Assembly: GCA_000165345.1 (NCBI GenBank) | Contig: CM000434.1 | Location: 960,001-1,024,000 of the forward strand | Direction of reading: 5' to 3' | Length of the DNA: 64,000 nt | Shown: in pieces, positions 1 through 64,000 of the stretch | Layout: every line of letters starts with the position of its first letter | Numbering within the stretch: position 1 is the first letter of the stretch | Notes under the pieces: model-generated | The model's input: the letters and a program-made list of their open reading frames with translations, nothing else | The model's database searches: none | Told to the model about the DNA's origin: nothing | Made by a program: the position numbers and the translations under genes

Positions 1-1
1 C

Positions 2-1159
2 CAGGAAGAGCTTGAGAGCAAGTTATTGGAGAGTAAACTATTAGAATTGGAAGCTGTTGATTCAGTTTTAGTATCAACAATTCAAACAACAGCAGCTTTA
101 GAGCAAAGAAAAAAGCGTGAAAATAAGAATTCTTGTATATCAGTACCAACTGGATCATTCTTAATTAGAGCTTTTTATAGTAATAATGGCGTAAATAATA
201 ATAATGGTAATCATTCAGATAGTACAAATGAAGATGAAAATAGTTCAGTAAATGGAGGACATTCTGGAAATGGAATTGAACATACAAATCACCTAATTAT
301 TTTTAATAATGAGGAGCTTGAAGAATACAAACATCTTGTATTGAGGTTTATGCATCAACAAAATGGAAATGATGATTATCATTTAATTGAAAATTATAAC
401 AATACAAATAATATAAAGAATGATGAAGTGGTTTCAGAAGCTGTTGTTAAATCACAAGAGATAATGGATTCTGTGAATACTACTGAAGGAATAAATGATC
501 ATCAATCAAAGAATTCAGTTTCTCAAACAATAACAACAGGATCAGGAAGAATTCCTTCAAGAGGAATTAAAAGAAGAGGGTCATTGAAGAATCAGACAGA
601 TATTACTATGAATGGAGGAGGAATCGAAGGTAATTCAACAACTGTTTTAGAGGGAGGTAGTACTTGTAGAAACACTACTGATGATCATTCATCTTCAATG
701 ACAATATCAGGTACAAATATTAATTCAAATTCAGGTAGTAGCTCATCATTAACAACAGCTTTGAATGGTGGAGGAGTGTTAGGACAGCATTCTTCTTCTA
801 ATAATAATAATAATCATAATAATAGCGGCAATGGAATTTCTTCATCATATGGAGGAGTTGTTAATGACGATACGGTCTCCTCAGGAGGAGCAATTGCAGT
901 ATCTGCAATGTTAGAGGGACTAATTACCTCAGTTAGAGGAAGCTCAGGAGACAAATATAGACAGCAGCAACTGATGCAAGCATATCCCCAGAATAGATTT
1001 GTATCTAAAAAGAAATGCAGAGAGACAAACGAAATCTTGGCAAAGTATGTTAATGATTTAGCCAGTGAGTATTGTCATCGCAATTTTGGGTCAAGCAACT
1101 TGGCTGATGGTTATATTAATGCTTTCAATAGTCATGTTTTGAAGAATTTTAATAAATAA
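2..1159 (+). CDS. 5'-truncated CDS (reading frame open to the window start; the annotated 'M' at 26 is a TTG). Encodes the C-terminal part of an N/S/G-rich low-complexity protein of unknown function.
   Basis: There is no in-frame stop from nt 2 to the TAA at 1157-1159. The track's first codon is TTG, not ATG. Composition is strongly N/S biased and I recognise no domain. Confidence 0.5.
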   Translation, partial: QEELESKLLESKLLELEAVDSVLVSTIQTTAALEQRKKRENKNSCISVPTGSFLIRAFYSNNGVNNNNGNHSDSTNEDENSSVNGGHSGNGIEHTNHLIIFNNEELEEYKHLVLRFMHQQNGNDDYHLIENYNNTNNIKNDEVVSEAVVKSQEIMDSVNTTEGINDHQSKNSVSQTITTGSGRIPSRGIKRRGSLKNQTDITMNGGGIEGNSTTVLEGGSTCRNTTDDHSSSMTISGTNINSNSGSSSSLTTALNGGGVLGQHSSSNNNNNHNNSGNGISSSYGGVVNDDTVSSGGAIAVSAMLEGLITSVRGSSGDKYRQQQLMQAYPQNRFVSKKKCRETNEILAKYVNDLASEYCHRNFGSSNLADGYINAFNSHVLKNFNK

Positions 1160-1522
1160 GGATTTGGAGATTTTCAATCCTCACTATATAAGTAAAGTAA
1201 ATATTATGACAATTCAAAACTTTTAGAAAAGATCCAATTTTATATGTCTAAAAGGCCTATTATTAATAAGATGATGATACCGATTATGATTAATAATTAT
1301 TATAATATCCTTTAATATCATACATATCTTATTTATAGTGAAGATATATAATTCAGGCTATGAGAAAAAAAAGTAAAGTCAAGTAGATCTGAAAATAGAA
1401 AAATTAATAAAGTTTTATGATTATAAACTTTTTCTTTTTATTTCTTTTAAAAAAATATAAATTAGAGCGAAGATCATTGCTCCAATTTTTTAAATCTTTT
1501 GCTTTCTACTTATAAATTTCTG

Positions 1523-1718
1523 ACACGTTGGGCGCCAAGCTGCATGAAAAAAACATGCTGCCGCCTAATTAGTGTTAGTTTGTATAGTTAGGCGCCAATG
1601 GTGAAATATTATATGCTTGTAATTTTAATTTAGTTGAGGGGTTTAGAGCTGGATGAGAAGAGGGATTTGGTATATTTGGGCTGGGAAGAGAGGAAGTGTG
1701 GAATTTTTGGCGGGAAAG
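1523..1718. promoter_or_regulatory. Cluster of E2F-like sites: GGCGCCAA at 1531 and 1591, GCCGCC at 1560 and TTTTGGCGGGAAAG at 1705..1718, plus ACACGT at 1523.
   Basis: The motifs are visible in the sequence. The cluster is intergenic, upstream of the ORF at 2049. Confidence 0.45.
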
Positions 1719-2048
1719 TCTATTAAAAGATATATAAATTTTAAAGGTACCGGTAATCAAAGCGATCAAAAAAAAAAATTTGTAACCAAAATATTTGGAG
1801 TAATTGGCATAGAGCAGAGTATGTTTTAGTACTTATTTGTTGAGTAGTATATGGAAATTTGTTTAATTGCAAGTATAAGATCCAGAAAAAAAAAACTGGA
1901 TGGGAAGACCCTGAAATCAAACTTAAGTCAAGTCTGAACCAAACTTGGACTAAAATATTATTTTGAAAAAAGAAATCTCTAAATAATATTAGTTGAAAGG
2001 AAAGAAATAGTTGTGAATTTTAGAGGATTTAGTATTTGAAGGTTTATA

Positions 2049-2522
2049 ATGTCAGAAAAGTACTGGAGTCGTCTACTTTTGGACGTTGCAACAAATGTTA
2101 GATCAATGCACGATGGAGTAAGCAGAATGCCATTTAATTATAGAGAAAATCAAAAGTATCCAGAATATTTGGATGATATTGGAGCTCTCTGTGCATGTAT
2201 TCGAGTCTTTCAAGATTCTCTCTCTCCTATTTCTCAGCATCTTGCATTACATCCATATGAGAAGATTTACAAAGACCCTATATCTATGCCTGACCTACTT
2301 ACAACAAGTATATCAGACCAGATGAGAGAAGAAATTAAAGCTTCAGAATCGATCGTAGAGGAACTTAAAGGTACTGATGATTTTGATCAGATGTTCTTTA
2401 AAGATATGGATAGAAGCCAAATATGCAACAGAATTAATGAATTCAATAATTCAATTATCAATATTTCTCAGACAATTTCTGACTTGGATTTACTGCAATT
2501 CAATGATAACACTAAAGCCTAA
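2049..2522 (+). CDS. Hypothetical 157-aa protein.
   Basis: ATG-initiated ORF with non-repetitive composition. A cluster of E2F-like motifs lies 330-520 nt upstream. I recognise no family signature. Confidence 0.45.
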   Translation: MSEKYWSRLLLDVATNVRSMHDGVSRMPFNYRENQKYPEYLDDIGALCACIRVFQDSLSPISQHLALHPYEKIYKDPISMPDLLTTSISDQMREEIKASESIVEELKGTDDFDQMFFKDMDRSQICNRINEFNNSIINISQTISDLDLLQFNDNTKA

Positions 2523-2814
2523 AGTCAATAAGTTCTCGTGATCACTATCAATCTACTTGAAGTTGTGAGAAACTAAGTTATTTTTAGATTTGCAAAGGTA
2601 ACAAACAATACACTAACAAGTTAATGATTAACATTTATATATAACTTCCATCTATTAATTGACTAATTATAGCTTATAATTGAAATTAATAATTATTAAT
2701 ACCTCCTTCTTTTTTCTTAAAGTTAAAAAATAATAATATTAAAAAGAAATAAGATTCACTTTTTTATCTTCTTCCAATGTTTTATTGGTTCTTCTGGAAT
2801 TCACTCATATTAAG

Positions 2815-3711
2815 CTAAATATTAAGCTTCAAAACTCCTCCTTTGCTTTGGACATTATTAACTCCAGAACCATCATCATCAAAAGTAGTTGTAATTAAAT
2901 CGACTTTTTCTTCATGTATTAAATTCATATCAACAGTATGATCATTAGCATCCCCCTCAGCATTTGCTAAACTAACCTTCTCTCCAGGTTTGAACGCTGG
3001 CATTCCCTTATAGGGACATCCAGAACATCTGAAAGCATCACCTAAGTAACAATTGCCACAACTTGAGCGAGCTGTACCTGTCTCAACTTTCTCCTGATAT
3101 ACCTTTCTTGCAGCTTCAACTCCAATTTCCTTCTCAAGATCAGCTCTTCCACAATTACAGTTGTTACAGGCTCTTTCTTTTGACTTACAACTTTCTTTTC
3201 CTTGTCCAAGAGGAACATAATTCTTGATATCTGGTACAGAACCCTCTAAGTCAATATCATCAACAAGTACTTTACCTTCTTCAGGTTTCCAACTGGGCTT
3301 TTCAGCTTTAATAACTATCTCAAAATCACTATCAGATGAATTTAATCCATCACCCTTCAATTTTTTTACCTTAATAAACCCAGAAAATAACAAATTCCTT
3401 TCAAAGGCTTTAACTTTATCAATAGAGTCTAGAGCCAATATATTCACTTTTAAAACTGATCCAAAATCCAACACCCCATAAAACTCTTTCAAAAATTCAA
3501 ATGTAAAGATTTCACCCAAAATTGATCCTGATGATAAATAAATGGATACAATTCTAAATTCTCCCTTCTTTACAATAGCTCTTAAATCAGATAAGGATGA
3601 AAACTTTCCAAATTTATCCTCTTCCTTCTTAATTCTATTCAGCTCTGACAAAAATACCTCACTCTCCTCTAATTTACTATCACTTTGATGAGTAATTATT
3701 AACTGAGTCAT
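2815..3711 (-). CDS. DRE2: Anamorsin/Dre2 (CIAPIN1-family Fe-S cluster assembly protein).
   Basis: The C-terminus carries the CIAPIN1 twin-cysteine motifs '[16 protein letters not shown]' and '[31 protein letters not shown]', which are diagnostic of anamorsin/Dre2. The gene starts at a true ATG at 3709-3711. Confidence 0.8.
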
Positions 3712-3860
3712 ACCAACAAATCCAGCAATATTTCTCTTAAAATGTTATTTTCTTCCTTTAACAATTTTATATTAATTTATTTCCTCGAAATTTACTTTGA
3801 ATTAGAAATTTTGGCGCCTTTTGACTTTTTTAAACCAATTAAAAATTTTTACATAGCATG

Positions 3861-3900
3861 ACCGGTATTGCAAGAAAAAATGTGCATGCAACACGTAATA
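3861..3900. promoter_or_regulatory. Composite upstream element 'ACCGGTATTGCAAGAAAAAATGTGCATGCAACACGTAATA', 150-190 nt upstream of the DRE2 start.
   Basis: It contains the ACCGGTATTGCAAGAAA word, which recurs at 35177, 20782 and 27811. It also contains the 18-nt TGCATGCAACACGTAATA word, which is repeated exactly at 6320..6337 upstream of NDC80. Confidence 0.5.
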
Positions 3901-3977
3901 GATGAAAAATATGATAAAACTTCTTTTTTAATAATAAATGTGGGGCAGGGTAAAGGAAGTATGTTTTGAATGAAAAT

Positions 3978-6068
3978 TTACTTTTTCCATTTTTCAACTT
4001 CAATTAACTTAGAATTATTCCTCAGTTTTACTTGATTTTTCAAATTAGAAATCGAATTAAGTGAATTTGAAAGATTTTGGATAATATACTCTTTAAGTTT
4101 AAAAATTGCCTCAGCATCTGACTGAATAACTTGTTTGCATTGAATAATTTCATTTCTAGAATGGCTTTCTTGAAGATTGCTTTGTTGTTCAAGTTGAATA
4201 ATACGACTCTTTGCCTTCTCCAACCTTTTTAGAGCTTCATCTTTGTTACGTTCAAACTCTGCCTTATAACTCTTTACTTTTTCTTGAATTTGTTCTAATT
4301 GCCTCATCTCCCTTTTGTCACAGACTGATAAATCTCCATCCAAATTTTTGATCTTTTTCTCCAAAGCATCACATGCCTGTTTCTTTTGAATTATAGTATC
4401 TTTTGTACTCTTCATTATTTCACTGAATTGTACTTCTTGAGTTTTCAGTTTTCTCTTCCACATTTCAACTTCAACAATACATCTTTTGCAACTATGTTTC
4501 ATGTTACTCCAATTCTGTCCAATGATTCCATCGACTCCTTGAGATTTATCATTGCTTCCAGAATATGAAATATTTAAAGATAAAGGTTGAAGCAAATTGA
4601 ATGAACAAACTTCATTAGTTCTTATATCATTTGAGGTAATATTTGTAATTTCTTGATATATACTATTCCAAGCTCGACTTAAATTATATAAATTAGTTGA
4701 ATGTTCCTCAATAGATAATTCAATCTCCCAGTTTTCCTTTTCAGTATTTTCTCTTTCTGTCCTTAAATTACGTATTGTTTGTCTTTTGACTTTCATATCC
4801 TGATAAACTCTTGAAACATCATCCCTTTGTATTCCTTGATTGGCAATTCTCTTTTGAAGCTTTTCAATTTCATCCTCGATATCTCTCAACTCCTTCTTTT
4901 TTATGTTCAAAATATTTTCAGTATCATTACAAGAATTTTCCATTTGTCGAATAGAATTTTGACATTGACCAACAGCATGTTCCATTTTTAACAAATCCTG
5001 AGAAAGCGTGTGATTTCTTTGGAGCAATAACTCTCCTTCCTGTAATTCGTGATTGATTTTTTGGATTTCCATATTCATCTGTTCAAGTTCATGCTTTTTC
5101 TTCTCTAAAGCCTGTTGAGCCTGGTTCTTCCTTTCTCTGCAATAAGCTTCCAAAGTCTCATTTAGTAATCCTCCATCATTCTGACCATTCAGAAATAACT
5201 TATAACTCTCACTTAACCTTCTATTCAATGTTTGAGATAACAATTTTGACGAATCTAAATTATTGTTATTTCCTTCAAAATTTGGAAAACCATTCGCAAC
5301 ATTTGAATTTGCATGCTGAAAAATATTAGACAAAGTACTTGTTAGAGATGTATCTGCCATATAACCACCAAATTCTCCATCTTTGCTATAATTCAAATGT
5401 GGGAAGACAGCTTGTTCATAATCTAATAACTCGCAGAGCCATGTCATTGCTGCAATGTGTTGTGGCCAAGTATTTGGAGCTCCAGGTGCAATAATAGTTG
5501 TTTTATTAATAGTAATAGGATATCCTATATCTTTAAAGAACCTTGGAATCTCATCATCTGGCTTAGATATTTTTATTCTTGGATCATACTGGCTTATAAT
5601 AAATTGTAAAACTTCTAAATATAATGCTCTAGTTGGACTATTTAAAGTTTTTGGATTAATCTGATTTGGATATCCTCTCTTACTCAAAAATGTTAATATT
5701 GTCTTCAATCCTTCTCTTCTGCTATCTGAAATACTTCTCCCTTTTGATGATGACGCTGCTGCTGAGCTCATATTTCCAGTCATTGAAGATGTTCCTACTG
5801 CATTTGCTCCCCTTTGAGAATTTCCACCTCTAGATGATGAATATGCCCAAGCATTACTTGTATTATTTATATTATTACTATTGCCACCTTTCATTAATAA
5901 TGATGACGTGGCAAAATGTGTAGGTGATTGAGTCTTATTTTGCCCTATAGAAAACGATGTCATTACAACATCTTGGCTATTAAGATCTCCATTCTCTGAA
6001 TTATCTCTAAACCCTGTTGTTCTTCTCATTGAATTTTGGCCAAAAGGACGAAAAGCATTACTCGACAT
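3978..6068 (-). CDS. NDC80: Kinetochore protein Ndc80/HEC1-like: basic N-terminal tail, a calponin-homology-like region and a long C-terminal coiled coil.
   Basis: Calponin-homology-like region 'PTRALYLEVLQFIISQYDP...FFKDIGYP...WPQHIAAMTWLCELL' resembles the Ndc80 CH domain. About 450 aa of heptad-rich E/K/Q/L sequence follow. The N-terminus is S/T/R-rich. Confidence 0.6.
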   Translation of the reverse strand: MSSNAFRPFGQNSMRRTTGFRDNSENGDLNSQDVVMTSFSIGQNKTQSPTHFATSSLLMKGGNSNNINNTSNAWAYSSSRGGNSQRGANAVGTSSMTGNMSSAAASSSKGRSISDSRREGLKTILTFLSKRGYPNQINPKTLNSPTRALYLEVLQFIISQYDPRIKISKPDDEIPRFFKDIGYPITINKTTIIAPGAPNTWPQHIAAMTWLCELLDYEQAVFPHLNYSKDGEFGGYMADTSLTSTLSNIFQHANSNVANGFPNFEGNNNNLDSSKLLSQTLNRRLSESYKLFLNGQNDGGLLNETLEAYCRERKNQAQQALEKKKHELEQMNMEIQKINHELQEGELLLQRNHTLSQDLLKMEHAVGQCQNSIRQMENSCNDTENILNIKKKELRDIEDEIEKLQKRIANQGIQRDDVSRVYQDMKVKRQTIRNLRTERENTEKENWEIELSIEEHSTNLYNLSRAWNSIYQEITNITSNDIRTNEVCSFNLLQPLSLNISYSGSNDKSQGVDGIIGQNWSNMKHSCKRCIVEVEMWKRKLKTQEVQFSEIMKSTKDTIIQKKQACDALEKKIKNLDGDLSVCDKREMRQLEQIQEKVKSYKAEFERNKDEALKRLEKAKSRIIQLEQQSNLQESHSRNEIIQCKQVIQSDAEAIFKLKEYIIQNLSNSLNSISNLKNQVKLRNNSKLIEVEKWKK

Positions 6069-6692
6069 TTTCTTCCCTCGCTACCAACATCAATTCCTTG
6101 CTTCTCAATCTTGTGTGTTCTTACTTGTTTTTATATCAAGAGAAGACTTACAAATCCAACAATTTATATATTATTCACTTGCTTTTGCTCAATTTAATTT
6201 CCTGCCACCTTATTCAGATTTTTCTCTTCAAATCACTGTTTTCATAAATACCCCTATAATATGTGGTTGTTTTCATTCCCGCCCAAAAATGTTGTGGGGT
6301 ATTTTCATTTATGCAAAGCTGCATGCAACACGTAATATATTTGAGTATATGACCGCCAAGCATTTGTATAAGGCACATTTGTAAAAAAAAAAAAAGTTAG
6401 AACAGATAACTCAAATAATTATGAATAATAGGGTAGACACATTTTGAATAATTACTTAAAAATATCAATACAGTATTTTACCTTTCAAAACTAAACTAGG
6501 CTTAAATTAATTAATAAAATTGAAATTCAATCCATCTGCAAGAGCATTAATTTTATTATATAATATATATTTCATTTGCATGCAAAGCAAAATAACTAAA
6601 ATTGCATACAAAATCAGGCGGGAAATTTAGTGAATTAAAATGCACACAAATGATTATTGAGCTTTAATTGGCAAAAAATTGGGATTTTTTGT

Positions 6693-9600
6693 TTACCACA
6701 AGTCTACATCAATATCCAGATCAGTAAGTGCCACATTTGTATCATCAGCTTGGTTGGAAACCTCTTGTAAGAATGCTGGAGTTTGTACTTCTCCTTCATT
6801 CGCAAACCAGCTTGCCATTTCATCAAGTTTACTGGTTTTGACAGCATTCGCCTTTGGCGCCATATTTACTGTCAATTTTTGCTTTTGTAATGTAGGTCTG
6901 GATTCTGTTGTTCCTCGTTTAGGTTGGGAAACTGATTTCTTTTCTGATAGTTTAAGCTTGACTGTGCTTGCGCTCTTTTCTCTCTTTGCGAGATTTTCTT
7001 GCTTTTGTTTTAATCTTCGTTCTTCATCCAACTTTGTTTTACGTACGAGATCTACTGATGAAATGAAATTCCATAATACACGGAAATAATCTGGCCAAAC
7101 AATTCTTTGAATCGTATTTTGCGGTTCTCCCAAGTATAGTGCCATCTTTTCTAGATTTTCTTTAACACTTTTCATAGTTGCTACTAAATCTTCAATTCTA
7201 GGCTCAGTATCGGAAACAAAGTCTGCTAGAATCTTAGCAATGGGATCCTTTTCTCCCATAGGGCCGGCTCTCTCATTACTTTTCTGAGCTGATTTCATTG
7301 TATCTGTGACCTTATTTAAAGATCCATTCAGTGATTGAATTTCACCTTCAATAGCACCTAAATCGCATTTGGCTGCTTTCTCTACTAAAGCCAATGGCTC
7401 TGCCAAAGAAAGCAATTCTGGCTTATCTCTCCAAATAATCTCTGTGATATATTGAAGCAAAGTTTTAATAGGTTTAGTACTCGAACGAACTTCACATAAC
7501 TTTGATAGTGAACTCATTCTAAAACCTTTAGCTTCTCCCTTTTCTGTATTAAGATTCAAAACATTACCAACTGAAAGAATTATAGAAAATACTTTCTTAA
7601 GCTTTGAATTTGTCTTAATTTCGTTGCAAACTGTAATAATCTCTTGTAAAGGCGTCATTAATTCATTAAAGGAATTGTCAAACGAAAGAATAAACAGCTG
7701 AGCGTTCAAACGAGCGCCAAACATTGGAATACCAATCATTGCAGCTATAAATTGTTCAGGCTTATCCAACTGAGTCAAGTCACCTCCTGCATCAATATAC
7801 TCTTTTACGATTGCAAACTCTTCTGGAGTTGGGGTCATTAAAATCAAAGCTTCTGTAGCTTCTGTATCCAAAATCTTCTTATCAAGATCCAATATAGCAT
7901 CACGCAATTGTTGGAATGTATATGCACTGAACTTTGATAATGCAATACTTATATTGTATGCTCTCTTTGAGTCTGGTAAAATTTGCATGACCTTTGGCTT
8001 CTTTGTCGCCTCTGTCGCCTTCTTTGGTTTTGCTGATTCGATACCAAATACTTCCTCCAAATTTCCGAAATCCAACTTGATTGGTTCTTTAATATCCCAA
8101 ATTGTACCTTGAATATTCTCAACCTTATCCCAATGTAACTTCTTTGTCTTCGATTCTGGACCACTTGGCTTACTTCCTGTCTTTCCTCCAAATTTCCCTG
8201 CCTTTCCTTTTGGGGGTCCTTTTCCTGTTGGGGGTCCTTTCCCACCTGGTGGTCCTTTTCCCCCTGGAGGACCCTTTCCTCCTGGAGGTCCTTTCCCTTT
8301 CCCTGGTGGGCCCTTTCCTTTTGCTGGCGGCGTGCCCTTTGCCGGTGGCGCGCCCTTTGCCGGTGGCGCGCCCTTTGCTTCTGCTGGTTCTGCCTTTGGT
8401 TCTGTAGGAGCACCTTCTTTTGCTTGCGGTGGCGGAGATTTGTTAATAATGTTGTCCATTTTCCCAATACCATCCAGCAATCCAGATAATGCCTTTCCTG
8501 ACTTTACACCTGCTCCTACAATACCTGTGTATACCCCTCCATCCGAAGGTTTGTATTGAATCATTGAGCTAATAAGGGCGCCAACTCCGCTACCTTTAAG
8601 AAGTTCTATCACACCCTGTGAATCAGGAGAAGGAAGTCCCCATTTTGCTGATGCTGTAAGAGCAATTCTAGTTGAAGCGCATACAAATGGCTCAAGATCG
8701 ATCACATAAGGCAACTTTGTTACTACGTTACCCCCATCATCTAAAAATGAAATGCATGCAAGTCTTTCATTACCAGATTCTTCTACATCAGGTTTTGCTC
8801 CTTTAATCTTTGCTAAAATATCATCTGGAGGAAGTTGTTGATCGATACCTACTATCTGAGTCTGAGTTACTTTAACTTGTTTAGCCTCCTCCTTATCTTT
8901 ATTTCTTTGTCTAACTAAAGGAATCAATGCATTTGGAATCCATATTGATTCTTTGAAATAAGCCTTCATTTCTTCCTTACCTGCATAATCTACTAATGGC
9001 AAATAAAATGGTAAACCTGTACTCTCATCTTTTTCTATTTGAGTTAACAACTTCCCTTCTGGAGTTATACAAGGTTCTGGAATCTCCCATTTCTCCAAAA
9101 CTGTCTGAGCTTCTTCATTTATCATCATTGTCACTGACTGCTCTCCCATAACTGGGAATCCTCTTGTTAACTTTGGAATGTTTATTATAGGTAACTTCTT
9201 TCTTTCTGTCTTACTAAATGGAGGAAGAGAAAGCATTGTAGAAACTCCTAGATAGTCTGGACCTGTAATTCTTACTTTCAAGTGAGGTAAAATTGCTGTT
9301 GAACTCACTGTCATACTCTGAAATGACTCTCCATGTAGTGCTCTGATTCTTGAAGTGCATAAAAGTTGTTGAGTTTGGTTATTTGAAAATGGGGTACTTC
9401 TATTTAACCCTCTCAAATTCTTTGGATCAAATAAAAAAGTCTCCAATTGTCGATACCTTAATTGATCAATACTTGGACAAATTGGACTTGCTAATAATGG
9501 TGATTCCTCATACATTATTCTTGTTAATTTACTTGATTTTCCTAAGGTATCGGTAATTATTTCTTTTAAAGATCTCTCTGCTCTTGATTCTAGTGATTCT

Positions 9601-11609
9601 CTTGCATCAATACACTTGTTCTGAAGCTCATGAGCTATATAAGAGTCTGTACAACTGCTTACATTCTCTGTTAAGTATACTTGGGTATCTGCATCTAATA
9701 AAGTTATCAATTCTAATACATATCTTGTATCAGGATGATCAAATCCTAAGTTCTCTCTTCTATATTTATAAACCTCATTATAAAGCTCTAAAGCATATCT
9801 AAAGTTTCCAGCCTGGTGAAAAATACATCCCAAAGCTAGTATATTGTCTTGTACTAATGGAAACTCTCTGTTATTGTAGATCCTCATTAACATATCTAAA
9901 GCTACCATTATATGTTGTACTCCTTGTCTACAATCTCCAAGTAATCGATAAACTAATCCCAAATTTGAATAGCAATCAGCTACACGAGGATGAGGTGGAT
10001 TCTTATTATGATCTCCCAGAACCTGTTTTCTGATTTCCAGACAATTATGTAACATTTCCTTACATTTTTCAAAATTCTTTATTCTGAAATAGTAACTTGC
10101 TGCTGTAGAGTATGCATCACTCATAACTAAGTCTCCTGAACCATAAACTTCATTTACTAATGAAAGATATTTTTCAAGGTAAAATGCTGATGATGTATGA
10201 TCTCTATACATACTACATAGATCAGAGACTGTTAGTACCAGACTACATAATACTGAAGAATCACATGAAACTGATGGTCCTACAGCTGTAACATTTTGAG
10301 TTGAACCTCCAGATCCTGATAAATTTGAGATATTGCTAATATGAGAAGAATCATTTTTTGCATTTTTATTCTCAGAATTGCGATCTGCAACAGCTAAGAT
10401 GGTATTTTCCACAAGAAATCGAAGCTCTTTAAGATATTGTTCTCCTTTACGTAATTCTCCTGTTAAACCACAACATTTAGCAATAATGATTAATTCTACA
10501 ACCATTATACCTTCTAATGGGTGTCCAAGGTACTTGGATAGAAAAGCTCGAGATATTTCATAACAATGTAAAGCATTCAGCATGGCATCTGAGTATTGAG
10601 CTTTCAAAAACTTCTCTAAAGCTGAGCTTCTTAGTCTTTGAATGATTCTTTGAATTTCATGTATTTCTCCATCTCCACGTGATTCTTCAAGACGTTGTAA
10701 AAGAAGAAGGGAATCTGTCATAATTTCAAACTTCTCATTAACAATTTGAGGTCTGGCTTTTGTTGTTTGTCCAAATAAGAGATTATTCTTTTCAGAAGTT
10801 GTTAGTGTAAAGTGTCTACTTGCAAACTCTTCTTTAAATGTTTGACTTAAAGCTGCTAGTGAGTGTTCAGCAGCTTCTGTTAATGCTGGATCCAATACAC
10901 TTACGTGTAGATTAAACATATCATCTTCTCTTTGAGAAATTCGAGCATTTCTTCCTTCTTTTTTTTTCAAGTTACTTTTTCCAGGAGCTTTATCTTGGAA
11001 AAGTAGACGTTTAATAGGGCCAACATCAAAAGGAAGAGTTGATTCAACAAAGGTACTTCTATTACTTAATTCTGAGTAACGTCCATCTTTAGAGAGATTG
11101 TTCTTCAATAGTTTAGATTCACCATTAATAGTGGTTGCAGTAGAAGATGCTCCTGTTGAGCTGGAAGGTAGACTACTAGCTTTGGAATCTTTACTTATAC
11201 TTTTCAGAACAGTTTTTGCTGAGGCTGGCTTTGATGGTACGCTTACTGGAGGAGCGTGACCATTGGATACTGGTGTATCATTTAAAGGTTCTGATGAATT
11301 TTTAGGTATTGGGGCCTTTGGGGCTGGTTTTAATGCAGTAGGAGGTCCTTTTGAGACCTTTGGACCAGGAGGAGAGGGTGATGGAGAAGCTGACTTTGGT
11401 GGAGGTGGTGTTGATGGTTTTGGTGGAGGTGGGGATGATGGTTTTGGTGGAGGAGATTCTGAAAGGTTTGGAGAAGGAGTTGAAGATAATTTTGAAGGTG
11501 GTGGAATTTTCGTTGCTGGTTTCCCTCCAAGTGGTTTAGCAGGGGGAGGCGGTTTTTTTCCACCAGGAGGAGAAAGAGGAGCCTTGCCTGGCACACCCAA
11601 TTTTTTCAT
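6693..11609 (-). CDS. Formin (FH1-FH2) with a proline-rich N-terminus and TPR-like repeats before the FH1 region.
   Basis: FH1 region of (GKGPPGG)n and (AKGAPP)n repeats, followed by an FH2 signature ('KKLHWDKV...IWD', 'GIPMFGARLNAQLF', 'LNLNTEKGEAKGFRMSSL'). N-terminal TPR-like units include 'YSNLGLVYRLLGD'. The N-terminus has a 'PPPPKPSTPPPPK' stretch. Starts at a true ATG at 11607-11609. Confidence 0.8.
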   Translation of the reverse strand: MKKLGVPGKAPLSPPGGKKPPPPAKPLGGKPATKIPPPSKLSSTPSPNLSESPPPKPSSPPPPKPSTPPPPKSASPSPSPPGPKVSKGPPTALKPAPKAPIPKNSSEPLNDTPVSNGHAPPVSVPSKPASAKTVLKSISKDSKASSLPSSSTGASSTATTINGESKLLKNNLSKDGRYSELSNRSTFVESTLPFDVGPIKRLLFQDKAPGKSNLKKKEGRNARISQREDDMFNLHVSVLDPALTEAAEHSLAALSQTFKEEFASRHFTLTTSEKNNLLFGQTTKARPQIVNEKFEIMTDSLLLLQRLEESRGDGEIHEIQRIIQRLRSSALEKFLKAQYSDAMLNALHCYEISRAFLSKYLGHPLEGIMVVELIIIAKCCGLTGELRKGEQYLKELRFLVENTILAVADRNSENKNAKNDSSHISNISNLSGSGGSTQNVTAVGPSVSCDSSVLCSLVLTVSDLCSMYRDHTSSAFYLEKYLSLVNEVYGSGDLVMSDAYSTAASYYFRIKNFEKCKEMLHNCLEIRKQVLGDHNKNPPHPRVADCYSNLGLVYRLLGDCRQGVQHIMVALDMLMRIYNNREFPLVQDNILALGCIFHQAGNFRYALELYNEVYKYRRENLGFDHPDTRYVLELITLLDADTQVYLTENVSSCTDSYIAHELQNKCIDARESLESRAERSLKEIITDTLGKSSKLTRIMYEESPLLASPICPSIDQLRYRQLETFLFDPKNLRGLNRSTPFSNNQTQQLLCTSRIRALHGESFQSMTVSSTAILPHLKVRITGPDYLGVSTMLSLPPFSKTERKKLPIINIPKLTRGFPVMGEQSVTMMINEEAQTVLEKWEIPEPCITPEGKLLTQIEKDESTGLPFYLPLVDYAGKEEMKAYFKESIWIPNALIPLVRQRNKDKEEAKQVKVTQTQIVGIDQQLPPDDILAKIKGAKPDVEESGNERLACISFLDDGGNVVTKLPYVIDLEPFVCASTRIALTASAKWGLPSPDSQGVIELLKGSGVGALISSMIQYKPSDGGVYTGIVGAGVKSGKALSGLLDGIGKMDNIINKSPPPQAKEGAPTEPKAEPAEAKGAPPAKGAPPAKGTPPAKGKGPPGKGKGPPGGKGPPGGKGPPGGKGPPTGKGPPKGKAGKFGGKTGSKPSGPESKTKKLHWDKVENIQGTIWDIKEPIKLDFGNLEEVFGIESAKPKKATEATKKPKVMQILPDSKRAYNISIALSKFSAYTFQQLRDAILDLDKKILDTEATEALILMTPTPEEFAIVKEYIDAGGDLTQLDKPEQFIAAMIGIPMFGARLNAQLFILSFDNSFNELMTPLQEIITVCNEIKTNSKLKKVFSIILSVGNVLNLNTEKGEAKGFRMSSLSKLCEVRSSTKPIKTLLQYITEIIWRDKPELLSLAEPLALVEKAAKCDLGAIEGEIQSLNGSLNKVTDTMKSAQKSNERAGPMGEKDPIAKILADFVSDTEPRIEDLVATMKSVKENLEKMALYLGEPQNTIQRIVWPDYFRVLWNFISSVDLVRKTKLDEERRLKQKQENLAKREKSASTVKLKLSEKKSVSQPKRGTTESRPTLQKQKLTVNMAPKANAVKTSKLDEMASWFANEGEVQTPAFLQEVSNQADDTNVALTDLDIDVDLW
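8190..8400 (-). repeat. Coding tandem repeats (15-21 nt units, GGCGCGCCCTTTGCC-like) that encode the formin FH1 poly-proline tract.
   Basis: Several direct repeats of 'ggtggcgcgccctttgcc' and 'ggtcctttcc' units are visible in the sequence. On the minus strand they translate to GKGPPGG/AKGAPP. Confidence 0.7.
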
Positions 11610-12286
11610 AGTTGAATAATTTTTTTCTGTTTAAATATTAGTTAATTTAGACCTATTTGAGTATAACTCTTTAATTCTTTTCATTTATTGATTCTTTTTT
11701 TTTTTGACTCAGAGTTTTCCCAATCTAGAAAAGGGTCTAGATTGACATTTTCTTTCAATATTGAAGAAAAAAGCGTTATTCTTTGTAATTTGTTAGTTTT
11801 TTAATTTAGGGAATCTTAAAAATATCCACAAGAAATTTAAAAATAAAGAAAAAAAGAAAATGCACCCCTATCTCTGTGGTTTTTATAATTTTAAAATTTG
11901 TTGGGTATTTCCAGAAAATTTTCACCAGAGTTAGGGGTACTAATATATCTACATGCACACAAAGATATTATTGGTGTATTTTGGGAAAAAAAACAACAAA
12001 TATTTTTTTTGACAAGTTTTAGTGTTTGTTTTACTTTGAATTTTTACTATTGTATGTTCTTATTATCTTCTTTGTTAATTTCTATATCTTATAATTTTTT
12101 TTTTTGTAATTCAAAAACACATTTTAATTTATTTACAAATATGACGTGTGTGCATGGTAAGAAATTTATTGGGAATATTAATTTTTAAATTAATATGTTA
12201 AATGGAAAATATATTTAAAGAGAAATGAGAATAAAAGTAAAAAATTAATACATTTTTTTTTTAGATAAAAATATGAAATAGGATAA

Positions 12287-13312
12287 TTATCTAACAAGTT
12301 CCTTTAAAAAATGTTCGTAGTTAAATCCTCCATCATTAGATGGGAAATCCCTAATTAAAAAAAATAGTAAAAATGTTAAAAGCAGGTTGGGGGAGGCTGT
12401 TTGCATGCATTTACTTGCATGGCAAATTATCACTATACCGGCGTACATGCAAGATGTACAAATAGGCGGCATATGGCACGTATTGAAATATATGAACTTA
12501 CTTTAAAAGTATTTCAATTTCTTTATTGGTTAAAACTTCTCCTGTATTAGTTAATAGAGAAGTCAGCTGCTGGCTAGTGATTGATCCAGAGTTCTGTAAT
12601 ATTGGAAGAAATTGATGAATTAGAAATAATATTATAAATAGAAAATGGAGAAGTGGCACAAAGTATATTGAACTTACATTTGAGTCATACGATCTGAAAA
12701 ATTGAACTAGATTTTCAAAAGTGTCTTCTGGATGTACAATAGAATCACAAAATTTTACAAAAGCTTGTAAATCACATGTTTGACCAACACTTGCGACAAA
12801 TCTCTGGACTTCGCTTTCAGATGGCGCTAATCCCTAAAATTAGGAATAAAAGTGATGTTTAATTAATAATAAAAATGGAGTGGAAAACTGACCATTCTTC
12901 TAACAATTTCTCCAATTTTATTGGTTTGAATGGTTGGACCTCCTCCCTATAGTTTAAAAGAGAATAATGGTATTAAAAGATGATATTAAAGATTGCTTGG
13001 GATTAGGAGTTGGGGTTAATATGGCGGAGTAATGCATTTATTTCTCCATTTTACATATCCCAAGGATGACTTGGTAAAAGCTTAACTTACAGCAGCATCT
13101 CTGAATGAAAATTCAATTCTCTCTTTGGACTATAAATATGAAAAAAGAATTAATTTATTTGCAAAAAAAAAAAAAATTAAGTAATGATAATTAATAGTTA
13201 GTCATTTCTATGAGATTCAAGTTTCTTCCCTAGTTTCTCAAAATTCACTAAAGGAAGAAAAAATGGATGGAGCGTAACAATCAAAAGAACTTACAATCTT
13301 GAAAGGTGGCAT
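12287..13312 (-). CDS. Six-exon EF-hand (calmodulin / myosin-light-chain-like) gene of 140 aa. Exons in plus coordinates, 5' to 3' of the gene: 13312..13295, 13129..13091, 12946..12893, 12833..12678, 12593..12502, 12350..12287 (stop TAA at 12289..12287).
   Basis: Conceptual splicing gives 'MPPFKI|SKERIEFSFRDAA|GGGPTIQTNKIGEIVRRM|GLAPSESEVQRFVASVGQTCDLQAFVKFCDSIVHPEDTFENLVQFFRSYDSN|NSGSITSQQLTSLLTNTGEVLTNKEIEILL-K|DFPSNDGGFNYEHFLKELVR*'. This aligns along its length with calmodulin EF-hand pairs (for example FSFRD..GGGPTI..IGEIVRRMG versus [25 protein letters not shown]). Every exon is bounded by GTAAGT-type (or GTCAGT) donors and YAG acceptors, the phases are compatible, and stops flank each exon in frame. 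The track's ORF at 12287..12472 is the last exon plus readthrough of the intron. Confidence 0.7.
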
Positions 13313-13479
13313 CTAAATAACTGTATATAATTATTTTGCTTGCGATCTTCACACAAAATTGATAATCTATAAATTGTCTTTTTTTTTTAACTAAAATAAT
13401 TTGCTCTTGAATTTTTTCCCTCTTTATTTTTCATGCGCTTTTTTCTCTGTATAATAAAATCTTTATTTTATTTATTTCA

Positions 13480-13560
13480 AATATGCCGCCTTTTATTTCA
13501 CGACCAAATGGCAAAGCAGATAAAGGCGGGACTTTAGGGCGGGCAAATGTGCATGTTGAA
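13480..13560. promoter_or_regulatory. Bidirectional promoter core between the two head-to-head EF-hand genes, containing E2F-like GGCGGG motifs.
   Basis: 'atatgccgcc', 'aaaggcgggac' and 'agggcgggcaaatgtgcatg' lie between divergent ATGs at 13312 (minus) and 13878 (plus). Confidence 0.5.
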
Positions 13561-13877
13561 TCTTGTAATGTAAATTTTTCGATACCTTCGAAGTTAAAGA
13601 TTTAATAAAAATAAAAAAATTGTGAGGAATTTCAAAAAAAGAAAATTAAGCAAGAGTTAGAATTTAAATTGTTAAGATAAGAAGAATTTGTGACTGTAAT
13701 TGTTAAATATTGAGATACTGAACCTTTTATTTCTGAGAATTATTAAAGTGTAAGTGTGAGTTAATTTAGGGGACATTGATCAAAGAAAAAAAAGTATTGG
13801 CAAAACTGTTGTAATTGGGTTATTTAAATTTATTCATTTTTTTCTAAAAAAGGAGATTTAAAGTAAGAAAAGTAGAA

Positions 13878-14966
13878 ATGATTTCATTATTAAATGGAAC
13901 AGGATGTGTTTCTTGTACTTCTGGGTGCAAGGTTGTAATTGATGACTACAAAACTACAGGAAGAATAGAATATGGTGTATTTGTAGGATATTATTCTGAA
14001 AGTGAAGAAAGTGATTATGATGAATCAGATGTTGTTACTTTAGATAAGAAGCCTTCAAATATCCAAGATTCATCAAGTGCTGAAGCAGTCTCTATTGAAG
14101 ATGAATTAGAAGAAGGTGAAGCTGATATTATTAGAGAAATGTTTGATAATGCTTCATCTGGAGGAGAATGTTCATTAGATCAGACATGCCATTTAGCACA
14201 TAGAATGGGTCTAGCACCTTCTAAATCAGATCTTGAACAACTTAACGAAGAAACTGGTGGAAAAGTAACTTATGAAGATTTTGAAAGGTGGATTATGTCA
14301 ATTACACATCCAGAAGACCATATTGATTATATGGTTTCATACTTCAGAAAGTACGATTTGAGAGGAAATGGCAAGATTTCAAGACAGCAATTCATTTGGT
14401 TAACAAGTATTGGCGGTGATATTCTTACCAGAGAAGAAGCTGAAGCTATTCTTGATAAGTTGTCCATTGGAGGAGATGTGTACTATGAAGATTTACTCAG
14501 AAAAATTATGGATGTCGAAGCTTCTGATAAGCCTATGGTAAATATTGGAAACAAGAAATCAACGCCTACAAAAATGCCAACAACTAAAGTACTTGTGACA
14601 CAAGTTTCGACTACCATAAGAGATTTAGCTGATAATGAAGCATTCCTTCCTACTATTGATCTTCTTATGGCTTTAAAAGCAACCTATGGAAATGAATTAA
14701 CTGAAGCAGCTGCAAAAGAAGCCACAGATTGTTGTGAAAATCAGGATGAAGCTGCTAAATGTTTACAAGAATTCTACTCAGAGTGGGCACAAAATAAAGG
14801 TATGGTTTCTAGAAAAATTGTTAGAAGTCTACTTATGGTCTGGAAGGCTAAGTTAGACCAGGTTAGTGCTGAGGCTTGGATTACAAGCTTATGTGGAACC
14901 GATGAAAATATTGATATTCAAAGTGTTTTGAACAAGGTAGAATGCAAAACTAACGAGATAAACTAA
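13878..14966 (+). CDS. Intronless 362-aa EF-hand protein, a paralog of the six-exon gene above. The EF-hand core sits between an acidic N-terminal extension and a C-terminal extension.
   Basis: The core 'LAHRMGLAPSKSDLEQL...HPEDHIDYMVSYFRKYDLRGNGKISRQQFIWLTSIGGDILTREEAEAILDKLSIGGDVYYEDLLRKIM' is collinear with 'VRRMGLAPSESEVQRF...HPEDTFENLVQFFRSYDSNNSGSITSQQLTSLLTNTGEVLTNKEIEILLKDFPSNDGGFNYEHFLKELV' from the neighbouring gene. Confidence 0.7.
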   Translation: MISLLNGTGCVSCTSGCKVVIDDYKTTGRIEYGVFVGYYSESEESDYDESDVVTLDKKPSNIQDSSSAEAVSIEDELEEGEADIIREMFDNASSGGECSLDQTCHLAHRMGLAPSKSDLEQLNEETGGKVTYEDFERWIMSITHPEDHIDYMVSYFRKYDLRGNGKISRQQFIWLTSIGGDILTREEAEAILDKLSIGGDVYYEDLLRKIMDVEASDKPMVNIGNKKSTPTKMPTTKVLVTQVSTTIRDLADNEAFLPTIDLLMALKATYGNELTEAAAKEATDCCENQDEAAKCLQEFYSEWAQNKGMVSRKIVRSLLMVWKAKLDQVSAEAWITSLCGTDENIDIQSVLNKVECKTNEIN

Positions 14967-15264
14967 CTTGGAATATTTTAGCATTTTTTTCTTCATAAAT
15001 CTAAAACCTACTTATCCCTTTTTCAAAATCAATATAATCCAATTTTCCATTTTCCCCTTTTCTTACTTATAATTAAATTCTGCATGCATGCAATTAATAT
15101 TTTTTTTTAAAATTTGTGCAAATATTAACATATACCGGAGATTAGGCGCCAACTTATTTAATTTTTCTAATTAAATTTCTTGAATATTCAAAGAATATTG
15201 GGGTTTGAAAGTAAAAAATTAAGTTATCTAAGAACAAATAGTAATTATTTGTTCTAGATATAAA

Positions 15265-18200
15265 ATGAATGGAGGATTTAGGGGGAGAAACCATAATGTA
15301 ACAGAAGATCATTTGAATTACAATATACCAAATAACTCTATACAACCACAATATGTGAATGGCACGTCAACCCATGCTCTTGGAATCCAAGAAGCAACTA
15401 ATCTTACAAATTTAAGGGGAAATTTTATGGGGAATGATGGTTCTGACTATATTCCAGTTCAATTAAGAGCTGCTAATACTAATTTAAATACCAATCATTC
15501 CATTAGTCAGAATGTAAACCAGACAACCTATGGACAAAATCTCTATGATATTAATAGAAACGCTCCTGGACAAATGGGAACAAAGAGCTTTGGAGGATCA
15601 AGAATGGGAGTTGCTCAATCTAAGGGGATGGCTCACACTCAGCAAATTGGTATGCAGTATGGTGATTCTATGCAAAATGGGAATCAAGGCGCCAATATTG
15701 GAGCCATGCATGACTCTAATATTGCTTCTTATGGTGTTGCAGAAATGAGTTATAGGAGTGGAAATAGCAGTAGTAGTATTGGTAGTCAGGGTGTACATAA
15801 TAACATTGATTCCTCTGCTAATACTCAAAATGTCGATATCCACGATATTTCTATCCAGAATTCCTATATGAGTTCACAATCACAACCTAGAACAGTATCA
15901 AAATCGAGATCCATATCACATACTAGAACACAATCTCAGCCTGTAGCTATGGTTCATCAGCACCAATATCAACAACAACAGCAGCAACAGGTTCAACACC
16001 TTAATCATCAACAATACTTTCACTCTCAACAACAGCAGCAGCAGCGTATGCAGACCTTTTCTCAGTCTCAGACTCAGAACCAGACCCAAACTAAGACTCA
16101 GGCCCAAATCCATTCTCAGTCTCATTCCCAATCCCATGTTAAAGCCCCAAATCAGACTCAAACTCAAACTCAGGTTCATTCTCAAACCCAAATCCTATCT
16201 CAATCCCAGCCTCAATCTCGCTCTCATCTTCAGTCTCAGAGTTTGCCAGGTCCACAGTCCCAGACTTATTTTAGCCATACTCAGCCAAATAACAACATGC
16301 AGCCTCCTTCTCACCCGAGAACTCAACCATTACCACATCCCTACTCCCAAGGAAACCCAGGACATCAAGTATCATCTCAAAACTTCTCCAGTTCAAGCAT
16401 TCATCCAAATTTAGTATCAGCTCAAGGATCTCACGCACAAAAAAACTTCCAAAGCTTTTCATCTTCTAATATTAATCAGAGACAAATTGGAGACAATTTG
16501 AAAAATCCAAACCATGGAATTAATGTTGGACCTAATTCTATTTATACAAAAATAGATGATACCGGGGTGGGAACATCAGGAGTAGGAGGCAGTCAGTATA
16601 GGTCGAAGCCTTACTCTCAACAGAGTAATAAATACACTCATCAGCAACAAATGAATCCAGTAAACTCAATATTGCATCCAAACTATTCTCAATCTTACTC
16701 ACAGGGTTCTTCATCTAATTTAGGTGGATTGACAGAGACAGATTCTAAGACAATGTCACAATATATATCAACAATTGGATACAAGACAAGTAACATAGAT
16801 TTGGGAGTTTGTAGCTTTCAAGTCAACGTTCCAAACAATATTTCAGATGAATTAAGAAATTCTATTATTAGATTGGTTCCAAAAGAACAGCTCAACTCGG
16901 TATTTTTCCTTGTTTCATCATTAATTAGCAAGAGTATCAATTTTAGAGACTTTCATGTTCGTTTAATAGCTATTTTGAGGAGTAGTCAACTTGTTGAAAT
17001 TCTTGAAAATATGCTCAGAGATTACTTCCAACTAAGTACCTCTTCTTCAAATACAAATTACACTGGAATTGCTATTCATCAAGGTATCTCAGATTTAAGA
17101 GGTCAAATTTCTCATCCAATTACTACTAATAGCCAAGTTTCTGCAGGAAGATCTGACTATTTATTGGCATCACAATCTCAATACACATCTGGAATAGGCT
17201 CTAATAGTCAAATATATGATGGTACATTATTGAACTCTATGATTTCTCATGCTCACTCAAAAAAGTCTATTAGTAGACATGGAGGACATTATAATATGCA
17301 TGCAAAAGAGGATATATTATTACAGATGTTGAAACATGCAAGATCTAAATCTGTTGCAAGCTTTATAGGTATTGATATGACTGGACCTTCTTCTTATATT
17401 TCTAAAATAATCTCAAATAAAACTATACAAAACAAATCTATGGTATTGGAAGAAGAATCAATATCTCCAGAAACTCTTAATATTTATACGGAAAAACTTA
17501 ATAATTATGGTCGATACCTCCTTTCTTGTGATAGTTCACTTAACTTAGAATTTATGAATTCAAATCAACAATCTGTTACTTCTAAATTAGGGAAAATAGT
17601 TAAGTTTGGTACTCAGCCAGATTTAGAAAAATCAGTTTTCTCAAGTCAAGCAGTAAAGACAATCCATAAGTTAGCATCTTTCTATGTTAGGGATATACTG
17701 AAGTTCATCCTTAATGAGGAAAGTATAAGTAATGATAAGCTGAATGGTAAAGATCTTGAAGAAGAAGAAGAAGAAGAAGAAGAAAAAGGAAAAAAAAGGG
17801 AAGAGATACAACATAATCAAAGGGGACAAAGTGATCGTCAAATTATTGATGATCTGATTGGAAATAGTAATAGTATACAAGTTCAAAAAATGGAGAATTC
17901 AAAAACTGTTAGCCTTATATCTAAAGACTCAAGCTCTAATAATTCATGTAATTTTGGAATGGGTAAATCTATTGGAGGAAAAGGTCTGGGAATGAAGTTA
18001 ACTTTATCTGGTAACGTTTCCTCTGTAAAACCCATAATGATTACTAGTCTATGGTCATGTATATACAAATCCTTACGTTATAATATGAATAGATATAATG
18101 CATGCGAACCTAATGCTTTCCATAATATAATAATTAAGAATCGTCCAGGACATTCTAAAGAACAATGTTCGAATTATATTCTAATTCCAGAGTCAATGTA

Positions 18201-18267
18201 TAGAAGTGTTGAATCCTGGCTTCTTTCAAATGCTTATAATCAATGGGATAAACTTAGTATATTATAA
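15265..18267 (+). CDS. 1000-aa low-complexity protein, Q/S/N-rich with (QT/QS)n and poly-Q/poly-E tracts. The C-terminal third is non-repetitive. Function unknown.
   Basis: ATG at 15265. A hexanucleotide (CAGACT/CAGTCT) coding repeat spans 16051..16250 and a GAA repeat spans 17758..17784. I recognise no domain. Confidence 0.5.
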   Translation: MNGGFRGRNHNVTEDHLNYNIPNNSIQPQYVNGTSTHALGIQEATNLTNLRGNFMGNDGSDYIPVQLRAANTNLNTNHSISQNVNQTTYGQNLYDINRNAPGQMGTKSFGGSRMGVAQSKGMAHTQQIGMQYGDSMQNGNQGANIGAMHDSNIASYGVAEMSYRSGNSSSSIGSQGVHNNIDSSANTQNVDIHDISIQNSYMSSQSQPRTVSKSRSISHTRTQSQPVAMVHQHQYQQQQQQQVQHLNHQQYFHSQQQQQQRMQTFSQSQTQNQTQTKTQAQIHSQSHSQSHVKAPNQTQTQTQVHSQTQILSQSQPQSRSHLQSQSLPGPQSQTYFSHTQPNNNMQPPSHPRTQPLPHPYSQGNPGHQVSSQNFSSSSIHPNLVSAQGSHAQKNFQSFSSSNINQRQIGDNLKNPNHGINVGPNSIYTKIDDTGVGTSGVGGSQYRSKPYSQQSNKYTHQQQMNPVNSILHPNYSQSYSQGSSSNLGGLTETDSKTMSQYISTIGYKTSNIDLGVCSFQVNVPNNISDELRNSIIRLVPKEQLNSVFFLVSSLISKSINFRDFHVRLIAILRSSQLVEILENMLRDYFQLSTSSSNTNYTGIAIHQGISDLRGQISHPITTNSQVSAGRSDYLLASQSQYTSGIGSNSQIYDGTLLNSMISHAHSKKSISRHGGHYNMHAKEDILLQMLKHARSKSVASFIGIDMTGPSSYISKIISNKTIQNKSMVLEEESISPETLNIYTEKLNNYGRYLLSCDSSLNLEFMNSNQQSVTSKLGKIVKFGTQPDLEKSVFSSQAVKTIHKLASFYVRDILKFILNEESISNDKLNGKDLEEEEEEEEEKGKKREEIQHNQRGQSDRQIIDDLIGNSNSIQVQKMENSKTVSLISKDSSSNNSCNFGMGKSIGGKGLGMKLTLSGNVSSVKPIMITSLWSCIYKSLRYNMNRYNACEPNAFHNIIIKNRPGHSKEQCSNYILIPESMYRSVESWLLSNAYNQWDKLSIL
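16051..16250 (+). repeat. Coding hexanucleotide microsatellite (CAG-WCT)n that encodes the QTQTQ/QSQSH tract.
   Basis: Repeating 'cagactcag', 'cagtctcag' and 'caaactcaa' units are visible in the sequence. Confidence 0.7.
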
Positions 18268-18279
18268 GTAATTATTGTA

Positions 18280-18875
18280 TTATTTAGGTATAGAATAAGA
18301 GGGAGTTGACCAACTTTCTTCAACACATTCTAGTACTTTACTATTATACTTATTTCTTTCCTTAACATACATTTCAGAAGCTATAGTGTTTGCAGGAGAA
18401 TTAGGATTTGGATCACTCAATAAGGATTGTATTGAAGTTAATACAGAAGCAATATCAATCAAAGCACTCCATTGATTCTGAAGTATATCTAAACATATCC
18501 TCCCGTCTGGATATATATTGGGATGAAACATTTTACTTAAGAATCTTACATCTGGAGGTTTTGTTGGATATTCTTCAGAGAATTGCATAATTAAGTTAAA
18601 GGTGCCTATTGGGGTTGAAGTGTATAAGTTAAATTTCTTGATAATATTAGACTTACCACTTTCCCAGAAAGTATCTTTTGGACCATTAATGATTGCCTGA
18701 CAATACATCATATTTTGTGAAAATGGCATTACACGGATACCCTGGTATACCTCTTTTCTAAGCTTATTAATATCATTAACAATTCTCCTTCTCTATCAGA
18801 AAGAATAGTCACACACATAAGTTATATGATTCAGGAATTTCTTCAATATGTTAAACTTACTGCACTAGTTGACAT
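18280..18875 (-). CDS. RAD6: Ubiquitin-conjugating enzyme E2 of the Rad6/UBE2A type, two exons: 18875..18861 (MSTSA) and 18792..18280; intron 18860..18793 (68 nt).
   Basis: The spliced product begins 'MSTSARRRIVNDINKLRKEVYQGIRV...' (human UBE2A begins MSTPARRRLMRDFKRLQED). Later it reads 'FSEEYPTKPPDVRFLSKMFHPNIYPDGRICLDILQNQWSALIDIASVLTSIQSLLSDPNPNSPAN', which closely matches Rad6 around the catalytic Cys (HPN...C). The intron has a GTAAGT donor and a TGATAG acceptor. The ORF in the track (18280..18729) lacks the N-terminal roughly 26 aa of the UBC fold. Confidence 0.8.
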
Positions 18876-19132
18876 CCTGATTCTACCTAAATAGTAAACC
18901 TCTGATTGACGCTTATAAATTAGATTTATTGAATTTAATTAAGGAAACTCAAAAAAGAAAAAAACAAAGATAGACGTATTATAAGTTTAGAAGAGATGCA
19001 TTAATTAGATTTTGATTATATTTTCTCACGTTTTTATGTAATTTTTTTTTTTTTTAAGAATGACCTTTTTCTTCACAATTTTTATTCGAGGGTATTCCAC
19101 ATACTAGAATAAAAAGGAATAAAAAATTGCAT

Positions 19133-19159
19133 GTGCCCGCCCAAAATGGCCCGCCTAAA
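19133..19159. promoter_or_regulatory. Tandem E2F-like CCCGCC motifs (tgcccgcccaaaatggcccgcctaaag) in the divergent Rad6/RPL10 promoter.
   Basis: The motif is visible in the sequence and lies between the minus ATG at 18875 and the plus ATG at 19594. Confidence 0.5.
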
Positions 19160-19593
19160 GACGAGTATATAAAAATGTCTCAATTATAGATGATTAAGAT
19201 TAATTAATATTGAATGAGAGAAAGGTTGGTTGTTAAATAATAAAAAAAAGGTGAATAAAAAATAAAAAGACGAGACAACATAAATAATAAATAAAGGAAA
19301 TAATAGAAATTAATTAGGGTATATATATAGTGATTAAAAGAAGTGTATAGAGAACAAATAATTAAAGAATACACAAATAAATATAAATATAAATAAAAAA
19401 TAAGTTGATATTTATATAGGGTAAGGAATAAGTACTAAATAACATTTGAAATAGGAAATATATAGAAAATAAATTATACGTGTCGATTTTCGACTAAATT
19501 ACGAAACGTAAAATTTAAGGGAAAAAATAGCAATAGATCATCCAAAGTATTAATTATTATTTCTTTTAATTGATATTATTTGGAAGAGAAACA

Positions 19594-20262
19594 ATGGCAC
19601 GTCGTCCAGCAAGATGTTATAGATATTGCAGGGGAAAACCATACCCAAAGTCACGTTTCTGCCGTGGTGTACCAGACCCAAAGATTCGTATTTACGATGT
19701 TGGTAGAAAGAAGGCAGAATGTGATGCTTTCCCAGCAGTAATTCACTTGATTTCTGATGAATACGAACAAATTTCCAGTGAAGCTTTGGAAGCTGCTCGT
19801 ATTTCTGCTAACAAGTACATGATCAAGTTTTGTGGTAAGGATAACTTCCACTTAAGAATTAGAGTACATCCATTCCACGTACTCAGAATTAATAAAATGC
19901 TTTCATGTGCTGGTGCCGATAGGCTCCAGACTGGTATGAGAGGTGCTTATGGTAAACCAACAGGTACTGCTGCTCGTGTGAATATTGGTCAGGTCTTGAT
20001 GTCCATTAGATGCAAGGAAGATAAGACCCAGACTGCAGTAATGGCCTTGAGAAGAGCCAAATATAAGTTCCCAGGAAGACAAAAGGTCGTTGTCTCAGAC
20101 AAGTGGGGTTTCACTAAGTTCACCAAGGAGGAATACCTCAAATATCAAGCTGAGGGCAGAATTGTTCCTGATGGAGTTAACTGCAAATACATTAGTTGCC
20201 GTGGATCTCTTTCTAGAATCTTCCCAGAAGCTGCTAATATTAATATTCCACTTGATGACTAA
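19594..20262 (+). CDS. RPL10: 60S ribosomal protein L10 (uL16, QM).
   Basis: '[40 protein letters not shown]...' is the conserved eukaryotic RPL10 N-terminus. The track's start at 19570 is a TTG; the real ATG is at 19594. Confidence 0.9.
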
Positions 20263-22062
20263 GCAGTAGGGAGGTGATTGAATGAAGGAAATATATATTT
20301 ACTTTGTGGATTATTGGCAGCTGTTATCTTTATAACTCGCCATATGTCCCATTGTTAAGATATTTATTATTTTCAACATTTATTTCATTAATATCCAAGC
20401 ATAGAAGTAATATTAATAATTCTTATTACAATGTTTATAACAGTTTTTTGTTTTATTTCATTTCCGTGCCTTTTTTTGTTAGTTTCACAAGTGGGAGAAA
20501 ATGTATTTTAACTTAAATAATGTAATGGGTAAAAAATTTTTGGTTTTGTTATTCTATTTATCAAGAACAAACAAATCTCTTATTTTTCCCTCCATTGCTA
20601 ATAATATTTCCTTTGGGGGAAAATTCTCTAAAATTTTGATCCAAATGAATCTCCAATAGCACTGATATGACTGTCAATACTAGAAATTTGTGCAAAAATC
20701 TCATTCAAATATGCATGCTTAGATTTTTTGTTGACACGTGTGGCGGTAAAAGCATGCAAATTTGTAAATACGTGTTTTGCAGATTCGCCGTACCGGTATT
20801 GCCAGTGTGAATTTTAACCACATAAACATGAATATGTGCATGCACAATTAAATTAGTTGTGAGGAACTAATGCTAAATTTTTACAAACAATTAAAATAAT
20901 TAAAAATTTTAGAATTTGAAATTCAATAGTTTTACCTTCAATCTCAAGAAGGAATATGCAATATATATATATGCATGTAAATATATATTAAAATAAACAA
21001 GAATCAATGAAATGACAAACTTAATTCAAATTTTCATTTATTCAATAAGCTATTATTTAATGAAAAATTGCAATTTTTAAGTCATTTATGTTCAGAAAAA
21101 TTAGGCGCCAATGCATTCCTTCATAATATTTCCTATTCCACCCCCCACATTACATTTGTTTTACTTGTAATGCTATTTGTGCAAGAAGTATAAAGCATAT
21201 ACAATTTTTGGAAATAAGTCAAAATTAAGAAAGGAATAAAATTTGGGATTTGAATTATTCAAAACTTTAAGAGCACGATTTGTGAACAATTTGGTATTCA
21301 AAAAGAAAAAAAAACAAGTAAACTTCAGAATATAGGTCACCCAGAGACAAAAAATATAGTTCTATTATTTTCATTAATATAAAAAAGCGACATACCAAAA
21401 TATAAATGGAGTTTATATTATTATTATTATTGTTATCGGGTCTCAAATAAAAAAATAAACTTTACTTCAAAATCTAATTTTGTATTAATATTTAATTTAT
21501 TTGTATTGGCTATAAACTGATCCAAGCAATAATCTCAGGAAGATATAAATAAATACCAATTAATACAGAAGGCAATAATAATAATAATAATTTTTAACTT
21601 TCTAATAGTTTATTCATACTTTTACACGCAAATTTATATTTTCAGATTCTGGAATTATTGCAAGTTTTTCTGTCGCAGAATTTGGCGGGCATAATTTCAA
21701 GATAATTCTTATGGTTGATCATAATTAAAAATATTTTTTCATTTTTGCCAACAAATTTGTTGGCTGAAGAAATAATAAAAGATAAACATTAAATTAATCT
21801 AAAGGAAAAATTGGAATTACGAAGTTTTTTTTTCTAGGGTGGAATTAAGCTATAATTATTAAGAAGATCTAAAACACACAAAACATAAGATAATTAGAGA
21901 TCTGAATGAATAAGTTCTCATTTATATTTGCTCATATATAATATATCTTAATAAAAGATTATAATATATGAACATTGTTATATTTACACACATTTATCAC
22001 ATAAATTGCAAATTTCCCAAGTATTTTAATATCTTTGGGAATTCTACTTATAACTTACTTTC

Positions 22063-23577
22063 ATGCAGCCATTAAAAGATCCACTTAATGACAGAGTTGT
22101 AAAGGAGTCTGACCCTCCTCCTCCACTTCCAATTACTGAAGAATTGCTTTTTCCAAATGGAATTGAAGGTAATCCTGATTGGAGAATTCTTAAATCACAC
22201 TTATTAAGAGAGGGACGCGTAAGAAAAGATCATCTATTGGAAATTGTTAGAAGAACTTCTGAAATTACTGCAAACGAATCAAACCTCTTAAGATTAAGAG
22301 ATCCAATTACTGTTGTTGGTGATATTCATGGACAATATTACGATCTAGTTAAATTACTAGACGTTGGTGGTGATCCTGAAACTACACAATATCTATTCTT
22401 AGGAGATTATGTTGACAGAGGATCTTTCTCTATTGAGGTCTTATTGCTACTATATTCATTAAAGCTAAATTATCCAGATACTGTCTATTTACTTAGAGGA
22501 AATCACGAATGTAGACAAATGACAACTTTTTTCAATTTTCGTGATGAATGTGAATACAAGTATGATTCAACTGTACATGGATATTTTATGGAATCCTTTG
22601 ATACTCTTCCAATTGCTGCAATTATTAATGGAAAGTTCTTTTGCGTACATGGTGGACTTTCTCCTGAATTACGTTCAGTTGACCAAATTCTAACAATTAA
22701 TAGATTCCAAGAACCACCAAGATCCGGACTTTACTGTGATATTTTATGGGCTGATCCTATTGATGAAAAAGATGAAACTGAAACTTCTGAAGAACATTTC
22801 GTGACCAATGATGTCAGAGGATGCTCATATTTTTTTGCTACTCAAGCAAGTAACAAGTTTCTTGATCAAAATGGATTACTTTCTATTGTAAGAGCTCATG
22901 AGGCACAATTAGAAGGTTTTAAGATGCACAGTCCAAATGTAAAAACAAGATTTCCATCTGTAATCACAATTTTCAGTGCTCCGAATTATTGTGATGTATA
23001 TAATAATAAAGGTGCTATTCTCAAGTTTGAAAATAACACTTTAAATATACAACAATTCAATTTCTCTGCTCATCCATATTATTTACCAAACTTTTTGGAC
23101 ATATTTTCATGGTCTCTTCCTTTTGTATCGGAAAAAGTTACTGAAATGTTATATTCTATTATACAACCTGTTGCAACTTCTTCTTCTGAACCTATGGAAC
23201 TTGAAGAAGAAGATTTACCTGATGATGTACGTAGATTAATGGATGCATTTTGCATTAATGAAGATGGAAAGTTACCAGAAGAGGTTGCTAGTCTTGGTTC
23301 TTCAATTATTAGATCTGCACAACCAGCTTCTAGTGTTATTTCAAAGGAAAGAGCTGATACTCTCAGAAAGAAAGTTCAAAGTGTTGCTCGTATTATGAGA
23401 GTATTTTCAACTCTTAGAGAGCAAAATGAACTTATTGTTAAGCTCAAGGGTGTCACCCCTGGCCATAGAATACCCATGGGATTACTCCTTGGTGGAAGGG
23501 ATGCTCTTGAAAATGAATTAGAAAAGTTCAACAAAGTTAAAACTATGGATGCATACAATGAAAGAAGACCTTATTAA
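22063..23577 (+). CDS. CNA: Serine/threonine protein phosphatase 2B catalytic subunit (calcineurin A).
   Basis: PPP metallophosphatase motifs 'GDIHGQYYDL', 'GDYVDRG' and 'LRGNHEC', with N-terminal 'DRVVK..P' and flanks that align to calcineurin A. The roughly 150-aa C-terminal region is consistent with calcineurin-B and calmodulin-binding/autoinhibitory segments. Confidence 0.8.
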   Translation: MQPLKDPLNDRVVKESDPPPPLPITEELLFPNGIEGNPDWRILKSHLLREGRVRKDHLLEIVRRTSEITANESNLLRLRDPITVVGDIHGQYYDLVKLLDVGGDPETTQYLFLGDYVDRGSFSIEVLLLLYSLKLNYPDTVYLLRGNHECRQMTTFFNFRDECEYKYDSTVHGYFMESFDTLPIAAIINGKFFCVHGGLSPELRSVDQILTINRFQEPPRSGLYCDILWADPIDEKDETETSEEHFVTNDVRGCSYFFATQASNKFLDQNGLLSIVRAHEAQLEGFKMHSPNVKTRFPSVITIFSAPNYCDVYNNKGAILKFENNTLNIQQFNFSAHPYYLPNFLDIFSWSLPFVSEKVTEMLYSIIQPVATSSSEPMELEEEDLPDDVRRLMDAFCINEDGKLPEEVASLGSSIIRSAQPASSVISKERADTLRKKVQSVARIMRVFSTLREQNELIVKLKGVTPGHRIPMGLLLGGRDALENELEKFNKVKTMDAYNERRPY

Positions 23578-23986
23578 GATATTTATCATATCTTTTGTTT
23601 ATATCTCAAACTATCAAAGGAGTATAATTTCACGATTTTTTTTTTTTAAGTTTATCAAAGAAATACACTTTGTTTTACAACATTTAGACAGAACAAATAA
23701 AAAAAAAAAGAAACTCTGATGAAGTAATATATGTTTAATCTGCAATGGTTTATTTCTATCACATTTTCTCTTGTATCTTTATAATATATACAATATATAG
23801 AAAAAAAAAAAGAACTTAATTATGTGATTACTTTTAAATATATAGTTCTCGGGTACCGAAAAGCTAGTTATTAGCCATCCATTAACCCCTCTTTTCTTTC
23901 AACATTAATTCAATTGGTATAAACTCGGAAAAGAATCATATGATCAGTAATATGAGATTTCTTTTAATTATTTTCATAACATTAGC

Positions 23987-26900
23987 TCATCTTTTCTTTG
24001 CAGTAACAGTTCTCTTTGGTCTTCCAGGTCTTGGAATTCCTGTAGAAGATGAAGAAATTGTCACACCTATTTGGTTACTAGATCCTATTGGACTGCTAAT
24101 AGCTTCCAGAAAATTCTCTTGTGCTGCTGTATTTTCATTAGATGAAATATGGTTTTCATCAATTGGAGAGCTTTGATAAAAGTTTGATGATTTTAAAGAA
24201 TCTAGTGAGCCTTGCTTTTGCTCTGATTTTGAGGAAATTATTGAAGGATTTTTACTAAGATTTAAAGTATTTTCTGAATAAATATTCAAATTTTCATCAT
24301 TAATAATATTCTCTCGTTCTTTTCTCTTTTCTGATCTATCAATTCCATTTGGCTGTTGTACTTCTTCCCTTAAAAACAAATCAGAAGAGCCAACAGTTGT
24401 TTCTTGGATAAACTGAGAAATGTTTAATGATCTCATTTCATCGCACTTTACATTTCCCCAGTTGAAACAAGATAAATTTGGTAATTCCTCCCCTCGAAGA
24501 TTTAATTGAGAATTTAACATTTCATCGCCTTTTTTGTTCTCATCATTAAATGGATCCAACATTTTATGGGTTTGGTTAAAATCAATATTGGGTCTCGGTA
24601 AAGTTTCAATATAGTAATCAACATATTTCATTGGAGATAAACATCTTTCTCTTAAAATAGGAATACTGTAGCTTTGTCTCCTACTTGGAGTTTGTCCTGA
24701 GGCTGGGCTGGTCTTTGCAACAACATTCTCAATCTCTATTAATCCTTGAAGGACTTTATCTAGAATCTTGGGTAAGTCTTTTACCGGACTGGAAGAATCC
24801 TTCTTCTCATTATTTCCAGATTTTTCATGAGAGAAGTTTGAGAAAGCAGTAACTTCACCCAAAAGTTGAATCATATCATTAATCTTCACCTGAATATTAC
24901 TTTGGAAGGATGTCAAGTTATAACCAAAATAATCATCAATACATGATGATAATTCACTATAAGAGCTGTTCTGTAGATTCACTACAGATGAAACATTATT
25001 AACACAACTTTGAATTGAGCTAGCGCTTAATTCGGATATTTCTGTAAACTTGGAATTAATTTGATCAAATTGTTCATTCCTAATCTTGGAAAAGTCAGAA
25101 AATCCTTCAATCAACTTTTTCTCTCCAAGGTGAGAAATTGAATGAACAAGTTCTCCAAGCTCATTCTTTCTCTTTTCAAGACAGTCTGTCTGATCTTTAA
25201 CAAGCTCTAATTGAGCCAATTCTAATTGTTCAATTCGGCCATTAGTTTCACGAAGCAAATTCTTATTTGCTAAATACCCATTTTCTAATTCATTAATGAT
25301 CTTTTCTCTCAAATCATCCACTTGTTTGAAAAGCCTCTCCTTTTCATCAATCAAGGCTTTGGAAGTTTCTTCAACAAAGTTATCAACTAATTTACAGAAT
25401 TGATTTTTCATTCCCTTGGATTTCTCATCCAAACTTGATAATTGTTCAGAAAGACGTTGATCAATCTCAATTTGGTGTGACTTTGCAAGATGTTCAACAG
25501 AACCTACAAGCTGCTGAGAGAATACTGTATCTAATTGTGTTTCACATCCTTTTGAATGATCTTTGTAATCTTGAACAAGACTCTGACAACGTTCATTTGA
25601 GAGCTTAAGCCTTTCTAATTGATTAGTAATATCCATTGATATCTTTTCTGTATCAGTTGAGCAATCTACAAGTCCCTTTCTAATTTCATCTTTAATTCTA
25701 GTAGTTATTTCATCTTGAGTTTTAAGACATTTTTTTAAATTTTCCTTTGCATTATTCATACCAGCATAAAGTTCTTCTGTTAAAGATTGTTCTAGAGAAT
25801 CAGAGAGCATAGAGATAACGTTATTACAAAGCTTTTTTCCAGTGTCAATCATTCCAATGATTTCAACATGTGAAAGTTGGCTTTTATTTTTCCAGTGAAC
25901 AAGTAAATCCTGATTGAGATCATTATATAGAATTTCAAGGCATTCCCTAGTCTTTTTCTCAGTTAACTGAATATCACTAATAAGTTGTTGTTGGAGCTTA
26001 AATAGTTGAGTATTCTGAGAAGATTGGAAAAGCTCAGATCCAATAATTTTTCTATGTAATTTTCCAATGTTCTCTAAAGATTGATTCATTTGCATAAATA
26101 AGTCTTTATACTTTTCATGATAAAGCTTGGCATGTTTTGAAACATGAATATTAGCAAAGTCTCCAGCTCTAACACGTAAAGATTTCTCATTTAGTTGATC
26201 AGTAAGGCTATTAACAGTAGATTCCATTTCTTTATAAAGAGCATGTTGATTTTGGAGTTCAGATTCCATTTCAACAATTTCATTAGCCTGGGATTGAAGT
26301 TTGCTTTCCATCTCGTTAAACTGAGAAAGAGGTAAATAAACTCCATTCTTTTCTCTATTGCATTGTAGTTCTTGTTTAAGTTTTTCAATTTCACAATTCA
26401 TTTCTCTGATCATGACTTTCTTTGTCATCTTTTGATTGACTACTGGCATATTCTTAATATTCTTAGCTCTGTGAGCATAGTCTAAAGTATTAAGAGTTTC
26501 TTCGAGATAAATAGAGGAAGCCGTGATAGTTGCAATAATGCAAGTCTTTGTACGGCCTCCCAAACTATCCTGTAAAAGACGTGTTAGCTTTGAATCTCTA
26601 TAAGGAACATAACTTGAGTGTTCTACTAAGGCGTTAATTACACGACCTAATGTTAACAAGCTTTGATTAATCATTCCTGCTTCCTTAGCCCGATCTTTTA
26701 CTGCATTTGCTCCGCTTCTTTGAATATTCTCGGACCCTGCTAAGTCTACCAGGTTCAACTTTCCCACCTTTAAAACATCTTCTCCATCTATGTTTGTTTC
26801 TTTGGTGTGGATTGTAATTGTGAAAATACAATGACTTCTAGAAGATGATTTATTTAATAAAGTCTCAGCTGTTCGTCTTTTTCTCACTGCAGTGGAAAGT

Positions 26901-27541
26901 ATATTAAGTATGTCTTGTGCTTTATTTACAGGAATCTCCTCAAGTCGATCCACATTTAGACCTCTCTTACCAGCAATATCATCATAGATTCTTAAATTAA
27001 GCTTTTCATCACTCAATAAATCTGATAACTCCTCATTATATATCTCCAAATACGAAACTCGAACCCCATATTCCGTGTATTGACTTTCCAACCTCTCAAA
27101 AATAAGTTGCACAGCTCTTGGAATAATTCCTGCATGCTCAGTCAGTTCCAAATTACTTGATTCCAGATACTCCTTCATATCACCCTCCATTGTATAAGTC
27201 TTCCCAGTTCCTGTCTGTCCATATGCAAAGATTGTACAATTAAAACCTAATAGTACTTCATCCACAATAGGAACCACATATTGTTTAAAAAGCTCTCTTT
27301 GTGAAGTGAATGACCCACAAACTCCATCAAAAGTAAACAGCTTGGTAGAGTATGAGTCAAATTTACGACTCAAAGATTGGTGAGAGACAACAATTTCTTT
27401 GGAATCTGGCTTAACTTGCAAAACATTACTGTTACTAGGGTCTTTCTTTTCCTGTTCTGTCAAAGGTCTGCATCGAACAATTACCTTCACATTTACTCCG
27501 TTCTCCTCAATAGTATTCTGACGGGGTTTTGAATTCTTCAT
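23987..27541 (-). CDS. Kinesin motor protein, kinesin-5/BimC-like: N-terminal motor, long coiled-coil stalk and an S/T-rich basic tail.
   Basis: Motor motifs are P-loop 'IFAYGQTGTGKTYTM', switch I 'SSRSH', switch II 'LNLVDLAGSENIQRSGA' and 'KLTRLLQDSLGGRTKTCIIATI'. The stalk is about 700 aa of heptad-rich sequence. Confidence 0.8.
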   Translation of the reverse strand: MKNSKPRQNTIEENGVNVKVIVRCRPLTEQEKKDPSNSNVLQVKPDSKEIVVSHQSLSRKFDSYSTKLFTFDGVCGSFTSQRELFKQYVVPIVDEVLLGFNCTIFAYGQTGTGKTYTMEGDMKEYLESSNLELTEHAGIIPRAVQLIFERLESQYTEYGVRVSYLEIYNEELSDLLSDEKLNLRIYDDIAGKRGLNVDRLEEIPVNKAQDILNILSTAVRKRRTAETLLNKSSSRSHCIFTITIHTKETNIDGEDVLKVGKLNLVDLAGSENIQRSGANAVKDRAKEAGMINQSLLTLGRVINALVEHSSYVPYRDSKLTRLLQDSLGGRTKTCIIATITASSIYLEETLNTLDYAHRAKNIKNMPVVNQKMTKKVMIREMNCEIEKLKQELQCNREKNGVYLPLSQFNEMESKLQSQANEIVEMESELQNQHALYKEMESTVNSLTDQLNEKSLRVRAGDFANIHVSKHAKLYHEKYKDLFMQMNQSLENIGKLHRKIIGSELFQSSQNTQLFKLQQQLISDIQLTEKKTRECLEILYNDLNQDLLVHWKNKSQLSHVEIIGMIDTGKKLCNNVISMLSDSLEQSLTEELYAGMNNAKENLKKCLKTQDEITTRIKDEIRKGLVDCSTDTEKISMDITNQLERLKLSNERCQSLVQDYKDHSKGCETQLDTVFSQQLVGSVEHLAKSHQIEIDQRLSEQLSSLDEKSKGMKNQFCKLVDNFVEETSKALIDEKERLFKQVDDLREKIINELENGYLANKNLLRETNGRIEQLELAQLELVKDQTDCLEKRKNELGELVHSISHLGEKKLIEGFSDFSKIRNEQFDQINSKFTEISELSASSIQSCVNNVSSVVNLQNSSYSELSSCIDDYFGYNLTSFQSNIQVKINDMIQLLGEVTAFSNFSHEKSGNNEKKDSSSPVKDLPKILDKVLQGLIEIENVVAKTSPASGQTPSRRQSYSIPILRERCLSPMKYVDYYIETLPRPNIDFNQTHKMLDPFNDENKKGDEMLNSQLNLRGEELPNLSCFNWGNVKCDEMRSLNISQFIQETTVGSSDLFLREEVQQPNGIDRSEKRKERENIINDENLNIYSENTLNLSKNPSIISSKSEQKQGSLDSLKSSNFYQSSPIDENHISSNENTAAQENFLEAISSPIGSSNQIGVTISSSSTGIPRPGRPKRTVTAKKR

Positions 27542-28137
27542 ATAATTTTAACTTCAATTTATCTTCTCAAGTGGGTTTTTTTCTTTCTCTAAAGAGAGAA
27601 AACCAACTCTCCAATTTTCTTCCCTCTAGAATGTTAGTTTTCCAATTGGATTCGTAAAAATTTCTAAAATTTCTACAATTTATCAAAGTTATTCTTTTTC
27701 AGACAAAAATTGTAATTATTTGTCTTTCGTTATATTATTAATTAATTCTGCTAATTTTTGCTTACCCACATGTGCATGTGTTCATTTGGGCGCCAACGAC
27801 ATTTTGTTAATACCGGTATTGAAATTTGTAATAATACTGCTTCTTTTTGCCCCCCATTTCCTAGAAGCTTTCAAATGAGGGGCGCACACGCAATAAAAAT
27901 GGTTGGTTGGTTGTTGGGGGGCAGACTGACAATTTAGCAAGGCATCATCTAATAAGGCAAATTACACGTTGGAAGTGAATTTTGTGATTTGTAATTAATA
28001 ATAAATTTTTTCAAAAATAAGAAAAAACAAGGGAGATGCTGTTTTAATTGCAAAGAAAAGGTCAATTTATGCTAGATTAAAATAATTGAGTGTGTGCATG
28101 TTGGAAGAGAAGTTAATTAGGATTGTTACACCTACAT

Positions 28138-29235
28138 ATGAGTTCTTTTGTATCCACAAGCAGTAGTAGGTGCCAAACAGAAGAAAATGAGCTCGAACAA
28201 GCTATTAGAGAATGCAAGGAGCTGCTCCAGGATTCACCTCAGTTATTGTATGAGCATTCATATAAGAAATGGAATCGCATGATTAATAAGGGATTGGATT
28301 ACTTTGTCAAAGAACACCCAAAGACTCTAAGAAGAAGGTTAGCTAGAGGAGTACCACAAGACTTTAGATGGAAAATTTGGAACTCTTTATTACAGATTTC
28401 TTCTCTAGATGATGAGGATAAAATTAATGAAAAGGTTTCTCAAAGCTTAAGAAACTCGAATTTTTTTTTGGAAATATTTAATATCAATGACCAGAATTCT
28501 CCGAATTTTCAGTCTCCAACCATTAATTTTATATATTGTAATTATTACGATTATGCTGCCAAATTTCTAAACAAATATTCCCCTCTGATAAGTATTGATG
28601 TTCCACGAACTTTTCCAGAACTCAATATTTTTAGAGACCAAGCATCTCAGGAATGCCTTTTTAGAGTATTAAATGCTACTGCAAACCATATTCCTGATGT
28701 TGGGTATTGCCAGGGAATGAATTTTATTGCAGCTTTATTATTAATAACCAGTAACTTTGATCAAGAAAGAAGTTTCTATTCATTAATACTAATACTAGAA
28801 ACATATGGACTTTCTGGATTTTATAAAGATCAATTCCCACTATTAACCAAGTATATTCAAGCATTTGACACAATGTTTCAGACAAATATTCCCAAGCTTT
28901 GGAAACATTTTCAAGATGAAGGAATCTTTGATCCTGTTTATCTTCATCCTTGGTTCCTTACTCTATTTGTTTCAACTCTTCCGCTCAAAACTGTTGTCAT
29001 TATATGGGATTACTTGCTAGCAAATGGCCTTCAATCATTAATTTCCATAGCTATAGCGCTTCTTAAGACCCTTGAGTCCTCTTTGATTGGACAATCAATG
29101 GAAAATATTATCCAATTCTTTAAATCCCTTCGTATTTCAGTTGGGATAAATGACGTCACATGTGCTAGAATGTTGCTTTCAAAGGCAAAGAACATCCATA
29201 TTTCCGAAGAAATACTTGCTACTTTTAAGGTTTAG
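28138..29235 (+). CDS. TBC-domain Rab GTPase-activating protein.
   Basis: Arginine-finger region 'RRRLARGVPQDFRWKIW' and glutamine-finger 'YCQGMNFIAALLL' (the IxxDxxR / YxQ dual-finger TBC signature). The track's start at 28123 is a TTG; the first ATG is at 28138. Confidence 0.7.
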   Translation: MSSFVSTSSSRCQTEENELEQAIRECKELLQDSPQLLYEHSYKKWNRMINKGLDYFVKEHPKTLRRRLARGVPQDFRWKIWNSLLQISSLDDEDKINEKVSQSLRNSNFFLEIFNINDQNSPNFQSPTINFIYCNYYDYAAKFLNKYSPLISIDVPRTFPELNIFRDQASQECLFRVLNATANHIPDVGYCQGMNFIAALLLITSNFDQERSFYSLILILETYGLSGFYKDQFPLLTKYIQAFDTMFQTNIPKLWKHFQDEGIFDPVYLHPWFLTLFVSTLPLKTVVIIWDYLLANGLQSLISIAIALLKTLESSLIGQSMENIIQFFKSLRISVGINDVTCARMLLSKAKNIHISEEILATFKV

Positions 29236-29826
29236 CCTGATTTTCTTTACTCTTTACTTTTTTTTATAAAATAATTTTTAGCCATATATATTATTAACTT
29301 TTAATCTTTCCAATACATTTATTTATATTTTTCTAAACAAATACAATGCTTACTGCTTGTTTTTTCGTTATATCCTTCCTTTTATATAGTATCCTCTCTC
29401 CCCCTCCCAAATTCCCTCCTATATTAACTATCACTCATCCTTATATAGAATTATTTATCCTATAACTATTTAGACTGCATTTATTCGACAAATTATTTAA
29501 AAAAAAATAGAGCTTTGCTAATGTAAAATATGGTAAAAAAAACGTAATCCTGAAGACCAATCCTATTGATCACTTTTCTTAAATTAGTCGTTTTAAAATA
29601 ACAAAACAATCAAAACATACAAAATAAAAAAGATTTATGACTAACTTTGAAAAAAAAAATCATTTTTTACTAAACAATATCCAAAAATTTTCCCGCCTTT
29701 GCTATGAATTTTCTTATTAATCCTTGATTGTATAAATATAAATTATACAATTCTTAAAGAACTAATTCAAAAAATATTAATTAGTAAACTTTATTGTTAA
29801 TTATTATTTTGAGAGCTAGTTCTAGA

Positions 29827-31296
29827 ATGACAGTATTATATTCCTACATTTCTCTTTTATTCTTATTCTTACTCCAGTTTTCCTTTGGTTCTTCATTGAA
29901 ATCGAATCCTTTAGGAAACGAAAATAATTATCAAGCTTACTCAGATAGAAATCATTATTCTAGTAATAAGAAGGTGGGTCCAAAGGGAATTGTATCTCCC
30001 GGAGGGCTAGGTTCTAATCGTGCTAACTATAGTTATAATTCCCAAAGTGTTAATAATGGAGGAGCTTTATCGCACAGCCGAACAGTTCATTCTAGAAGTT
30101 CATTATCGCCTGGGAATCAGATTTTACTAACACAACCCAGTAGTTCTTATTCAACTTCGTCTCTAAATCCTTCTGTACAGTCCACTTTCTATAAATATTA
30201 TTTAGAATCTATTGGAAAAAGCCCCACTGCTCAAAGTAGTCAATATAACATATACGGACAAAGATTTTCTAATTACTCCCCATTAAATCCTCATCGTACA
30301 CCATTTTATGACTATTACTTAAGTTCCGTTGGTCAATCTTCCTATAGAAAAGATAGTGATCGTTCTTACGATAAAAATAAACAAAAACCTTTAACTAATT
30401 TGGGATATAATGATTCTAAGAAACAATGGAGAGAACAGAAATCTATTTATGGACAGACTCTCCCACATAAATCTCCTACTACTGATTTACAAATAATTAA
30501 TTCTAAAAGTAAACAATCTTTGAGATCCCAACAAGGCAGTACAACGAAAACTGAAACTTCTCATTCTGAAAAACCACATACTTCTGAATTGAAAGAAGTT
30601 ATTGAACGACTTTCAAATGAAACGTCTACTGTAAGAGGCCCAGTTATTGACAAACAACCATTAACTTTATCAGTTATTCTAATTGAAGAAGATTACCAGT
30701 CATTTAGACGTGTAAGTCGTTGTTGCATTTTAATTCAGGATTTTGTTGATATAGCATTAATGATAATTTCAAATATTGTAAAAACTTGGACTGGGAATTC
30801 TGAACTATTAGAGGAGATGTTAATTCAAGCAACCACAGCTTTTTCTATTCTTCACTCTTCATTATCTAGCTGTAAGACTAAGCTTTTGTCACTTGATCCA
30901 TCAAATAAGTTTGCATTATCTATAACTCATGGGCCGTACATTGACGAAGAAACTGTTAAACACTCTGAAAAAAGTTTGGATATTGAGGATGAGAAACAAT
31001 ATAAGACTGTGCTACGTTCAATTCGTAAAATCTCCTTCAAAGTTAATGAGAATTCAGATTTAATAACTAAAATTTTCAAACTAAAACAAATGGATCAGCA
31101 ATGCAAAGATTTTGGCATAAGTTCTTGCAGAAGAGCTCTTATAAATATTCTTAATATATATTCAAAGGTCTTGAAAGAAGAATTAGACAAGGCTCAGCTA
31201 GCTGCAGATATTTATACAGCAAATGAGATATTTGATGAATCAGCTCAGTCAGACTTTGATAAATATGTACTAAAAATTTCCGAATCATCCGATTAA
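29827..31296 (+). CDS. Secreted S/N/Y-rich protein with an N-terminal signal peptide. Function unknown.
   Basis: A hydrophobic N-terminus 'MTVLYSYISLLFLFLLQFSFGSS' follows the first ATG at about 29827. The N-terminal half is low-complexity S/N/Y/Q-rich and the C-terminal roughly 200 aa are non-repetitive. A TTTTCCCGCC E2F-like site lies at 29688..29697 upstream. Confidence 0.5.
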   Translation: MTVLYSYISLLFLFLLQFSFGSSLKSNPLGNENNYQAYSDRNHYSSNKKVGPKGIVSPGGLGSNRANYSYNSQSVNNGGALSHSRTVHSRSSLSPGNQILLTQPSSSYSTSSLNPSVQSTFYKYYLESIGKSPTAQSSQYNIYGQRFSNYSPLNPHRTPFYDYYLSSVGQSSYRKDSDRSYDKNKQKPLTNLGYNDSKKQWREQKSIYGQTLPHKSPTTDLQIINSKSKQSLRSQQGSTTKTETSHSEKPHTSELKEVIERLSNETSTVRGPVIDKQPLTLSVILIEEDYQSFRRVSRCCILIQDFVDIALMIISNIVKTWTGNSELLEEMLIQATTAFSILHSSLSSCKTKLLSLDPSNKFALSITHGPYIDEETVKHSEKSLDIEDEKQYKTVLRSIRKISFKVNENSDLITKIFKLKQMDQQCKDFGISSCRRALINILNIYSKVLKEELDKAQLAADIYTANEIFDESAQSDFDKYVLKISESSD

Positions 31297-33548
31297 TATA
31301 AGATCATTTGGTTTTGATTTGAAATTTTTTAATTGCTTGGAAGAAAACGCATTAATAAAGTCAGCAAAAATTTGAGACTTATACACAATTATTTCAATCA
31401 TAATCAATTGACATATCATTTATTCGGTCAATTTTATTGATTAATGCACGTTATAATCATTGTCATTACTTTGGATTTCTAGAATTGTCAGGGCCTATGC
31501 CGAAAAAACCACTATTATGGCGGGTAGTTAATAATTGGTGAATTATTTCCCTTTGTGCCACATTGATATTTAGGCGGTAAAGTGACAATTTATATTTTAA
31601 ATCTCGTTTTTATTGTAATTAATCGAGGGATTTTAAATGACAGATTTTCTATTACTATTGTAATTGATTATATTAACTACCTTATAATTTAGGTATTTAG
31701 TTTAGGCATTCGGATTTGAATGCTTTTTTTATGCTATATTCGCCGTTAAAGTGTGGCTGTGCAAGTATTTTCTGAGTATTGTTTAGAACTTAGACTTAGG
31801 TTGCGTGTTTAGTGTAGATTATTATCATTCTTAATGGGGGGTAATTTTAATTTACAGTCTAGTAAAAGCTTCGTTTTAGAGTCAAATTCAATATTATTGA
31901 AATTGTACATTATACTTGAAACCAAGATAGTTGATTTGCAAATTTATTCTCTACTACCGAATATTCCACTATTAGTTTTAGACCCACTAATATAGACGTT
32001 GGTTTTGAATTAAATAACTTAGATTTATTGAAATTGAGGAGAATATTTCCGATTAAGCATTATATTATTTTTATGATAAATTTGTTTCTAAGAGTGAAAA
32101 GATATGTATGTTATTAAATAATAATAAACCCTTAAAATAAGAATTATAATCGTAATTGCATCAATATATATTGCAATAATAAAAGTGTAAGACTAATTTT
32201 TAATTATTAGCTTACCAGTACTTTTTAATCAAGGCTGTTTATTTTATTTGATTTTTTTTTTTTTTTTTTTTAAGTTTAAATCACTCATTGCATTCCACCA
32301 GACTTAGATGAAGGTAGAATAGGAGACAATTTGTAATAAAGAAAATATTAATGTATTTATTTTTATATGTTCAAGAAACCTTTATTAGTTTGGTTTTAGT
32401 TAATGTTTAAGCCATTGAGATTTTGCTAATTGTGTAATTACTTTTTCAAAAAAAAAGTGAAATAGTATAAAAGCATATGAATGGGAGAATGAATAAAAAG
32501 TTTCTTGATATAACTTTTAAAGTAAAACTTCATTAAAATAGTTGAACAAAAGATTAACACAAGTATAAAAGATAAAATTTGGGTGAATAATTAGAAGATT
32601 TTATTTTTGCAGAAAAAAAAAGATGAATGATTTACTATTAATTTTTGCTTAAGCAATAAAATTCAATTATAAGAAGGAAGATCTACTAAAATTTTTGAAT
32701 ATATTCTTAATATTTATGCAGTCCATTATTAAGAAAATCAAATATGAAACATTAATTTTTAAATTTTGATTTAGTTTGAAATGAAACTTGATGTTAATTT
32801 CTTTCAGAAATAAAATTTAAAAGCTTCTCATAAGAGTATCTTTGAAGAAGTATTTTCATTTTTATTAAGTAGCATCTGGAAAATAAGAAATTCTCATTTT
32901 TTTTTTGTATATATCATACATTTTAAAACTTAATTTTTCTATTTTCTCATTTTACCGCCATAATCAGAAATACATGTTATTCCTTTTTTCTATTAAAAAA
33001 TTGGTTTCTTGCTAGTAATTCTTTTTTAATAGTTTTATACTCCTTTTCATTAAAGATTAAGTTTTAAATTATTTCTAAATCAGTAAATTTTTTTTTCTTT
33101 GTTCTCATTTCTTTCAGAATTATACTAATTTGTTAGTATTTGACAACTCAAACAGGCGGGCTGCCTTGCATGCATTTAATTTGTATTGAGTTTTTTTGCA
33201 TCTGATTTTTTCCCCACATTGTACACGTAAGCGATTTCAATTACGTGTTTTTGCGGTAATTAAAATAATAACTATATGCCGGCATTTACATGCCAAATAA
33301 TTTTAAAAAGAAGTGTAGGATTGCATGTGGATGCATGCGAGTAGAATTAGCTGGTGAATAACAAGGAGAGTGCATTAATTAATTTTTGATATGAAAACTT
33401 AGAAGGTGGAAGAAGAGATAAAGTTGAATATATTAATTTTTAGATAGGGTATAAATGTATATTTATATATATTTATATTTTTAATTGACAGTAATGTTTT
33501 AGAGTTGAGCAGATAAGAATCCCATATTATTGCTAAAAGGTGTAATAA

Positions 33549-35109
33549 ATGTTGAACTGGATACATCTGCAAAAGAATTCATCAACTAATCTGGGAGCAG
33601 ATTATGATGATGATGGTAATTATTGCATAAATAATGATAATAAAAGTAATAATATAAGTGATAGTAATGGAATAATAAGTAAGATAGGCAAAAGCATTAT
33701 CGGCAACAATGTTGAAAAAGAGAAAAATAACTTAGAAAATGAAGAATACGAAAAAGTGAAAAGAAAGTTCTTGCAAGTTTGCAATGAAATTAACGTAAAT
33801 ATAATTAAATTAATAAATAGTGTATTAGTTAAAGACGAAGATAATATAGAAAAGTTAGAAAAAAGAGATGAAAGAGAAAAAATTTTTGAGAAAGTTATAA
33901 GTTATAGAAAAGACTTTAATAATATCTTTAGCACTGAAAAGAAGGAATTGAGTTTGAGAGGACCATTGGACGAAATTAAATTTATATTTCTTGATTTGGT
34001 GGATAAACAAGAAAAAGAATTGAATTTGTGGTTAAATGATAGGAATCAACAAAAAATGGAATGGAATGAAAGAGTTGAACGTATTTATAAACAAATATTC
34101 ACTTTATCTGAAATTTTCTGTGATTCTTTACTTCTAAACATAACATGTGTACTAGGATATGTTTCAATGGAAGAGCACTCTTTATGGGTAAGCATAATTT
34201 CTTTGCTTATTGTATTTGAAATAAGAAGTTGTCAGCATACAGTTTTATTAAAAGAAAATGAATTAATTAATGAAATTGATCAAGAAAATTTTGTAATACT
34301 TGAATGGCTTAATAAAAATTGTGATGAATTTTTTTCATTATTACTTAAACAATACTCAATAATTCCAATCACATATAAAATTGGAGAAGTACTTAGAGAT
34401 ATATCTACTATATTAAATCTTGCACAAGGTCCAGGAATTGTTGATAAACAAAATAATAAAACTTTCCCAATCTCAGAATCATTCAAGAATAAAAGTAATG
34501 AAATTGCAGAACATTTAATATATAAACAAGAAATCTTCACCAATTTAATTAAATTATCAGGAAATCAATGTTTTGACATATCTTCTGATTCTATTTCAAC
34601 TTTAAGGTGTTATTTATTTGTTTCACCTAAAATTACGAATGAATACATATTAAAGAATCAACAAGATTTTTTTTCAAATATATTCAAAATTCTAATCCAA
34701 TCAACTGAATATGTACCACAAAGGCATGGTTTAAGATTGTTAAATCAGTTATTATCATTAAAAGAACTCTCAAAAGTAATGACAGCATTTTCAAGTAACT
34801 GTGAATATCTCAAAATTTTTATGAATTTGATCACATCTCACTTAAATACTACTTCATTCGAAGCATTTCATATTTTTAAGCTTTTTGTTGCAAATCCCAA
34901 TAAATCACCAGGAATTCAAAAGATTTTATTTAAAAATAAAGATAAAATAGTTGAATTCCTAATTCATTTCCAAACTTCCAGAACTGATCCACAATTCATT
35001 TCAGATAAACAGGTAAGTCACTTACTTCACACATCAATTATTTTGCTAATAATAACCTTCTATTATTTCAGTTTGTAATTAATAAAATTAAAGATTTAAA
35101 AGCAATCTA
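33549..35109 (+). CDS. MO25: Mo25/CAB39-family scaffold protein, two exons: 33549..35011 and 35071..35109; 59-nt intron 35012..35070.
   Basis: Mo25-family C-terminal armadillo-like region 'FEAFHIFKLFVANPNKSPGIQKILFKNKDKIVEFLIHFQTSRTDPQFISDKQ' (human CAB39: [52 protein letters not shown]). Splicing GTAAGT...TATTATTTCAG in phase 0 adds 'FVINKIKDLKAI*', matching the conserved Mo25 end 'YLVKQIRDLK'. Without splicing the ORF ends in a hydrophobic 'VSHLLHTSIILLIITFYYFSL'. Confidence 0.75.
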
Positions 35110-35255
35110 AAATAATTCCTATTTTATATAACCATTTTTGCACATTTTGGCGCCAAAATGTCACAGTGGGGAAGTCTGCGGTATTGCAAGAAATTACTAA
35201 AATAAAGAATTATACAAAAAAAGAAGTTTGTATTTGAAGTGATTATATTGACTTT

Positions 35256-38099
35256 ATGAGCACTTATAGTGTTTTTGAGCTTGGGAAACTGGATGAGAAG
35301 GATTTTTCTGCAATAGCATGGTTGAATAATGCATTAAGACGAAGAAATGTAACAGAAAATGGACGTCAATTGGAAGAAGAACTTCTTACAATTTCTCAAT
35401 CATGTATGTATACAATTACTGATTATAATGAACAAATTGAAACAAATATGGATGAAATAAATAACTTAATGACTAGTTTTATTTCTAAAAAAGAAGAAAA
35501 TAATAGAATTTGCAAAGAACTTAATTCAAAGATCAGTGAATTTTCTAATTTATTAATTTTAAATGAAGAAAAATACCTTAATAACAATAATATTGAAAAT
35601 ATATTATCTCTTTTTGAAAAGAAAGAAAAGCTTGAAACTGTTTCACAGATTCTAACAAATAACAGCAAATTTGAATTATTATTCAATGAAATTGAAAGTG
35701 TTCTAAATGACAAAGATACATTCTTATTATTAATTAAAGAACAAGGTCAAGATTTTCATGATATTATTAATAAGGTTTACTCTTTGAGACTTCTAGTCAG
35801 CAGTTTGGAATCAATACCAGAATTCTCTGCTAGAATAGAACGTTATAAAAGTCTTGAAAATACTATACTTAATATATTGGATGATTTCTTTCAAAGTAAA
35901 TTTACTAATGAAACTATTGAAGAAAATACTACTAATGAATTAATTCTAGTTTATTTCAAATTTGGTCATGAAACAAGATTATATAAGAAAACTATGAATA
36001 TTATTAATGAACAAATAGAACAGGTTTGGAAACTTTTATGGTCTTTAACTACTTTTGGATCACAAAATAAAGCATCAGAAATCGATCAATTTAAAAAAAT
36101 GGGCAAAAAAACAAATCAAAATGAAAAACATTCTTCTATTATCTTTCTTCCAGCTATTGAAGATTTAGAATCTGCCTATATTACACAAGATATATTCAGA
36201 ATTAGAGAAGATGAAGCTATTTCTAGATTCTTTTCATGGTTTTCTGAACTTATATGTTCAAGAAATCATATTATTGATCCAATATTATCAAGTAATCATA
36301 CTGCTATTACTATTTCAGAAGTTATCCAATCTATTATTCAGAAATTACTTGGAGTTTGTATTCCAGATATAAAAGAATTTATCAATATTGTAGTTAACTC
36401 AATCACAAGCTCTAAATTTATTTTTCCTGAAAATAATTCAGAAAGCTTTGAAATGGATTCAGATTCTATATTTGAAATGAATCATGATACAATATCAACA
36501 ATTGACGTTAAAGAAATTCGAACAATATGTGAAAGAATATGTAAATCAATCATTAATGGATTAGAACTTGTAATTATTCCTGATTTAAATAAACAAGGAA
36601 TATCAAATTTTATATCAAATCATTTGAATCAAGATCATCTTACTCATATTTCTGATATATTATTAATTAAAGGAAATTTTATACAATCACTTTTGCTTTG
36701 TGATATAGCATGGATTTTCCAAAGTATGAAAAACATTTCATCTAACTTAAAAACATTAATTATTAATCAGTCACCTGTTTCAGAGTATTCATCAGAAATT
36801 GAGTCTAAAAGTTCAATTTTAGTTGAAAGAATTGGAGTGTTACTTTCAAATGAAAGATTTGGTGATTATACACAACTTACTTTAATTCCTTTAGAAAATT
36901 ATATCATTTTCTTTATCTCAATTATTGATTACTCACTCAGATTTTTCCTTGAAAATGATTTAATTTACTTATTAAATCCTATTCAAAGTTCAGTTAGAAC
37001 TGAAACATTAAATTTGATTAAAAGTATTGAGAAGAAACAAAAGAATTCAAATCTGTTATTAACATCAGCTAATGTATTGGATAAAGATTTACTTTCATCA
37101 TGTTTTGCTTTTCATTTTTCATTAATGAAAACCAGAAAGATTTTTTATGATTTATTACAGACTTTAATAGTTCGTTGTAAATCAATATATTCTTCTTCAA
37201 CTGAATCAGAATCTCTTTTATCAAAGATATTTCATGATCAAATATGTTTTAATCAATATTCAATATTTCAAAGAATTCAAGAAACTATATCAGAATCTTT
37301 ATCTATTGAAATTCAAGCTATTCTTACTGGTCAAGAATCTTCTTTAAATCAGTCTAATTTTTTTGATAAATTTGGATCACAAATATTAATTTCTCAGATA
37401 CTCTCAGATTCTATTGATATTATTTCCCAATGTTGTTCATATCCAACTTTAGCATTTTTTGAAGGATATAACCGTCTTAATTCTTGGAGTAAAGAAAACA
37501 TTAATATTATTAAAGAAATTCATAATTTAAAAGATTCTAATGCACAATGTTTAGAAGAAGCTATAATATCCATTATCGAGAATTCAAGTATTCAACCATG
37601 TAGTTCTATTGTTTCTATTGGAGAATATTTATTAAATATTGTTGTAACTTTAGAATCTACATGTAATAATAATCCAGAGATGCAAAATCAAATAGAATCT
37701 GAAAATCTCATTCCAGAACTTGTTAAAAAGGTATCATATATTGTTGAAGATACATATAGACGTCAAATATTTGAAATTGAATACTTAAGTAAGCAAGGAT
37801 GCTTACAATTATATGTTGATTCTAAATATATTTTGAATATATTTGAGATACTTTTACTATATCATAAAAATCCTGAATTAGATAATTCTAATACTCAAAA
37901 AAAATTACAATCTGAAGAAATTATTCAAGATCATAAACAAAACAATAATGAGGTACCTGTTGGTAATGAAATTGTGTCTCTTAATAATGCTTTATTTATG
38001 ATCATCTCAAATACAACAATAGAATCTTCATCAAACAACAATCTTTTAGAATGGTATAATTCTTTGAAACAAAAGATAAAAAATACCGTCCAAGAATAA
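35256..38099 (+). CDS. Hypothetical 947-aa protein, I/N/S-rich and non-repetitive.
   Basis: ATG at 35256. Upstream motifs: TTGGCGCCAA at 35147..35156 and GCGGTATTGCAAGAAA at 35177..35192. I see no confident family signature. Confidence 0.5.
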   Translation: MSTYSVFELGKLDEKDFSAIAWLNNALRRRNVTENGRQLEEELLTISQSCMYTITDYNEQIETNMDEINNLMTSFISKKEENNRICKELNSKISEFSNLLILNEEKYLNNNNIENILSLFEKKEKLETVSQILTNNSKFELLFNEIESVLNDKDTFLLLIKEQGQDFHDIINKVYSLRLLVSSLESIPEFSARIERYKSLENTILNILDDFFQSKFTNETIEENTTNELILVYFKFGHETRLYKKTMNIINEQIEQVWKLLWSLTTFGSQNKASEIDQFKKMGKKTNQNEKHSSIIFLPAIEDLESAYITQDIFRIREDEAISRFFSWFSELICSRNHIIDPILSSNHTAITISEVIQSIIQKLLGVCIPDIKEFINIVVNSITSSKFIFPENNSESFEMDSDSIFEMNHDTISTIDVKEIRTICERICKSIINGLELVIIPDLNKQGISNFISNHLNQDHLTHISDILLIKGNFIQSLLLCDIAWIFQSMKNISSNLKTLIINQSPVSEYSSEIESKSSILVERIGVLLSNERFGDYTQLTLIPLENYIIFFISIIDYSLRFFLENDLIYLLNPIQSSVRTETLNLIKSIEKKQKNSNLLLTSANVLDKDLLSSCFAFHFSLMKTRKIFYDLLQTLIVRCKSIYSSSTESESLLSKIFHDQICFNQYSIFQRIQETISESLSIEIQAILTGQESSLNQSNFFDKFGSQILISQILSDSIDIISQCCSYPTLAFFEGYNRLNSWSKENINIIKEIHNLKDSNAQCLEEAIISIIENSSIQPCSSIVSIGEYLLNIVVTLESTCNNNPEMQNQIESENLIPELVKKVSYIVEDTYRRQIFEIEYLSKQGCLQLYVDSKYILNIFEILLLYHKNPELDNSNTQKKLQSEEIIQDHKQNNNEVPVGNEIVSLNNALFMIISNTTIESSSNNNLLEWYNSLKQKIKNTVQE

Positions 38100-38189
38100 C
38101 TTTTAAGAATTGATAAACATTATAAAGTAATAACTATATTAATCAAGAAAGATCATCATACCTATTATCATTATTTTAATAATAATATA

Positions 38190-38921
38190 TTAAATAATAA
38201 ATTTCTGTCTATTTTGTATCTTATTTCTGAATTCATCATGTGCTTTTTCCCAAGCTTGAAGAAATTTTTTATTTCTTTCTTCTTTATTAGATGATGTAAA
38301 CCTATTAAACTTTGAAATATCTGTCTCGATACTCCCTTTAAAAATTCTTTTCCACCATAATCTAATACTTGTATTCAATTCTTTCTTTTCTAATTCTAAT
38401 ACTAACATTTTATTAATTATTCTCTTATTTTGAACTTTATCAAATGATTCTACATCTTTAATTGACCAAAATATTGTATTATCATCATATTTTACTTCAT
38501 ATTCAAATTTTTCAAATAGTATTGTCTCTAATCCATACATTATTGTAATACTGTTCTCTGTTACATTTATTTTGAAATCCTTACTTTGCATTTCTGGACT
38601 AATTTCTATCACTATTGTCAAATCATTTTCTGTCTGAGTCCAATAATAACTTTTTCCATTCTTAGATTTCCCCCCAAACACGTAATCGTTTAAAGATGAT
38701 ATCTTCTCCCGTGATACGTGTCCAGGTTCTATTTTTTTTAATTCGTCCACTGTTACATTAGACTTTACCTTATTATCTTCTTCACTTTCTATTTGACCTC
38801 CAATAGTAATTGAGTGAGGAGAGTCAAATCTAGTCACATTACACCTTGAACCAAACTTTTCTGACTCTTCGTCACTGCTAATTTCTATTTTATCCCATTT
38901 TGAATAGTCAATCCCTGACAT
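38190..38921 (-). CDS. CS (p23/HSP20-like) domain protein with a Cdc37/SGS-like acidic N-terminal motif; a putative Hsp90 co-chaperone-type protein.
   Basis: The N-terminus 'MSGIDYSKWDKIEISSDEESE' resembles the Cdc37 N-terminus and the SGS-domain 'DYSxWDxIExSDDE' motif. The central 'YYWTQTENDLTIVIEISPEMQSKDFKINVTENSITIMYG' has the typical CS-domain beta-sandwich pattern. Confidence 0.5.
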   Translation of the reverse strand: MSGIDYSKWDKIEISSDEESEKFGSRCNVTRFDSPHSITIGGQIESEEDNKVKSNVTVDELKKIEPGHVSREKISSLNDYVFGGKSKNGKSYYWTQTENDLTIVIEISPEMQSKDFKINVTENSITIMYGLETILFEKFEYEVKYDDNTIFWSIKDVESFDKVQNKRIINKMLVLELEKKELNTSIRLWWKRIFKGSIETDISKFNRFTSSNKEERNKKFLQAWEKAHDEFRNKIQNRQKFII

Positions 38922-38952
38922 CCTTCGGTATTCTATAATTTGTCAGCTGTTC

Positions 38953-38990
38953 ATGGCGCCAGAAAGTCGCATGACTTTGGCGCCAATACC
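38953..38990. promoter_or_regulatory. Near-perfect palindrome carrying two inverted E2F-like GGCGCC sites in the bidirectional promoter of the CS-domain gene (minus) and GPN3 (plus).
   Basis: 'ggcgccagaaagtc gcat gactttggcgcc': the left arm is the reverse complement of the right arm with one extra base. Confidence 0.55.
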
Positions 38991-39184
38991 AATCTGACTA
39001 TAAATAAGGGTAAAGGAAAAGTAAAGTTGAAAGAAAAGTGGAAAAAGAGAGTTTTGGAGGATTGAATGTGTATAAATTCTAATATTTTCAATAAAGGTTG
39101 AGGGAAGAAATCTAACAAGAGATCTTACTTTTTTTCTTCTTGCTATTTTAGAATTTAATAAGACTAATTAGTCTTTAAATAGCT

Positions 39185-39988
39185 ATGAGATTCGCTCAAC
39201 TTGTGGTAGGTCCAGCAGGATCAGGAAAATCAACATACTGCTCTACCATCCAAAAACATTGTGAAGTTATTGGCAGAACATGCCATGTAGTTAACCTGGA
39301 TCCAGCTGCAGAACACTTTAACTACGTATCTCAATTAGATATACGAGATTTAATTTCATTGAATGATGTAATGGAAGAGATTCATCTGGGTCCAAATGGA
39401 GGCCAAGTATTTGCTATGGAATACTTTATAGAGAATTTGGACTGGCTAGAAGAACAACTAAATAAGAATTTTGGTGATAATGACTATGTACTGTTTGATT
39501 GTCCTGGGCAAATCGAACTATTTACTCATCTTCCAGTAATGAGAATTCTAGTGACAGCATTGCAAAGATGGGATTTCAGGATTTGTGGTGTTTATTGTTT
39601 AGATGTTGGGTTTCTTACGGATGCAAGTAAGTTTGTAGCAGGATCTGTCTCAGCATTAAGTACAATGATACAACTTGAAATACCACATGTAAATGTTATT
39701 ACAAAATGTGATATAGTCCAGGATGAGAATCTTGTTTCTAGTTTCCTTCAAAAGGATTCTCTTACTCTAATTAGTGATCTTGAAAAGGTGACTCCAAGTC
39801 ATATAATGCCTTTAAATGTTGCTCTAGCCAATCTTCTTGAAGATTATAGCATTGTTTCTTATGTTCCTCTAAAGCCTGATGATGAGGACTCTGTATCAAA
39901 TGTACTATTAAGTATTGATATGAATCTTCAATTCCACGAAGAGCAAGATCCAACCATGAACTTTGATATTAATGGTGATGAATATTAG
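39185..39988 (+). CDS. GPN3: GPN-loop GTPase 3 (GPN3).
   Basis: '[47 protein letters not shown]' carries the GPN motif in '[15 protein letters not shown]'. '[20 protein letters not shown]' aligns closely to human GPN3 ([23 protein letters not shown]...[12 protein letters not shown]...GPNGGLVFCMEYF...[16 protein letters not shown]). Confidence 0.85.
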   Translation: [267 protein letters not shown]

Positions 39989-40457
39989 ATTTCCTATTAA
40001 AAATCATACTCTTATTTAAATAAGAAGTATTAATTTCTTATTTTGACTTCCAAATTTAGTTATCTTAAAAGCTATTTTTTGACTATTCAACTTTCTAGTC
40101 TTATTAATTCTTCTATTTACGTTTTTCCTTAGTTTCTTAACTTTTTACAATATTATTTTTGTAGACACTATTTTTTAAAATTATGACATGATTTAGACTT
40201 TTTATAGCCAAAAACTTCTCAATCCCACATCTAACATGGAAATCTTTTTAATTCTATTATTATTTGATATGGCATTTCCCGCCAAATCCGCTTGGCGCCA
40301 TACGTGTCAAAATATTGATAACGGTACCTATGGTTAAATAGGAAGTTAATAATAAATCAAAATATAATTTTTTTTTTCAGTGGATAATTTAGAAAAGGAA
40401 AAATTAGGAGAGTTAAAGAAATTATAGAAAAGATTGTGAATTAAATAATGAGACCTC

Positions 40458-41828
40458 ATGAATAAACATAGAAATTTTTTAAGAAAGTTATGTTCTGGCC
40501 CGATATTATTATTAATAATTTTGAGCTTATCCAATAGTACTGAAGTGGATAAAGCTATTAATTTTAAAGAAAACTTACAATCAAAAGAATCAACATTTTC
40601 AACAGGGCTTAGAATACCAAATTATAATAATCATTCTGAAATTTGTAGATTATGTGGTTGTGACTCTACGAAGAATGTAAATGTAGAAGGTTTTAAATCT
40701 TTTACATGTAGTAACTGCAACAAATCCAAAATTCAAGAAGGAGATTGCATTTTGCAAGGAGCAATAAATGATTCAAACAATAACAAAACTGAACTAGTTC
40801 ATGGACTAGAAACTTCAGTTTTTGGAGATTATAGAAGTTTGTTCTTTGGGAAATCTGACTTTTTAACCAGTAGAAGCTATAGAAATAATCTATTGGCTCG
40901 TATTTTTGAACCAGAATTTACATGGGAAAATTTTTCACATGGAAGTATTAAAGATAATTGTAAAATATACAGAGATGAAAATGATGATTTTGAACATTTT
41001 AAGCTTAGTTTTACTTATACACTACATGGCGACCGAAATTGTACACGTCTTTTACTTCATTTTGTGAATAAACACACTGGAAGTACTCTATATAAGAATT
41101 TAAGTCCATTTAAAGAAATAGAAAGTGATTATGATTTAAATTCATTGATGGTTTTTAGGCATGATGATATCAAAGTTAGAGTAGATTCTCTTGAGAAGGT
41201 TAATCTTCACCAAGAATTCAATATCACTTCATACGACTCACCTCCCAAATTCCTATTTAGTTCTGAACAACAAGAATGGGTACCCGTTAGTTTACGGAAT
41301 CAAGAAATTATTGTTAATCCAAAAATTATTCATGAAAGGTTATTAATTATATTTCAGCTCATTAACTCCCAAAGTTCAACTCCAAGCTGCAAAATGGACA
41401 ATGTTAAAGTCGAAGTTGTTGTTCAATGTAAATCTGTAGCTTTCCCGCCAAACCCAAAATACAATAAGGATTTTGTTCAAGATAAACTTAAGAAAATGCA
41501 TTCTAAGTATGATGATAAAATTTTTAAGCTTTTCTTACAAAAATTTGAAGAAAAACTTATGCATGTTCTTGGCTCAATTCCTAATGCTCTACTCACTACA
41601 AATAGTAACAAGTTAATAACGAATACACCCTTGAGCAACTTTTCAATTCCTTGCAAAGAAGCTATTTATCTTGGCGATATTCCAAAGTTAATGACCAAAT
41701 TTAATTATACCTCTAAATTTAATGAACTTGCTAATTCTGGTTCCTATTCTACTTCAACACCAACTTTTGAAGATGTTGACGAAAATAAGCTTTTTAATGA
41801 CATCGAAGCTGCACTTAATACTAACTAA
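40458..41828 (+). CDS. Secreted cysteine-containing protein with a signal peptide. Unknown function, probably lineage-specific.
   Basis: Hydrophobic signal-like 'GPILLLIILSLSNS' near the N-terminus, many N-glycosylation-type NxS/T sites and several CxxC/CxC cysteines. E2F-like TTTCCCGCC at 40266..40277 and TTGGCGCCA at 40282..40290 lie upstream. Confidence 0.5.
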   Translation: MNKHRNFLRKLCSGPILLLIILSLSNSTEVDKAINFKENLQSKESTFSTGLRIPNYNNHSEICRLCGCDSTKNVNVEGFKSFTCSNCNKSKIQEGDCILQGAINDSNNNKTELVHGLETSVFGDYRSLFFGKSDFLTSRSYRNNLLARIFEPEFTWENFSHGSIKDNCKIYRDENDDFEHFKLSFTYTLHGDRNCTRLLLHFVNKHTGSTLYKNLSPFKEIESDYDLNSLMVFRHDDIKVRVDSLEKVNLHQEFNITSYDSPPKFLFSSEQQEWVPVSLRNQEIIVNPKIIHERLLIIFQLINSQSSTPSCKMDNVKVEVVVQCKSVAFPPNPKYNKDFVQDKLKKMHSKYDDKIFKLFLQKFEEKLMHVLGSIPNALLTTNSNKLITNTPLSNFSIPCKEAIYLGDIPKLMTKFNYTSKFNELANSGSYSTSTPTFEDVDENKLFNDIEAALNTN

Positions 41829-42284
41829 TCAAATCTATTCGTCTTAGATTTCTTTTATTATAATTCTAAACAAACAACAAACTAATATTTACATCTTCAA
41901 CTCTACATGCACTATTTAAATTTTCCCGCCTAAAATTGCTCGTATTTTTTAGAAGTTAGAAAAATTAACGCTTTAGTTTAATAATTAGGATCTACCATGT
42001 ATATCAATGAATTTCTTCTCTTCCATTCTGTGAAAACTCTTTTTTCCTCTTCATACGAGAATTGAAGTAATCCTTTGATAATTTATAAGGGAGGGTGAAA
42101 AGTTAGTTTTGGCGGTTAACATGGCCTAAGACACCCCTCTGGGCCTGTGAGTATAAGAAAGACCAGGAGGCCATTAATAATAAGAAAAGTGTAAAAAAGA
42201 AGATCAGTCCTTTATGGATATTAAGGATTGATAGAGTAGTGCTTGATCATCCTAAAGGAGGCTTGCGTTAAAAAAAAGGACCAA

Positions 42285-45200
42285 ATGGTTCGTAATGGTG
42301 ATCAAAGTCTTATAAACATATCATCTACAGACAAGTCTGATAAATGGGACTTGAAGCATAAAAATGAAGAAATTCCAACCAGAAAAGTGGTGGAGGAATC
42401 AAGTCTAGAATACTACGAGAGATCATCGCGCTCGGCCTCGCACTTTGGTAAGGTTTATAATGGACTATATCCAGTAGGTCCAAGATTACCAAGTTTCTCT
42501 TCATCCAATAAAAGAAGTAGGCTACAGAGTACATATAATGAGGATGAGTTCAGTTCCAGTTCAGCAAATAGTTCTGTTATAAATTCCGATGATAAAATGT
42601 ATATTGATTTTCCAATTCGAAATTTCTGGAAGATTGCAAAGACTCCTATAGACATGGAATCTCCCCAAATTGGGTATTGTCGAGGCTTTTATTATAGATT
42701 GTTAGTTCATCCCAGAGGAGGGAGTTGTAATGATTCTGAAAGCAGCTACTTGAGCGTGTTTTTGGAAGCACTTTACCATGAATCATATCCAGACGATTGG
42801 ATTTTTCCAAATGTTCGATTTCAACTTTCAGTTGTAAACTTTTTAGACCCCAAAGCAAATATCACGTCTTGGGCCCATTGGACATTTTCTCATGATGCAA
42901 TGAGTAGAGGATGGCATAAGATGGTTTCACATGTGAGACTCACTAGAGCTGCAGGTTTTGTTGATGACGAAGGAACCGTGTTAATTAGAGGTAGAGCTGA
43001 GCCTCCATTTCCGAGAATTTGGTCAAGATCTCCTAAATGTAGGCCATGGAGTATATGGGGTACCTTACCCTATAGAAATGCATCAGCATTGGCTCAGTAT
43101 AAGCCTTGTATTACCGGAACCCGCCAAGATCAGAACCAAGGCTGTTCTGATAAGCATGTTATTACAACAAATCTTTGTGCTTTTCATGAATTAGCAGAGA
43201 ATTCTAATAGAGGTCTTCTTTCTTGTAGAGCAGAATCACTATCTTCAGAAAGTTGTGGCATTTCTCAACATCAGTTAGAAGGCTCCTTATTAGTAGGGAG
43301 TACTCCTTTGTCAATTATGGATAGACTTTTATGGTCCAGTAGTAATTTGTTTGTTCCAACTTTAAGATCTCAGCTTAATGTGGACTTTGTTCCTGCATTT
43401 GTCCATTTGCTTTACCATATCAAAGAGTTTAGGAGGGCAATTTTCTCTTGGAACCCACGAATCCCTAAGAAATGTTCAACAAATCAAAATCCCAATTCTT
43501 CAGAAAGGTCAAAGAAGCATGATCCCAATCATTCTCCCGCCTCATTTATAGACCCCCAACAGCCACGTACATCCATTATTGAGGCTCTTCAGAAAACCTT
43601 TGCATATATGACTCTCTGGCCAATTGCCTATTCTGTCAAAAGATCTATCCGACATAGCTGGCAAGAAAGAATAGCCACAGATCCTTCTCTTGTGGACGAT
43701 TGGTGTTTCTCTAAATGTTGTAAATGTGGTGGTGAATTTGACTCTTATCCTAACAGTCCTGAAATGACTGACACTTCATCACTCCATACATCAAATAGCA
43801 GAAATGGCCGGCATTGTGCTTCCGATAAAAGTATTCCAACCCAGAGTTCTATTTTCAAAGAAAAGGAATGTCTCAGATGCAAATTACCTCCTGTTCCAGA
43901 TTGTTCTTGGATTATGAAAGCTTTATATATGAACGATTTACAAAGGATTGATGTTGCTGACCCTCTCATGCGCTTCCATTGCTTCATTTTTGGCGCCATT
44001 TATTTGGAGTCTGCACATGCAATTCTCCAGATTGCCGCGCATCACAGAAAGTCAATTCCACAGAATTTCAGGGGTTCAGAAAAGTTTGCCAATTTAGAGT
44101 CATCTGAAGGGAAGGATGAGTTTGAGAGATCCGAATTAACTGATGGTGAGTATAAAGAGTTTAGAGAGTCGGATGAAAGGAGTTTAGGATCACAAAGAAC
44201 TAGAGATCAGGAACAAAGTCGAGGCCAAGGCCGAGGTCAAGGTCAAAGCCAAAACCAAGATCAAGATCAAAACCAGTACTATGATCATGGACAAACACAA
44301 GGACGAGATATGAATATCTCAATCTCTTCTATTTTTGACTTAGAAGAGGATCTGAGAGTCCCAACAGAGTTTGATAATACTTGCAGAGTATTGTTTTCCA
44401 GTGTAGCTGAAGATGGAGGTGATTGCTTCTCTGACTACTCCACGTGCTGCCTTAGAGCTAAGCATATTCATTCAATCCCCAAAGCTATTGAGCATTATGC
44501 TCACAGATTTAAAAGATTCCCTGAAACACTTTTTATTTACTTCACTCCTCCAAAAAATGCCAAGAAGGGAGAGTTGTTTGACGTTCCTTTTAGGCTTGAA
44601 GCATCATTTTTATTGGAGAATTCCAATGTAAATGTAAATACAGGTATCGGAGTGGTTGATCAAGATTTTAAGGGTATAAAATCTGATAATCGTGGACAAA
44701 ACACTAATCAACAAGAGGATATTCAACCTCTTGTCACTGAACAATTCCAAGATGATGAAGTTATTGATGAAAGTACTCCAGACCTGAAAGGTAAAGTTAG
44801 AGGTAATAAAGAAGCAACAGGCTCTGAATCTGGTCAAAATACAACGAGCGTAGTTTTGGACAATAATGATTCTGCATTATGTGTTGAATCCAATGATGAA
44901 TACTCTTTAGAATACGTCTCAGAGGATGGATTTGATGAGAATCAGGACACCTCTATTCAATCTGATAGTCAGGACGATACAACAGGACATAAAAGTGATG
45001 TCAAATCTCCAAATTCTGAGAACTTCTTTGGATCTTCCAGCCAATATATGGAAAAATGGTACTCATTATATGGAGTGATCATTAAAGAAGGAGACGCTTC
45101 TGGAAGTAATTCTACAAGAAGTGTTCATCAACTTCTAATTAGACCTGAAGAAGATGGTCCATGGTTTAGAATTTGTGATGGTTTAGTTGAAAGACTTATA

Positions 45201-48200
45201 CCAAAGATTGAATTCACAGAGTGGAAATGTCATGGTGGATTCTTTTGTGCTGCTGCTGTATATATTGCTGAGGATTACATTGATTCAATTGCTGCAGGAG
45301 ACGTAATGGCTGATTGTGATATAAAGACTATTAACCCAAAGCTATATCAAGAGACTCTAGATCTTCTGGAAGTTTCTGAGGAAGAACTTCAGTATATCCC
45401 ATCTTGGGTATCTACACAAGTTAATACTTATGGTCCAAACAATGTACATTTGGAGATGCCTTCTTCAGAAGTTGATCATCTTGCAATGTGTGTAGATATT
45501 GCAAACGTTACTGTATGTGACTCAACAACATGTGTATTTGGACATCCTCTAATGGATGCTGGTTTATCAATTGATCCTTACTCTTTATGGATGCTTGTTG
45601 ATTATCGTTGGGGTTGGCCTTTAGTAAACAGCTACTTCCAACTCCAAGAACCTTTGGTTCAAGCTTTTTCAGCAGATCCTTCTGTTATACTTTCTGGGAG
45701 GACTATTCTCACTCCTTCAGCTCAAAAGCTACTCAATTCATTATCATTCAAATCTTTACGAGATTCTATACCAAAGTTTTGGAGCTTATTATTCGATATT
45801 ATGTTAGGACCAGATTTGGATTCTAAGGATCTTGATGCAATTCTACAAGTAGTTCCTCATCTTAGATCTCTATCTGCTAATATATTTCTTGAGATCCATA
45901 GGCTTTTGGAAGAATTTGGTATTTCTGAGGAATCTCAAGATCTTTTATTCTCCCAATCTGAGCTATACTCTGCTTTAGAACCTGATGTTAATCATTGTGA
46001 AATTAATAAAGATGATCTTCAAGATCAAGATCAAGATCAACAACATGATAAAGGCTGTCTAAAAGAGTATTTAAAGAATAACATTACAATCGAAGATAAA
46101 CTGGTACCTTATAATAAAGTAAAAATGATTTTATATCCTTCAATTCCTTCTCATCCTCCAAGCTTCCAACTAAATCAAAATGAAATCACTCCATCTTATA
46201 ATATTGCTCTAAACTTCATTAACAGGCTTCACATCCTTCTTTGGCCTCATCTTATACATTTTATCTATGAGCTTCTTCCTGTTGCAATTACTATCAGACT
46301 AAAAAGACTTCTTTTCAAGAGTAGTGACGACCTCTTATTTGATCCCAGACTTACTCCTGAAGATCTTTGTGCTAGATTCTTAACAGAATCCAAGTTTCTA
46401 TTAGAATCTAGCTGTTGTCCACTTAACTTGATTAGATTCTGTGATAACAAACAGCTTTTGAATGCTGCAATAAACCAGGTAGCAGCAGCTTTAGATATAC
46501 ATGGATCATCATATACAGCAGCTTCTTGTTCTTTATCTTGTCCTACTAATAGAATGATTGATAGATTTGCTTCAGAGCTTGGAAGTTCAAACTTTGTAGT
46601 CCCAATATTGGTATATATTACTCAAATATTACTTTCTGGAACATTATATAGAGTATCATCAAAATTACTTCCACCTGAAGCTTTGTATACTTGGCCTACA
46701 AGTTCTTCAAATCAAGAATCTTTGTCTTTAACAGGTATCGGGAATTTAATTAATCATAAAGATTCCACGCCTTCAAAACAGTCAACTGGATCAAAAAAGA
46801 GGAATTCTTCAAATAAGTCTTCTTCTGGTACAGCAAGTTCTAATGGATTAATTGTACCAAATCCACTCTCAGAAGCAATTCAACATCTTCAAGTGAATCA
46901 GGTATCATTCAGTCATATTGATCCTTATGTATTTATTCCTCTTCATACATTCCACGCTGTATCAACTCCTTTATTGGTAAACATCATCTTTGAAAATGAT
47001 CTTATAGGGAGGAAGTCTTTTGCATCTGAGAGTTTTCTATGTGCTTCCAGAGTCCTTCATGTAAATAGACTTGCAACAGTAAGACATTTATACTCAGCAA
47101 TAAGAAAAGTTCTATATCAACAATTTCTAGATACAAAGATTTCTAATAGTTTAGATACTCCAGATGTAACACCATTAGATACTCCTCAATCTAAGAATAA
47201 TAATGAACATAATACAATAGGAGGAAGACAACAATCTTCTGGTCATACTCATACTAATAAGAAGAATACAATATCAAATATTCCGATACCTATAGATTGT
47301 GAAGGTTTTGATTTAAGTTGGATACCAAGTAATCCATTGGATGTTTTCTGTCTTTACTCTTTAAGACCAGATACTGATCCAACAAGAAGAGGAAGACTTA
47401 AATATACTTATATGCAACCAAATGACTTTCTAGAGAATCATTATTATGGACCTCACAAATCTAATTATGTTACGTATTGTGATGTTGCAATTTTAATTTG
47501 TGTACCTCCAGAATTGAAGCTCCAAATACCTCCAGGATCTCAGAATTCGGATCATATAACAAAAAATTCTTCATCCCAAATGAATACAGTATCGGTATCT
47601 GGAGTAGGGGTACCGGGAAAAGCAGCAAGCTTAATGGGGTCAATATCAGCAGGAATTGGAGAATCTGATTCAGATTGTGCATGTTTGTATACTTGTCCAA
47701 GTCATATAGCTCATTCACCAGTATGTCAGAGTTCAAGGATGATAGAAAAGACTGTTCCAAAAATCGTCTCACCTTTATTCAAGGCTAAACTAATAGATCC
47801 TTTATGGTCAAGTACTAAATTCCCAATGAATGATGATTCAGTTGCTCCTCTTTTGATTTTTAAATGGTTTGATCAGACAACTTTGGATATTACACTGTTA
47901 AGTGCATCAATATGTGAAGCAAGAAAGTCTTTAAGAGATTGTATTGTTTCTTGGGTATTCCCTAGAGCAAGAAGAATGGGATTAATGCCTCAAAATTCTT
48001 CTAAAGAGACTCCAAATGCAGATGATTATACAGTTTTAGAGGAATGTCATATTAGAGTATGTCAAAATGTAAGAAGATGGACTTCATCAATAAAGAAAAT
48101 CAATAGAACAACAGGAGATGTATTTATTGTTCAAAAAAGATACAATAATTTGGGATCATCCCAACCTCTGATTTCTGATTGTTCATTTATATCACCCTTT

Positions 48201-51200
48201 ATATCAGCAGCATTATCATCTAATTCATATTCGGGTATTGTAGATGACTTTCCGCCTTCTCTTTCAAGGGATGAGTTATTAGCTATAATTACTAGTATGA
48301 ATACTAAGAAGATTAACCAGCTTGGGATCTTTAATACTCCAATTAAAGGTATATCAGGAAGCAATTCTCCAACAGTATTAGATCTAAAAAAGAATAGTTT
48401 GGATAGAACTTGGCCGATATCTGCATCTCCTATGGGAGGAGATCCTAAATTAACCTTTTCACAATTCTTTGATATTCTTAAGCATGGGGACGATTCTGGG
48501 GACTTTTTAGCATCCCAAATTGAGGATTTGGATATCTATTCATATCAGAATAGTAGTTGTAAGATTTCTATGGAAGATATTTCTTCATTAAAATCCGGTA
48601 CCGATCAAGGAAATTCATTGAATCAGGCAGAAAAAGGTAATCATTCTGTAACTGGAGTTAGTAATGAAACAACTTCAATAGATTTGAAGTCAGTTACAAC
48701 ATTTACTAATACAAATACAGTACAGATTTTAAATGCAAACAACTCTAATCAAAATGATTTATCTGCAATTTCTAGTAACTCTTTAATTGGAGGAACAGGA
48801 GTGGCGGGAACTTCTGGAGGTGGATCTAAGAAGAAGAAAAAAGCTTCCAAGAAGCTTCCTGGAATTCCATCACTACAGAAATCAAGCATTGTGAAGGCTT
48901 TAAATGCTCAGAGAAGACTAGAATCTCAATCTACAAGACTTGTAGATAATGATTCAGCTGATTTATCAGGATTGAGAGGGAGAGATCAAGGTCAAGATCA
49001 TGATCAAGATCTTGATCATGATCGGAGTCAGGGTCAGAATCAGAATCAGGATCAGGGTCAGGGTCAGGGTCAAGCCCAGGATCATGATCAGGATCAGGAT
49101 CAACATAGTAATCAGTATAATGAAGAGGAATCCAAACAGGATAATAAGGGAAATGAAAAACGCAAAGAAGGTCATAAAGAGAAGGATGTTGAAAGAAGTG
49201 ATATTAAAGTAAACAATTTATCTACAGCTTTGAAAAAGGATGCAAACTCTCCTGAATCTATGGATAAAGCTGGCTTGGAGGCTAAGCCTGATTCATCTTC
49301 TCCTTCTTCCTCCTTTTCTTATGGAACTGTATCTCTTAGACCAGAAAAGCTTCAGAAAGTTCCTGATGAACTTTTTGAAATCGCTCTTGAAAGCTTTTCT
49401 GGAGACTCATTCAGTGTCTCCAGCTTAGTTGGCCGTTTATTGGAGCGTGTTATATGCAGATTTTCTGAGATCTCAAATAGAAAAAAGGAAGACTCCTCAT
49501 CTCATATTTCTGAAACCTTTTCTGATTCTAATAATAGATCCGAATTCCTATTATGGATGAATGGATTAAATGATCTCGTATGTAACTTATCTTTGATTGG
49601 AGGTAGCAAAAAGATTGACCAAACTCTTATTCAAAGAGAAATCATACAACTCCTTAGAAGACTTCTCTCAACTGAGACAAGTTCTCAACAACTTTCTAGT
49701 GTTGCATCTGAAAGTCTTTCATCTATAATTAAATATTTAGAGGATGGAAATCTTGAGCCTTGTTTTAAATCAATAATTTACAATATTCCACAAGTTGGAT
49801 CAGGATCAAGATCATTAATATCGGTACCTGGTTTATTAAAAACGATACCCAAATATGGTAATAATTTTAATAAAGAATCATTTAATAATTATTATAATAA
49901 TATGTATAATATTTTAGTACCAGTACAACAAAGATCTGCTATTTTGTTCACAATATTATTAATTAAAAGTTTAACAATACTGTCTCCAAGTTCAATAATA
50001 GAGATGCATCTTGGATTACTTCCTAAGACGGATTATATAAGATCTAATTCATTAATTAAATCAACAGGTTATAAATCAATTAAGTCGTTTGTTTTGTTAG
50101 CATACTTTTTGAATGTTTTTGGAGTTAAAGATGCAATGGATGTTATTATTTCAATACAAGGAGTTAAAGGATTTGAGAATCTATTGATTAGGATGGCATC
50201 CTATACTATAGGCTTGAGACAATATGCAACTAGTAACTTTATTATAGAGAATATTGAAAAGCTTCATGATCATCATCCATCTTTAGATTGGGTATCGTCT
50301 TTAAGAATTACTGATAAGTTAGCAATCAGTGAGGAAGTTCTTAAGAAGACTTTGGAGACTATTTGTGATCATTTTTCTACAAAGAGTAATTCAGCTTTTG
50401 CTCAGAATAAGAAGACTTTGGATTTAATACAAAATGTTGAAGGAATTGTCAGATTCTCAGATATCAATGATTTTGCATATGAACAGGCTCAATTATTAGA
50501 AATGAGAAAAGTTGGAAAAGATTCTCCTCAAATATTAGTTAATAATGATGACTTATGTATAATACTTAAACCTCCTTTCTGGTATTGTCCAATAGAAGGT
50601 ACAGGGATGGATGAGGATGAACAAGATGAGGAGGATAAACAAGATGAACAAGAAGAAAGTGTAGAATATGAAGAAGAATTAGAATACAAAGAAGATGAAA
50701 CTGATGGTGATAAAATAGAAAATCAAAGAAATGATGACAAGAAAAGAAGAAAGGTAAAAAAGAAGCTTGATCATGATAATATCCAAGATGAAAACAATAA
50801 GGATGAGAAAACAGGTATAAGAAAAGATCTTAAGAATAAAGTATCGAGTATTATAATTAAAGAAGAAGATAATGATTCTGAAATTGAAGTTGAAAAAGAT
50901 AATAATAATAGTAATACTGATGAATTTGAGGAGATTCTAAATAGTGGAAGAATGGAAAGTATCTTGAACTTTTTGAAATTAAGATGTAAAGGAATAGGCT
51001 TAGATTTAAGAGGTAACGAGAAAATGATTAAAAGAATTGGATTAAAACTTGGAGTTGAGATTGGAGGTCCAATATTAATTTTAAAGAATGAAGATATGGA
51101 GAAATACTATAATAAGAATGAGATCTTGAATCAAATTCATTGTCAGTATATATTTTTATGCCATGGACAGATTCAGAATTCTTCTGATAGAAATGTCTCT

Positions 51201-53702
51201 TTATCAAATATTGTCTCAAATGCTTCAAATAGAATATTCTCAAAATGTCTTTCATCAGATGGAGGTGATTCTATTGCAAAATATAATGTTTGTGAACATA
51301 TCAAGTTTAAGAATTATAATAAAGGTTCTCCATCCACATTTTCTTTATGTACATGTATTTCAAAACCCGGTAACGTAAATAAGATTAGAGCTTATATGCA
51401 TCAAATTGGTCATACAATTGTTGGTGATTCTAAACATCTTGGTCAGAAACAACTAAGTTTGGATAGAAGATATTTTCCTAATATATTCTTTTATTGTACT
51501 CATTTGGAGATTCCTTTAATGCAAAATAATAATGTTAAAAAAGATGGTGATCATGAAATAGAGGAAAAGCGTGATGGGAATACAATAATATTGGATAGTA
51601 ATGCAATAATAAATAAAGAAAGTATTAAAGTTATGGCTCCAGTTTCAAGAGATATAATGGAACTTCTTGAGAATGATTTTGAAATTACAGAAAAGTTCTC
51701 AGATATGTACTTTTGTCATTTTTATAAGACTAATGTTGAACTTGAAAAGTTGGATAAAGCTGAAAAGACTTCACAAGTTACCCCTTCTGATGCTGATATA
51801 GAAACTAGAGTTGGGGATGATTTAGTAGAGTATAATGAAATTAAGGCTACAAATATGAAATCTGGTAATGTTATTATTAATGATGAAAAAGATAAAAGAA
51901 AATGTTCAGAAAGTACAGAAAATGATAATTTTGAGCCTCTTAGTATATCAAATACTCTGATAGCTTCTCTTCCTGGACTTGGATTTGGACTTACACCATT
52001 TCTTGGTATGCCTAATTCTCAATATGCTGCAAGTGTGAATTGTTCTCAAGATGAGAAATCATTGGAACGTAAACAAAACCAGCGATTATCATTATCTTCT
52101 TCTTCCTCCTCTTCTTCTTCCTCCTCTTCTTCCTCCTCTTCTTCTTCCTCCTCTTCTTCCTCCTCTTCCTCCTCTACTTCTTCTTCAGTTCATACTATGA
52201 TACCGCCAGATTCGGCTAGCTTATCTTCTCCAACTCCGGCATCAACTTTACATGCAAAGACAAATGCTGGAGTATTTACATCATTTGGATTTGGAAGGAA
52301 TTTTCTAACATCTTCTGTTGATAATTCAACAAACTCTGCAAGCATTGGAGGTGGGATTGGAAGAGTTGGAGGAGGAATTGGAAATATTAGAGGTGGAGGT
52401 ATATCATCTACTGGTGGTATGACAGTTAATAATACTGGTTTAAGGCATTTGGTATCTCAACACAACCAATCCGGAGGTGGAAATGGAGATGGAAGTAGTA
52501 TCATTAACAGCAATAGTAACAATAGTGGTAATAACAATAATAGTAGTTCTCTTCCTATAAAGACTCATCCAAGCTTGGTTTCTTGTCTTACAGAATTAAA
52601 CTCAAAATCAGATGGATCTGCACTGGGAATTGGACTAAGTACGAGCAATTTGGTGCCTGGAGGAGGAAATATCTTCCATCAACAAAACTTCATGCAGGGA
52701 ATAATGACAGGAGGAACAGGAGGAATAGGATTGGGAGGTATAGCAGGAAGTTTAGCAGGTGGAGCTGCAGGTGGGGTAACAGGTGGGGTTGCAGGCGGAG
52801 TGGCAGGTGGAGCTGCAGGAGGTTTAACAGGAGGTGGAGTAGCAGGAGTAGGAGTTTCACCATCACCAATTTTCCAACATCACGGGAACAATACAGCTGG
52901 AATTGTAAATAGTGGAAGATATGGAAGCTTAACAATGAACAGTGGTATTAGAATGGATGCAGGCACTGGTACGTTAGGTAATAATGCAGTACAAATGCAT
53001 CATCAACAGCATCAACAACAACAACAAAGTTCAGGGGCAAAACAGGGCTGGAATACTCAAGATCTGCTTCAAAATCCAAGATGGACTTCATCTGAAGTTA
53101 ATAACGATGGTTTTGGAGGTGGAGTCAATAGAATTGTAGGAGGAGGAGGAGGAGTCTCTGAAGAAATGAATGTAAATCAATGGAATAATGGAATTGGCGG
53201 GAATTTCAGAGCTTTAAACTCAAGAGGAATTAATAATTCTGGAGGATTAAACCTGTCAACAGTTAACTTGGTTACAGGAATAGGTATTGGCGGCAACATC
53301 GGTATCAATAGTAATATTGGTATTGGCAGTAATATTGGTAATGGAAATAGTACCACTGGATTAGGAAATATAAATGTAACAGAAGGTACCGGTATAACAA
53401 TTGGATCAGGAGTAACAATGGGACCAGGAGTAACAATAGGACCAGGAGTAACAATAGGACCAGGTTTATGGGGACAACATGCTGCCCAACAGCAACCCTC
53501 AATCATTGTTGATCCTCCGTCTCAGGGGAAACATTCGTCAATGCAACAACAAATTGGAGGAATTCCCAATATTGTCTCAAATCTACATGCCAAAAACATA
53601 CAAGACGGAATTAGTTCCCAAAGATTTGATACTTTTCCTCATGAAAGGGGTGAAACTACTGAGCATTTGGAATCTAGACAAGGAAAGAAATCTCCATTTT
53701 AA
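42285..53702 (+). CDS. Giant multidomain protein of about 3,800 aa. An N-terminal MATH/TRAF-like domain and a USP7-like ubiquitin-hydrolase-fold domain occupy about the first 1,000 aa. A long, largely low-complexity middle region follows. An RluA-family pseudouridine-synthase-like domain sits at nt 50547..51520, interrupted by an acidic insertion. The tail is poly-Ser and G-rich.
   Basis: MATH-like: 'FPIRNFWKIAKTPIDMESPQIGYCRGFYYRLLVHPRGG...SYLSVFLEA...VRFQLSVVNF'. USP-like: 'NLCAFHELAEN' (possible Cys box), 'FVHLLYHIKEFRRAIFSW', 'IIEALQKTFAYM' and a His-box-like 'YSLYGVIIKEGD...SVHQLLIRPEEDGPWFRICDGLVERL'. RluA-like: 'DDLCIILKPPFWYCPIEG' (compare LLVVNKPAGLxVHP), 'ILNQIHCQYIFLCHGQI' (compare K.YLALV.G) and 'SLCTCISKPGNVNKIRAYMHQIGHTIVGDSKHLG' (compare [33 protein letters not shown]). 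The whole frame is open with no stop under the standard code. The track's start at 42243 is a TTG; the first ATG is at 42285. Confidence 0.6.
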   Translation: MVRNGDQSLINISSTDKSDKWDLKHKNEEIPTRKVVEESSLEYYERSSRSASHFGKVYNGLYPVGPRLPSFSSSNKRSRLQSTYNEDEFSSSSANSSVINSDDKMYIDFPIRNFWKIAKTPIDMESPQIGYCRGFYYRLLVHPRGGSCNDSESSYLSVFLEALYHESYPDDWIFPNVRFQLSVVNFLDPKANITSWAHWTFSHDAMSRGWHKMVSHVRLTRAAGFVDDEGTVLIRGRAEPPFPRIWSRSPKCRPWSIWGTLPYRNASALAQYKPCITGTRQDQNQGCSDKHVITTNLCAFHELAENSNRGLLSCRAESLSSESCGISQHQLEGSLLVGSTPLSIMDRLLWSSSNLFVPTLRSQLNVDFVPAFVHLLYHIKEFRRAIFSWNPRIPKKCSTNQNPNSSERSKKHDPNHSPASFIDPQQPRTSIIEALQKTFAYMTLWPIAYSVKRSIRHSWQERIATDPSLVDDWCFSKCCKCGGEFDSYPNSPEMTDTSSLHTSNSRNGRHCASDKSIPTQSSIFKEKECLRCKLPPVPDCSWIMKALYMNDLQRIDVADPLMRFHCFIFGAIYLESAHAILQIAAHHRKSIPQNFRGSEKFANLESSEGKDEFERSELTDGEYKEFRESDERSLGSQRTRDQEQSRGQGRGQGQSQNQDQDQNQYYDHGQTQGRDMNISISSIFDLEEDLRVPTEFDNTCRVLFSSVAEDGGDCFSDYSTCCLRAKHIHSIPKAIEHYAHRFKRFPETLFIYFTPPKNAKKGELFDVPFRLEASFLLENSNVNVNTGIGVVDQDFKGIKSDNRGQNTNQQEDIQPLVTEQFQDDEVIDESTPDLKGKVRGNKEATGSESGQNTTSVVLDNNDSALCVESNDEYSLEYVSEDGFDENQDTSIQSDSQDDTTGHKSDVKSPNSENFFGSSSQYMEKWYSLYGVIIKEGDASGSNSTRSVHQLLIRPEEDGPWFRICDGLVERLIPKIEFTEWKCHGGFFCAAAVYIAEDYIDSIAAGDVMADCDIKTINPKLYQETLDLLEVSEEELQYIPSWVSTQVNTYGPNNVHLEMPSSEVDHLAMCVDIANVTVCDSTTCVFGHPLMDAGLSIDPYSLWMLVDYRWGWPLVNSYFQLQEPLVQAFSADPSVILSGRTILTPSAQKLLNSLSFKSLRDSIPKFWSLLFDIMLGPDLDSKDLDAILQVVPHLRSLSANIFLEIHRLLEEFGISEESQDLLFSQSELYSALEPDVNHCEINKDDLQDQDQDQQHDKGCLKEYLKNNITIEDKLVPYNKVKMILYPSIPSHPPSFQLNQNEITPSYNIALNFINRLHILLWPHLIHFIYELLPVAITIRLKRLLFKSSDDLLFDPRLTPEDLCARFLTESKFLLESSCCPLNLIRFCDNKQLLNAAINQVAAALDIHGSSYTAASCSLSCPTNRMIDRFASELGSSNFVVPILVYITQILLSGTLYRVSSKLLPPEALYTWPTSSSNQESLSLTGIGNLINHKDSTPSKQSTGSKKRNSSNKSSSGTASSNGLIVPNPLSEAIQHLQVNQVSFSHIDPYVFIPLHTFHAVSTPLLVNIIFENDLIGRKSFASESFLCASRVLHVNRLATVRHLYSAIRKVLYQQFLDTKISNSLDTPDVTPLDTPQSKNNNEHNTIGGRQQSSGHTHTNKKNTISNIPIPIDCEGFDLSWIPSNPLDVFCLYSLRPDTDPTRRGRLKYTYMQPNDFLENHYYGPHKSNYVTYCDVAILICVPPELKLQIPPGSQNSDHITKNSSSQMNTVSVSGVGVPGKAASLMGSISAGIGESDSDCACLYTCPSHIAHSPVCQSSRMIEKTVPKIVSPLFKAKLIDPLWSSTKFPMNDDSVAPLLIFKWFDQTTLDITLLSASICEARKSLRDCIVSWVFPRARRMGLMPQNSSKETPNADDYTVLEECHIRVCQNVRRWTSSIKKINRTTGDVFIVQKRYNNLGSSQPLISDCSFISPFISAALSSNSYSGIVDDFPPSLSRDELLAIITSMNTKKINQLGIFNTPIKGISGSNSPTVLDLKKNSLDRTWPISASPMGGDPKLTFSQFFDILKHGDDSGDFLASQIEDLDIYSYQNSSCKISMEDISSLKSGTDQGNSLNQAEKGNHSVTGVSNETTSIDLKSVTTFTNTNTVQILNANNSNQNDLSAISSNSLIGGTGVAGTSGGGSKKKKKASKKLPGIPSLQKSSIVKALNAQRRLESQSTRLVDNDSADLSGLRGRDQGQDHDQDLDHDRSQGQNQNQDQGQGQGQAQDHDQDQDQHSNQYNEEESKQDNKGNEKRKEGHKEKDVERSDIKVNNLSTALKKDANSPESMDKAGLEAKPDSSSPSSSFSYGTVSLRPEKLQKVPDELFEIALESFSGDSFSVSSLVGRLLERVICRFSEISNRKKEDSSSHISETFSDSNNRSEFLLWMNGLNDLVCNLSLIGGSKKIDQTLIQREIIQLLRRLLSTETSSQQLSSVASESLSSIIKYLEDGNLEPCFKSIIYNIPQVGSGSRSLISVPGLLKTIPKYGNNFNKESFNNYYNNMYNILVPVQQRSAILFTILLIKSLTILSPSSIIEMHLGLLPKTDYIRSNSLIKSTGYKSIKSFVLLAYFLNVFGVKDAMDVIISIQGVKGFENLLIRMASYTIGLRQYATSNFIIENIEKLHDHHPSLDWVSSLRITDKLAISEEVLKKTLETICDHFSTKSNSAFAQNKKTLDLIQNVEGIVRFSDINDFAYEQAQLLEMRKVGKDSPQILVNNDDLCIILKPPFWYCPIEGTGMDEDEQDEEDKQDEQEESVEYEEELEYKEDETDGDKIENQRNDDKKRRKVKKKLDHDNIQDENNKDEKTGIRKDLKNKVSSIIIKEEDNDSEIEVEKDNNNSNTDEFEEILNSGRMESILNFLKLRCKGIGLDLRGNEKMIKRIGLKLGVEIGGPILILKNEDMEKYYNKNEILNQIHCQYIFLCHGQIQNSSDRNVSLSNIVSNASNRIFSKCLSSDGGDSIAKYNVCEHIKFKNYNKGSPSTFSLCTCISKPGNVNKIRAYMHQIGHTIVGDSKHLGQKQLSLDRRYFPNIFFYCTHLEIPLMQNNNVKKDGDHEIEEKRDGNTIILDSNAIINKESIKVMAPVSRDIMELLENDFEITEKFSDMYFCHFYKTNVELEKLDKAEKTSQVTPSDADIETRVGDDLVEYNEIKATNMKSGNVIINDEKDKRKCSESTENDNFEPLSISNTLIASLPGLGFGLTPFLGMPNSQYAASVNCSQDEKSLERKQNQRLSLSSSSSSSSSSSSSSSSSSSSSSSSSSSTSSSVHTMIPPDSASLSSPTPASTLHAKTNAGVFTSFGFGRNFLTSSVDNSTNSASIGGGIGRVGGGIGNIRGGGISSTGGMTVNNTGLRHLVSQHNQSGGGNGDGSSIINSNSNNSGNNNNSSSLPIKTHPSLVSCLTELNSKSDGSALGIGLSTSNLVPGGGNIFHQQNFMQGIMTGGTGGIGLGGIAGSLAGGAAGGVTGGVAGGVAGGAAGGLTGGGVAGVGVSPSPIFQHHGNNTAGIVNSGRYGSLTMNSGIRMDAGTGTLGNNAVQMHHQQHQQQQQSSGAKQGWNTQDLLQNPRWTSSEVNNDGFGGGVNRIVGGGGGVSEEMNVNQWNNGIGGNFRALNSRGINNSGGLNLSTVNLVTGIGIGGNIGINSNIGIGSNIGNGNSTTGLGNINVTEGTGITIGSGVTMGPGVTIGPGVTIGPGLWGQHAAQQQPSIIVDPPSQGKHSSMQQQIGGIPNIVSNLHAKNIQDGISSQRFDTFPHERGETTEHLESRQGKKSPF
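48983..49105 (+). repeat. Coding hexanucleotide repeat (GATCAG/GGTCAG)n encoding a (DQ/GQ)n tract. A shorter copy lies at 44215..44278 in the same gene.
   Basis: Repeating 'gatcaaggtcaagatcatgatcaagat...cagggtcagggtcagggtcaa' units are visible in the sequence. Confidence 0.7.
52094..52190 (+). repeat. Coding (TCY)n microsatellite encoding a poly-serine run of about 32 residues.
   Basis: The run 'tcttcttcctcctcttcttcttcc...' is visible in the sequence and translates to S x32 in the giant ORF. Confidence 0.8.
53404..53466 (+). repeat. Three and a half tandem copies of an 18-nt unit (ggaccaggagtaacaata) encoding GPGVTI repeats.
   Basis: Near-identical consecutive 18-mers are visible in the sequence. 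Confidence 0.8.
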
Positions 53703-54220
53703 CAAGACAAAACAAAAAAATGTAACTTATAGCTTTTTCTTTTAAATTAAATATATATTTAAATTTGTCTCCCTTTTCTTTTTCTTTTTCTTCTTCTTCT
53801 TCTTCCTTATTTTTTTGGTCCTTTCAATATTTTGCATCCTCCATTTTTACATGCATGCAGAACTTTTGGCGCCACCCCACACTACCGGCATTGGATGCAT
53901 TTATTAGTAGTGGGCGAGGCACTCTAAGAGGTTTTTTTCTTTTTTTTTTTTATTATTTAAATTAAAATTCTAAAGTATTGGTAATAATAATCATAAAAAA
54001 AGTTTATATAATTATAACCACATTGATTAATATTTATTTCTAAATATTAATACTAATATTGTTTTCTATAAAATATCACTTCCTTGAATGTAATATTAAT
54101 ATCCTAATCTTCTTTCCCCTCTATATTAAAAATATTTCGAAAGAAGGGAATGAGGAAAAGTTGTTTAAGACATTAATAACTATTTGGAATAATTGTGTAT
54201 AAATAAGGGGGAAAAAAAGG

Positions 54221-56395
54221 ATGATTCCGAATGGATCAAAACTTGAGCTTGGAACTTTAGTATTAGGTTCTGAAACAGTAAGAAAAGGATGGAATGCATT
54301 TTCAACTTTAAATAATGCAATAGATGGAGTTAGAAAAGTGGCAAATGATGTAGTAGGATATAATAATTCAACAACAATAGGAAATGAGAATTATAAAGGA
54401 GAATTGGAAAATAATAAAATAGTAAGTATAATAGAGAAAATAGAAGTAGGACAGGTATATGGAAGATTAAAAAATGATTTAAAATTAATACAAATATTTG
54501 AAAGAGAAACAAAATCAATGGGAACTTTAGAAATTATTTCAATTAATAATAATTTAGACTTTTCATATTTAAATATAAGATGGAGACGAAAAATGGGTGA
54601 AAAATTAATTGATATACAAGGTAAAGATTCAAGCCTAAAATATAACTTAACAGCTGATGATGTAGGAACAATTATTATTATAGAAATATATCCAAAAGGA
54701 GAAGCAAATGATCCTTTAAATATTACATATTGTGAATTAGGACCTATAGAAATAGATGATACAACAAAGATATCTTTATCAAAATCTTTAAAAACAGGTC
54801 TTATTAGATTCCCTGTAGAAATTATAAAAGATGAATTTGAAAGCTTAATAAATCCAGAAAATTCTTCAAAAGAATTAAAAAATGATGAAGATTCAATAAT
54901 GACAAAAGATATTTTGGTAGTAACAAATGATGATGTTAAAGTAATTAAAAATGGAATGACAAGTTCAAATTCAAACTTTGAAAAGAAAATTGTATGGTCA
55001 GCAAAATACTTTGGTGGTAATATACATATTCAATTAAATCATCAATCATCATCTTGTCAAGAATTCACTCTTTGTTCTGGATACGATATTCATAAACAAA
55101 AGATATCAATTAAAACAACAAGTAGAAATGCTAGAGATATTGCAGCTTTAACAATTAGATGTTTAAATATTAGACACACAATATCATTAGAAGCTATAAT
55201 TGGAGGTGGAGTTTCCTGGATCCCAAAAAACTCAACAGTAAATGATTCAGATAATATGGAAATTGAAGAAAATAGAAAATTAAATATTTTTGCTTATATA
55301 GGACGTCTAGAAGATGAAATTGCAAATTTAGAGAATAACAAGGAAAAACTGAACGAAGATAAAAAACTTCTTCAAACTGAAAAAGCTATTTTAGAAAATG
55401 AATTAGCTGAGACAATTTCAGCTTATCAAGATATAATTTCTCAATATCAACAAGAAAAAGATACTAAAACCAATACTAACAAACAAACCAAAGAATTTAA
55501 CATAGAATTTGGGCTTGAAAAGAACACAGGAATTAAACAATCCAACAATAGTCCAAACAAAAAGTCGATTCAATCAAATTCAAATAATTCTCATAAATCT
55601 ACCTTACTACATGGTTACAGTGGTACCTATCCTATAAATAATTCAAAACAAGATGGATCTAGCAATTCAGAAAATAATAATAACTCACAGAAAAATGAAT
55701 CCATTCAACAAAATTCCACTGAAATTAATAAAATAATTGAAGAAAATGCTTCTCTTAAAGAGTCCATTTCTCAACTTAATAAAAAATTTGAAAATGAAAT
55801 TGGCGCCAAAGAGTCAATGGAGCGCATGCATGCAGAAATTGAAGAATTGCGCGGGAGATTGGAAAGGTCGGAAAAAGAAAAGGAAGACTATAAAAGATTA
55901 AATGAAAAATTAGATGGCGAAATCTTTGTTAAAAATCAAGAATTAGAGAGTATTAAGTTAGGACAATGTTTAAATTCGACTAGAAATATAGAAAAGATAC
56001 AGCAATTGGAAGATCGCATATTGGATCTTCAGAGTCAGAATTCTGAAAAACAACAAGCTATTCAAACTTTATCAACAGAAAAATCAAAGCTTCTAAAAGA
56101 CTTTTCATCATTAAAATTAGACTTTGATAAGCTTAAGGAGCAACATAATCAACTAAATAAGAGATACATAAGCTTAAATCTTGAGAATTCAAGAATTCAT
56201 GATCAAGAAAAATCATCAAAATTTGACAATGAACTCATGAATTCTGACTCTCAAAACAAAAATGACCAAGCTGTTGATATTACAAAACTAAAAAGTGAGC
56301 TTGAAGATTATAAGAAAACTAATTGTGAGCTTAACCAGACTATAACTCAACTTAAAACAAGAATACGAAGGTTAGCAATGATCAATTCTACTTAG
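54221..56395 (+). CDS. Hypothetical 724-aa protein: a globular N-terminal roughly 330 aa followed by a long coiled coil.
   Basis: ATG at 54221. The C-terminal half is heptad-rich (E/K/L/Q/N) with leucine-zipper-like spacing. Upstream motifs: CATGCATGCA at 53850..53859 and TTTTGGCGCCAC at 53865..53876. Confidence 0.5.
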   Translation: MIPNGSKLELGTLVLGSETVRKGWNAFSTLNNAIDGVRKVANDVVGYNNSTTIGNENYKGELENNKIVSIIEKIEVGQVYGRLKNDLKLIQIFERETKSMGTLEIISINNNLDFSYLNIRWRRKMGEKLIDIQGKDSSLKYNLTADDVGTIIIIEIYPKGEANDPLNITYCELGPIEIDDTTKISLSKSLKTGLIRFPVEIIKDEFESLINPENSSKELKNDEDSIMTKDILVVTNDDVKVIKNGMTSSNSNFEKKIVWSAKYFGGNIHIQLNHQSSSCQEFTLCSGYDIHKQKISIKTTSRNARDIAALTIRCLNIRHTISLEAIIGGGVSWIPKNSTVNDSDNMEIEENRKLNIFAYIGRLEDEIANLENNKEKLNEDKKLLQTEKAILENELAETISAYQDIISQYQQEKDTKTNTNKQTKEFNIEFGLEKNTGIKQSNNSPNKKSIQSNSNNSHKSTLLHGYSGTYPINNSKQDGSSNSENNNNSQKNESIQQNSTEINKIIEENASLKESISQLNKKFENEIGAKESMERMHAEIEELRGRLERSEKEKEDYKRLNEKLDGEIFVKNQELESIKLGQCLNSTRNIEKIQQLEDRILDLQSQNSEKQQAIQTLSTEKSKLLKDFSSLKLDFDKLKEQHNQLNKRYISLNLENSRIHDQEKSSKFDNELMNSDSQNKNDQAVDITKLKSELEDYKKTNCELNQTITQLKTRIRRLAMINST

Positions 56396-56627
56396 ATTTT
56401 AAACTTCTATCTTTTTCTTTAAGTCCAATTATCTCCAAATATTTATAAATCTATTTCTTATTTATTTATTATAGTTATTTAATTATTAAATAGTCCATTT
56501 ATTTATTTGTCCACCTTTTTTTACCTTTATATTTTGTGGCCTCACTTTTTGGCGCCAAGTGTGAATATTCATCTTTAAAGCTTTATTATGAACAGAAATC
56601 TATAGTTATGCAGACAAAGTGAAGAAT

Positions 56628-59600
56628 ATGCAAAGGGATGTAAATTTGAGGAGATACATTCTCCAAGTATTTTCTTCTCCAAATGTCGTAGCATTTGCTT
56701 CTGAAAAAGCCAGGAATATATTGGATAATGAATTTGGAGTATCACTTAATTCATTATTAAGGCCTCTTGGCGTGGAATCACCTTCAAAGTTTCTATGGCC
56801 TCCAAATGAAACTTCTAAAAGAAGTGAAGAATATACTTTAGATTATAACTGGCAAAATAGAATATGTAGAGAAAGTTGTCCAGCCTTCTTGTCTTTAAAA
56901 GAGGTATTCCAAAATAAACCAAAAGGATCACCAAATATATGGACTCCTCAAAATACTATTGAGGAAATTACTATTACTATGCAAGATAAAGAATATAGAA
57001 ATGATCATTTTGAGGTTAGATTTATATCTCTTTGTGATCATGAAAAAATCATACCGGAAAATGATAATCAAACAATATATTGTACAAATTTGGAAGCAAT
57101 AAAGTCTTATGGAGACTTTATTAAACAATTTCCATATAATGATCTTATTTCATCTAGTCTCCTTTATAGTGGAGGAAAGCAATTTGAATCAATGTTTAAA
57201 GAGTTTCTACAAGATGATTTTGAAATTAATGTTAATGATGATGTTATAGAATTTAATAGTGAATTACCTTTTTGGTTTGAAAGATGGTTAGAAGCTTTTA
57301 ATGAAAAATTCAACTTTTTAAATCATGAAAGTATATCTCAGCCTATAGGGGGTATCGTATTTGTTGATATTTCAGAAGATGATCCAATAGAATCTATTAT
57401 TGAAATTACTAATTCACTTAAAACTGGTAAAAATTTTGAAAAACTTGGAGGAAATCCTGGATACTATCTTTTTGGTAAAAAAAGTCATTTAGGATTCATC
57501 AATCATTCTAATTATTTATCCGATACCTGTAAGATCACGAAACCACATTATTTACAAGAATCATATTTGAATGATTTTCCACTCATTTATATATTTATTA
57601 ACGATGAAAAGTCGAATTTTGATTTAATGGAAACTGATCATAATATTATTTCAAGCTTTAAACTTTCATTTCCAGAAAGTATTTGTTATATTTGGAACAT
57701 TAAAGGTCATAATGCTTTGGGAGAAATTCAAGATCCAAGTAAAATTGTTTGGCCTGGAACGTTTTCACATCCATTTAAGGATTTTAATCCAACATTTTCT
57801 GCTAATAGATTCTTTGATTGTAATGAAATGGAACAACTTAATAGCTTTATTATTGATTCAATCAAAAATAGCTTTGTTCCTTGGTTAGAAGATACTATTA
57901 ATAGACTATGTAATCATGTAATTCAGTCAAGAAAAGGACTAAAAAATCATCTAAGAATTCTTTGGAGAAGACCTAGAAATGATACTAGTTCAAATTCAGA
58001 TGGACTACTTTCTAATCTTGGAGTTGGTTCAACATTTAGTAATATAGAAGAAAGATCACAAATTTTTGAACATGAAATCTCACTTTTCTCTTCTAAATCT
58101 AGTTCAAATGGAAATAATAGTTATAAAGGATCAAATACATCTACATGTGTATATTATTCTTCAGGATCTCTTGAAGGTCAAACAAGATTAGTTGCAGATC
58201 TATGTTTAGTATCAGGAATTTATTCTCAATCAATACATTATTATAAGCAGATATTGTCAGAATATAAGTTGGATAAATCATTCTTACATATTGGATCAGC
58301 ATTTTTCTCAATGGCAATTGCTGAGATACTTTCAGATTTTGATCTTGAGACGGTAACTGAATATTGTACAAATTCTTCAAATTCATTCTTAAAAAGTACT
58401 GATGAAATTGGTACTATTTCTGCTATTAAATCACTATTATTTCTCAGTTTGGTGATTTTAAACTCATTCAATTATAAAAAGAGATCTCAAGATCATATTA
58501 CAACTCAGGATGTTAATTCTTTTATGATCAATAATGTATGTAAGAATATTGTAAATGCTTTATCAAAGATATCTAATGAATTTCAAATTTCCCAACCAAA
58601 TCTAAGACCAAGATCTCTTTTCTCAATTAATAAGATGGATTCTCAAGATCATTCAAAAGATTCCATTACTAATCAATATTTATCAGATCTTAAATCGATA
58701 TCCGATATATCAAATATTTATAGAGAAAATTGTATTTTAAGTATATTTGGAGTAATAAACTATGTAATTTCAAGAGTTTTGTATTTATCATCAAGCTTAT
58801 CAAATTTGAACTTTAGAATTCACTTAGATCCAATAAATCTTTCACATTGTTGGAGTATCCATACAGCTCAAGCTGCTCAAGTTTTTCAAGATCTTGGACT
58901 TTTTGGAATATCTCTTAAACATTATTTAACAATTCTTCTTCATATGGATAGATTTTCATATAAACATATTCATAGATACCTTAAATTAAATTCTGCAAGA
59001 CTTTGTCAAAAACTTTCTTTACTTGCTCAATCAACTTTACTTTATTCAAGCTTAATACTAGATATTATTAATGATAAGATCTCATCAAATAATGTGATCC
59101 ATTCTAATCAAAATTCTAACCCCGAAACTTTATGGTTTCAAACTAATGAATCCAACTCTTTATCATTAGTTAATGAACAAGAAATTGAAATCAGTTTAAT
59201 TTGCTATAGAGAATTCATTCGATCTTTTGTAATATATAAACAAGGAGGATTAAAATCTATTACTCCAAGTTCAGAACAAAATGAATTATTTTCAACAATT
59301 TTATCAAATAAATTTTCAAATTTATCACTTTCTCAAACTCCAAGTACATTCCTTAAAATCCCACTTCCTCTCCTACTTGCTGTTGGAGCAGTACTTATTC
59401 TTGAGACGGACTATGAATCACTATTTAAAGCATTTGGAAAGAAAGAAAACAATACAATAAATCAAACAAAATGTACTTGTAATGAAAAAATTCCAAATAT
59501 ACTTGATCAAAAAAAGTTTTGTAATCATTATTTTAAACCTATGAATATAGAGGTACCGGGTACCATATTAAGATCGAGATCACAAAATGAAAATTTTCAA

Positions 59601-62423
59601 GTTTCAGGACAGAATTTGTTTAAGCCAATAAGTCCAAAACACTATAACAATAGAAATGAAGATGATTTTCAGAATTTACTTGAAAAAGTTAACCGACTAT
59701 TAGATCATGATTCTTTTCTGGAAAGCTCAGAAGCTGCAGAACTTAGATCTCAGTATATTTTAAGACGAATTAAGGAGAATAACTGCATAAAAAACACTAA
59801 TCATAACCAACCTCCTTTGGTAAACCCATCCCATTTTTCCAACTCTATCAGATTTTCATTTATTGGTAAAGTTTGTAGTATTGAATTTTACCTTTATAAT
59901 CCTCTTTCATTTCCAATAGTTTGTGAATCTCTACAAATATGGGGTCATTTAAGACTTCATGATGGATCTACTGCTAATAACCATACTATTAAAGATACTG
60001 GTAACTATAATATTGATCAGCCATCTAAAGGAACAGTTTTCTTTGAAAAATCTATTATTCTTAATCCTAATGAAACAATAATCCAGAAACTTTCTGTTAT
60101 TCCTTTTGAAGCTGGAGAATTATTCCTTGTTGGTATTTCATTCCTTTTAGATGGAAAAATACCAATTAGACAAAACTTTGGAACTACTTATATTAATCTT
60201 GACAGACGAATCTCATCTAAAATTGCACAAAATGCAAACCTTAATTTTTCCAACTCCAATAAAGAACACTTTGGAATACAAAGAATTAATATTCTTGGGC
60301 ACTCAAATAGTTCAACCATACATTTTGGAAATATCTCACAAAAATTACTCAATTCTAATCTTTTAATTAATTTGTCTCAAGATCAAGGTATCGATAGGTA
60401 TCGTAATTCTCAAGATCCACATAAAATAAAAGATGATCCAATTGAAAAGAATTCACCTGTTTTATATTCAGGAGTTTCATATACAATTCCAATAAGTATA
60501 TCCAATGAAAAAAATAACACCAATACTTCTTTAAAGGGTTCTACTTTGTTAGTAATTCCACATTTTTCCAATAATTTTAATATCCAAATGAGTTATAAAA
60601 ATCCTCCTCCTGAAATGCATAACTCAACTATTAATTTTAATAATTCCGGTTGTATTTTTAAACTACCAAATATTGAATTTCAAAAAGATCATGAATTTTA
60701 TCTTACATTATGGGTCAACTCTCAATGTTCTGGTAATGTTTACTTTTTGTTACTTAATTCCAATAAGCCATATGAAAATCTTGGAGTATCTGGTGATATC
60801 CCTTTATCTTCATCGTCATCATTGTTATCTTCCCCATCTTCTTCTTCAAGATCTAAAACTAATAGAAGTATTGTATTTGCCAGCTTATGTTTCTATTTCA
60901 GGGATTCTGTATCAATGTCTTGTACTGTTTTACCAGGGGAAGAGGAAACATTAAACAAACTTCTGCTTAGAATTAGAAACCAAGTTCCTAAAGAATTATT
61001 AATTTATGATATCTCTGCCTATCCAAGTAAATGGGTTGAAAAATACGATACAGAATTAAAAACGAATATTATTCAACAAACCCCAACTTTAACGTTATCT
61101 TTAAAAAATAATTCATCCAAAGAGTTTCTTAATGGAAATTTTTCTTCAAGTTATCAAATTAAGAGAATACCTCCGAATGGAACTTACCAGATCTTTTTGA
61201 ATCTTGAAACCAAAGATAAAATTACTTTTTCTATTTCAAAAATTAACCTAGTATTATCATGGATACTTAATGAAAATGATCAATCTTTAGATCATATTCA
61301 TTCTAATCATCCTCTTTCTGGACAAATCTCTATATATAATATTAATCTATTCGATCCTTATTCGATACCTTTTAATGGTAACAAAAATGATCAAGATAAA
61401 TATCAACCACTCTCTATTTCTATTAATATTAAAGATATTGATAATTTATCTGATCATTCTCCATTAAATGGAGATATTCATCTTGTTGAGACTAATATTA
61501 CATTAACAAATATTACAATACATTCAATTATTATCTGTAGTTTAATATGTAATTCCAAATTTCTTACATCCCAAGGCCTCCAAGATGATCTTCTATTACC
61601 TTCAGAATCTATTATTCAAAATCAAAATAACCAAGAAAATTCTACTATTTTAACTCAAGATGATCAAAATTTCTATCTAAATCAATCTATTTCTTCAGCA
61701 TTAGAATCTGGTGAACTTAAATGGGTTGGACCAACTGTTACCCATATTCAATTATATCCAAGATCATCTAAAAGATTAAAATTGATAGCAGTTGTTCCAT
61801 TTAAAGGTATATTTTCAACAAATACAATACAATTATTGATTAGAGAGAAATATCCATTCTTTCCTAATTATATTAAAACTGGTAATAAAGGAGATCTCAA
61901 GAATTATACCCATAAAAACTATAATTATAATATATTCTTTTATATTAGTTATATGAATTGGATACCTAAAATATTTATAAATTCAAATGACAAACTAATT
62001 TCTAGGTACCCTATAAAAACTGATCAAGATTATCTAATCCATACATTTTCTTTTTCTAAAGGAAAATCAAGTTATAGTGATAAGAACAATAATAGAAGCC
62101 TACTTCCAGCTTATATAGAGAATAAGGCTAATTCTAATAAGAAAACTGGAATATATGAATCGGATACAAAATCCTCTATTGAAGCTAAATCTAAAGAAAA
62201 CCTATTTATCCAACAAGATCATATTAGTAATATTAATAAACTAAATATAACAATTCTTGATAAATGGCTTAAAAATAACGAAATAGCCTTCGATAATGGA
62301 GGTAACATTAAAATGATCAATAATTCTAATGTATATAAAACTGTAAATCTTCCCCAAAACTATCTAAAGAGGAGACTAATCGTCCAAAGATCTCATCAAT
62401 CTTACTTTCTCATTAGAATGTAG
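56628..62423 (+). CDS. TRAPPC9: TRAPPII-specific subunit Trs120/TRAPPC9-like protein (about 1,930 aa).
   Basis: 'RLVADLCLVSGIYSQSIHYYKQILSEYKLDKSFLHIGSAFFSMAIAEIL' aligns with human TRAPPC9 '[48 protein letters not shown]'. Further on, 'FYLYNPLSFPIVCESLQIWG' aligns with 'LMVYNPMPFELRVENMGLL'. The track's start at 56619 is a GTG; the first ATG is at 56628. TTGGCGCCAA lies at 56549..56558 upstream. Confidence 0.65.
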   Translation: MQRDVNLRRYILQVFSSPNVVAFASEKARNILDNEFGVSLNSLLRPLGVESPSKFLWPPNETSKRSEEYTLDYNWQNRICRESCPAFLSLKEVFQNKPKGSPNIWTPQNTIEEITITMQDKEYRNDHFEVRFISLCDHEKIIPENDNQTIYCTNLEAIKSYGDFIKQFPYNDLISSSLLYSGGKQFESMFKEFLQDDFEINVNDDVIEFNSELPFWFERWLEAFNEKFNFLNHESISQPIGGIVFVDISEDDPIESIIEITNSLKTGKNFEKLGGNPGYYLFGKKSHLGFINHSNYLSDTCKITKPHYLQESYLNDFPLIYIFINDEKSNFDLMETDHNIISSFKLSFPESICYIWNIKGHNALGEIQDPSKIVWPGTFSHPFKDFNPTFSANRFFDCNEMEQLNSFIIDSIKNSFVPWLEDTINRLCNHVIQSRKGLKNHLRILWRRPRNDTSSNSDGLLSNLGVGSTFSNIEERSQIFEHEISLFSSKSSSNGNNSYKGSNTSTCVYYSSGSLEGQTRLVADLCLVSGIYSQSIHYYKQILSEYKLDKSFLHIGSAFFSMAIAEILSDFDLETVTEYCTNSSNSFLKSTDEIGTISAIKSLLFLSLVILNSFNYKKRSQDHITTQDVNSFMINNVCKNIVNALSKISNEFQISQPNLRPRSLFSINKMDSQDHSKDSITNQYLSDLKSISDISNIYRENCILSIFGVINYVISRVLYLSSSLSNLNFRIHLDPINLSHCWSIHTAQAAQVFQDLGLFGISLKHYLTILLHMDRFSYKHIHRYLKLNSARLCQKLSLLAQSTLLYSSLILDIINDKISSNNVIHSNQNSNPETLWFQTNESNSLSLVNEQEIEISLICYREFIRSFVIYKQGGLKSITPSSEQNELFSTILSNKFSNLSLSQTPSTFLKIPLPLLLAVGAVLILETDYESLFKAFGKKENNTINQTKCTCNEKIPNILDQKKFCNHYFKPMNIEVPGTILRSRSQNENFQVSGQNLFKPISPKHYNNRNEDDFQNLLEKVNRLLDHDSFLESSEAAELRSQYILRRIKENNCIKNTNHNQPPLVNPSHFSNSIRFSFIGKVCSIEFYLYNPLSFPIVCESLQIWGHLRLHDGSTANNHTIKDTGNYNIDQPSKGTVFFEKSIILNPNETIIQKLSVIPFEAGELFLVGISFLLDGKIPIRQNFGTTYINLDRRISSKIAQNANLNFSNSNKEHFGIQRINILGHSNSSTIHFGNISQKLLNSNLLINLSQDQGIDRYRNSQDPHKIKDDPIEKNSPVLYSGVSYTIPISISNEKNNTNTSLKGSTLLVIPHFSNNFNIQMSYKNPPPEMHNSTINFNNSGCIFKLPNIEFQKDHEFYLTLWVNSQCSGNVYFLLLNSNKPYENLGVSGDIPLSSSSSLLSSPSSSSRSKTNRSIVFASLCFYFRDSVSMSCTVLPGEEETLNKLLLRIRNQVPKELLIYDISAYPSKWVEKYDTELKTNIIQQTPTLTLSLKNNSSKEFLNGNFSSSYQIKRIPPNGTYQIFLNLETKDKITFSISKINLVLSWILNENDQSLDHIHSNHPLSGQISIYNINLFDPYSIPFNGNKNDQDKYQPLSISINIKDIDNLSDHSPLNGDIHLVETNITLTNITIHSIIICSLICNSKFLTSQGLQDDLLLPSESIIQNQNNQENSTILTQDDQNFYLNQSISSALESGELKWVGPTVTHIQLYPRSSKRLKLIAVVPFKGIFSTNTIQLLIREKYPFFPNYIKTGNKGDLKNYTHKNYNYNIFFYISYMNWIPKIFINSNDKLISRYPIKTDQDYLIHTFSFSKGKSSYSDKNNNRSLLPAYIENKANSNKKTGIYESDTKSSIEAKSKENLFIQQDHISNINKLNITILDKWLKNNEIAFDNGGNIKMINNSNVYKTVNLPQNYLKRRLIVQRSHQSYFLIRM

Positions 62424-62743
62424 TCAAAAAGATCCACTTGATAATTTTAAGTACGAAATTTCCTGTTTTAAAATAAATTATTACTATTATTATTATTATT
62501 ATTACTTTCTACTAAAAAAAGAATCTAAAAGACTAAGGATGTGTATTAAAGCTAGAAATGCATGCATGCATGCAATTATAACGGTATCGATTAAACCAGC
62601 TTAAGAATTTTCTTTTCTTGAGGGTGAAAAAAAAAAATTCACTCCTAGATTATCTCATTTTCTGTTGTATTCCTTTCTTAGAGTGTTACAAAAGTCCTGA
62701 ATATACTAAACTTAGTAAACATGTAATTAAAAAAATCAATAAT

Positions 62744-63334
62744 TTATCGATTTGCTTTAGCAACACGTTCTACCTCATCCTTTCTCTTAATAGCATAGCT
62801 ATTTGGATTTTCCTTGGCACAGTTCATAATTTCATCAGCCAAGCATTCAGCAATGGTCTTGATGTTTCTGAAAGCCTGAGTACGAGCACCAGTACAAATA
62901 AGATAAATAGCTTGGTTGACACGTCTCAATGGTGAAACGTCAACAGCTTGACGTCTGACAGCACCAGCAGAACCAATACTAGTAGAATCTTCACGAGGAC
63001 CTCCATTCTTAACAGCATCTACAAAGACTTGAATTGGATTTTGATCAGTGACGAGATGAATAATATCAAAAGCAGCACGAACTATACGTATAGCCTGGTT
63101 CTTTTTACCATTGTTTCTACCATGCATCATTAAAGAACATACAAGTCTTTCAACAATTGGGCAAAGAGCCTTTCTAAAACGCTTAACTTGGTATCTACCT
63201 GCAGTAACTGGAGCATATACGCAAGCCTTGTCCTTGACGGCAATGTAATCTACAAGAGATAAGTCAGAAACATTGACATCGTCATAAGACCACTTGCCGA
63301 ATAATTTAACATCAGAAGTAGAGAAAGTTGCCAT
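62744..63334 (-). CDS. RPS5: 40S ribosomal protein S5 (uS7).
   Basis: '[25 protein letters not shown]...[27 protein letters not shown]...[40 protein letters not shown]...[13 protein letters not shown]...[19 protein letters not shown]' is nearly collinear with human RPS5. Confidence 0.9.
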
Positions 63335-63649
63335 TTTGACTTCGTTTCTTAAACCAATTTTTTTAAATTAATTAATCCTTAAAAGTCTTTCCTTCTTAGT
63401 AAACTTGTACTAGAAATTCTCAACAAAGCTAATTCCTCTCAATTTAAAAAGCCTTTCTTGATTTATTTGTCAAATATTTTCTATTAGTTTTAATAGGTAG
63501 ACACGAAAATGTGTTTATTGAATAAATTTATTAATATTATTTTTTTAAAAAAATTTATTTTAAATTAAAAATTATTTATTTTATTTATTAATATTGTTTT
63601 ACTATGACTCGTCTAAATAAGCCGTCTCAAATATACATTCAGCGTGGAA

Positions 63650-63674
63650 TGCCCGCCTAAATTTTGGGCGGGCA
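63650..63674. promoter_or_regulatory. Inverted pair of E2F-like motifs (gcccgcctaaattttgggcgggc) about 320 nt upstream of RPS5.
   Basis: CCCGCC and GGCGGG arms flank 'taaattttg'. This resembles 'gcccgcccaaaatggcccgcc' upstream of RPL10. Confidence 0.5.
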
Positions 63675-63741
63675 GTTGGAATCATTAATATTAAATGTGG
63701 GAGAAAAAATTAAATGATTTTAATTAATTTGTTTAGAATAA

Positions 63742-64000
63742 TTAAAAATGATTATTAGTATTACTACTACTACTGCTATTACTACAATTTTTAGTATTTT
63801 GGTGATTACGCCTAGAATTTGGATAGATTCTTGTTGTAGTTCTTTCATTATCCTCTAAATGGTGTGAAGAGTTCCATTTAATACAAATACACACTCGTCT
63901 CGGATTATTTTGAGAATAGTCTTTGTGGCTAGTATCTTCATATTGTCTAATATTGTGGTCATACAATACAATCTGACTAATTGCGCAATTTTCACACGGG
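63742..64000 (-). CDS. 3'-terminal part of a minus-strand CDS whose 5' end lies beyond the window; K/N/S-rich tail.
   Basis: The frame is open from the window end down to the stop at 63742..63744. The track's 'M' at 63966 is a TTG codon. Composition is low-complexity, so this may not be coding. Confidence 0.3.
   Translation of the reverse strand, partial: PCENCAISQIVLYDHNIRQYEDTSHKDYSQNNPRRVCICIKWNSSHHLEDNERTTTRIYPNSRRNHQNTKNCSNSSSSSNTNNHF

Follow-up and report, generated by a model that had tools for sequence, protein, structure and literature searches.

E2F-like boxes and TGCATGCA words as very probable core promoter elements in a 64-kb segment of Cryptosporidium parvum chromosome 6

The gene-upstream spacers of the 64,000-nucleotide stretch of DNA analysed here (the window) are crowded with two kinds of short words, E2F-like boxes (GGCGCC or GGCGGG/CCCGCC) and the palindrome TGCATGCA, which are very probably the core cis-regulatory words of C. 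parvum promoters, with E2F/DP and ApiAP2 proteins as putative readers. Their presence, enrichment, restriction to 5' spacers, orientation neutrality, flank consensus, adjacency to one another and cross-species conservation are observed. The finding is correct but already known, as the words have been published since 2003 for chromosome 6 itself: both are credited to Bankier 2003, on chromosome 6 (PMC12246861), and were developed further by Oberstaller 2013/2014 and in lncRNA and ATAC-seq work of 2021-2025. The earlier note's identification of them as known upstream motifs agrees with this literature, which lists the E2F motif 5'-[A/T][C/G]GCGC[G/C][A/T]-3' and the AP2_1 motif 5'-TGCATGCA-3' as overrepresented upstream of C. 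parvum genes (PMC3734150, PMC4117751, PMC12246861). Relative to the published E2F-like motif (also 5'-GGCGGG-3'; Bankier 2003, Mullapudi 2007, Oberstaller 2013), the organism, chromosome, words, non-coding excess and near-ubiquity are the same and nothing essential differs, the window sites being instances of that family. What is added here is, site by site, the conservation of position among six or seven species at the locus, together with the contrast between 5' and 3' spacers.

The window coincides letter for letter with positions 957,154-1,021,153 of C. parvum chromosome 6 (CP029785.1): stretches of 21.5, 21.4 and 19.8 kb have 0 mismatches to GCA_031892065.1 CP029785.1, and there are 7 mismatches in 21.5 kb to BX526834.1. 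At the protein level, RPL10, RPS5 (cgd6_4320) and GPN3, the three products proposed for comparison with apicomplexan proteomes, are identical at every residue to those of C. parvum Iowa II, as are PP2B, one hypothetical and one EF-hand protein. On account of the DNA and six-protein identity, the assignment to a Cryptosporidium-like organism was therefore right and can be sharpened to this species and chromosome. The compact, AT-rich and mostly intronless layout described earlier is likewise evident: the window has a GC content of 31.1% and 24 genes in 64 kb, with gene spans covering 80% of it and 12.9 kb of intergenic DNA, and spacers are poorer in GC than genes (25% vs 33%). Introns are implied for g6 and g9, whose spans exceed the length their products require, and the EF-hand gene (annotated span 12287-13312) contains an intron.

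The crowding of the words in spacers is evident from shuffles, densities and k-mer ranking alike. Against 1000 dinucleotide-preserving shuffles of the intergenic DNA, GGCGCC was observed 12 times (0.13 expected), GGCGGG/CCCGCC 15 times (0.29 expected) and TGCATGCA 11 times (0.15 expected), and none of the 1000 shuffles equalled the observed count of any of the three. Separate shuffles of the whole window gave 17 vs 0.36, 20 vs 1.01 and 15 vs 0.65, respectively. Equal frequency in coding sequence had been named beforehand as the mark of an artefact; instead, the words are 9-11 times denser in spacers (per kb, 8.6x for GGCGCC, 10.8x for GGCGGG/CCCGCC and 9.7x for TGCATGCA) despite the lower GC content there, whereas ten control palindromes, including GCGCGC, GCCGGC, CACGTG and TGTACA, have intergenic/genic ratios of at most 1.6. 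In an unbiased k-mer ranking the top four 6-mers are GGCGCC, GCATGC, TGCATG and GGCGGG and the top three 8-mers TGCATGCA, which comes first, GGCGCCAA and TGGCGCCA. Some of the TGCATGCA matches are overlapping registers of (TGCA)n runs (15081/15085; 62559/62563/62567), so that the 11 intergenic matches represent 8 distinct places.

An E2F-like hexamer occurs in 21 of the 22 in-window 5' spacers and in 0 of the 5 convergent spacers; it is absent from the 677-nt 5' spacer of g5. Hence, the statement that nearly every 5' spacer carries such words stands for the E2F-like forms but fails for GCATGC, found in 6/22. The proposed check of position and orientation showed the sites to be promoter-proximal, the nearest E2F-like site lying 39-444 nt from the ATG (about 40-450 bp, median 253), and without orientation bias, the asymmetric word being split 10 vs 9. 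The flanks converge on the consensus TTGGCGCCAA: symmetrised GGCGCC sites carry T at -2 in 79% and at -1 in 75%, vs 38% in the background, and 17 of the 27 intergenic E2F-like sites contain the canonical TTSSCGC heptamer. Further, 9/27 have TGCATG within 30 nt (3.5 expected; 8 of 5000 permutations reach 9). The sites, with distances given from the ATG, are as follows.

1531-1717, cluster upstream of g2 (hyp157): GGCGCCAA at 1531 and 1591, TTTGGCGGGAAA at 1706-1717; g2 also has TACCGGTA at 1748
3811-3896, promoter of g3 (CIAPIN1, minus strand): TTGGCGCC at 3811-3818 (-107), TGCATGCAACACGT at 3883-3896
6278-6625, promoter of g4 (Ndc80, minus strand): CCCGCC at 6278, TGCATGCAACACGT at 6320-6333, TGCATGCA at 6577, GGCGGGAAA at 6617-6625
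13525-13557, EF-hand/MTIP divergent module: GGCGGG at 13525 and 13538 (13 nt apart), then TGCATGTT at 13550-13557
15081-15152, promoter of g8 (hyp1000): TGCATGCATGCA at 15081-15092, TTAGGCGCCAA with its GGCGCC at 15145 (-120)
19136-19155, UBC/RPL10 divergent promoter: CCCGCC pair 14 nt apart, preceded by TTGCATG
20713-21111, distal cluster in the 1.8-kb RPL10/PP2B spacer, 950-1350 nt upstream of the PP2B ATG and devoid of coding signal: GCATGC at 20713 and 20752, TACCGGTA at 20791, TGCATGCA at 20837, GGCGCCAA at 21104
21682-21689, plus strand, proximal site of g11 (PP2B): TTGGCGGG (-379)
27765-27819, kinesin/RabGAP divergent module: CCCACA at 27765, TGCATG at 27773, GGCGCCAAC at 27789-27797, ACCGGTAT at 27812-27819
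29689-29697, g14 (hyp489): TTTCCCGCC (-135)
33155-33338, promoter of g15 (Mo25): GGCGGG at 33155, TGCATGCA at 33167, GCATGC at 33333; distal GGCGGG at 31519
35147-35156, g16 (COG7): TTGGCGCCAA (-107) in a 177-nt spacer
38955-38986, CS-domain/GPN3 divergent promoter: GGCGCC at 38955, TTGGCGCCAA at 38977-38986, 24 nt apart
40275-40299, g19 (hyp456): TTTCCCGCCAAA and TTGGCGCC, cores 16 nt apart (-180, -164)
41922-41930, g20 (hyp3805): TTTCCCGCC (-360)
53852-53873, g21 (hyp724): TGCATGCA and TTGGCGCC, starts 14 nt apart (cores 15), at about -360
55800-55834, genic copy within g21, about 800 nt upstream of the g22 ATG: TTGGCGCCAA at 55800, GCATGCATGCA at 55824-55834
56549-56558, g22 (Trs85): TTGGCGCCAA (-77)
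62559-62574, Trs85/RPS5 convergent 3'-3' spacer: (TGCA)4 run, giving three overlapping TGCATGCA matches
63652-63672, inverted pair upstream of g23 (RPS5, minus strand): CCCGCC at 63652, GGCGGG at 63667

Each site listed in the earlier note is real and lies 0-10 nt from where it had been placed. GGCGCCAA occurs at 1531, 1591, 15145, 21104, 27789 (given as 27790), 35149 and 56551; TTGGCGCC at 3811, 38977 (38978), 40292 (40283) and 53866 (53867), the site at 38955 that was listed with them reading ATGGCGCC; and TTTCCCGCC at 29689, 40275 (40266) and 41922. Among the sites described as TTTGGCGGGAAA-like, the one at 1706 is exact and those at 6617, 13525, 13538 (13540) and 21684 share the GGCGGG core alone. 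TGCATGCA is borne out at 3883, 6320, 12402, 15081, 33167, 53852 and 62559, but 20713 and 33333 hold only GCATGC. Two of these lie outside the 5' spacers, 12402 being within the annotated span of the EF-hand gene and 62559-62574 being the (TGCA)4 run, which is the sole word match among the five convergent spacers. To the list can be added 6278, 6577, 19136/19150, 20752, 20837, 31519, 33155 and 63652/63667, as well as genic copies at 6856, 8577, 8753, 15688, 17297, 41444, 43992 and 55802/55827.

In C. meleagridis, C. ubiquitum, C. canis, C. felis and C. bovis the sites recur at corresponding positions as conserved footprints. Up to six species have the same word with hardly any change of offset, among them C. 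canis and C. felis, whose spacers are about 45% GC. Motif columns are conserved at 0.74 vs 0.53 for other spacer columns, and the words together with their companions TACCCACA, TGCATG(TT) and CCGGTAT stand above the neutral spacer background. Across six species, the only invariant blocks of at least 6 nt are GGCGGG and TGCATGTT in the EF-hand/MTIP spacer (GGCGGG at 13538 being invariant in six species and TGCATGTT in all seven) and TACCCACA, TGCATG, GGCGCCAAC and CCGGTAT in the kinesin/RabGAP spacer, of which CCCACA, TGCATG and the GCGC core persist in C. muris. The GCATGC and GGCGCC arrangement of the g8 promoter is found in six species, the overlapping doubled GCATGC only in C. parvum, C. 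meleagridis, C. ubiquitum and C. canis. The UBC/RPL10 CCCGCC pair is kept in C. meleagridis and C. ubiquitum, with similar CCCGCC sites in C. canis; a cluster comparable to the distal RPL10/PP2B one is present in C. meleagridis, C. canis and C. felis, and C. ubiquitum has its central GCATGC only. tttGGCGGGcat at PP2B is identical in C. meleagridis, C. ubiquitum and C. felis. C. ubiquitum also retains the GGCGGG and GCATGC pair of g15 at the same ATG distance and both CS-domain/GPN3 sites at the same offsets. In the RabGAP/hyp489 spacer, CCCGCC in C. parvum and C. meleagridis is replaced by GGCGCC about as far from the g14 ATG in C. ubiquitum, C. canis and C. felis, which suggests that the two forms are equivalent.

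These features point to a promoter organisation in which the E2F-like box, with the consensus TTGGCGCCAA and the half-variant TTTCCCGCC/GGCGGGAAA, would act in either orientation as a single site or tight pair before almost every start codon, with divergent genes appearing to share one site or pair. Its most likely binders are the E2F/DP winged-helix heterodimers of the parasite, which would activate the gene, and the box would mark the promoter as open chromatin. In a subset of promoters TGCATG(CA) adjoins the box; its most likely readers, ApiAP2 proteins (cgd2_3490, cgd1_3520 and other TGCAT binders), would add stage specificity. The very small regulatory vocabulary proposed earlier holds for the near-universal E2F-like word, but TGCATGCA/GCATGC marks a minority of promoters (6/22) and further words, namely CCCACA, ACCGGTAT/TACCGGTA and ACACGT, are enriched and conserved; because CCCACA and ACCGGTAT are conserved too, that claim is right in part only.

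The mammalian DHFR promoter carries an overlapping inverted E2F site, TTTCGCGCCAAA. More generally, the E2F/DP sites of animals and plants (TTTSGCGCS; TTTCCCGCC/TTTGGCGGG in Arabidopsis) share with the Cryptosporidium box a GC core set between a run of T and a run of A, as well as orientation independence, promoter proximity and frequent pairing (PMC3734150). However, the Cryptosporidium box stands upstream of nearly all genes as opposed to a cell-cycle regulon, and the pRb partner and most other E2F-interacting proteins of flies, worms and mammals are reported absent (PMC3734150). The reported E2F genes, cgd1_1570 and cgd6_1430 (PMC3734150), and the two DP partners, cpbgf_7003650 and cpbgf_8001850 (bioRxiv 10.1101/2025.01.17.633476), all lie beyond the window. 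C. parvum upstream motifs form 11 families, with the E2F motif upstream of 161/200 co-expression clusters (PMC4117751), and an E2F motif ranks first in the ATAC-seq peaks of sporozoites, more than half of which are bidirectional promoters (bioRxiv 10.1101/2025.01.17.633476), an enrichment that bears on E2F/DP occupancy indirectly. TGCATGCA is the identical palindromic octamer, likewise upstream-enriched, of the ApiAP2 AP2_1 site (TGCATGCA/TGCAT, bound by PF14_0633, cgd2_3490 and cgd1_3520); the AP2 domains of the latter two bind it in protein-binding microarrays (PMC4117751). The window copies differ in marking 6/22 promoters only, often as the half-form TGCATG beside an E2F box, and in one of them being the (TGCA)4 run between the convergent Trs85 and RPS5 genes. 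The ATAC-seq study of 2025 saw no AP2 motifs in the open chromatin of sporozoites (bioRxiv 10.1101/2025.01.17.633476), and hence any action of TGCATGCA may be limited to other stages.

The gastric species depart from this pattern. The C. muris sequence examined, about 40 kb, has one CCCGCC left but no GGCGCC and no GCATGC in spacers; C. serpentis lacks GGCGCC and spacer GCATGC as well. These two species and a third gastric assembly have instead (A/G)GCGCT(A/T) boxes, e.g. GCGCTA, at homologous positions within otherwise conserved promoter modules. It is tentatively conceivable, though rather doubtful, that the dominant promoter word changed within the genus, being GGCGCC/GGCGGG plus TGCATGCA in the intestinal clade and C. 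bovis and (A/G)GCGCT(A/T) in the gastric species. If so, the DNA specificity of E2F/DP, or of another reader of the box, co-evolved with hundreds of promoters. A description of such a change was not found in the literature searched, and the difference is possibly unreported so far. The gastric sites keep the GCGC core only and are a poorer fit to the strict [C/G]GCGC[G/C] E2F core.

Could the boxes be real, conserved promoter elements whose reader is not E2F/DP? Their binder might then be an ApiAP2, a zinc finger or some unknown protein; or they might exclude nucleosomes or form a general core-promoter element in very AT-rich spacers instead of acting as a regulated E2F switch. In the literature, E2F/DP binding continues to be inferred, and Oberstaller 2013 calls for ChIP-seq (PMC3734150). 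Additionally, the word is near-universal (21/22 promoters) and lies upstream of clusters peaking at any time point (PMC3734150), which a general promoter mark fits better than a specific regulator, and the gastric species have GCGCTA in place of the symmetric SGCGCS core. Against this, the flank consensus TTGGCGCCAA and the variant TTTCCCGCC closely match classic E2F/DP sites, as does the TTSSCGC heptamer noted above; Cryptosporidium alone among the studied apicomplexans has retained E2F and DP genes (PMC3734150, PMC12246861); and MEME/Tomtom analysis of the ATAC-seq peaks ranks E2F1 first, an unannotated poly-T second and E2F6 third (bioRxiv 10.1101/2025.01.17.633476). A different reader is accordingly considered improbable.

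An artefact of local composition, of microsatellites or of a dispersed family of repeats could draw on those TGCATGCA matches that overlap as registers within short (TGCA)n runs, but has next to no likelihood: dinucleotide-preserving shuffles yield 0.1-0.3 expected vs 11-15 observed occurrences, the words are rich in GC although the spacers are 25% GC and lack other GC palindromes, and matching offsets are kept in species of very different GC content. As the flanks beyond about 2 nt differ among sites, there is no repeat family. The shuffles, control palindromes and cross-species conservation together refute the compositional reading.

Words read by E2F/DP and ApiAP2 proteins at promoters, as preferred here, do not by themselves cover the genic copies. 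Inside genes the words too exceed expectation (GGCGCCAA, 6 vs 0.08), an excess that is beyond what mRNA promoters alone account for. Those genic copies that lent themselves to a test drift at synonymous positions. The pair within g21 (55800-55834) is a possible candidate for an internal or antisense promoter.

The window (GC content 31.1%) is found letter for letter on C. parvum chromosome 6 in assembly GCA_031892065.1 (record CP029785.1, 957,154-1,021,153, window base 1 being record position 957,154), and six of its proteins, namely RPL10, RPS5 (cgd6_4320), GPN3, the calcineurin-type phosphatase PP2B, a 157-aa hypothetical protein and an EF-hand protein, are 100% identical to those of Cryptosporidium parvum Iowa II. 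The suggestion of the earlier note that the organism is Cryptosporidium-like is thus correct and can be sharpened to this species and chromosome. Gene calls on the CP029785.1 record and on sister assemblies yield 24 genes, with spans totaling 51,079 nt (GC 32.6%) and separated by 23 spacers totaling 12,921 nt (GC 25.3%). Two spans, those of the EF-hand (12287-13312) and UBC (18280-18875) genes, are longer than their products require, implying introns. Scans of the whole window found no Rfam families at gathering thresholds and no tRNAs; hence, the long spacers are not explained by known RNA genes.

In C. parvum, the GGCGCC/GGCGGG and GCATGC-type words are core promoter words. The E2F-like hexamers (GGCGCC, GGCGGG and CCCGCC, seen in the box sequences TTGGCGCCAA and TTTCCCGCC) and TGCATGCA, which the earlier note had described as saturating the spacers, are far more frequent there than in shuffled sequence.

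Promoter words in the spacers, with counts expected from 1000 dinucleotide shuffles
GGCGCC: 12 observed, 0.13 expected; spacer density 8.6 times genic
GGCGGG/CCCGCC: 15 observed, 0.29 expected; spacer density 10.8 times genic
TGCATGCA: 11 observed, 0.15 expected; spacer density 9.7 times genic

The observed counts were attained in none of the 1000 shuffles, and whole-window shuffles with a pattern tool were concordant (17 versus 0.36, 20 versus 1.01 and 15 versus 0.65). The earlier note had proposed that equal frequency in coding sequence would betray a composition artefact. Spacer sequence is richer in A+T than genic sequence, and the spacer-to-gene ratio is at most 1.6 for control palindromes (GCGCGC, GCCGGC, CACGTG, CAGCTG, TGTACA and others). 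The comparison with coding sequence, with the words 8.6-10.8 times denser in spacers, therefore does not refute them. Together, the shuffles, the spacer-versus-gene densities and the control palindromes rule out compositional bias; an explanation by dispersed repeats was likewise rejected. Further, an unbiased ranking of all spacer 6-mers and 8-mers against an order-2 Markov expectation is led by GGCGCC, GCATGC, TGCATG and GGCGGG among the 6-mers and by TGCATGCA, GGCGCCAA and TGGCGCCA among the 8-mers.

The E2F-like hexamers are confined to one side of genes: of the 22 genes with a 5' spacer inside the window, 21 have at least one there, and the five convergent 3'-3' spacers have none. The claimed near-ubiquity of the words in 5' spacers therefore holds for these hexamers but not for GCATGC, which is present in just six of the 22. 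The site nearest to the ATG lies 39-444 nt away (median 253), and the asymmetric form shows no preferred orientation relative to the gene (10 versus 9). All four divergent spacers contain either one site or one tight pair, which is consistent with shared bidirectional promoters. Boxes often come as tight pairs, four of them with start-to-start distances of 13-16 nt (13525/13538, 19136/19150, 40278/40294 and 63652/63667); a pair spacing of 13-14 nt is also kept in the orthologous spacers of other species. The flank consensus of the box is TTGGCGCCAA, with T at position -2 in 79% and at -1 in 75% of sites against a background of 38%, and the heptamer TTSSCGC, canonical for E2F, is found in 17 of 27 spacer sites. 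Additionally, TGCATG occurs at most 30 nt from nine of 27 E2F-like boxes versus 3.5 expected, a value matched in eight of 5000 permutations. All sites listed in the earlier note are present within 0-10 nt of the coordinates it gave, with small errors in five: that at 38955 reads ATGGCGCC rather than TTGGCGCC, those at 20713 and 33333 are GCATGC without the complete octamer, that at 12402 falls inside an annotated gene span, and that at 62559 is a (TGCA)4 run between the 3' ends of two genes. About ten further spacer sites can be added, e.g., 6278, 6577, 19136/19150, 20837, 33155 and 63652/63667.

The sole gene lacking an E2F-like box in its 5' spacer, gene 5 (6693-11609, minus strand, ATG at 11609), has only TGCAT cores there. 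Its 1638-aa product has no Pfam match recorded in C. parvum, and the syntenic counterparts in C. muris and C. bovis match the FH2 (formin) and TPR domains.

To assess conservation, RPL10 neighbourhoods were obtained from C. meleagridis (L015), C. ubiquitum (L014), C. canis (L019), C. felis (L018), C. bovis (L017) and C. muris (L016), along with the GPN3 neighbourhood of C. ubiquitum (L013) and the RPS5 neighbourhood of three gastric-type assemblies (L020-L022). In the five non-gastric species, a matching word is found in the matching spacer at a nearly unchanged distance from the ATG.

Words shared by orthologous spacers, named by their bounding genes
kinesin-RabGAP: ttgGGCGCCaac in C. parvum and four other non-gastric species, ttcGGCGCCaac in C. 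meleagridis
MTIP-hyp1000: GCATGC and GGCGCC, with GCATGC doubled as TGCATGCATGCA in four species
EF-hand-MTIP: paired GGCGGG, recurring across non-gastric species
UBC-RPL10: paired CCCGCC, recurring across non-gastric species

The C. canis and C. felis loci are GC-rich (52-54% in coding sequence and 44-46% in spacers, against 35% and 25% in C. parvum), and their promoter words and offsets are as in C. parvum. In MAFFT alignments, conservation is 0.74 in motif columns versus 0.53 in the remaining spacer columns. Across six species, the sole invariant blocks of at least 6 nt are GGCGGG and TGCATGTT in the EF-hand-MTIP spacer, and TACCCACA, TGCATG, GGCGCCAAC and CCGGTAT in the kinesin-RabGAP spacer. 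In the spacer between RabGAP and hyp489, CCCGCC of C. parvum and C. meleagridis gives way in three other species to GGCGCC, about equally far from the ATG, a swap suggesting that the two forms are interchangeable. Sites are kept in five of six further spacers of C. ubiquitum, with turnover of position in some.

The gastric species carry a different form of the box. C. muris spacers totaling 6.4 kb (L016 and L020) have neither GGCGCC nor GCATGC and a single CCCGCC. Instead, they contain 11 copies of GCGCTA/TAGCGC, compared with one copy in 34.7 kb of coding sequence. The pattern is the same in C. serpentis (L021) and the third gastric-type assembly (L022).

Places where (A/G)GCGCT(A/T) boxes replace GGCGCC and spacer GCATGC
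L016:16143-16212, C. muris
L016:6140-6200, C. muris
L020 spacers, C. muris
L021, C. serpentis
L022, third gastric-type assembly

In the kinesin-RabGAP spacer, the seven species share CCCACA, TGCATG and the GCGC core without variation, the box reading tAGCGCTa in C. muris versus gGGCGCCa elsewhere; in the EF-hand-MTIP spacer, TGCATGTT is invariant and the paired GGCGGG is replaced in C. muris by GCGGGAA followed by AGCGCTA. By these aligned modules, the gastric GCGCTA boxes are homologous to the GGCGCC/GGCGGG boxes, not just analogous. Within the literature library searched, the papers that name both Cryptosporidium muris and E2F are not concerned with promoter words of C. muris. Given that two loci are involved, it is conceivable, if somewhat doubtful, that the change is both genome-wide and unreported.

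The overrepresentation of the words in spacers is in itself a rediscovery: the 2025 review credits TGCATGCA and [A/T][C/G]GCGC[G/C][A/T], and the non-coding overrepresentation of both on C. parvum chromosome 6, to Bankier et al. 2003 (PMC12246861). Since 2003, the words have been assigned to E2F/DP and ApiAP2, their distribution has been surveyed across the genome, and they have been tied to open chromatin and lncRNA promoters. The E2F motif is reported to lie upstream of 161 of 200 co-expression clusters (PMC4117751). The present analysis adds locus-level support, in the form of a conserved E2F-like box in nearly all promoters of 64 kb and in 5' spacers only. The evidence gathered here comprises enrichment, 5' restriction, orientation independence, E2F-like flanks and purifying selection, while the trans-acting factors are taken from the literature. 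In the best-supported model, E2F/DP heterodimers would bind the TTGGCGCCAA and TTTCCCGCC boxes, as putative sites, in the nucleosome-free promoter, and ApiAP2 proteins would bind putative sites of the form TGCATG(CA) beside them. Among the apicomplexans studied, only Cryptosporidium has kept E2F and DP genes (PMC3734150, PMC12246861), which lie outside the window and of which cgd1_1570 and cgd6_1430 are the reported E2Fs; on protein-binding microarrays, the AP2 domains of cgd2_3490 and cgd1_3520 bind TGCATGCA (PMC4117751); and E2F ranks first among the motifs of sporozoite ATAC-seq peaks, over half of which are bidirectional promoters (bioRxiv 10.1101/2025.01.17.633476).

The main alternative, which we consider improbable, is that a different factor reads the box, or that the box is a general promoter mark. 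ChIP-seq for E2F/DP was explicitly called for by Oberstaller 2013 (PMC3734150), and the gastric shift to GCGCTA, if genome-wide, would constitute a natural experiment on which protein reads the box. The near-ubiquity of the conserved box and its confinement to 5' spacers agree with a reliance of Cryptosporidium on the ancestral E2F/DP system, not on ApiAP2s alone.

The proposed "very small regulatory vocabulary" is borne out in part: almost all promoters share the E2F-like word, yet enrichment and conservation are also seen for CCCACA, ACCGGTAT/TACCGGTA and ACACGT, and 11 motif families are published for C. parvum (PMC4117751). The spacers contain three copies of TACCGGTA versus 0.03 expected and 12 of ACACGT versus 1.2, and the composite TGCATGCAACACGT is found twice, at 3883 and 6320.

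Further promoter words
27765-27770: CCCACA, kinesin-RabGAP spacer, invariant in six species
27811-27819: (T)ACCGGTA(T), same spacer, invariant in six species
1748 and 20791; also 3891 and 6328

The genic copies at 15688, 17298, 18100 and 27132 drift freely at synonymous positions across species, e.g., GGCGCC at 15688 is AGCGCC in C. meleagridis; constraint on these four is thus rejected, and they represent ordinary codon content. Genic GGCGCCAA is in excess (6 observed versus 0.08 expected), and other matches were observed as follows.

Word matches inside genes and in a 3'-3' spacer
55800-55834: well-flanked TTGGCGCCAA and GCATGCATGCA pair inside the coding hyp724 gene (54221-56395), about 800 nt upstream of the next ATG
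8577/8753, 6854-6861 and 43990-43997: similar genic pairs or copies, together with the above pair the best-flanked inside genes
62559-62574: (TGCA)4 microsatellite-like run with three overlapping TGCATGCA matches, convergent Trs85-RPS5 spacer; the sole word match in any 3'-3' spacer

The orthologous 213-nt Trs85-RPS5 spacer of the gastric species has no GCATGC. By analogy with the mostly antisense lncRNAs of C. parvum, for which E2F/DP1 and ApiAP2_1 are the top two upstream motifs (PMC7840661), the 55800-55834 pair and the similar genic copies may be internal or antisense lncRNA promoters, and such promoters would offer a plausible account of the genic excess, this pair and the (TGCA)4 run. 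In two unusually long spacers, 20263-22062 (1.8 kb) and 31297-33548 (2.25 kb), words cluster distally, at 950-2030 nt from the next ATG. At the distal cluster of the former, between RPL10 and PP2B, a missed protein gene is unlikely: tblastn matches in this spacer are scattered over several frames of both strands and give no frame-specific coding signal. The spacer measures about 1.5-1.8 kb in six species and 371 nt in C. muris; it may contain a non-coding transcript that is not annotated.

Follow-up and report, generated by a model that had tools for sequence, protein, structure and literature searches.

The promoters of two consecutive genes on C. parvum chromosome 6, DRE2 and NDC80, share an identical 18-mer, TGCATGCAACACGTAATA, which probably represents a composite promoter element, namely, an AP2_1 palindrome abutting an ACGT-core element, and not a repeat. 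In such an element, two candidate transcription-factor sites would stand side by side without a spacer, TGCATGCA followed by (A/T)TACGTGT(T/C), and each of the NDC80 and DRE2 promoters would hold a near-consensus pair, with an E2F-type site ~75-120 nt downstream of it. The window, i.e., the whole 64-kb stretch of DNA analysed, contains two exact copies of the 18-mer on the plus strand (3883-3900 and 6320-6337), both in the same orientation, and a third copy was not found in it even when up to 3 mismatches were allowed. An earlier note on this DNA had placed the copies about 175 and about 250 nt upstream of the respective start codons, and its positions and orientation were confirmed, the exact distances being 172 nt for copy 1, which also stands 78 nt beyond the NDC80 stop codon, and 252 nt for copy 2. 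The gene calls of the note agree with the Pfam matches (CIAPIN1 and Ndc80_HEC), and NDC80 is taken to be cgd6_4140 because the annotated neighbours are cgd6_4150 (formin) and cgd6_4140 ("coiled coil protein"). Rfam and tRNA scans of the window returned nothing, and a literature search found no paper mentioning cgd6_4130 or cgd6_4140. The coordinates of all features are presented in Table 1.

Table 1 Genes, shared 18-mer copies and putative regulatory elements in the C. parvum window
Feature	Position	Strand	Remarks
DRE2/anamorsin gene (CIAPIN1), presumably cgd6_4130	2815-3711	-	Pfam PF05093, E=3.8e-19
NDC80 gene (Ndc80_HEC), cgd6_4140	3978-6068	-	Pfam PF03801, E=3.3e-25
18-mer copy 1, DRE2 promoter	3883-3900	-	Exact match; TATTACGTGTTGCATGCA read in gene orientation
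AP2_1 palindrome TGCATGCA, copy 1	3883-3890	.	Known ApiAP2 motif (PMC3734150, PMC4117751)
ACGT-core element TTACGTGT, copy 1	3891-3898	-	ATTACGT invariant, 6 species
18-mer copy 2, NDC80 promoter	6320-6337	-	Exact match; 252 nt 5' of NDC80 ATG
AP2_1 palindrome TGCATGCA, copy 2	6320-6327	.	At most 1 change across 7 to 9 aligned species
ACGT-core element TTACGTGT, copy 2	6328-6335	-	TATTACGTGT intact in 4 species
E2F-type site TTTGGCGCC, DRE2 promoter	3810-3818	.	GCGCC kept in 5/6 species; fits published motif 3, DTTGSCGCCH
Conserved AATACCGGT box, DRE2 promoter	3861-3869	-	TACCGG invariant, 6 species; word over-represented in intergenic DNA
E2F-type site TTTGGGCGGGAA (gene orientation), NDC80 promoter	6276-6287	-	GGCGGG invariant, 7 species; fits published motif 4, TTTGGCGGGAAV
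Cryptosporidium "G-box" CCCCACA (gene orientation), NDC80 promoter	6293-6299	-	Kept in all aligned species; fits published motif 2, DTGTGGGG
E2F + ACGT composite GGCGCCCAACGTGTCA, upstream of 157-aa gene	1521-1536	-	C. canis has TGGCGCCATACGTGGCA; ACGT lost in chipmunk genotype I
ACGT element TTATACGTGTCGATTTTCGACT	19474-19497	+	92 nt 5' of RPL10 ORF
Motif cluster GACACGTGTGGCGGTAAAAGCATGC ... ATACGTGTT ... TACCGGTATTGCC	20731-20804	+	Kept in C. parvum and C. ubiquitum, partly in C. canis
Inverted pair ACACGTAA-N12-TTACGTGT, upstream of Mo25 gene	33223-33248	.	Site turnover
E2F + ACGT composite GGCGCCATACGTGTCA	40294-40309	+	156 nt 5' of gene at 40458

The first question is whether a shared word of this length could be accidental. 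The view that an 18-nt match is beyond chance in 64 kb proved overstated: a high-complexity dispersed exact 18-mer repeat, on either strand, is present in 23-37% of Markov-simulated 64-kb windows, and the real window also contains chance repeats of 16, 16 and 17 nt. Since an 18-mer repeat alone is unremarkable in this all-versus-all simulation, a conditional flank test and comparative evidence were used. The 12 TGCATGCA loci of the window provide 24 flanks, among which the probability that two share at least 10 nt is P = 0.0035; the runner-up pair shares 4 nt. The 18-mer match is unlikely to be due to chance, yet it is far less extreme than first claimed.

The comparative evidence comes from orthologous promoters, in which up to seven Cryptosporidium species have both sites at corresponding positions. 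Those with the sites at both promoters, and with independent substitutions in them, are C. meleagridis, chipmunk genotype I, C. ubiquitum, C. canis and a further species (L011). Invariant positions number 13 of 18 for copy 1 (6 species, versus a 17% background) and 9 of 18 for copy 2 (7 species), the background for both copies being 17-19%. At DRE2, the heptamer ATTACGT is unchanged in C. parvum and all five of these relatives. At NDC80, where copy 2 forms the 5' edge of a conserved block of ~100 nt, TGCATGCA differs by at most one base in all 7 to 9 aligned species, including C. ryanae and C. andersoni, while TATTACGTGT is intact in C. parvum, C. meleagridis, chipmunk genotype I and C. ubiquitum and degraded in C. 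canis, L011 and C. felis. In these last three, the ACGT half is lost while TGCATGCA stays, and it is therefore dispensable at NDC80 in some lineages. These alignments support the interpretation of both halves as phylogenetic footprints, and in our reading, they settle the question of the 18-mer versus chance. A coincidence would require two ordinary AP2_1 sites with identical 10-nt flanks and an ACGT part that is functionless alone, which is made easier by the simulated frequencies, by the other chance 16- and 17-mers and by the first 1-2 flank bases (TGCATGCAA/C), which are part of the usual extended AP2_1 consensus. This possibility, already disfavoured, is quite improbable in view of the conditional P value, the invariance of ATTACGT at DRE2, its retention at NDC80 in chipmunk genotype I and C. 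ubiquitum although TGCATGCA is substituted there, and the independent over-representation, base specificity and conservation of ACACGT elsewhere.

Another way to obtain two identical words is to copy one from the other. The earlier note named membership in a dispersed repeat as what would refute its proposal, and nothing of the kind was observed: there are only two copies in the 64-kb window, not the many copies of a mobile element with similarity extending past a short word; identity ends at exactly 18 nt; the surrounding sequences are unrelated; and the sites are syntenic in other species. A repeat family or a duplication was rejected on the absence of extended similarity around the copies. 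A smaller event, namely, a short duplication from one promoter to the other, or gene conversion between them, in the lineage of C. parvum, would be compatible with copies in one orientation 2437 nt apart and with a weak second colinear match (ACAAATCCAGCAAT at 3716 and ACAAATCCAACAAT at 6150, 13/14, spacing 2434 nt), but the latter is conserved in no other species and was treated as chance. The abrupt end of the identity also argues against such an event, as does the finding that both sites are already orthologous in species as distant as C. canis, where the sites of the two promoters differ by 1-5 bases; the sole lineage-specific change, T versus A at DRE2, affects the first base, where C. 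ubiquitum likewise has T. We therefore assign very little probability to copying. Under the composite-element reading, the words would owe their identity to selection that keeps both halves and not to copying.

The AP2_1 half is readily recognized. Both copies contain the palindromic core [T/C]GCATGC[A/G] as TGCATGCA, and words of this type are strongly enriched in the intergenic DNA of the window (CATGCA, 40 observed versus 3.9 expected; GCATGC, 15 versus 0.9), with 9 of the 12 TGCATGCA loci being intergenic. In protein-binding arrays with isolated domains, the ApiAP2 domains of cgd2_3490, cgd1_3520, cgd8_3230 and cgd5_4250 bind TGCATGCA (PMC4117751), and the AP2_1 motif of this type in Apicomplexa is also bound by the ApiAP2 domain of P. 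falciparum PF14_0633. The correspondence is close, with an identical 8-bp palindrome that is upstream or intergenic, over-represented and conserved across species, but of the 18 bases, AP2_1 explains no more than 8, or 10 at most, and the remaining conserved bases lie outside the published AP2_1 logos that were accessible.

These remaining bases belong to a recurring word, and the suggestion that ACACGT is a recurring core is borne out by its specific over-representation in intergenic DNA. The positions previously listed for it are correct to within 2 nt (20734 instead of 20735; 27964 instead of 27966), but the list was incomplete: the window has 21 ACACGT/ACGTGT sites, of which 12 are intergenic. 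Enrichment was assessed against Markov expectations within intergenic DNA, which replaced an intergenic-versus-coding Fisher test swamped by A/T-rich words. In 14.7 kb of intergenic DNA, the 12 observed sites compare with 0.9 (order-1) or 4.1 (order-3) expected; ACACGT ranks 9th (order-1) or 8th (order-3) among 2080 hexamers, directly after the AP2_1 and E2F words, and forms the third most over-represented hexamer family, whereas words that differ from it by one base show no enrichment. Of 11 intergenic ACGT loci, 6 have a word of the E2F or AP2_1 type no more than 10 nt away, versus a 5.6% background; both the enrichment and the adjacency tests were devised after the data were seen and cover ~64 kb of C. 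parvum sequence together with ~90 kb from other species. In C. parvum, with coding sequence taking up 77% of the window, intergenic to coding counts are 12:9; at the loci of the other species, they are 6:1, 5:0, 5:2, 4:0 and 3:0, and the element is almost wholly intergenic in these five.

The 11 C. parvum loci and about 20 loci of the other species yield the consensus wTACGTGTy, an ACGT core with defined half-sites on its flanks. Most sites are of the hybrid TTAC|GTGT form, a perfect palindrome (ACACGTGT) occurs only at 20734-20741, and the elements are found in either orientation relative to genes, including in divergent promoters. Outside DRE2 and NDC80, ACGTGT sites appear either as footprints or as cases of turnover between species. 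TTATACGTGTCGATTTTCGACT is kept, within diverged flanks, in C. parvum, C. ubiquitum and, with a single T/C change, C. canis; of the Mo25 pair, the first copy is retained in chipmunk genotype I and C. canis and the second in C. ubiquitum; and the composites at 40294-40309(+) and 1521-1536(-) are nearly identical (18/20). By its enrichment, its intergenic location, its conservation or turnover and its neighbours, the element behaves like a separate cis-element. It also lies 5' of RPL10, Mo25 and further genes with no relation to these, and it is therefore not confined to genes of the cell cycle. Zero-spacing ACGTGT+TGCATGCA was found nowhere in the compared sequence beyond the two orthologous positions, and the fixed side-by-side arrangement may not be a general rule.

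In part, this element has been seen before. The FIRE motif CACGTA/TACGTG, which shares its core word and organism, was reported upstream of expression clusters 39, 42, 45 and 83, of which 39 and 42 are also AP2_1-enriched (Oberstaller et al. 2013, PMC3734150 Table S3). It was weak (Z = 6, robustness 6/10), filed undiscussed as "Motif 2, G-box-like DTGTGGGG" (PMC3734150), and its conservation and juxtaposition were left unexamined. CACGTA/TACGTG is missing from the motif table of a 2025 review (PMC12246861); no ACGTG/CACGT motif text was found in PMC3734150, PMC4117751, PMC1779779, PMC2832001 or that review; literature matches for ApiAP2 together with ACGTG were PCR primers; and a motif analysis of sporozoite ATAC-seq data reported only E2F and poly-T motifs (PMC11761812). 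The ACGT-core element TTACGTGT is conserved and apparently not described before. Calling it G-box-like, as was done earlier, is misleading, since papers on Cryptosporidium use the name G-box for G.GGGG, and the plant-type CACGTG occurs at only 1 of the 11 intergenic loci. The 18-mer has no G-run of the Cryptosporidium/Plasmodium type (GxGGGG), and a separate CCCCACA box lies 21 nt from the NDC80 copy.

Plant ACGT elements comprise the G-box CACGTG, the ABRE ACGTGT/GC and the Z-box ATACGTGT and are bound by bZIP (HY5) and bHLH factors. Binding of HY5, a bZIP protein, to ACGT elements, including the Z-box, is documented (PMC4055456). The C. parvum element resembles them in its ACGT core, of whose half-sites one (ACGTGT) is strongly favoured, in three instances (19478, 20770 and 40302) that read exactly ATACGTGT, in the single palindrome ACACGTGT and in its proximity to other sites, as plant elements commonly act in combination with adjoining ones. 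The organism is different, however, most C. parvum copies are the A/G hybrid TTACGTGT, and the likeness is one of sequence.

What, then, might read the shared word? The proposal of a composite cis-element is supported with respect to its ApiAP2-type TGCATGCA and ACGT core, present in both promoters. The ACGT element is a putative protein-binding site, and our best guess, on account of its ACGT core, the single perfect palindrome and the way in which it combines A-box and G-box halves, is a dimeric bZIP-type factor, the alternative being an uncharacterised AP2 domain. bHLH factors, which had been named as candidates, are unlikely, because the C. parvum transcription-factor table (PMC3734150, Table 2) lists bZIP proteins (3 CCAAT-binding and 1 other) but none of the bHLH class. 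The ACGT-binding factor and an ApiAP2 would bind jointly, either cooperatively or competitively, and set promoter output. A single factor with extended or bipartite specificity, such as a multi-AP2-domain ApiAP2, could instead read the 16-mer TTACGTGTTGCATGCA, or a CACACA-type AP2 and not a bZIP could occupy the ACGT half. The zero spacing of the halves, kept at both promoters in 4-6 species, fits this possibility; a number of C. parvum ApiAP2s are multidomain proteins, and CACACA-like words are recognized by four of the domains (PMC4117751); and TACGTG was grouped with GTGTG-type motifs by Oberstaller et al. (PMC3734150). We nevertheless consider it unlikely: at most other loci, the ACGT element stands alone or beside E2F sites; in C. 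ubiquitum, the DRE2 site has lost 1 nt between the halves; and in C. andersoni, the two elements are apart and inverted. Moreover, this intergenic DNA shows no comparable enrichment of ACACAT or CACACA, on which ground an AP2_2 variant was rejected as the identity of the ACGT half.

The position of copy 1, only 78 nt beyond the NDC80 stop codon, also allows an RNA-level signal acting in the NDC80 3'UTR or NDC80-DRE2 polycistron spacer and in the NDC80 leader, and polycistronic transcripts of C. parvum have E2F-rich spacers (PMC11761812). Such a signal is very improbable, as both halves are palindromic or dyad-type DNA motifs and other instances occur in either orientation and in divergent promoters; the accessible part of the literature searched gave no evidence for an NDC80-DRE2 polycistron. 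For the composite element itself, a relation to E2F/DP-driven promoters is suggested by the conserved E2F-type sites downstream of it in both promoters and by E2F-like words directly adjoining the ACGT element at 1523, 20736 and 40302, although the 18-mer itself contains no E2F site. Conserved E2F sites in both promoters are what would be expected of a co-regulated S-phase or mitotic pair, the possibility raised in the earlier note; however, no C. parvum motif is commoner than E2F, which stands 5' of a very large fraction of genes and is therefore too widespread to single out NDC80 and DRE2. In the accessible part of one expression clustering, NDC80 (cgd6_4140) falls into FCM cluster 24 with weak membership (0.54), and DRE2 (cgd6_4130) is neither in that cluster nor elsewhere in this part of the table.

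Little is understood of how Cryptosporidium regulates its genes: the 2025 review lists only about six motif families, very few with a validated factor (PMC12246861). The ACGT-core element is a candidate site for a non-AP2 factor, and NDC80, DRE2, RPL10 and Mo25 offer short, well-defined promoter modules. The general picture of eukaryotic promoters is unchanged, and the filing of TACGTG in the published motif catalogue is corrected. More tentatively, and with somewhat less than even confidence, we suggest that (T)TACGTGT could rank with E2F and AP2_1 as a third major promoter element, conserved across the genus, in intestinal Cryptosporidium species, overlooked through its lumping with the G-box, read by a non-AP2 factor (e.g., the orphan bZIP) and acting mainly when tight against E2F/DP or ApiAP2 sites. 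If true, promoter control would gain a combinatorial layer in a parasite whose regulatory vocabulary has been regarded as very small.

The window belongs to Cryptosporidium parvum chromosome 6. As the earlier note had reported, an exact 18-nt word, TGCATGCAACACGTAATA (TATTACGTGTTGCATGCA when read in gene orientation), lies upstream of both DRE2 and NDC80. Its distances from the respective ATGs are 172 and 252 nt, and the copy at DRE2 follows the NDC80 stop codon by 78 nt. No third copy was found in the window with up to 3 mismatches allowed. The flanks of the two copies are unrelated, and the identity is limited to exactly 18 nt. Pfam searches identified DRE2, NDC80 and a formin as three successive minus-strand genes, and exactly the same NDC80 protein sequence is found on BX526834.1 and in other C. 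parvum assemblies. In the published annotation, cgd6_4150 is the formin and cgd6_4140 a 'coiled coil protein'; therefore, NDC80 is cgd6_4140, and DRE2 is presumably cgd6_4130.

Table. Features of the window and species variants of the word upstream of DRE2
Feature	Position	Strand	Remarks
CIAPIN1/DRE2 gene	2815-3711	-	Pfam
Ndc80_HEC (NDC80) gene	3978-6068	-	Pfam
FH2 formin gene	6693-11609	-	Pfam
18-mer, DRE2	3883-3900		exact
18-mer, NDC80	6320-6337		exact
E2F-type site, DRE2	3810-3818		conserved
E2F-type site, NDC80	6276-6287		conserved
DRE2-upstream word, C. parvum			tATTACGTGTTGCATGCA
DRE2-upstream word, C. meleagridis			aATTACGTGTTGCATGCA
DRE2-upstream word, chipmunk genotype I			aATTACGTaTTGCATGCA
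DRE2-upstream word, C. ubiquitum			tATTACGTG-TaCATGCA
DRE2-upstream word, C. canis			aATTACGTGTTGCATGCA
DRE2-upstream word, L011			aATTACGTGgTGCATGtA
TTATACGTGTCGATTTTCGACT	19474-19497		92 nt upstream of the RPL10 ORF; kept in C. parvum and C. ubiquitum, and in C. canis with one T/C change; flanks diverged
Cluster GACACGTGTGGCGGTAAAAGCATGC ... ATACGTGTT ... TACCGGTATTGCC	20731-20804		conserved in C. ubiquitum, largely in C. canis
Inverted ACGT pair upstream of Mo25	33223 and 33243		first copy kept in chipmunk genotype I and C. canis, second in C. ubiquitum
GCTTGGCGCCnnACGTGTCA	1523	-	
GCTTGGCGCCnnACGTGTCA	40302	+	
ACACGTGTGGCGG	20734		
ACAAATCCAGCAAT	3716-3739		
ACAAATCCAACAAT	6150-6173		
Tandem AP2_1, TGCATGCATGCA	15081-15092		intergenic
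Tandem AP2_1, TGCATGCATGCATGCA	62559-62574		intergenic
(CA)ATACCGG(T) box	3861-3869, 20791-20798, 27811-27818, 12436, 15133, 53883, 1748		
ORF-free stretches	11610-13877, 20263-22062, 31297-33548		1.8-2.3 kb each

One question is whether the match could be a coincidence. The claim that an 18-nt match is beyond chance in 64 kb proved overstated: an exact 18-mer was repeated at dispersed positions (either strand, low-complexity words excluded) in 23%, 23% and 37% of sequences simulated with Markov models of order 1, 3 and 5, respectively, and the real window (31% G+C) also contains unrelated exact repeats of 16, 16 and 17 nt. A fairer test is conditioned on the loci of the AP2_1 palindrome TGCATGCA, the trait that makes the 18-mer of interest. 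The 12 loci in the window provide 24 flanks, and the probability that any two of these share at least 10 bases is 0.0035; the next-best pair has only 4 bases in common. Several of the tests were framed only after the sequences had been seen. Chance is unlikely, and the deciding evidence is comparative.

The syntenic formin-NDC80-DRE2 locus was compared in eight other species (C. meleagridis, Cryptosporidium sp. chipmunk genotype I, C. ubiquitum, C. canis, a further Cryptosporidium species represented by locus L011 from a sequencing run, C. felis, C. ryanae and C. andersoni), in all of which gene order and orientation are identical. In the DRE2 promoter, aligned for C. parvum and the first five of these, ATTACGT is unchanged in all six species, and 13 of the 18 positions of the 18-mer are invariant versus 17% across the intergenic region as a whole (hypergeometric P = 1e-7). 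At NDC80, the 18-mer lies at the 5' edge of a conserved promoter block of ~100 nt that also holds TTTGCAT, CCCCACA and the E2F site TTTGGGCGGGAA. Here, no species, C. andersoni included, shows more than a single change in TGCATGCA; C. parvum, C. meleagridis, chipmunk genotype I and C. ubiquitum retain an intact TATTACGTGT, and the ACGT half is degraded in C. canis (TACTGAGTTT), L011 (TATTGTGTGT) and C. felis. In chipmunk genotype I and C. ubiquitum, the AP2 palindrome has a substitution and the ACGT part is unaltered.

The conserved orthologous positions and the independent changes of the halves show that both sites are old and evolve independently. A copying event as the source of the 18-nt identity was rejected for these reasons and because the DRE2 and NDC80 sites are 1-5 bases apart within each other species; the identity in C. 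parvum reflects two near-consensus copies of one element pair. CACGTAA lies a few bases downstream of TGCATGTA in the C. andersoni NDC80 promoter and likewise upstream of NDC80 in C. ryanae. Chipmunk genotype I and C. ubiquitum carry a second ACGTGT in their DRE2 promoters, 21-30 nt further upstream; it is deleted in C. parvum and C. meleagridis.

Several additional features of these promoters were observed. Upstream of the composite, the DRE2 promoter holds a further conserved block, (T)TACGTGTAATTT..ATGTGGACA, in chipmunk genotype I (locus L008, 5160-5205), C. ubiquitum (L019, 4785-4840) and C. canis (L009, 5225-5275); this block was lost in C. parvum and C. meleagridis via a ~35-nt deletion. 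An out-of-frame ATG in GGAATTGATGTTGG precedes the NDC80 ATG by 26 nt (~6090-6100 in the window); it is kept in C. parvum, C. meleagridis, chipmunk genotype I and C. ubiquitum (there AATTAATGTTGG) and may be a uORF of the NDC80 leader. A second colinear similarity between the promoters (ACAAATCCAGCAAT and ACAAATCCAACAAT, spaced by 2434 versus 2437 for the 18-mers) is probably due to chance, because the other species do not share it.

The ACGT half appears, from its distribution, to be a cis-element in its own right, one not previously recognised as such. In the 14.7 kb of window intergenic DNA, ACACGT/ACGTGT was observed 12 times versus 0.9 (order-1 Markov) or 4.1 (order-3) expected, ranking 9th and 8th, respectively, among 2080 hexamers, just behind AP2_1 (CATGCA, GCATGC) and E2F (GCGCCA, CCCGCC, GGCGCC) words. 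The enrichment is base-specific, as the one-base variants ACACAT, ACACGA, ACACGG, ACACGC, GCACGT, TCACGT and CCACGT showed none in the same DNA; TACGTGT occurred 7 times versus 0.3 expected. Coding sequence makes up 77% of the window, yet 12 of the 21 sites are intergenic, and the intergenic:coding counts in the loci of other species were 6:1 and 5:0 (C. ubiquitum), 5:2 (C. canis), 4:0 (chipmunk genotype I) and 3:0 (C. meleagridis). The consensus across all sites is (A/T)TACGTGT(T/C).

Orthologous intergenic regions were also aligned using 16-23 kb around the kinesin-5 gene from C. ubiquitum, C. canis and chipmunk genotype I. The element also occurs upstream of RPL10, Mo25, in the RabGAP/kinesin-5 divergent promoter and elsewhere, and the Mo25 pair shows classic site turnover. 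In TTATACGTGTCGATTTTCGACT, the inverted repeat GTCGA-TTT-TCGAC immediately follows the element. An E2F-like or AP2_1 word lies within 10 nt at 6 of 11 intergenic ACGTGT loci versus 5.6% of intergenic positions in a post hoc test, and GCTTGGCGCCnnACGTGTCA and ACACGTGTGGCGG occur in addition to both 18-mers. Within the ~150 kb examined, no zero-spacing ACGTGT+TGCATGCA turned up outside the two orthologous promoter positions; therefore, juxtaposition with AP2_1 may be particular to DRE2 and NDC80, while juxtaposition with some partner site is common.

In GCTTGGCGCCnnACGTGTCA, an E2F site and the ACGT element are fused; 1521-1540 (-) and 40290-40309 (+), upstream of unrelated genes, are identical at 18 of 20 bases, and the C. 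canis orthologue of the former (TGGCGCCATACGTGGCAAAAT) closely resembles the latter in C. parvum. The AP2_1 palindrome forms tandem runs in two intergenic regions. Intergenic DNA is enriched in the (CA)ATACCGG(T) box, with 10 copies of TACCGG/CCGGTA where 0.9 would be expected; the box is not one of the 25 motifs published for C. parvum. At the DRE2 promoter, six species share an unchanged TACCGG, which is also conserved at 20791. Three stretches with no ORF of at least 100 aa and no Rfam or tRNA match are gene-free also in syntenic C. ubiquitum, carry conserved motif clusters and could represent long UTRs or non-coding transcripts missing from the annotation; in C. canis, a 423-aa gene is called in the third.

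Over-representation of TGCATGCA and E2F words was first noted on this same chromosome 6, and four C. parvum AP2 domains bind AP2_1 in vitro (PMC3734150, PMC4117751, PMC12246861). The ACGT-core motif is absent from the 25 published motifs and from the motif table of a 2025 review. Table S3 of Oberstaller et al. 2013 (PMC3734150) lists a FIRE motif, CACGTA/TACGTG, for the upstream regions of clusters 39, 42, 45 and 83, with Z = 6 and a robustness of 6/10, and places it under 'Motif 2, G-box-like'; clusters 39 and 42 are AP2_1-enriched as well, consistent with the composite at DRE2 and NDC80. The closest elements by sequence are plant ACGT-containing elements, including the Z-box ATACGTGT bound by the bZIP HY5 (PMC4055456), and the C. 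parvum transcription-factor table contains bZIP proteins and no bHLH entry (PMC3734150). We infer a bZIP protein as the preferred candidate factor.

The earlier note had further proposed S-phase or mitotic co-regulation. NDC80 has weak membership (0.54) in expression cluster 24, and DRE2 is outside that cluster. E2F-type sites are conserved in both promoters, but E2F motifs stand upstream of a very large proportion of genes in C. parvum, and the ACGT element also precedes RPL10, Mo25 and other genes. A specific S/M-phase regulon is not supported; the data support a shared promoter grammar. The reading of the 18-mer as a composite cis-element held, with its halves conserved at orthologous promoters: it appears to be a composite promoter element that is genuine and conserved, with one well-known half.

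What the first reader, a model, noticed from the sequence alone, without database searches (positions are those of the whole stretch)
3861..35192. Recurrent upstream word ACCGGTATTGCAAGAAA
Near-identical copies occur at 3861..3877 ('accggtattgcaagaaa', DRE2 promoter) and 35177..35192 ('gcggtattgcaagaaa', about 65 nt upstream of the 35256 gene). A further copy, 'accggtattgccag', lies at 20782..20795 and another, 'accggtattgaaa', at 27811..27824 in the kinesin/TBC divergent promoter. Related 'taccgg' cores occur at 12447, 15133 and 53884. This is not one of the commonly cited apicomplexan motifs and may be an undescribed promoter element.
Basis: seen in the sequence. Interest (0 to 1): 0.5.

Follow-up and report, generated by a model that had tools for sequence, protein, structure and literature searches.

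The report
Conserved CCGG(T/C)AT box beside E2F sites
The long repeated word is a chance extension of a real 7-base promoter element, CCGG(T/C)AT, which sits next to E2F sites in Cryptosporidium parvum intergenic DNA, is kept in related species, and is missing from published motif lists for this parasite.

Summary
The window is Cryptosporidium parvum chromosome 6. The two long copies are real: CGGTATTGCAAGAAA is exact at 3863-3877 and 35179-35193. A 15-nt identity of this composition is not unusual, though. It arises in 37-67% of simulated windows. The tail TTGCAAGAAA is not conserved in other Cryptosporidium species at either locus.

The core is what holds up. CCGG[T/C]AT occurs 14 times against 1.6 expected in the whole window, and 9 against 0.5 in inter-ORF DNA. 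Single-base substitution scans show sharp specificity. By k-mer ranking it is the next over-represented intergenic family after the E2F and TGCATGCA words, level with ACACGT.

At four promoters the core forms a separate conserved island in C. ubiquitum, C. canis, chipmunk genotype I, C. felis or an unnamed species. It is absent at the orthologous places in C. bovis and C. serpentis.

Seven of nine sites have an E2F-like hexamer 6-43 nt away, always on the CCGG side. Orientation relative to the genes is not fixed.

The most likely reading is a binding site for an unidentified transcription factor that works alongside E2F/DP. It is not among the published C. parvum motifs. The tail matches FIRE motifs 13 and 20. 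A similar ATACCGGTAT motif is known in oomycete promoters. The evidence comes from one 64-kb window.

The parts
3862..3868 (+). CCGGTAT core in the DRE2 (anamorsin) promoter, 151 nt from the DRE2 ATG at 3711. It points away from DRE2.
   Evidence: ATACCGG is also present at a similar distance from the E2F site in the L005 species.
3813..3818 (.). E2F-type GGCGCC, 43 nt on the CCGG side of the 3862 core.
35178..35184 (+). Variant core GCGGTAT in the 177-nt MO25-COG7 spacer, 78 nt upstream of the COG7 ATG.
   Evidence: GCGGTAT is kept in chipmunk genotype I and C. ubiquitum, GCGGTAC in C. canis, and it is lost in C. felis.
35149..35154 (.). E2F-type GGCGCC, 23 nt on the 5' side of the 35178 core, with a conserved G-box (GTGGGG) between the two.
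27813..27824 (+). CCGGTATTGAAA in the kinesin/TBC divergent promoter. In C. parvum it sits within the palindrome TACCGGTA at 27811-27818.
   Evidence: Identical in C. parvum, chipmunk genotype I, C. ubiquitum and C. canis. C. felis has CCGGTATGGAAA. The two bases 5' of CCGG vary between species.
27789..27794 (.). E2F-type GGCGCC, 18 nt on the 5' side of the 27813 core.
53885..53891 (+). CCGGCAT, 336 nt upstream of the coiled-coil gene at 54221.
   Evidence: A conserved island in C. parvum, C. ubiquitum and C. canis. The preceding TA is not conserved. Absent in C. felis.
53868..53873 (.). E2F-type GGCGCC plus a G-box (CCCCAC), 11 nt on the 5' side of the 53885 core.
33279..33285 (+). CCGGCAT, within TGCCGGCATTTACATGC, 270 nt upstream of the MO25 ATG.
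   Evidence: ACCGGCATTTACATGC in C. ubiquitum and ACCGGCGTTTGCATGC in C. canis. Chipmunk genotype I has ACCTGCAT, so the core is broken there.
20793..20799 (+). CCGGTAT, within TACCGGTATTGCC, in a 1.8-kb ORF-free stretch between RPL10 and the metallophosphatase gene.
   Evidence: No orthologous sequence was available to test conservation.
15132..15138 (-). CCGGTAT on the minus strand, 6 nt from GGCGCC (15145-15150) and 132 nt upstream of the gene at 15265.
12435..12441 (-). CCGGTAT on the minus strand, inside the last intron (12351-12501) of a small multi-exon EF-hand gene. It lies 23 nt from GCCGCC and next to TGCATG.
   Evidence: CCGGTAT is also present in the orthologous intron of L005.
1748..1755 (.). 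Palindrome TACCGGTA, 299 nt upstream of the ORF at 2049 and 35 nt from GGCGGG (1709-1714).
   Evidence: Not present in the orthologous upstream region of L005.

Best explanation
CCGG(T/C)AT is a short cis-regulatory DNA element of Cryptosporidium parvum promoters. It is most likely the binding site of a sequence-specific transcription factor that has not been identified. It lies in the same compact promoter cores as the E2F/DP site (GGCGCC or GGCGGG), TGCATGCA and the G-box. Its CCGG end always faces the nearest E2F site, at a variable distance of 6-43 nt. It probably contributes to promoter activity together with E2F/DP.

The 15-17-nt identity between the DRE2 and COG7 promoters arises because this core happens to be followed by the same AT-rich tail in both places. 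That tail is not under detectable constraint.

Shown here: enrichment, sharp sequence specificity, cross-species conservation as separate islands, and one-sided pairing with E2F-like sites.

Inferred: protein binding, cooperation with E2F/DP, and any effect on transcription.
For: Enrichment:
- CCGGYAT occurs 14 times against 1.56 in dinucleotide shuffles of the window, with 0 of 100 shuffles reaching 14.
- Outside ORFs it occurs 9 times against 0.5, p = 6e-9.
- In unbiased rankings of intergenic hexamers and heptamers, CCGGTA and ACCGGTA come just behind the E2F and TGCATGC word families, level with ACACGT.

Specificity: of all single-base variants of CCGGTAT, only CCGGTAT (6 against 0.30), CCGGCAT (3 against 0.22) and CCGGTAC (2 against 0.09) are enriched. 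CCGGTAC is seen only at two of the palindromic TACCGGTA sites, 1748 and 20791, where it is the opposite-strand reading of that palindrome.

Conservation:
- In three-species alignments of 5,860 intergenic positions, only 2.9% of hexamer windows are identical in all three species.
- Only 35 blocks of 6 nt or more are fully conserved. Three of them are CCGGTATTGAAA, GCGGTA and CCGGCAT, each separated from neighbouring conserved blocks by variable bases.
- The kinesin/TBC site is kept in five species even though C. canis has about 49% GC against 30% in C. parvum.
- The DRE2 and intron sites recur in the L005 species.

Architecture: 7 of 9 sites have an E2F-like hexamer within 45 nt on the 5' side of CCGGYAT and none on the 3' side. 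Random intergenic positions give 0.74 of 9, and none of 5,000 trials reached 7.

DNA-level rather than RNA-level: two sites point away from the adjacent gene, and for the DRE2 site that arrangement is the same in L005.

The coding-region excess is mostly explained by codon usage: 10 observed against 4.5 under codon permutation, P = 0.024. The real signal is therefore intergenic.
Against: - The sample is one 64-kb window with nine loci. No genome-wide test was possible.
- The orthologous sites in related species are not independent observations.
- Conservation is incomplete. The MO25-upstream site is mutated in chipmunk genotype I. The site at 1750 is absent in L005. Three sites are absent in C. 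felis. None is found at the orthologous places in C. bovis or C. serpentis.
- The sites lie inside blocks that are dense with other conserved motifs, so part of the conservation could be shared with neighbours.
- For the palindromic sites I chose the orientation myself, from conservation or from context.
- Variable spacing to the E2F site argues against rigid cooperative binding.
- No protein is known to bind this sequence. MEME analysis of sporozoite ATAC-seq peaks reported only E2F and poly-T motifs among its top three.
Confidence: 0.6

Rival explanations
1. The core is a core-promoter or initiator-like element. It would sit at or just upstream of the transcription start and set the start position or direction downstream of the E2F site, rather than being a site for a regulatory factor. 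The two cases that point away from the gene would then drive antisense or bidirectional transcripts.
For: - The arrangement is always E2F site, then core.
- Seven of nine cores point towards the nearest downstream gene.
- In the 177-nt MO25-COG7 spacer the core lies 78 nt before the ATG, which is about where a start site must fall.
- C. parvum has many antisense lncRNAs that start at gene 3' ends with E2F sites upstream, and bidirectional promoters have been proposed (PMC7840661).
- One published lncRNA sequence carries AACCGGTATAG about 20 nt from its 5' end.
Against: - The distance to the ATG ranges from 78 to about 1,270 nt, and the distance to the E2F site from 6 to 43 nt. An initiator would be expected to have a tighter geometry.
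- Most E2F-containing promoters in the window have no such core. There are 30 E2F-like hexamers against 9 cores.
- No start-site data were available here.
Confidence: 0.15
2. The whole 15-17-nt word is the functional unit. It would be a composite site made of CCGGTAT plus a TTGCAAGAAA or CAAT-box-like half, shared by the DRE2 and COG7 promoters for co-regulation.
For: - There are two exact 15-nt copies, both in promoters.
- TATTGCA matches FIRE motif 13 (WATTGCA) and GTATTGCA matches motif 20 (BTAKTGCD).
- COG7 (cgd6_4250) belongs to expression cluster 113, in which motif 13 was reported as over-represented.
- T-T-G follows the core at 5 of 9 sites.
Against: - The tail is replaced by unrelated bases in chipmunk genotype I, C. 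ubiquitum and C. canis at the COG7 promoter, and in L005 at the DRE2 promoter, while the core stays.
- ATTGCA is not enriched in intergenic DNA: 20 observed against 13 expected.
- Repeats of this length and composition arise by chance in 37-67% of simulations.
- The word is in opposite orientation relative to the two genes.
Confidence: 0.1
3. There is no function. The enrichment would be a compositional or mutational by-product of GC-rich islands around E2F sites, and the apparent conservation would be carried by neighbouring constrained motifs.
For: - The sample is small.
- The sites sit inside dense conserved promoter blocks.
- There is turnover in C. felis and chipmunk genotype I, and the core is absent in C. 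bovis and C. serpentis.
Against: - The single-substitution scan shows that only two closely related heptamers are enriched, not GC-rich neighbours in general.
- The conserved islands are separated from the E2F block by variable bases.
- Three of the four cores in the region covered by the three-species alignments are fully conserved, against a 2.9% background.
- The placement relative to E2F sites is one-sided.
Confidence: 0.1
4. It is a dispersed repeat, a fragment of a mobile element or a small structured RNA gene.
For: The same 15-nt word occurs at two distant places.
Against: - There is no similarity beyond the 15 nt.
- There are no Rfam matches and no tRNA genes in the window.
- The two copies have different orientation and context.
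Confidence: 0.02

Closest known systems
Oomycete promoter motif ATACCGGTAT / GTACCGGTA (Plasmopara halstedii streme-5; Phytophthora motif-9 of Seidl et al. 2012)
   Same: It has the same ACCGGT core with TA flanks, lies upstream of genes, and its binding factor is unknown. It is reported upstream of 1,284 Phytophthora genes and 206 Plasmopara genes (PMC10031896, PMC3520976). Four C. parvum sites read TACCGGTA.
   Different: The oomycete motif is described as a full inverted repeat. In Cryptosporidium, only one half plus the following AT is conserved between species. C replaces T at position 5 in a third of sites. The two bases 5' of CCGG vary. Pairing with E2F sites has not been reported for oomycetes. 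The two lineages, Stramenopila and Alveolata, are distant. Common origin was not tested.
C. parvum E2F/DP motif ([C/G]GCGC[G/C], TTTGGCGCCAAA / TTTGGCGGGAAA)
   Same: It is also a short GC-rich island in AT-rich intergenic DNA, conserved across species, in the same promoter cores, and occurring in either orientation relative to genes.
   Different: CCGGYAT lacks the GCGC/GCGG centre that defines E2F sites. It occurs as a separate island 6-43 nt away. It is about three times rarer in this window.
FIRE motifs 13 (WATTGCA) and 20 (BTAKTGCD), 'CAAT-box-like' family of Oberstaller et al. 2013
   Same: The COG7 gene is in a cluster in which motif 13 was scored as over-represented.
   Different: Those motifs do not contain CCGG. 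Only the two long copies match them. The matching tail is not conserved across species, whereas CCGG is.
CDE/CHR tandem elements of animal cell-cycle promoters (recalled from general knowledge, not tested here)
   Same: An E2F-like site is paired with a second short element on one side.
   Different: The CHR is TTYGAA at a fixed 4-nt spacing and is bound by LIN54 of the MuvB complex. Here the sequence is different and the spacing varies from 6 to 43 nt.
Plant DRE/CRT element TACCGACAT bound by DREB AP2/ERF proteins (recalled from general knowledge; a lead only)
   Same: TACCGGCAT at 53883 differs from TACCGACAT by one base. Apicomplexan ApiAP2 domains belong to the same DNA-binding superfamily.
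   Different: The core is CCGGC or CCGGT, not CCGAC. No tested C. parvum AP2 domain is reported to bind such a site (review Table 4).

Membership tests
E2F/DP binding site | A central [C/G]GCGC[G/C] or GGCGGG core flanked by T-rich and A-rich bases | tested here: not met
   CCGGTAT and CCGGCAT contain no GCGC or GCGG. The variant GCGGTAT at 35178 has only GCGG. At 33253, GCGGTAATT in C. parvum aligns with GCGGGAAAT in C. ubiquitum and C. canis, so GCGGTA words may in some cases be decayed E2F sites.
AP2_1 (TGCATGCA), AP2_2 (GCACAC), G-box (G.GGGG), GAGA | A match to the published consensus | tested here: not met
   There is no overlap with any of these strings. They occur as separate neighbouring islands.
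FIRE motifs 13 and 20 (WATTGCA / BTAKTGCD) | A match to the consensus string | tested here: inconclusive
   Met by the two long copies only (TATTGCA, GTATTGCA). Not met at 20793 (TATTGCC), 27813 (TATTGAA), 53885 (CATTGGA), 33279, 15132, 12435 or 1750.
FIRE motifs 13 and 20 (WATTGCA / BTAKTGCD) | The matching bases are the constrained ones | tested here: not met
   The TTGCAAGAAA tail is not conserved in chipmunk genotype I, C. ubiquitum, C. canis or L005.
Oomycete ACCGGT inverted-repeat motif | A full inverted repeat (G/A)TACCGGTA(T/C) | tested here: inconclusive
   Four of nine C. parvum sites read TACCGGTA or TGCCGGCA, that is, they are palindromic. At 27811 and 53883, however, the 5' TA is not conserved, whereas the 3' AT is.
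Oomycete ACCGGT inverted-repeat motif | The same binding factor or a common origin | not testable with these tools
   The factor is unknown in both lineages.
Dispersed repeat or mobile element | Similarity that extends beyond the short word; terminal repeats or coding capacity | tested here: not met
   A pairwise alignment of 135-nt segments shows identity only in the 15-nt block.
Known structured RNA or tRNA | A covariance-model or tRNA match | tested here: not met
   No Rfam match at gathering threshold and no tRNA in the window.
Functional transcription-factor binding site (generic) | Over-representation in non-coding DNA relative to composition | tested here: met
   Nine observed against 0.5 expected outside ORFs, and 14 against 1.56 in the whole window. 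Tested in this window only, not genome-wide.
Functional transcription-factor binding site (generic) | Conservation at orthologous promoters above background | tested here: met
   Three of four cores in the aligned region are identical in three species, against a 2.9% background. One site is kept in five species. Turnover is seen in more distant species.
Functional transcription-factor binding site (generic) | Bound by a protein, and mutation changes expression | not testable with these tools
   This needs EMSA, DAP-seq, PBM or pull-down, plus reporter mutagenesis.

The most novel reading that the evidence does not exclude
CCGG(T/C)AT would be the site of a previously unrecognised general promoter factor of Cryptosporidium. 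Candidates are one of the ApiAP2 or Myb-like proteins that have no assigned motif. The factor would work directionally with E2F/DP. The element would be related to the abundant ACCGGT inverted repeat of oomycete promoters, making it an old promoter element shared across the SAR supergroup.
Probability: 0.1. Interest if true: 0.7.

Novelty: new member of a known kind. Interest (0 to 1): 0.45.

Why it matters
Only about six families of promoter motifs are recognised in Cryptosporidium, and the factor is unknown for several of them. E2F sites dominate, yet they cannot by themselves explain differential expression. A further conserved element that pairs with E2F sites in a fixed relative orientation would be a concrete handle. 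It could serve as a probe to fish out a new transcription factor. It could help predict promoter direction in a genome with very short spacers and many antisense transcripts. It could also guide the design of minimal promoters for transgenesis. The resemblance to an abundant oomycete motif, if real, would point to a conserved regulator across distant parasites.

Tried and rejected
- **The 17-mer as a unit.** Rejected, because the tail is not conserved and repeats of that length are expected by chance.
- **The full palindrome TACCGGTA as the unit.** Not supported, because the 5' TA varies between species at 27811 and 53883.
- **GCGGTAT as a regular variant.** It is not enriched: 1 observed against 0.28 expected. 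It is kept as a single conserved variant site.
- **Coding-region copies as functional.** They are mostly explained by Thr-Gly and Pro-Gly codon pairs. Codon permutation gives 4.5 against 10 observed, P = 0.024.
- **Repeat element or RNA gene.** No flank similarity, no Rfam match and no tRNA.
- **Helical phasing between the E2F site and the core.** The gaps of 6, 11, 18, 23, 23, 35 and 43 nt show no periodicity by inspection.
- **Literature searches** for TACCGG, CCGGTA, CCGGYAT and TACCGGTA with Cryptosporidium or Apicomplexa returned only primers, apart from the oomycete papers.
- **Papers on C. parvum motifs, lncRNA promoters, ATAC-seq and CENH3** do not mention the word.
- **Orthologues of the formin-DRE2 region** in C. 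ubiquitum and C. canis could not be retrieved, because the protein search returned only three Cryptosporidium hits.
It was replaced by a script.


Full report
**Source and context.** Exact protein look-ups place the window on Cryptosporidium parvum chromosome 6. ORF 2815-3711 on the minus strand is the anamorsin homologue DRE2. ORF 33549-35078 is MO25, and 35256-38099 is COG7. Pfam calls on orthologous loci identify the kinesin (23987-27541, minus strand), the RabGAP-TBC gene (28123-29235), Ndc80 (3978-6068, minus) and a formin (6693-11609, minus). The window is about 30% GC. No Rfam family or tRNA is present.

**The observation.** The word accggtattgcaagaaa is at 3861-3877, and gcggtattgcaagaaa is at 35178-35193. 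The shared exact block is 15 nt, CGGTATTGCAAGAAA, and it has only these two exact copies. Aligning 135 nt around each copy shows no similarity outside the block. ACCGGTATTGCCAG is at 20792, and the TACCGG given as 12447 is at 12436.

**Is it more than chance?** The long identity is not. In simulated 64-kb sequences of the same composition, at least one recurring 15-mer with 6 or more G/C appears in 37% of order-1 runs and 67% of order-3 runs. The real window holds several other such repeats.

The core is more than chance:
- TACCGG gives 20 strand hits against 2.64 in dinucleotide shuffles.
- CCGGYAT gives 14 against 1.56.
- CCGGTATTG gives 3 against 0.08.

Splitting the window by ORFs, CCGGYAT occurs 9 times against 0.5 expected in 14.7 kb of inter-ORF DNA, p = 6e-9. 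That survives correction for all heptamers. In an unbiased ranking of intergenic hexamers and heptamers, the CCGGTA and ACCGGTA words come directly after the E2F family (GGCGCC, GGCGGG and relatives) and TGCATGC. They are level with ACACGT. Inside ORFs the excess mostly disappears under a codon-permutation null: 10 observed against 4.5, P = 0.024. The coding copies read as Thr-Gly or Pro-Gly codon pairs.

**Defining the element.** A single-substitution scan of CCGGTAT in intergenic DNA shows that only CCGGTAT (6 against 0.30), CCGGCAT (3 against 0.22) and CCGGTAC are enriched. CCGGTAC is seen only at two of the palindromic TACCGGTA sites, where it is the opposite-strand reading. Every other variant sits at background, including GCGGTAT.

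Nine intergenic loci carry the element: 1748, 3862, 12435(-), 15132(-), 20793, 27813, 33279, 35178 (the GCGGTAT variant) and 53885. After the core, T follows at 8 of 9 sites and TTG at 5 of 9.

**Cross-species evidence.** I fetched orthologous loci from C. ubiquitum, C. canis, C. felis, chipmunk genotype I, C. bovis and C. serpentis. I also fetched one from an unnamed species in a public read-set assembly, L005.

In C. parvum / C. ubiquitum / C. canis alignments of eleven intergenic regions (5,860 positions), only 2.9% of hexamer windows are identical in all three. Only 35 blocks of 6 nt or more are fully conserved. Most of these are E2F, TGCATGCA or G-box words. Three are CCGGTATTGAAA (27813), GCGGTA (35178) and CCGGCAT (53885), each set off from neighbouring blocks by variable bases.

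Site by site:
- **Kinesin/TBC site (27813).** Kept in five species, although C. canis has about 49% GC. The two bases before CCGG differ (TA, CG, GA, CG, TA), so the palindromic extension is not constrained.
- **Upstream of MO25 (33279).** C. ubiquitum and C. canis keep ACCGGC(A/G)TTT. Chipmunk genotype I has ACCTGCAT, so the core is broken there.
- **DRE2 promoter (3862).** The L005 species has ATACCGGC at a similar distance from the E2F site.
- **Intron site at 12435.** It recurs in the orthologous intron of L005.
- **Site at 1750.** It is absent in L005.

C. felis keeps only one of four sites. C. bovis and C. serpentis show no enrichment and none of the orthologous sites. The tail TTGCAAGAAA is replaced by unrelated bases at both long copies.

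**Architecture.** With each site oriented as CCGGYAT, 7 of 9 have an E2F-like hexamer 6-43 nt away on the 5' side and none on the 3' side. Random intergenic positions give 0.74 of 9, and none of 5,000 trials reached 7. For four sites the orientation is unambiguous from the C. parvum sequence (3862, 12435, 15132, 35178). For two more (27813, 53885) it is fixed by which half is conserved between species. All six follow the rule.

Orientation relative to genes is not fixed. Seven cores point to the nearest downstream gene. Two, at DRE2 and at the 15265 gene, point away from it. Distances to the ATG run from 78 to about 1,270 nt.

**Interpretation.** Four features fit a functional DNA element of promoter cores: sharp sequence specificity, intergenic enrichment, island-like conservation and one-sided pairing with E2F sites. 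The most likely reading is a binding site for a sequence-specific factor acting with E2F/DP. Protein binding and any effect on transcription are inferred, not shown. An initiator-like role is the main rival. It fits the rule that the E2F site comes first and the core second, and it fits the compact COG7 promoter. The variable geometry counts against it.

**Comparison with what is known.** The word is absent from the texts and motif tables of several sources:
- Mullapudi 2007, Cohn 2010 and Oberstaller 2013 and 2014.
- The 2025 review of Cryptosporidium gene regulation.
- The ATAC-seq study, which reported E2F and poly-T motifs only.
- The lncRNA promoter study, whose five motifs do not include it.

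Bankier et al. 2003, the original chromosome 6 study, was not held in the searchable library and could not be read.

COG7 lies in a cluster in which motif 13 was scored as over-represented. So the tail, not the core, has a published counterpart.

Outside Apicomplexa, oomycete promoter studies report ATACCGGTAT and GTACCGGTA as an abundant inverted-repeat motif with no known factor. That is the closest sequence match. Whether it is related cannot be tested here.

**Verdict.** The element is a candidate new member of the known class of short promoter motifs. Confidence that it is functional is moderate (0.6), limited by the single-window sample.

Noticed in passing
   Followed up: partly
window, inter-ORF DNA (for example 1523, 3891, 6328, 12144, 19478, 20734, 20770, 27964, 33223, 33243, 40302): ACACGT/ACGTGT is strongly over-represented outside ORFs: 12 observed against 0.92 expected. 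It is often extended to ACACGTAAT. ACACGT-N2-GGCGCCAAGC occurs twice, at 1523 and at 40302 on the minus strand. This word is not among the listed C. parvum motifs either, and it may be a second undescribed element.
   Followed up: partly
window 12351-12501 (minus strand): The last intron of a small multi-exon EF-hand gene upstream of the formin gene carries a promoter-like cluster: GCCGCC, TGCATG, CCGGTAT and TGCATGCA. The cluster is conserved in the orthologous intron of L005. It could be an intronic promoter for the downstream formin gene or for an internal transcript.
   Followed up: partly
window 20263-22062: A 1.8-kb stretch with no ORF of 150 aa or more lies between RPL10 (19570-20262) and the metallophosphatase gene. 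It contains several TGCATGCA words, ACACGTGT, GCGGTAAAAG and TACCGGTATTG. The same spacer is only about 365 nt in C. serpentis. It may hold an unannotated or non-coding transcript.
   Followed up: no
window 33253-33261; L001 and L002 upstream of MO25: GCGGTAATT in C. parvum aligns with the E2F-like GCGGGAAAT in C. ubiquitum and C. canis. Some GCGGTA words may therefore be decayed or variant E2F sites rather than variants of the CCGG core.
   Followed up: partly
window 15081-15096 and 62563-62578: AATTGCATGCATGCAATTA-type words with a doubled TGCATGCA recur in two promoters. The copy at 62563 lies within a 19-nt block conserved in three species, upstream of the ribosomal protein gene at 62744-63334.
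   Followed up: no
L002 and L007 (C. canis), L005: C. canis (49-51% GC) and the L005 species (44.5% GC) differ greatly in base composition from C. parvum (about 30%). Even so, they keep the same short promoter islands, which makes them unusually informative for phylogenetic footprinting.
   Followed up: no
window 52095-52186, 52743-52849, 53376-53464: The 3,819-aa ORF (42243-53702) ends with several in-frame tandem arrays: TCT/TCC runs, a 24- or 48-nt Gly-rich unit, and an 18-nt unit TAACAATAGGACCAGGAG. These account for several of the recurring 15-mers in the window.
   Followed up: no
L004 7451-7739 (C. serpentis kinesin/TBC spacer): In the gastric-clade species the spacer is half as long. 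GGCGC directly abuts TATTGCGA, and there is no CCGG. The TATTG part may persist there without the core.
   Followed up: no

Follow-up and report, generated by a model that had tools for sequence, protein, structure and literature searches.

In this work we have examined a short, intron-rich gene on the minus strand of Cryptosporidium parvum chromosome 6, which lies in a 64,000-nucleotide stretch of DNA analysed here as a whole (the window). With a probability of about 0.85 for the two parts of the statement taken jointly, we conclude that it is a genuine protein-coding gene of the expressed type and that its 140-aa product is a member of the apicomplexan MLC1/MTIP/MLC4 light-chain family. The family membership is well supported. 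Within the family, an orthologue of Toxoplasma TgMLC4 is our best guess from the sequence comparisons, though an unproven one.

Exon structure and annotation of the gene

A preliminary description of this DNA had proposed six minus-strand exons between positions 12287 and 13312, with junctions at 13294/13130, 13090/12947, 12892/12834, 12677/12594 and 12501/12351. Re-splicing reproduced the gene exactly to the base: every junction matched a recomputed intron, and the 423-nt ORF that resulted was translated into a 140-aa protein identical to the one given there. Exon 1 (13295..13312, 18 nt), placed by splicing and by cross-species comparison, carries the ATG and encodes MPPFKI before a GTAAGT donor, and it is followed by the 165-nt phase-0 intron 1 (13130..13294, GTAAGT..TAG), which was likewise placed by splicing. 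Exon 2 (13091..13129, 39 nt) encodes SKERIEFSFRDAA, the first helix of EF-hand 1, and is separated by the phase-0 intron 2 (12947..13090, 144 nt, at DAA|GGG) from exon 3 (12893..12946, 54 nt), which encodes GGGPTIQTNKIGEIVRRM. After intron 3 (12834..12892, 59 nt, phase 0, GTCAGT..TAG, at RRM|GLAPS) comes exon 4 (12678..12833, 156 nt, GLAPSE...YDSN), encoding the remainder of the MTIP_N-like N-lobe, the HPED linker and the beginning of EF-hand 3. Intron 4 (12594..12677, 84 nt, phase 0) interrupts DSN|NSG. Exon 5 (12502..12593, 92 nt) runs from NSGSIT to EILL and two nucleotides of K120, and the phase-2 intron 5 (12351..12501, 151 nt), which has the highest GC content of the five (0.36), leads to exon 6 (12287..12350, 64 nt), encoding DFPSNDGGFNYEHFLKELVR and the TAA stop.

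All five introns are of the GT..AG type. Donors of the GTAAGT type, YAG acceptors and compatible phases had been described and were found at each of them, four donors being GTAAGT and one GTCAGT, four acceptors being TAG and one CAG. The introns are AT-rich, with a GC content of 0.24–0.36 vs 0.34 for the coding sequence. Left unspliced, the gene meets a stop at codon 25, and a stop also enters if any single intron other than intron 4 is kept. As far as sequence can confirm it, this splice structure is far beyond chance. A coding exon upstream of the ATG, with the AG just before the ATG as its border, was considered and rejected: an in-frame TAG stop lies immediately 5' of the ATG, and the AG is absent in C. 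ryanae. We also asked if homology might be limited to the single exon 12678..12833. Instead, a calmodulin chain aligned across all five joins (E 5e-18, residues 6–139 of the 140-aa protein), with gaps only within exons. The mechanical ORF list does contain the 61-aa ORF that had been described as the only one at 11.6–13.9 kb, and this ORF (12287-12472) is a read-through of intron 5 into exon 6. It is not the only one, as a 96-aa TTG-initiated ORF on the plus strand (11898-12188), which looks spurious, is also listed there.

Is the gene new? The 362-aa ORF next to it, looked up by exact match, placed the locus on C. parvum chromosome 6 and led to the records BX526834.1, CP029785.1 and CM109966.1. 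Nothing is annotated at the locus in BX526834.1 (2003), but CP029785.1 and CM109966.1 both annotate the gene on the same strand and over the same 1026-nt span, which in CP029785.1 lies at about 969.4–970.5 kb. The identical 140-aa sequence has been deposited as QOY41303.1 (CPATCC_002990), KAL5368295.1 (CPHLJ_6g4155), WKS78531.1 and WRK33023.1, and proteins of C. hominis (CUV06841.1) and C. tyzzeri fall into the same cluster at 90% identity or more. The gene model is thus already known from the IOWA-ATCC and HLJ annotations of C. parvum and from C. hominis and C. tyzzeri. It had been called a missed gene, which holds for the mechanical ORF track and for the 2003 annotation but not for the current GenBank records. 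What these records say of the protein is limited: in UniRef the entries for both C. parvum and C. hominis are labelled 'Calmodulin', and the name 'EF-hand domain containing protein' is also in use. A literature search for CPATCC_002990 and for the identifiers cgd6_4155 and cgd6_4160, which we derived in the cgd style, found no mention of them. In the accessible portion of the supplement to the 2015 reannotation, cgd6_4150 and cgd6_4160 are present and cgd6_4155 is absent (PMC4637869).

The models of the orthologues have fared worse, being mis-spliced or truncated in the public records of seven or more further species or assemblies. We take these faulty models to be annotation errors, because full-length proteins return upon re-splicing at the homologous sites. 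The reannotation of C. parvum with cDNA and RNA-seq raised the share of intron-bearing genes from 4.3% to 10.8% and added 74 genes, and the intron-bearing genes were found to have 2–10 exons with a mean of 2.6 (PMC4637869). Against this background it was fair to say that the five introns stand out, and the six exons are in the upper tail for C. parvum, still inside the known range.

Fold and family of the protein

The four-EF-hand architecture read from the sequence is borne out by structure prediction. The AlphaFold model (pLDDT 80.7) has eight helices arranged in two lobes and loops that contain short beta bridges, and in the C-lobe (residues 77–135) the Pfam profile PF13499 EF-hand_7 scored 38.2 bits, above its cutoff of 30. 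The profile PF21550 MTIP_N matched residues 6–71 at 22.2 bits, under its 27-bit gathering cutoff. When the N-lobe (residues 1–83) was searched alone with phmmer, the best values among the solved structures compared by name were those of TgMLC4 (6e-12) and TgMLC1 (4e-9), followed by calmodulin and troponin C (about 5e-4) and PfMTIP (1e-3). The profile search proposed earlier as a test of the family thus gave an EF-hand match and an N-lobe nearest to TgMLC4 and TgMLC1. Over the full length the scores are similar, with 68.9 bits for calmodulin, 64.6 for TgMLC1 and 64.2 for TgMLC4. Foldseek placed TgMLC1 in the MyoA complexes 5VT9 and 6TJ5 at the top, with apo-calmodulin/IQ complexes and further myosin light chains next, and the best 50 matches contained nothing but calmodulin, troponin C and myosin light chains.

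A word-index search for homologues, with the single protein or with a 7-sequence profile, returned only Cryptosporidium and Babesia proteins. An exhaustive search of representatives gave 77 bits for an MLC1-type representative (P0043), more than the 64 bits of the TgMLC4 representative, together with many multi-EF-hand giants and unnamed metagenomic proteins. In the tree of these hits, which was distance-based (neighbour-joining, 500 bootstraps) only, a superclade of apicomplexan light chains that includes the 140-aa protein stood apart from the calmodulins in 80% of replicates. The most frequent sister of the 140-aa protein was the TgMLC4 group, at just 44%. Cryptosporidium proteins were also among the nearest non-coccidian neighbours of TgMLC4 in the sampled set, and the C. 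andersoni orthologue carries the UniRef name 'Myosin light chain MLC4'.

Compared with individual members of the family, the 140-aa protein shares something with each. TgMLC4 (TGME49_294390; PDB 9YA0 chain QA) is the best N-lobe match, with 36% identity over residues 9–114, and the two proteins have in common a GLAPSE motif followed by a C-D-L motif (TCDL/RCDL). TgMLC4 differs in having about 30 additional aa at its N-terminus and a divergent C-lobe with the insertion DLADKKDDDL. MLC1/MTIP (PDB 5VT9, 6TJ5, 2QAC), the light chain of the MyoA tail, came out first in Foldseek and can be aligned along both lobes (E 1e-16). The motifs GLAPS and HPED occur in it too, and the EF loops are non-canonical in both. 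Unlike the 140-aa protein, however, MLC1/MTIP proteins have an N-terminal extension of about 65–80 aa with acylated cysteines for attachment to the inner membrane complex; our protein begins 8 residues ahead of the first EF helix and has neither an N-terminal Cys nor Gly2. Judged by its sequence, it is not MLC1/MTIP proper, because this anchor is missing. The Babesia proteins of 136–148 aa (B. gibsoni KAK1445182.1 / P0046; B. bigemina, B. caballi, B. divergens) are about 31–39% identical to it and agree with the C. parvum protein in length (140 aa) and in lacking an N-terminal extension.

The introns tell more of the history of the family than of orthology within it. We placed the introns of the C. 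parvum gene, TgMLC4, the B. gibsoni gene and TgMLC1 on one alignment. C. parvum introns 2 and 3 match introns of TgMLC4 and B. gibsoni in position and phase, the two positions shared with TgMLC4 being the phase-0 sites ...A|GG... and ...|GLAPS, and introns 4 and 5 match the first two introns of TgMLC1 in the same way; the exon between them is 92 nt long in C. parvum, as is the homologous exon of TgMLC1. TgMLC4 lacks C. parvum introns 4 and 5, and the Babesia genes lack introns 1, 4 and 5. A further C-terminal intron position, common to TgMLC1, TgMLC4 and Babesia (where it is in phase 2), is absent from C. parvum. Since four of the five introns share position and phase with TgMLC4, the Babesia gene or TgMLC1, the alignment indicates that they are retained ancestral introns and that the intron load was inherited, not gained. 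The Babesia product P0046 (Logan), which is spliced at the two N-lobe positions, appears to come from a transcript assembly, in which case these two introns are really removed in Babesia. Intron positions were also tried as an arbiter between MLC4 and MLC1 and failed, two introns being common with each; the introns predate the split of the light-chain lineages, so that their positions cannot alone decide orthology.

Gene neighbourhood and a possible link to the glideosome

One neighbour of the gene is a relative. On the plus strand, at 13878..14966, lies an intronless gene for a 362-aa paralogue, an MLC1/MTIP-type light chain (MTIP_N 4e-13) that is 33% identical to the 140-aa protein. It matches TgMLC1 at 6e-17 and PfMTIP at 2e-16, the latter alignment starting at residue 53, within an N-terminal extension which is Cys-rich (MISLLNGTGCVSCTSGC...), and it also has a C-terminal extension of about 150 aa. 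From these features, the N-terminally anchored role of MLC1/MTIP would fit the 362-aa paralogue much better than the 140-aa protein. The start codons of the two divergent genes are 565 bp apart, and this spacer (13313..13877), presumed to be a shared promoter, contains GGCGGG boxes at 13525-13530 and 13538-13543. In the whole window there are 20 copies of GGCGGG vs 1 expected, and by comparison of their coordinates with the ORF list most copies fall between ORFs.

Could the 140-aa protein then serve the MyoA glideosome motor as a second light chain of ELC-like type, bound at the proximal IQ and made together with the MLC1/MTIP-like protein from a bidirectional promoter? ELCs are in general proteins of about 140 aa that lack an N-terminal anchor, and the 140-aa protein has this size and plan. 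Its EF loops are all degenerate, it stands head-to-head with the MLC1/MTIP-type paralogue across a spacer with two GGCGGG boxes, and this arrangement is syntenic throughout the genus. On the other hand, the best matches in sequence and structure were MLC1, MLC4 and MTIP chains. No ELC chain was found among the best 60 phmmer or the best 50 Foldseek matches, and the ELC-containing entries 5vt9, 6tj5 and 6zn3 were matched through their MLC1/MTIP chains. The N-lobe also has GLAPS and HPED, which are signatures of MLC1/MTIP/MLC4-type chains, and adjacency in a compact eukaryotic genome is a weak sign of a common complex. We consider an ELC-like role unlikely, while granting it a real chance. The preliminary description had likened the protein to myosin essential light chains or calmodulin-like proteins; its likeness to a light chain stands, but the essential type does not, as the nearest proteins are of the MLC1/MTIP/MLC4 type.

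On its other side, downstream, the gene is followed by a formin of 1638 aa with TPR and FH2 domains on the minus strand (6693..11609), which matches Toxoplasma Formin 1 (9ya0_BA) with E 1.7e-206. The order of the formin, the 140-aa gene and the MLC1-like gene was kept at every Cryptosporidium locus examined. Intron 5 contains the motif TGCATGCA at 12402-12409 and further GCATG-type motifs; TGCATGCA occurs 15 times in the window vs 0.65 expected, and in C. ubiquitum and C. canis intron 5 likewise has clusters of GCATG-type motifs. It is tempting to read the formin, MLC4-like and MLC1/MTIP-like genes as a genus-wide actomyosin-motility cluster with an E2F-box bidirectional promoter and regulatory introns, in which intron 5 with its motif cluster would be regulatory DNA, for example for the downstream formin. 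If true, this would be a rare co-regulated set of apical-ring and glideosome genes in an apicomplexan, and it would explain why four ancient introns were kept in a genome which has shed most of its introns. We think this improbable, and that neighbourhood and motifs reflect co-regulation is speculation. For the 1000-aa neighbour at 15265-18267 neither Pfam nor the PDB gave a match, and it therefore adds nothing to the motility neighbourhood; scans of the whole 64-kb window for tRNA genes and Rfam families yielded no matches.

EF-hand loops, conservation and proposed role

The full-length comparisons raise the question of whether the protein might be a calmodulin-like Ca2+ sensor with no relation to myosins. 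Its best full-length PDB match is the calmodulin chain described above, 'Calmodulin' is the automatic UniRef name in C. parvum and C. hominis, and calmodulin has in common with it the length and the two-lobe four-EF-hand fold. The loops argue otherwise. By sequence and by alignment with calmodulin, none of the four has the canonical pattern of Ca2+ ligands (D-x-D/N-x-D/N-G-...-E). The EF1 loop, DAAGGGPTIQTNK, has 13 residues and has lost its acidic ligands; that of EF2 is 4 residues short compared with calmodulin; EF3, DSNNSGSITSQQ, has Gln instead of Glu at position 12; and in EF4 Pro occupies position 1, right after Phe121, and His occupies position 12. The EF3 loop of C. andersoni (YDIKNTKTITKK) is still more degenerate. 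Identity to calmodulin is only about 28–33%, and the N-lobe, of the MTIP_N type, favours MLC4 and MLC1 over calmodulin by 5–8 orders of magnitude in E-value. By these residues the 140-aa protein is not a true calmodulin, and we regard a Ca2+ sensor unrelated to myosins as highly improbable.

How well kept is the gene within its genus? The splicing was judged from the existing annotations and by comparison with the corresponding loci, all in synteny, of five further species, C. canis, C. ubiquitum, C. bovis, C. ryanae and C. andersoni. All five have the six exons in the same order, with introns bordered by GT..AG at the homologous sites, and the spliced ORF is intact at 134–140 aa. The initial Met, the short first exon and its donor are kept in the four intestinal species, and exon 1 of C. 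andersoni is 9 nt long (MKL). Intron lengths vary freely, intron 1 ranging from 137 to 309 nt, and nucleotide identity to C. ubiquitum is 0.78–0.89 in the exons vs 0.54–0.69 in the introns. Comparison with C. ubiquitum gives a dN/dS ratio of 0.08 and comparison with C. bovis one of 0.12, values which show, for the coding sequences compared, that the gene is under purifying selection. That the locus is non-functional, a chance chain of ORF fragments or a decaying pseudogene, might be suggested by the blank 2003 annotation and the truncated or mis-spliced public models in several species, but an ORF that stays intact in six species, canonical splice sites throughout, these low ratios and a confidently predicted fold have already effectively refuted it, and the chance left to it is negligible.

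We therefore return to a light chain of the MLC1/MTIP/MLC4 family and ask what it might do. In the MLC1/MTIP structures matched here both lobes are wrapped round a helix that belongs to the neck or the tail of the myosin. The Foldseek list also includes crystals of MTIP with a stapled MyoA-tail peptide and with a peptide-fragment chimera (PDB 4MZJ, 4R1E). From its family resemblance, the 140-aa protein would bind a class XIV or related myosin at a helix of the neck or tail. Since it has no Ca2+-ligand loop and no acylated N-terminal extension, a constitutive, Ca2+-independent neck light chain seems the most likely role. Both of its lobes would clamp an unconventional myosin at an IQ-like neck helix, this clamping would stiffen the lever arm, and the protein would reach its location through its myosin alone.

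Which myosin this would be can be suggested only weakly. In Toxoplasma, TgMLC4 sits on the neck of MyoL with two calmodulin-like proteins at the preconoidal ring P2, in a complex that also includes Formin 1 (PMC12819142), and MyoL has been described as a tether at the preconoidal ring, with Cryptosporidium orthologues reported (bioRxiv 10.64898/2026.01.06.697858). On the model of TgMLC4 and the MyoL neck (PDB 9YA0), the best guess at a partner of the 140-aa protein would be the MyoL orthologue of Cryptosporidium, at the preconoidal ring. A literature search found no report on binding or localisation of the Cryptosporidium protein.

The gene is a correct but ordinary, already annotated member of a known family, and what is new here is a sharper identity for an entry that now reads 'EF-hand domain containing protein' or 'Calmodulin'. 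The protein behind it would be an MLC1/MTIP/MLC4-family light chain that is insensitive to Ca2+, and a candidate subunit of the MyoL or MyoA neck. To this are added the ancestral positions of four of its five introns and a list of faulty orthologue models. Apicomplexan motor light chains have been explored as drug targets, and a correct inventory of the Cryptosporidium light chains is therefore useful.

The actomyosin gene neighbourhood

Three adjoining actomyosin-related genes occupy positions 6693-14966, namely a Formin-1-like gene (6693-11609, minus strand), the gene for the 140-aa MLC4-like light chain (12287-13312, minus strand) and the gene for a 362-aa MLC1/MTIP-like paralogue (13878-14966, plus strand). 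By comparing loci we found that this order is kept in C. canis, C. ubiquitum, C. bovis, C. ryanae and C. andersoni. The preconoidal ring P2 of Toxoplasma includes both FRM1 and MLC4 (PMC12819142). At its C-terminus the paralogue is extended by about 150 aa (residues ~215-362), and this extension has no Pfam match and is absent from TgMLC1 and PfMTIP. Across Cryptosporidium species its length is kept (359-365 aa for the whole protein).

Recurrent motifs and stretches without ORFs

The hexamer GGCGGG is present 20 times in the window, where about one copy is expected, at 13525-13543 and 18 other sites (6278, 6617, 19136, 19150, 63652 and 63667 among them). Set against the ORF list, the copies are mostly intergenic and often paired, and the motif resembles an E2F-like one known from Cryptosporidium promoters. 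Similarly over-represented is the palindrome TGCATGCA, with 15 copies against 0.65 expected, including those at 15081-15092 and at 62559-62574, where copies overlap in tandem. One copy (12402-12409) lies inside intron 5 (12351-12501) of the 140-aa gene, and GCATG-type motifs are likewise found in intron 5 of the C. ubiquitum and C. canis orthologues.

Two long stretches, 20263-22062 (1.8 kb) and 31297-33548 (2.25 kb), have no interior ORF of at least 60 aa apart from a single one of 70 aa (20304-20516), which starts with TTG and looks spurious, and no gene is called in either of them in the annotated assembly CP029785.1. They are 3-4 times as long as the mean C. parvum intergenic region (reported as about 550-590 bp), and could contain non-coding RNAs, long UTRs or more small-exon genes.

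Database models and intron 4 read-through

Many of the deposited models of the orthologue are wrong (entries P0003, P0004, P0005, P0006, P0007, P0009, P0024 and P0171). An intron is kept as coding sequence in the C. ryanae and Babesia gibsoni models, GLAPSESEVQ is absent from that of C. meleagridis, those of C. ubiquitum, C. muris and C. felis are truncated, and spurious C-terminal tails are attached to the C. bovis model and to one from C. canis. Re-splicing at homologous sites restored full-length proteins from the faulty models. Among the related database proteins, we also observed MLC1-type apicomplexan light chains filed under a bee (P0064, Hylaeus volcanicus XP_053993260) and a pika (P0184, Ochotona princeps LOC131479456), the latter 71% identical to TgMLC1. 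Most likely, both reflect gregarine or coccidian parasite DNA within the host assemblies.

Intron 4 (12594-12677) is 84 nt long and has no in-frame stop. When genes on a Logan contig were called in prokaryote style, a 110-aa read-through product (P0008) resulted, in which 28 hydrophobic residues are placed into EF-hand 3. If intron 4 were retained in vivo, an in-frame isoform of the light chain would result.
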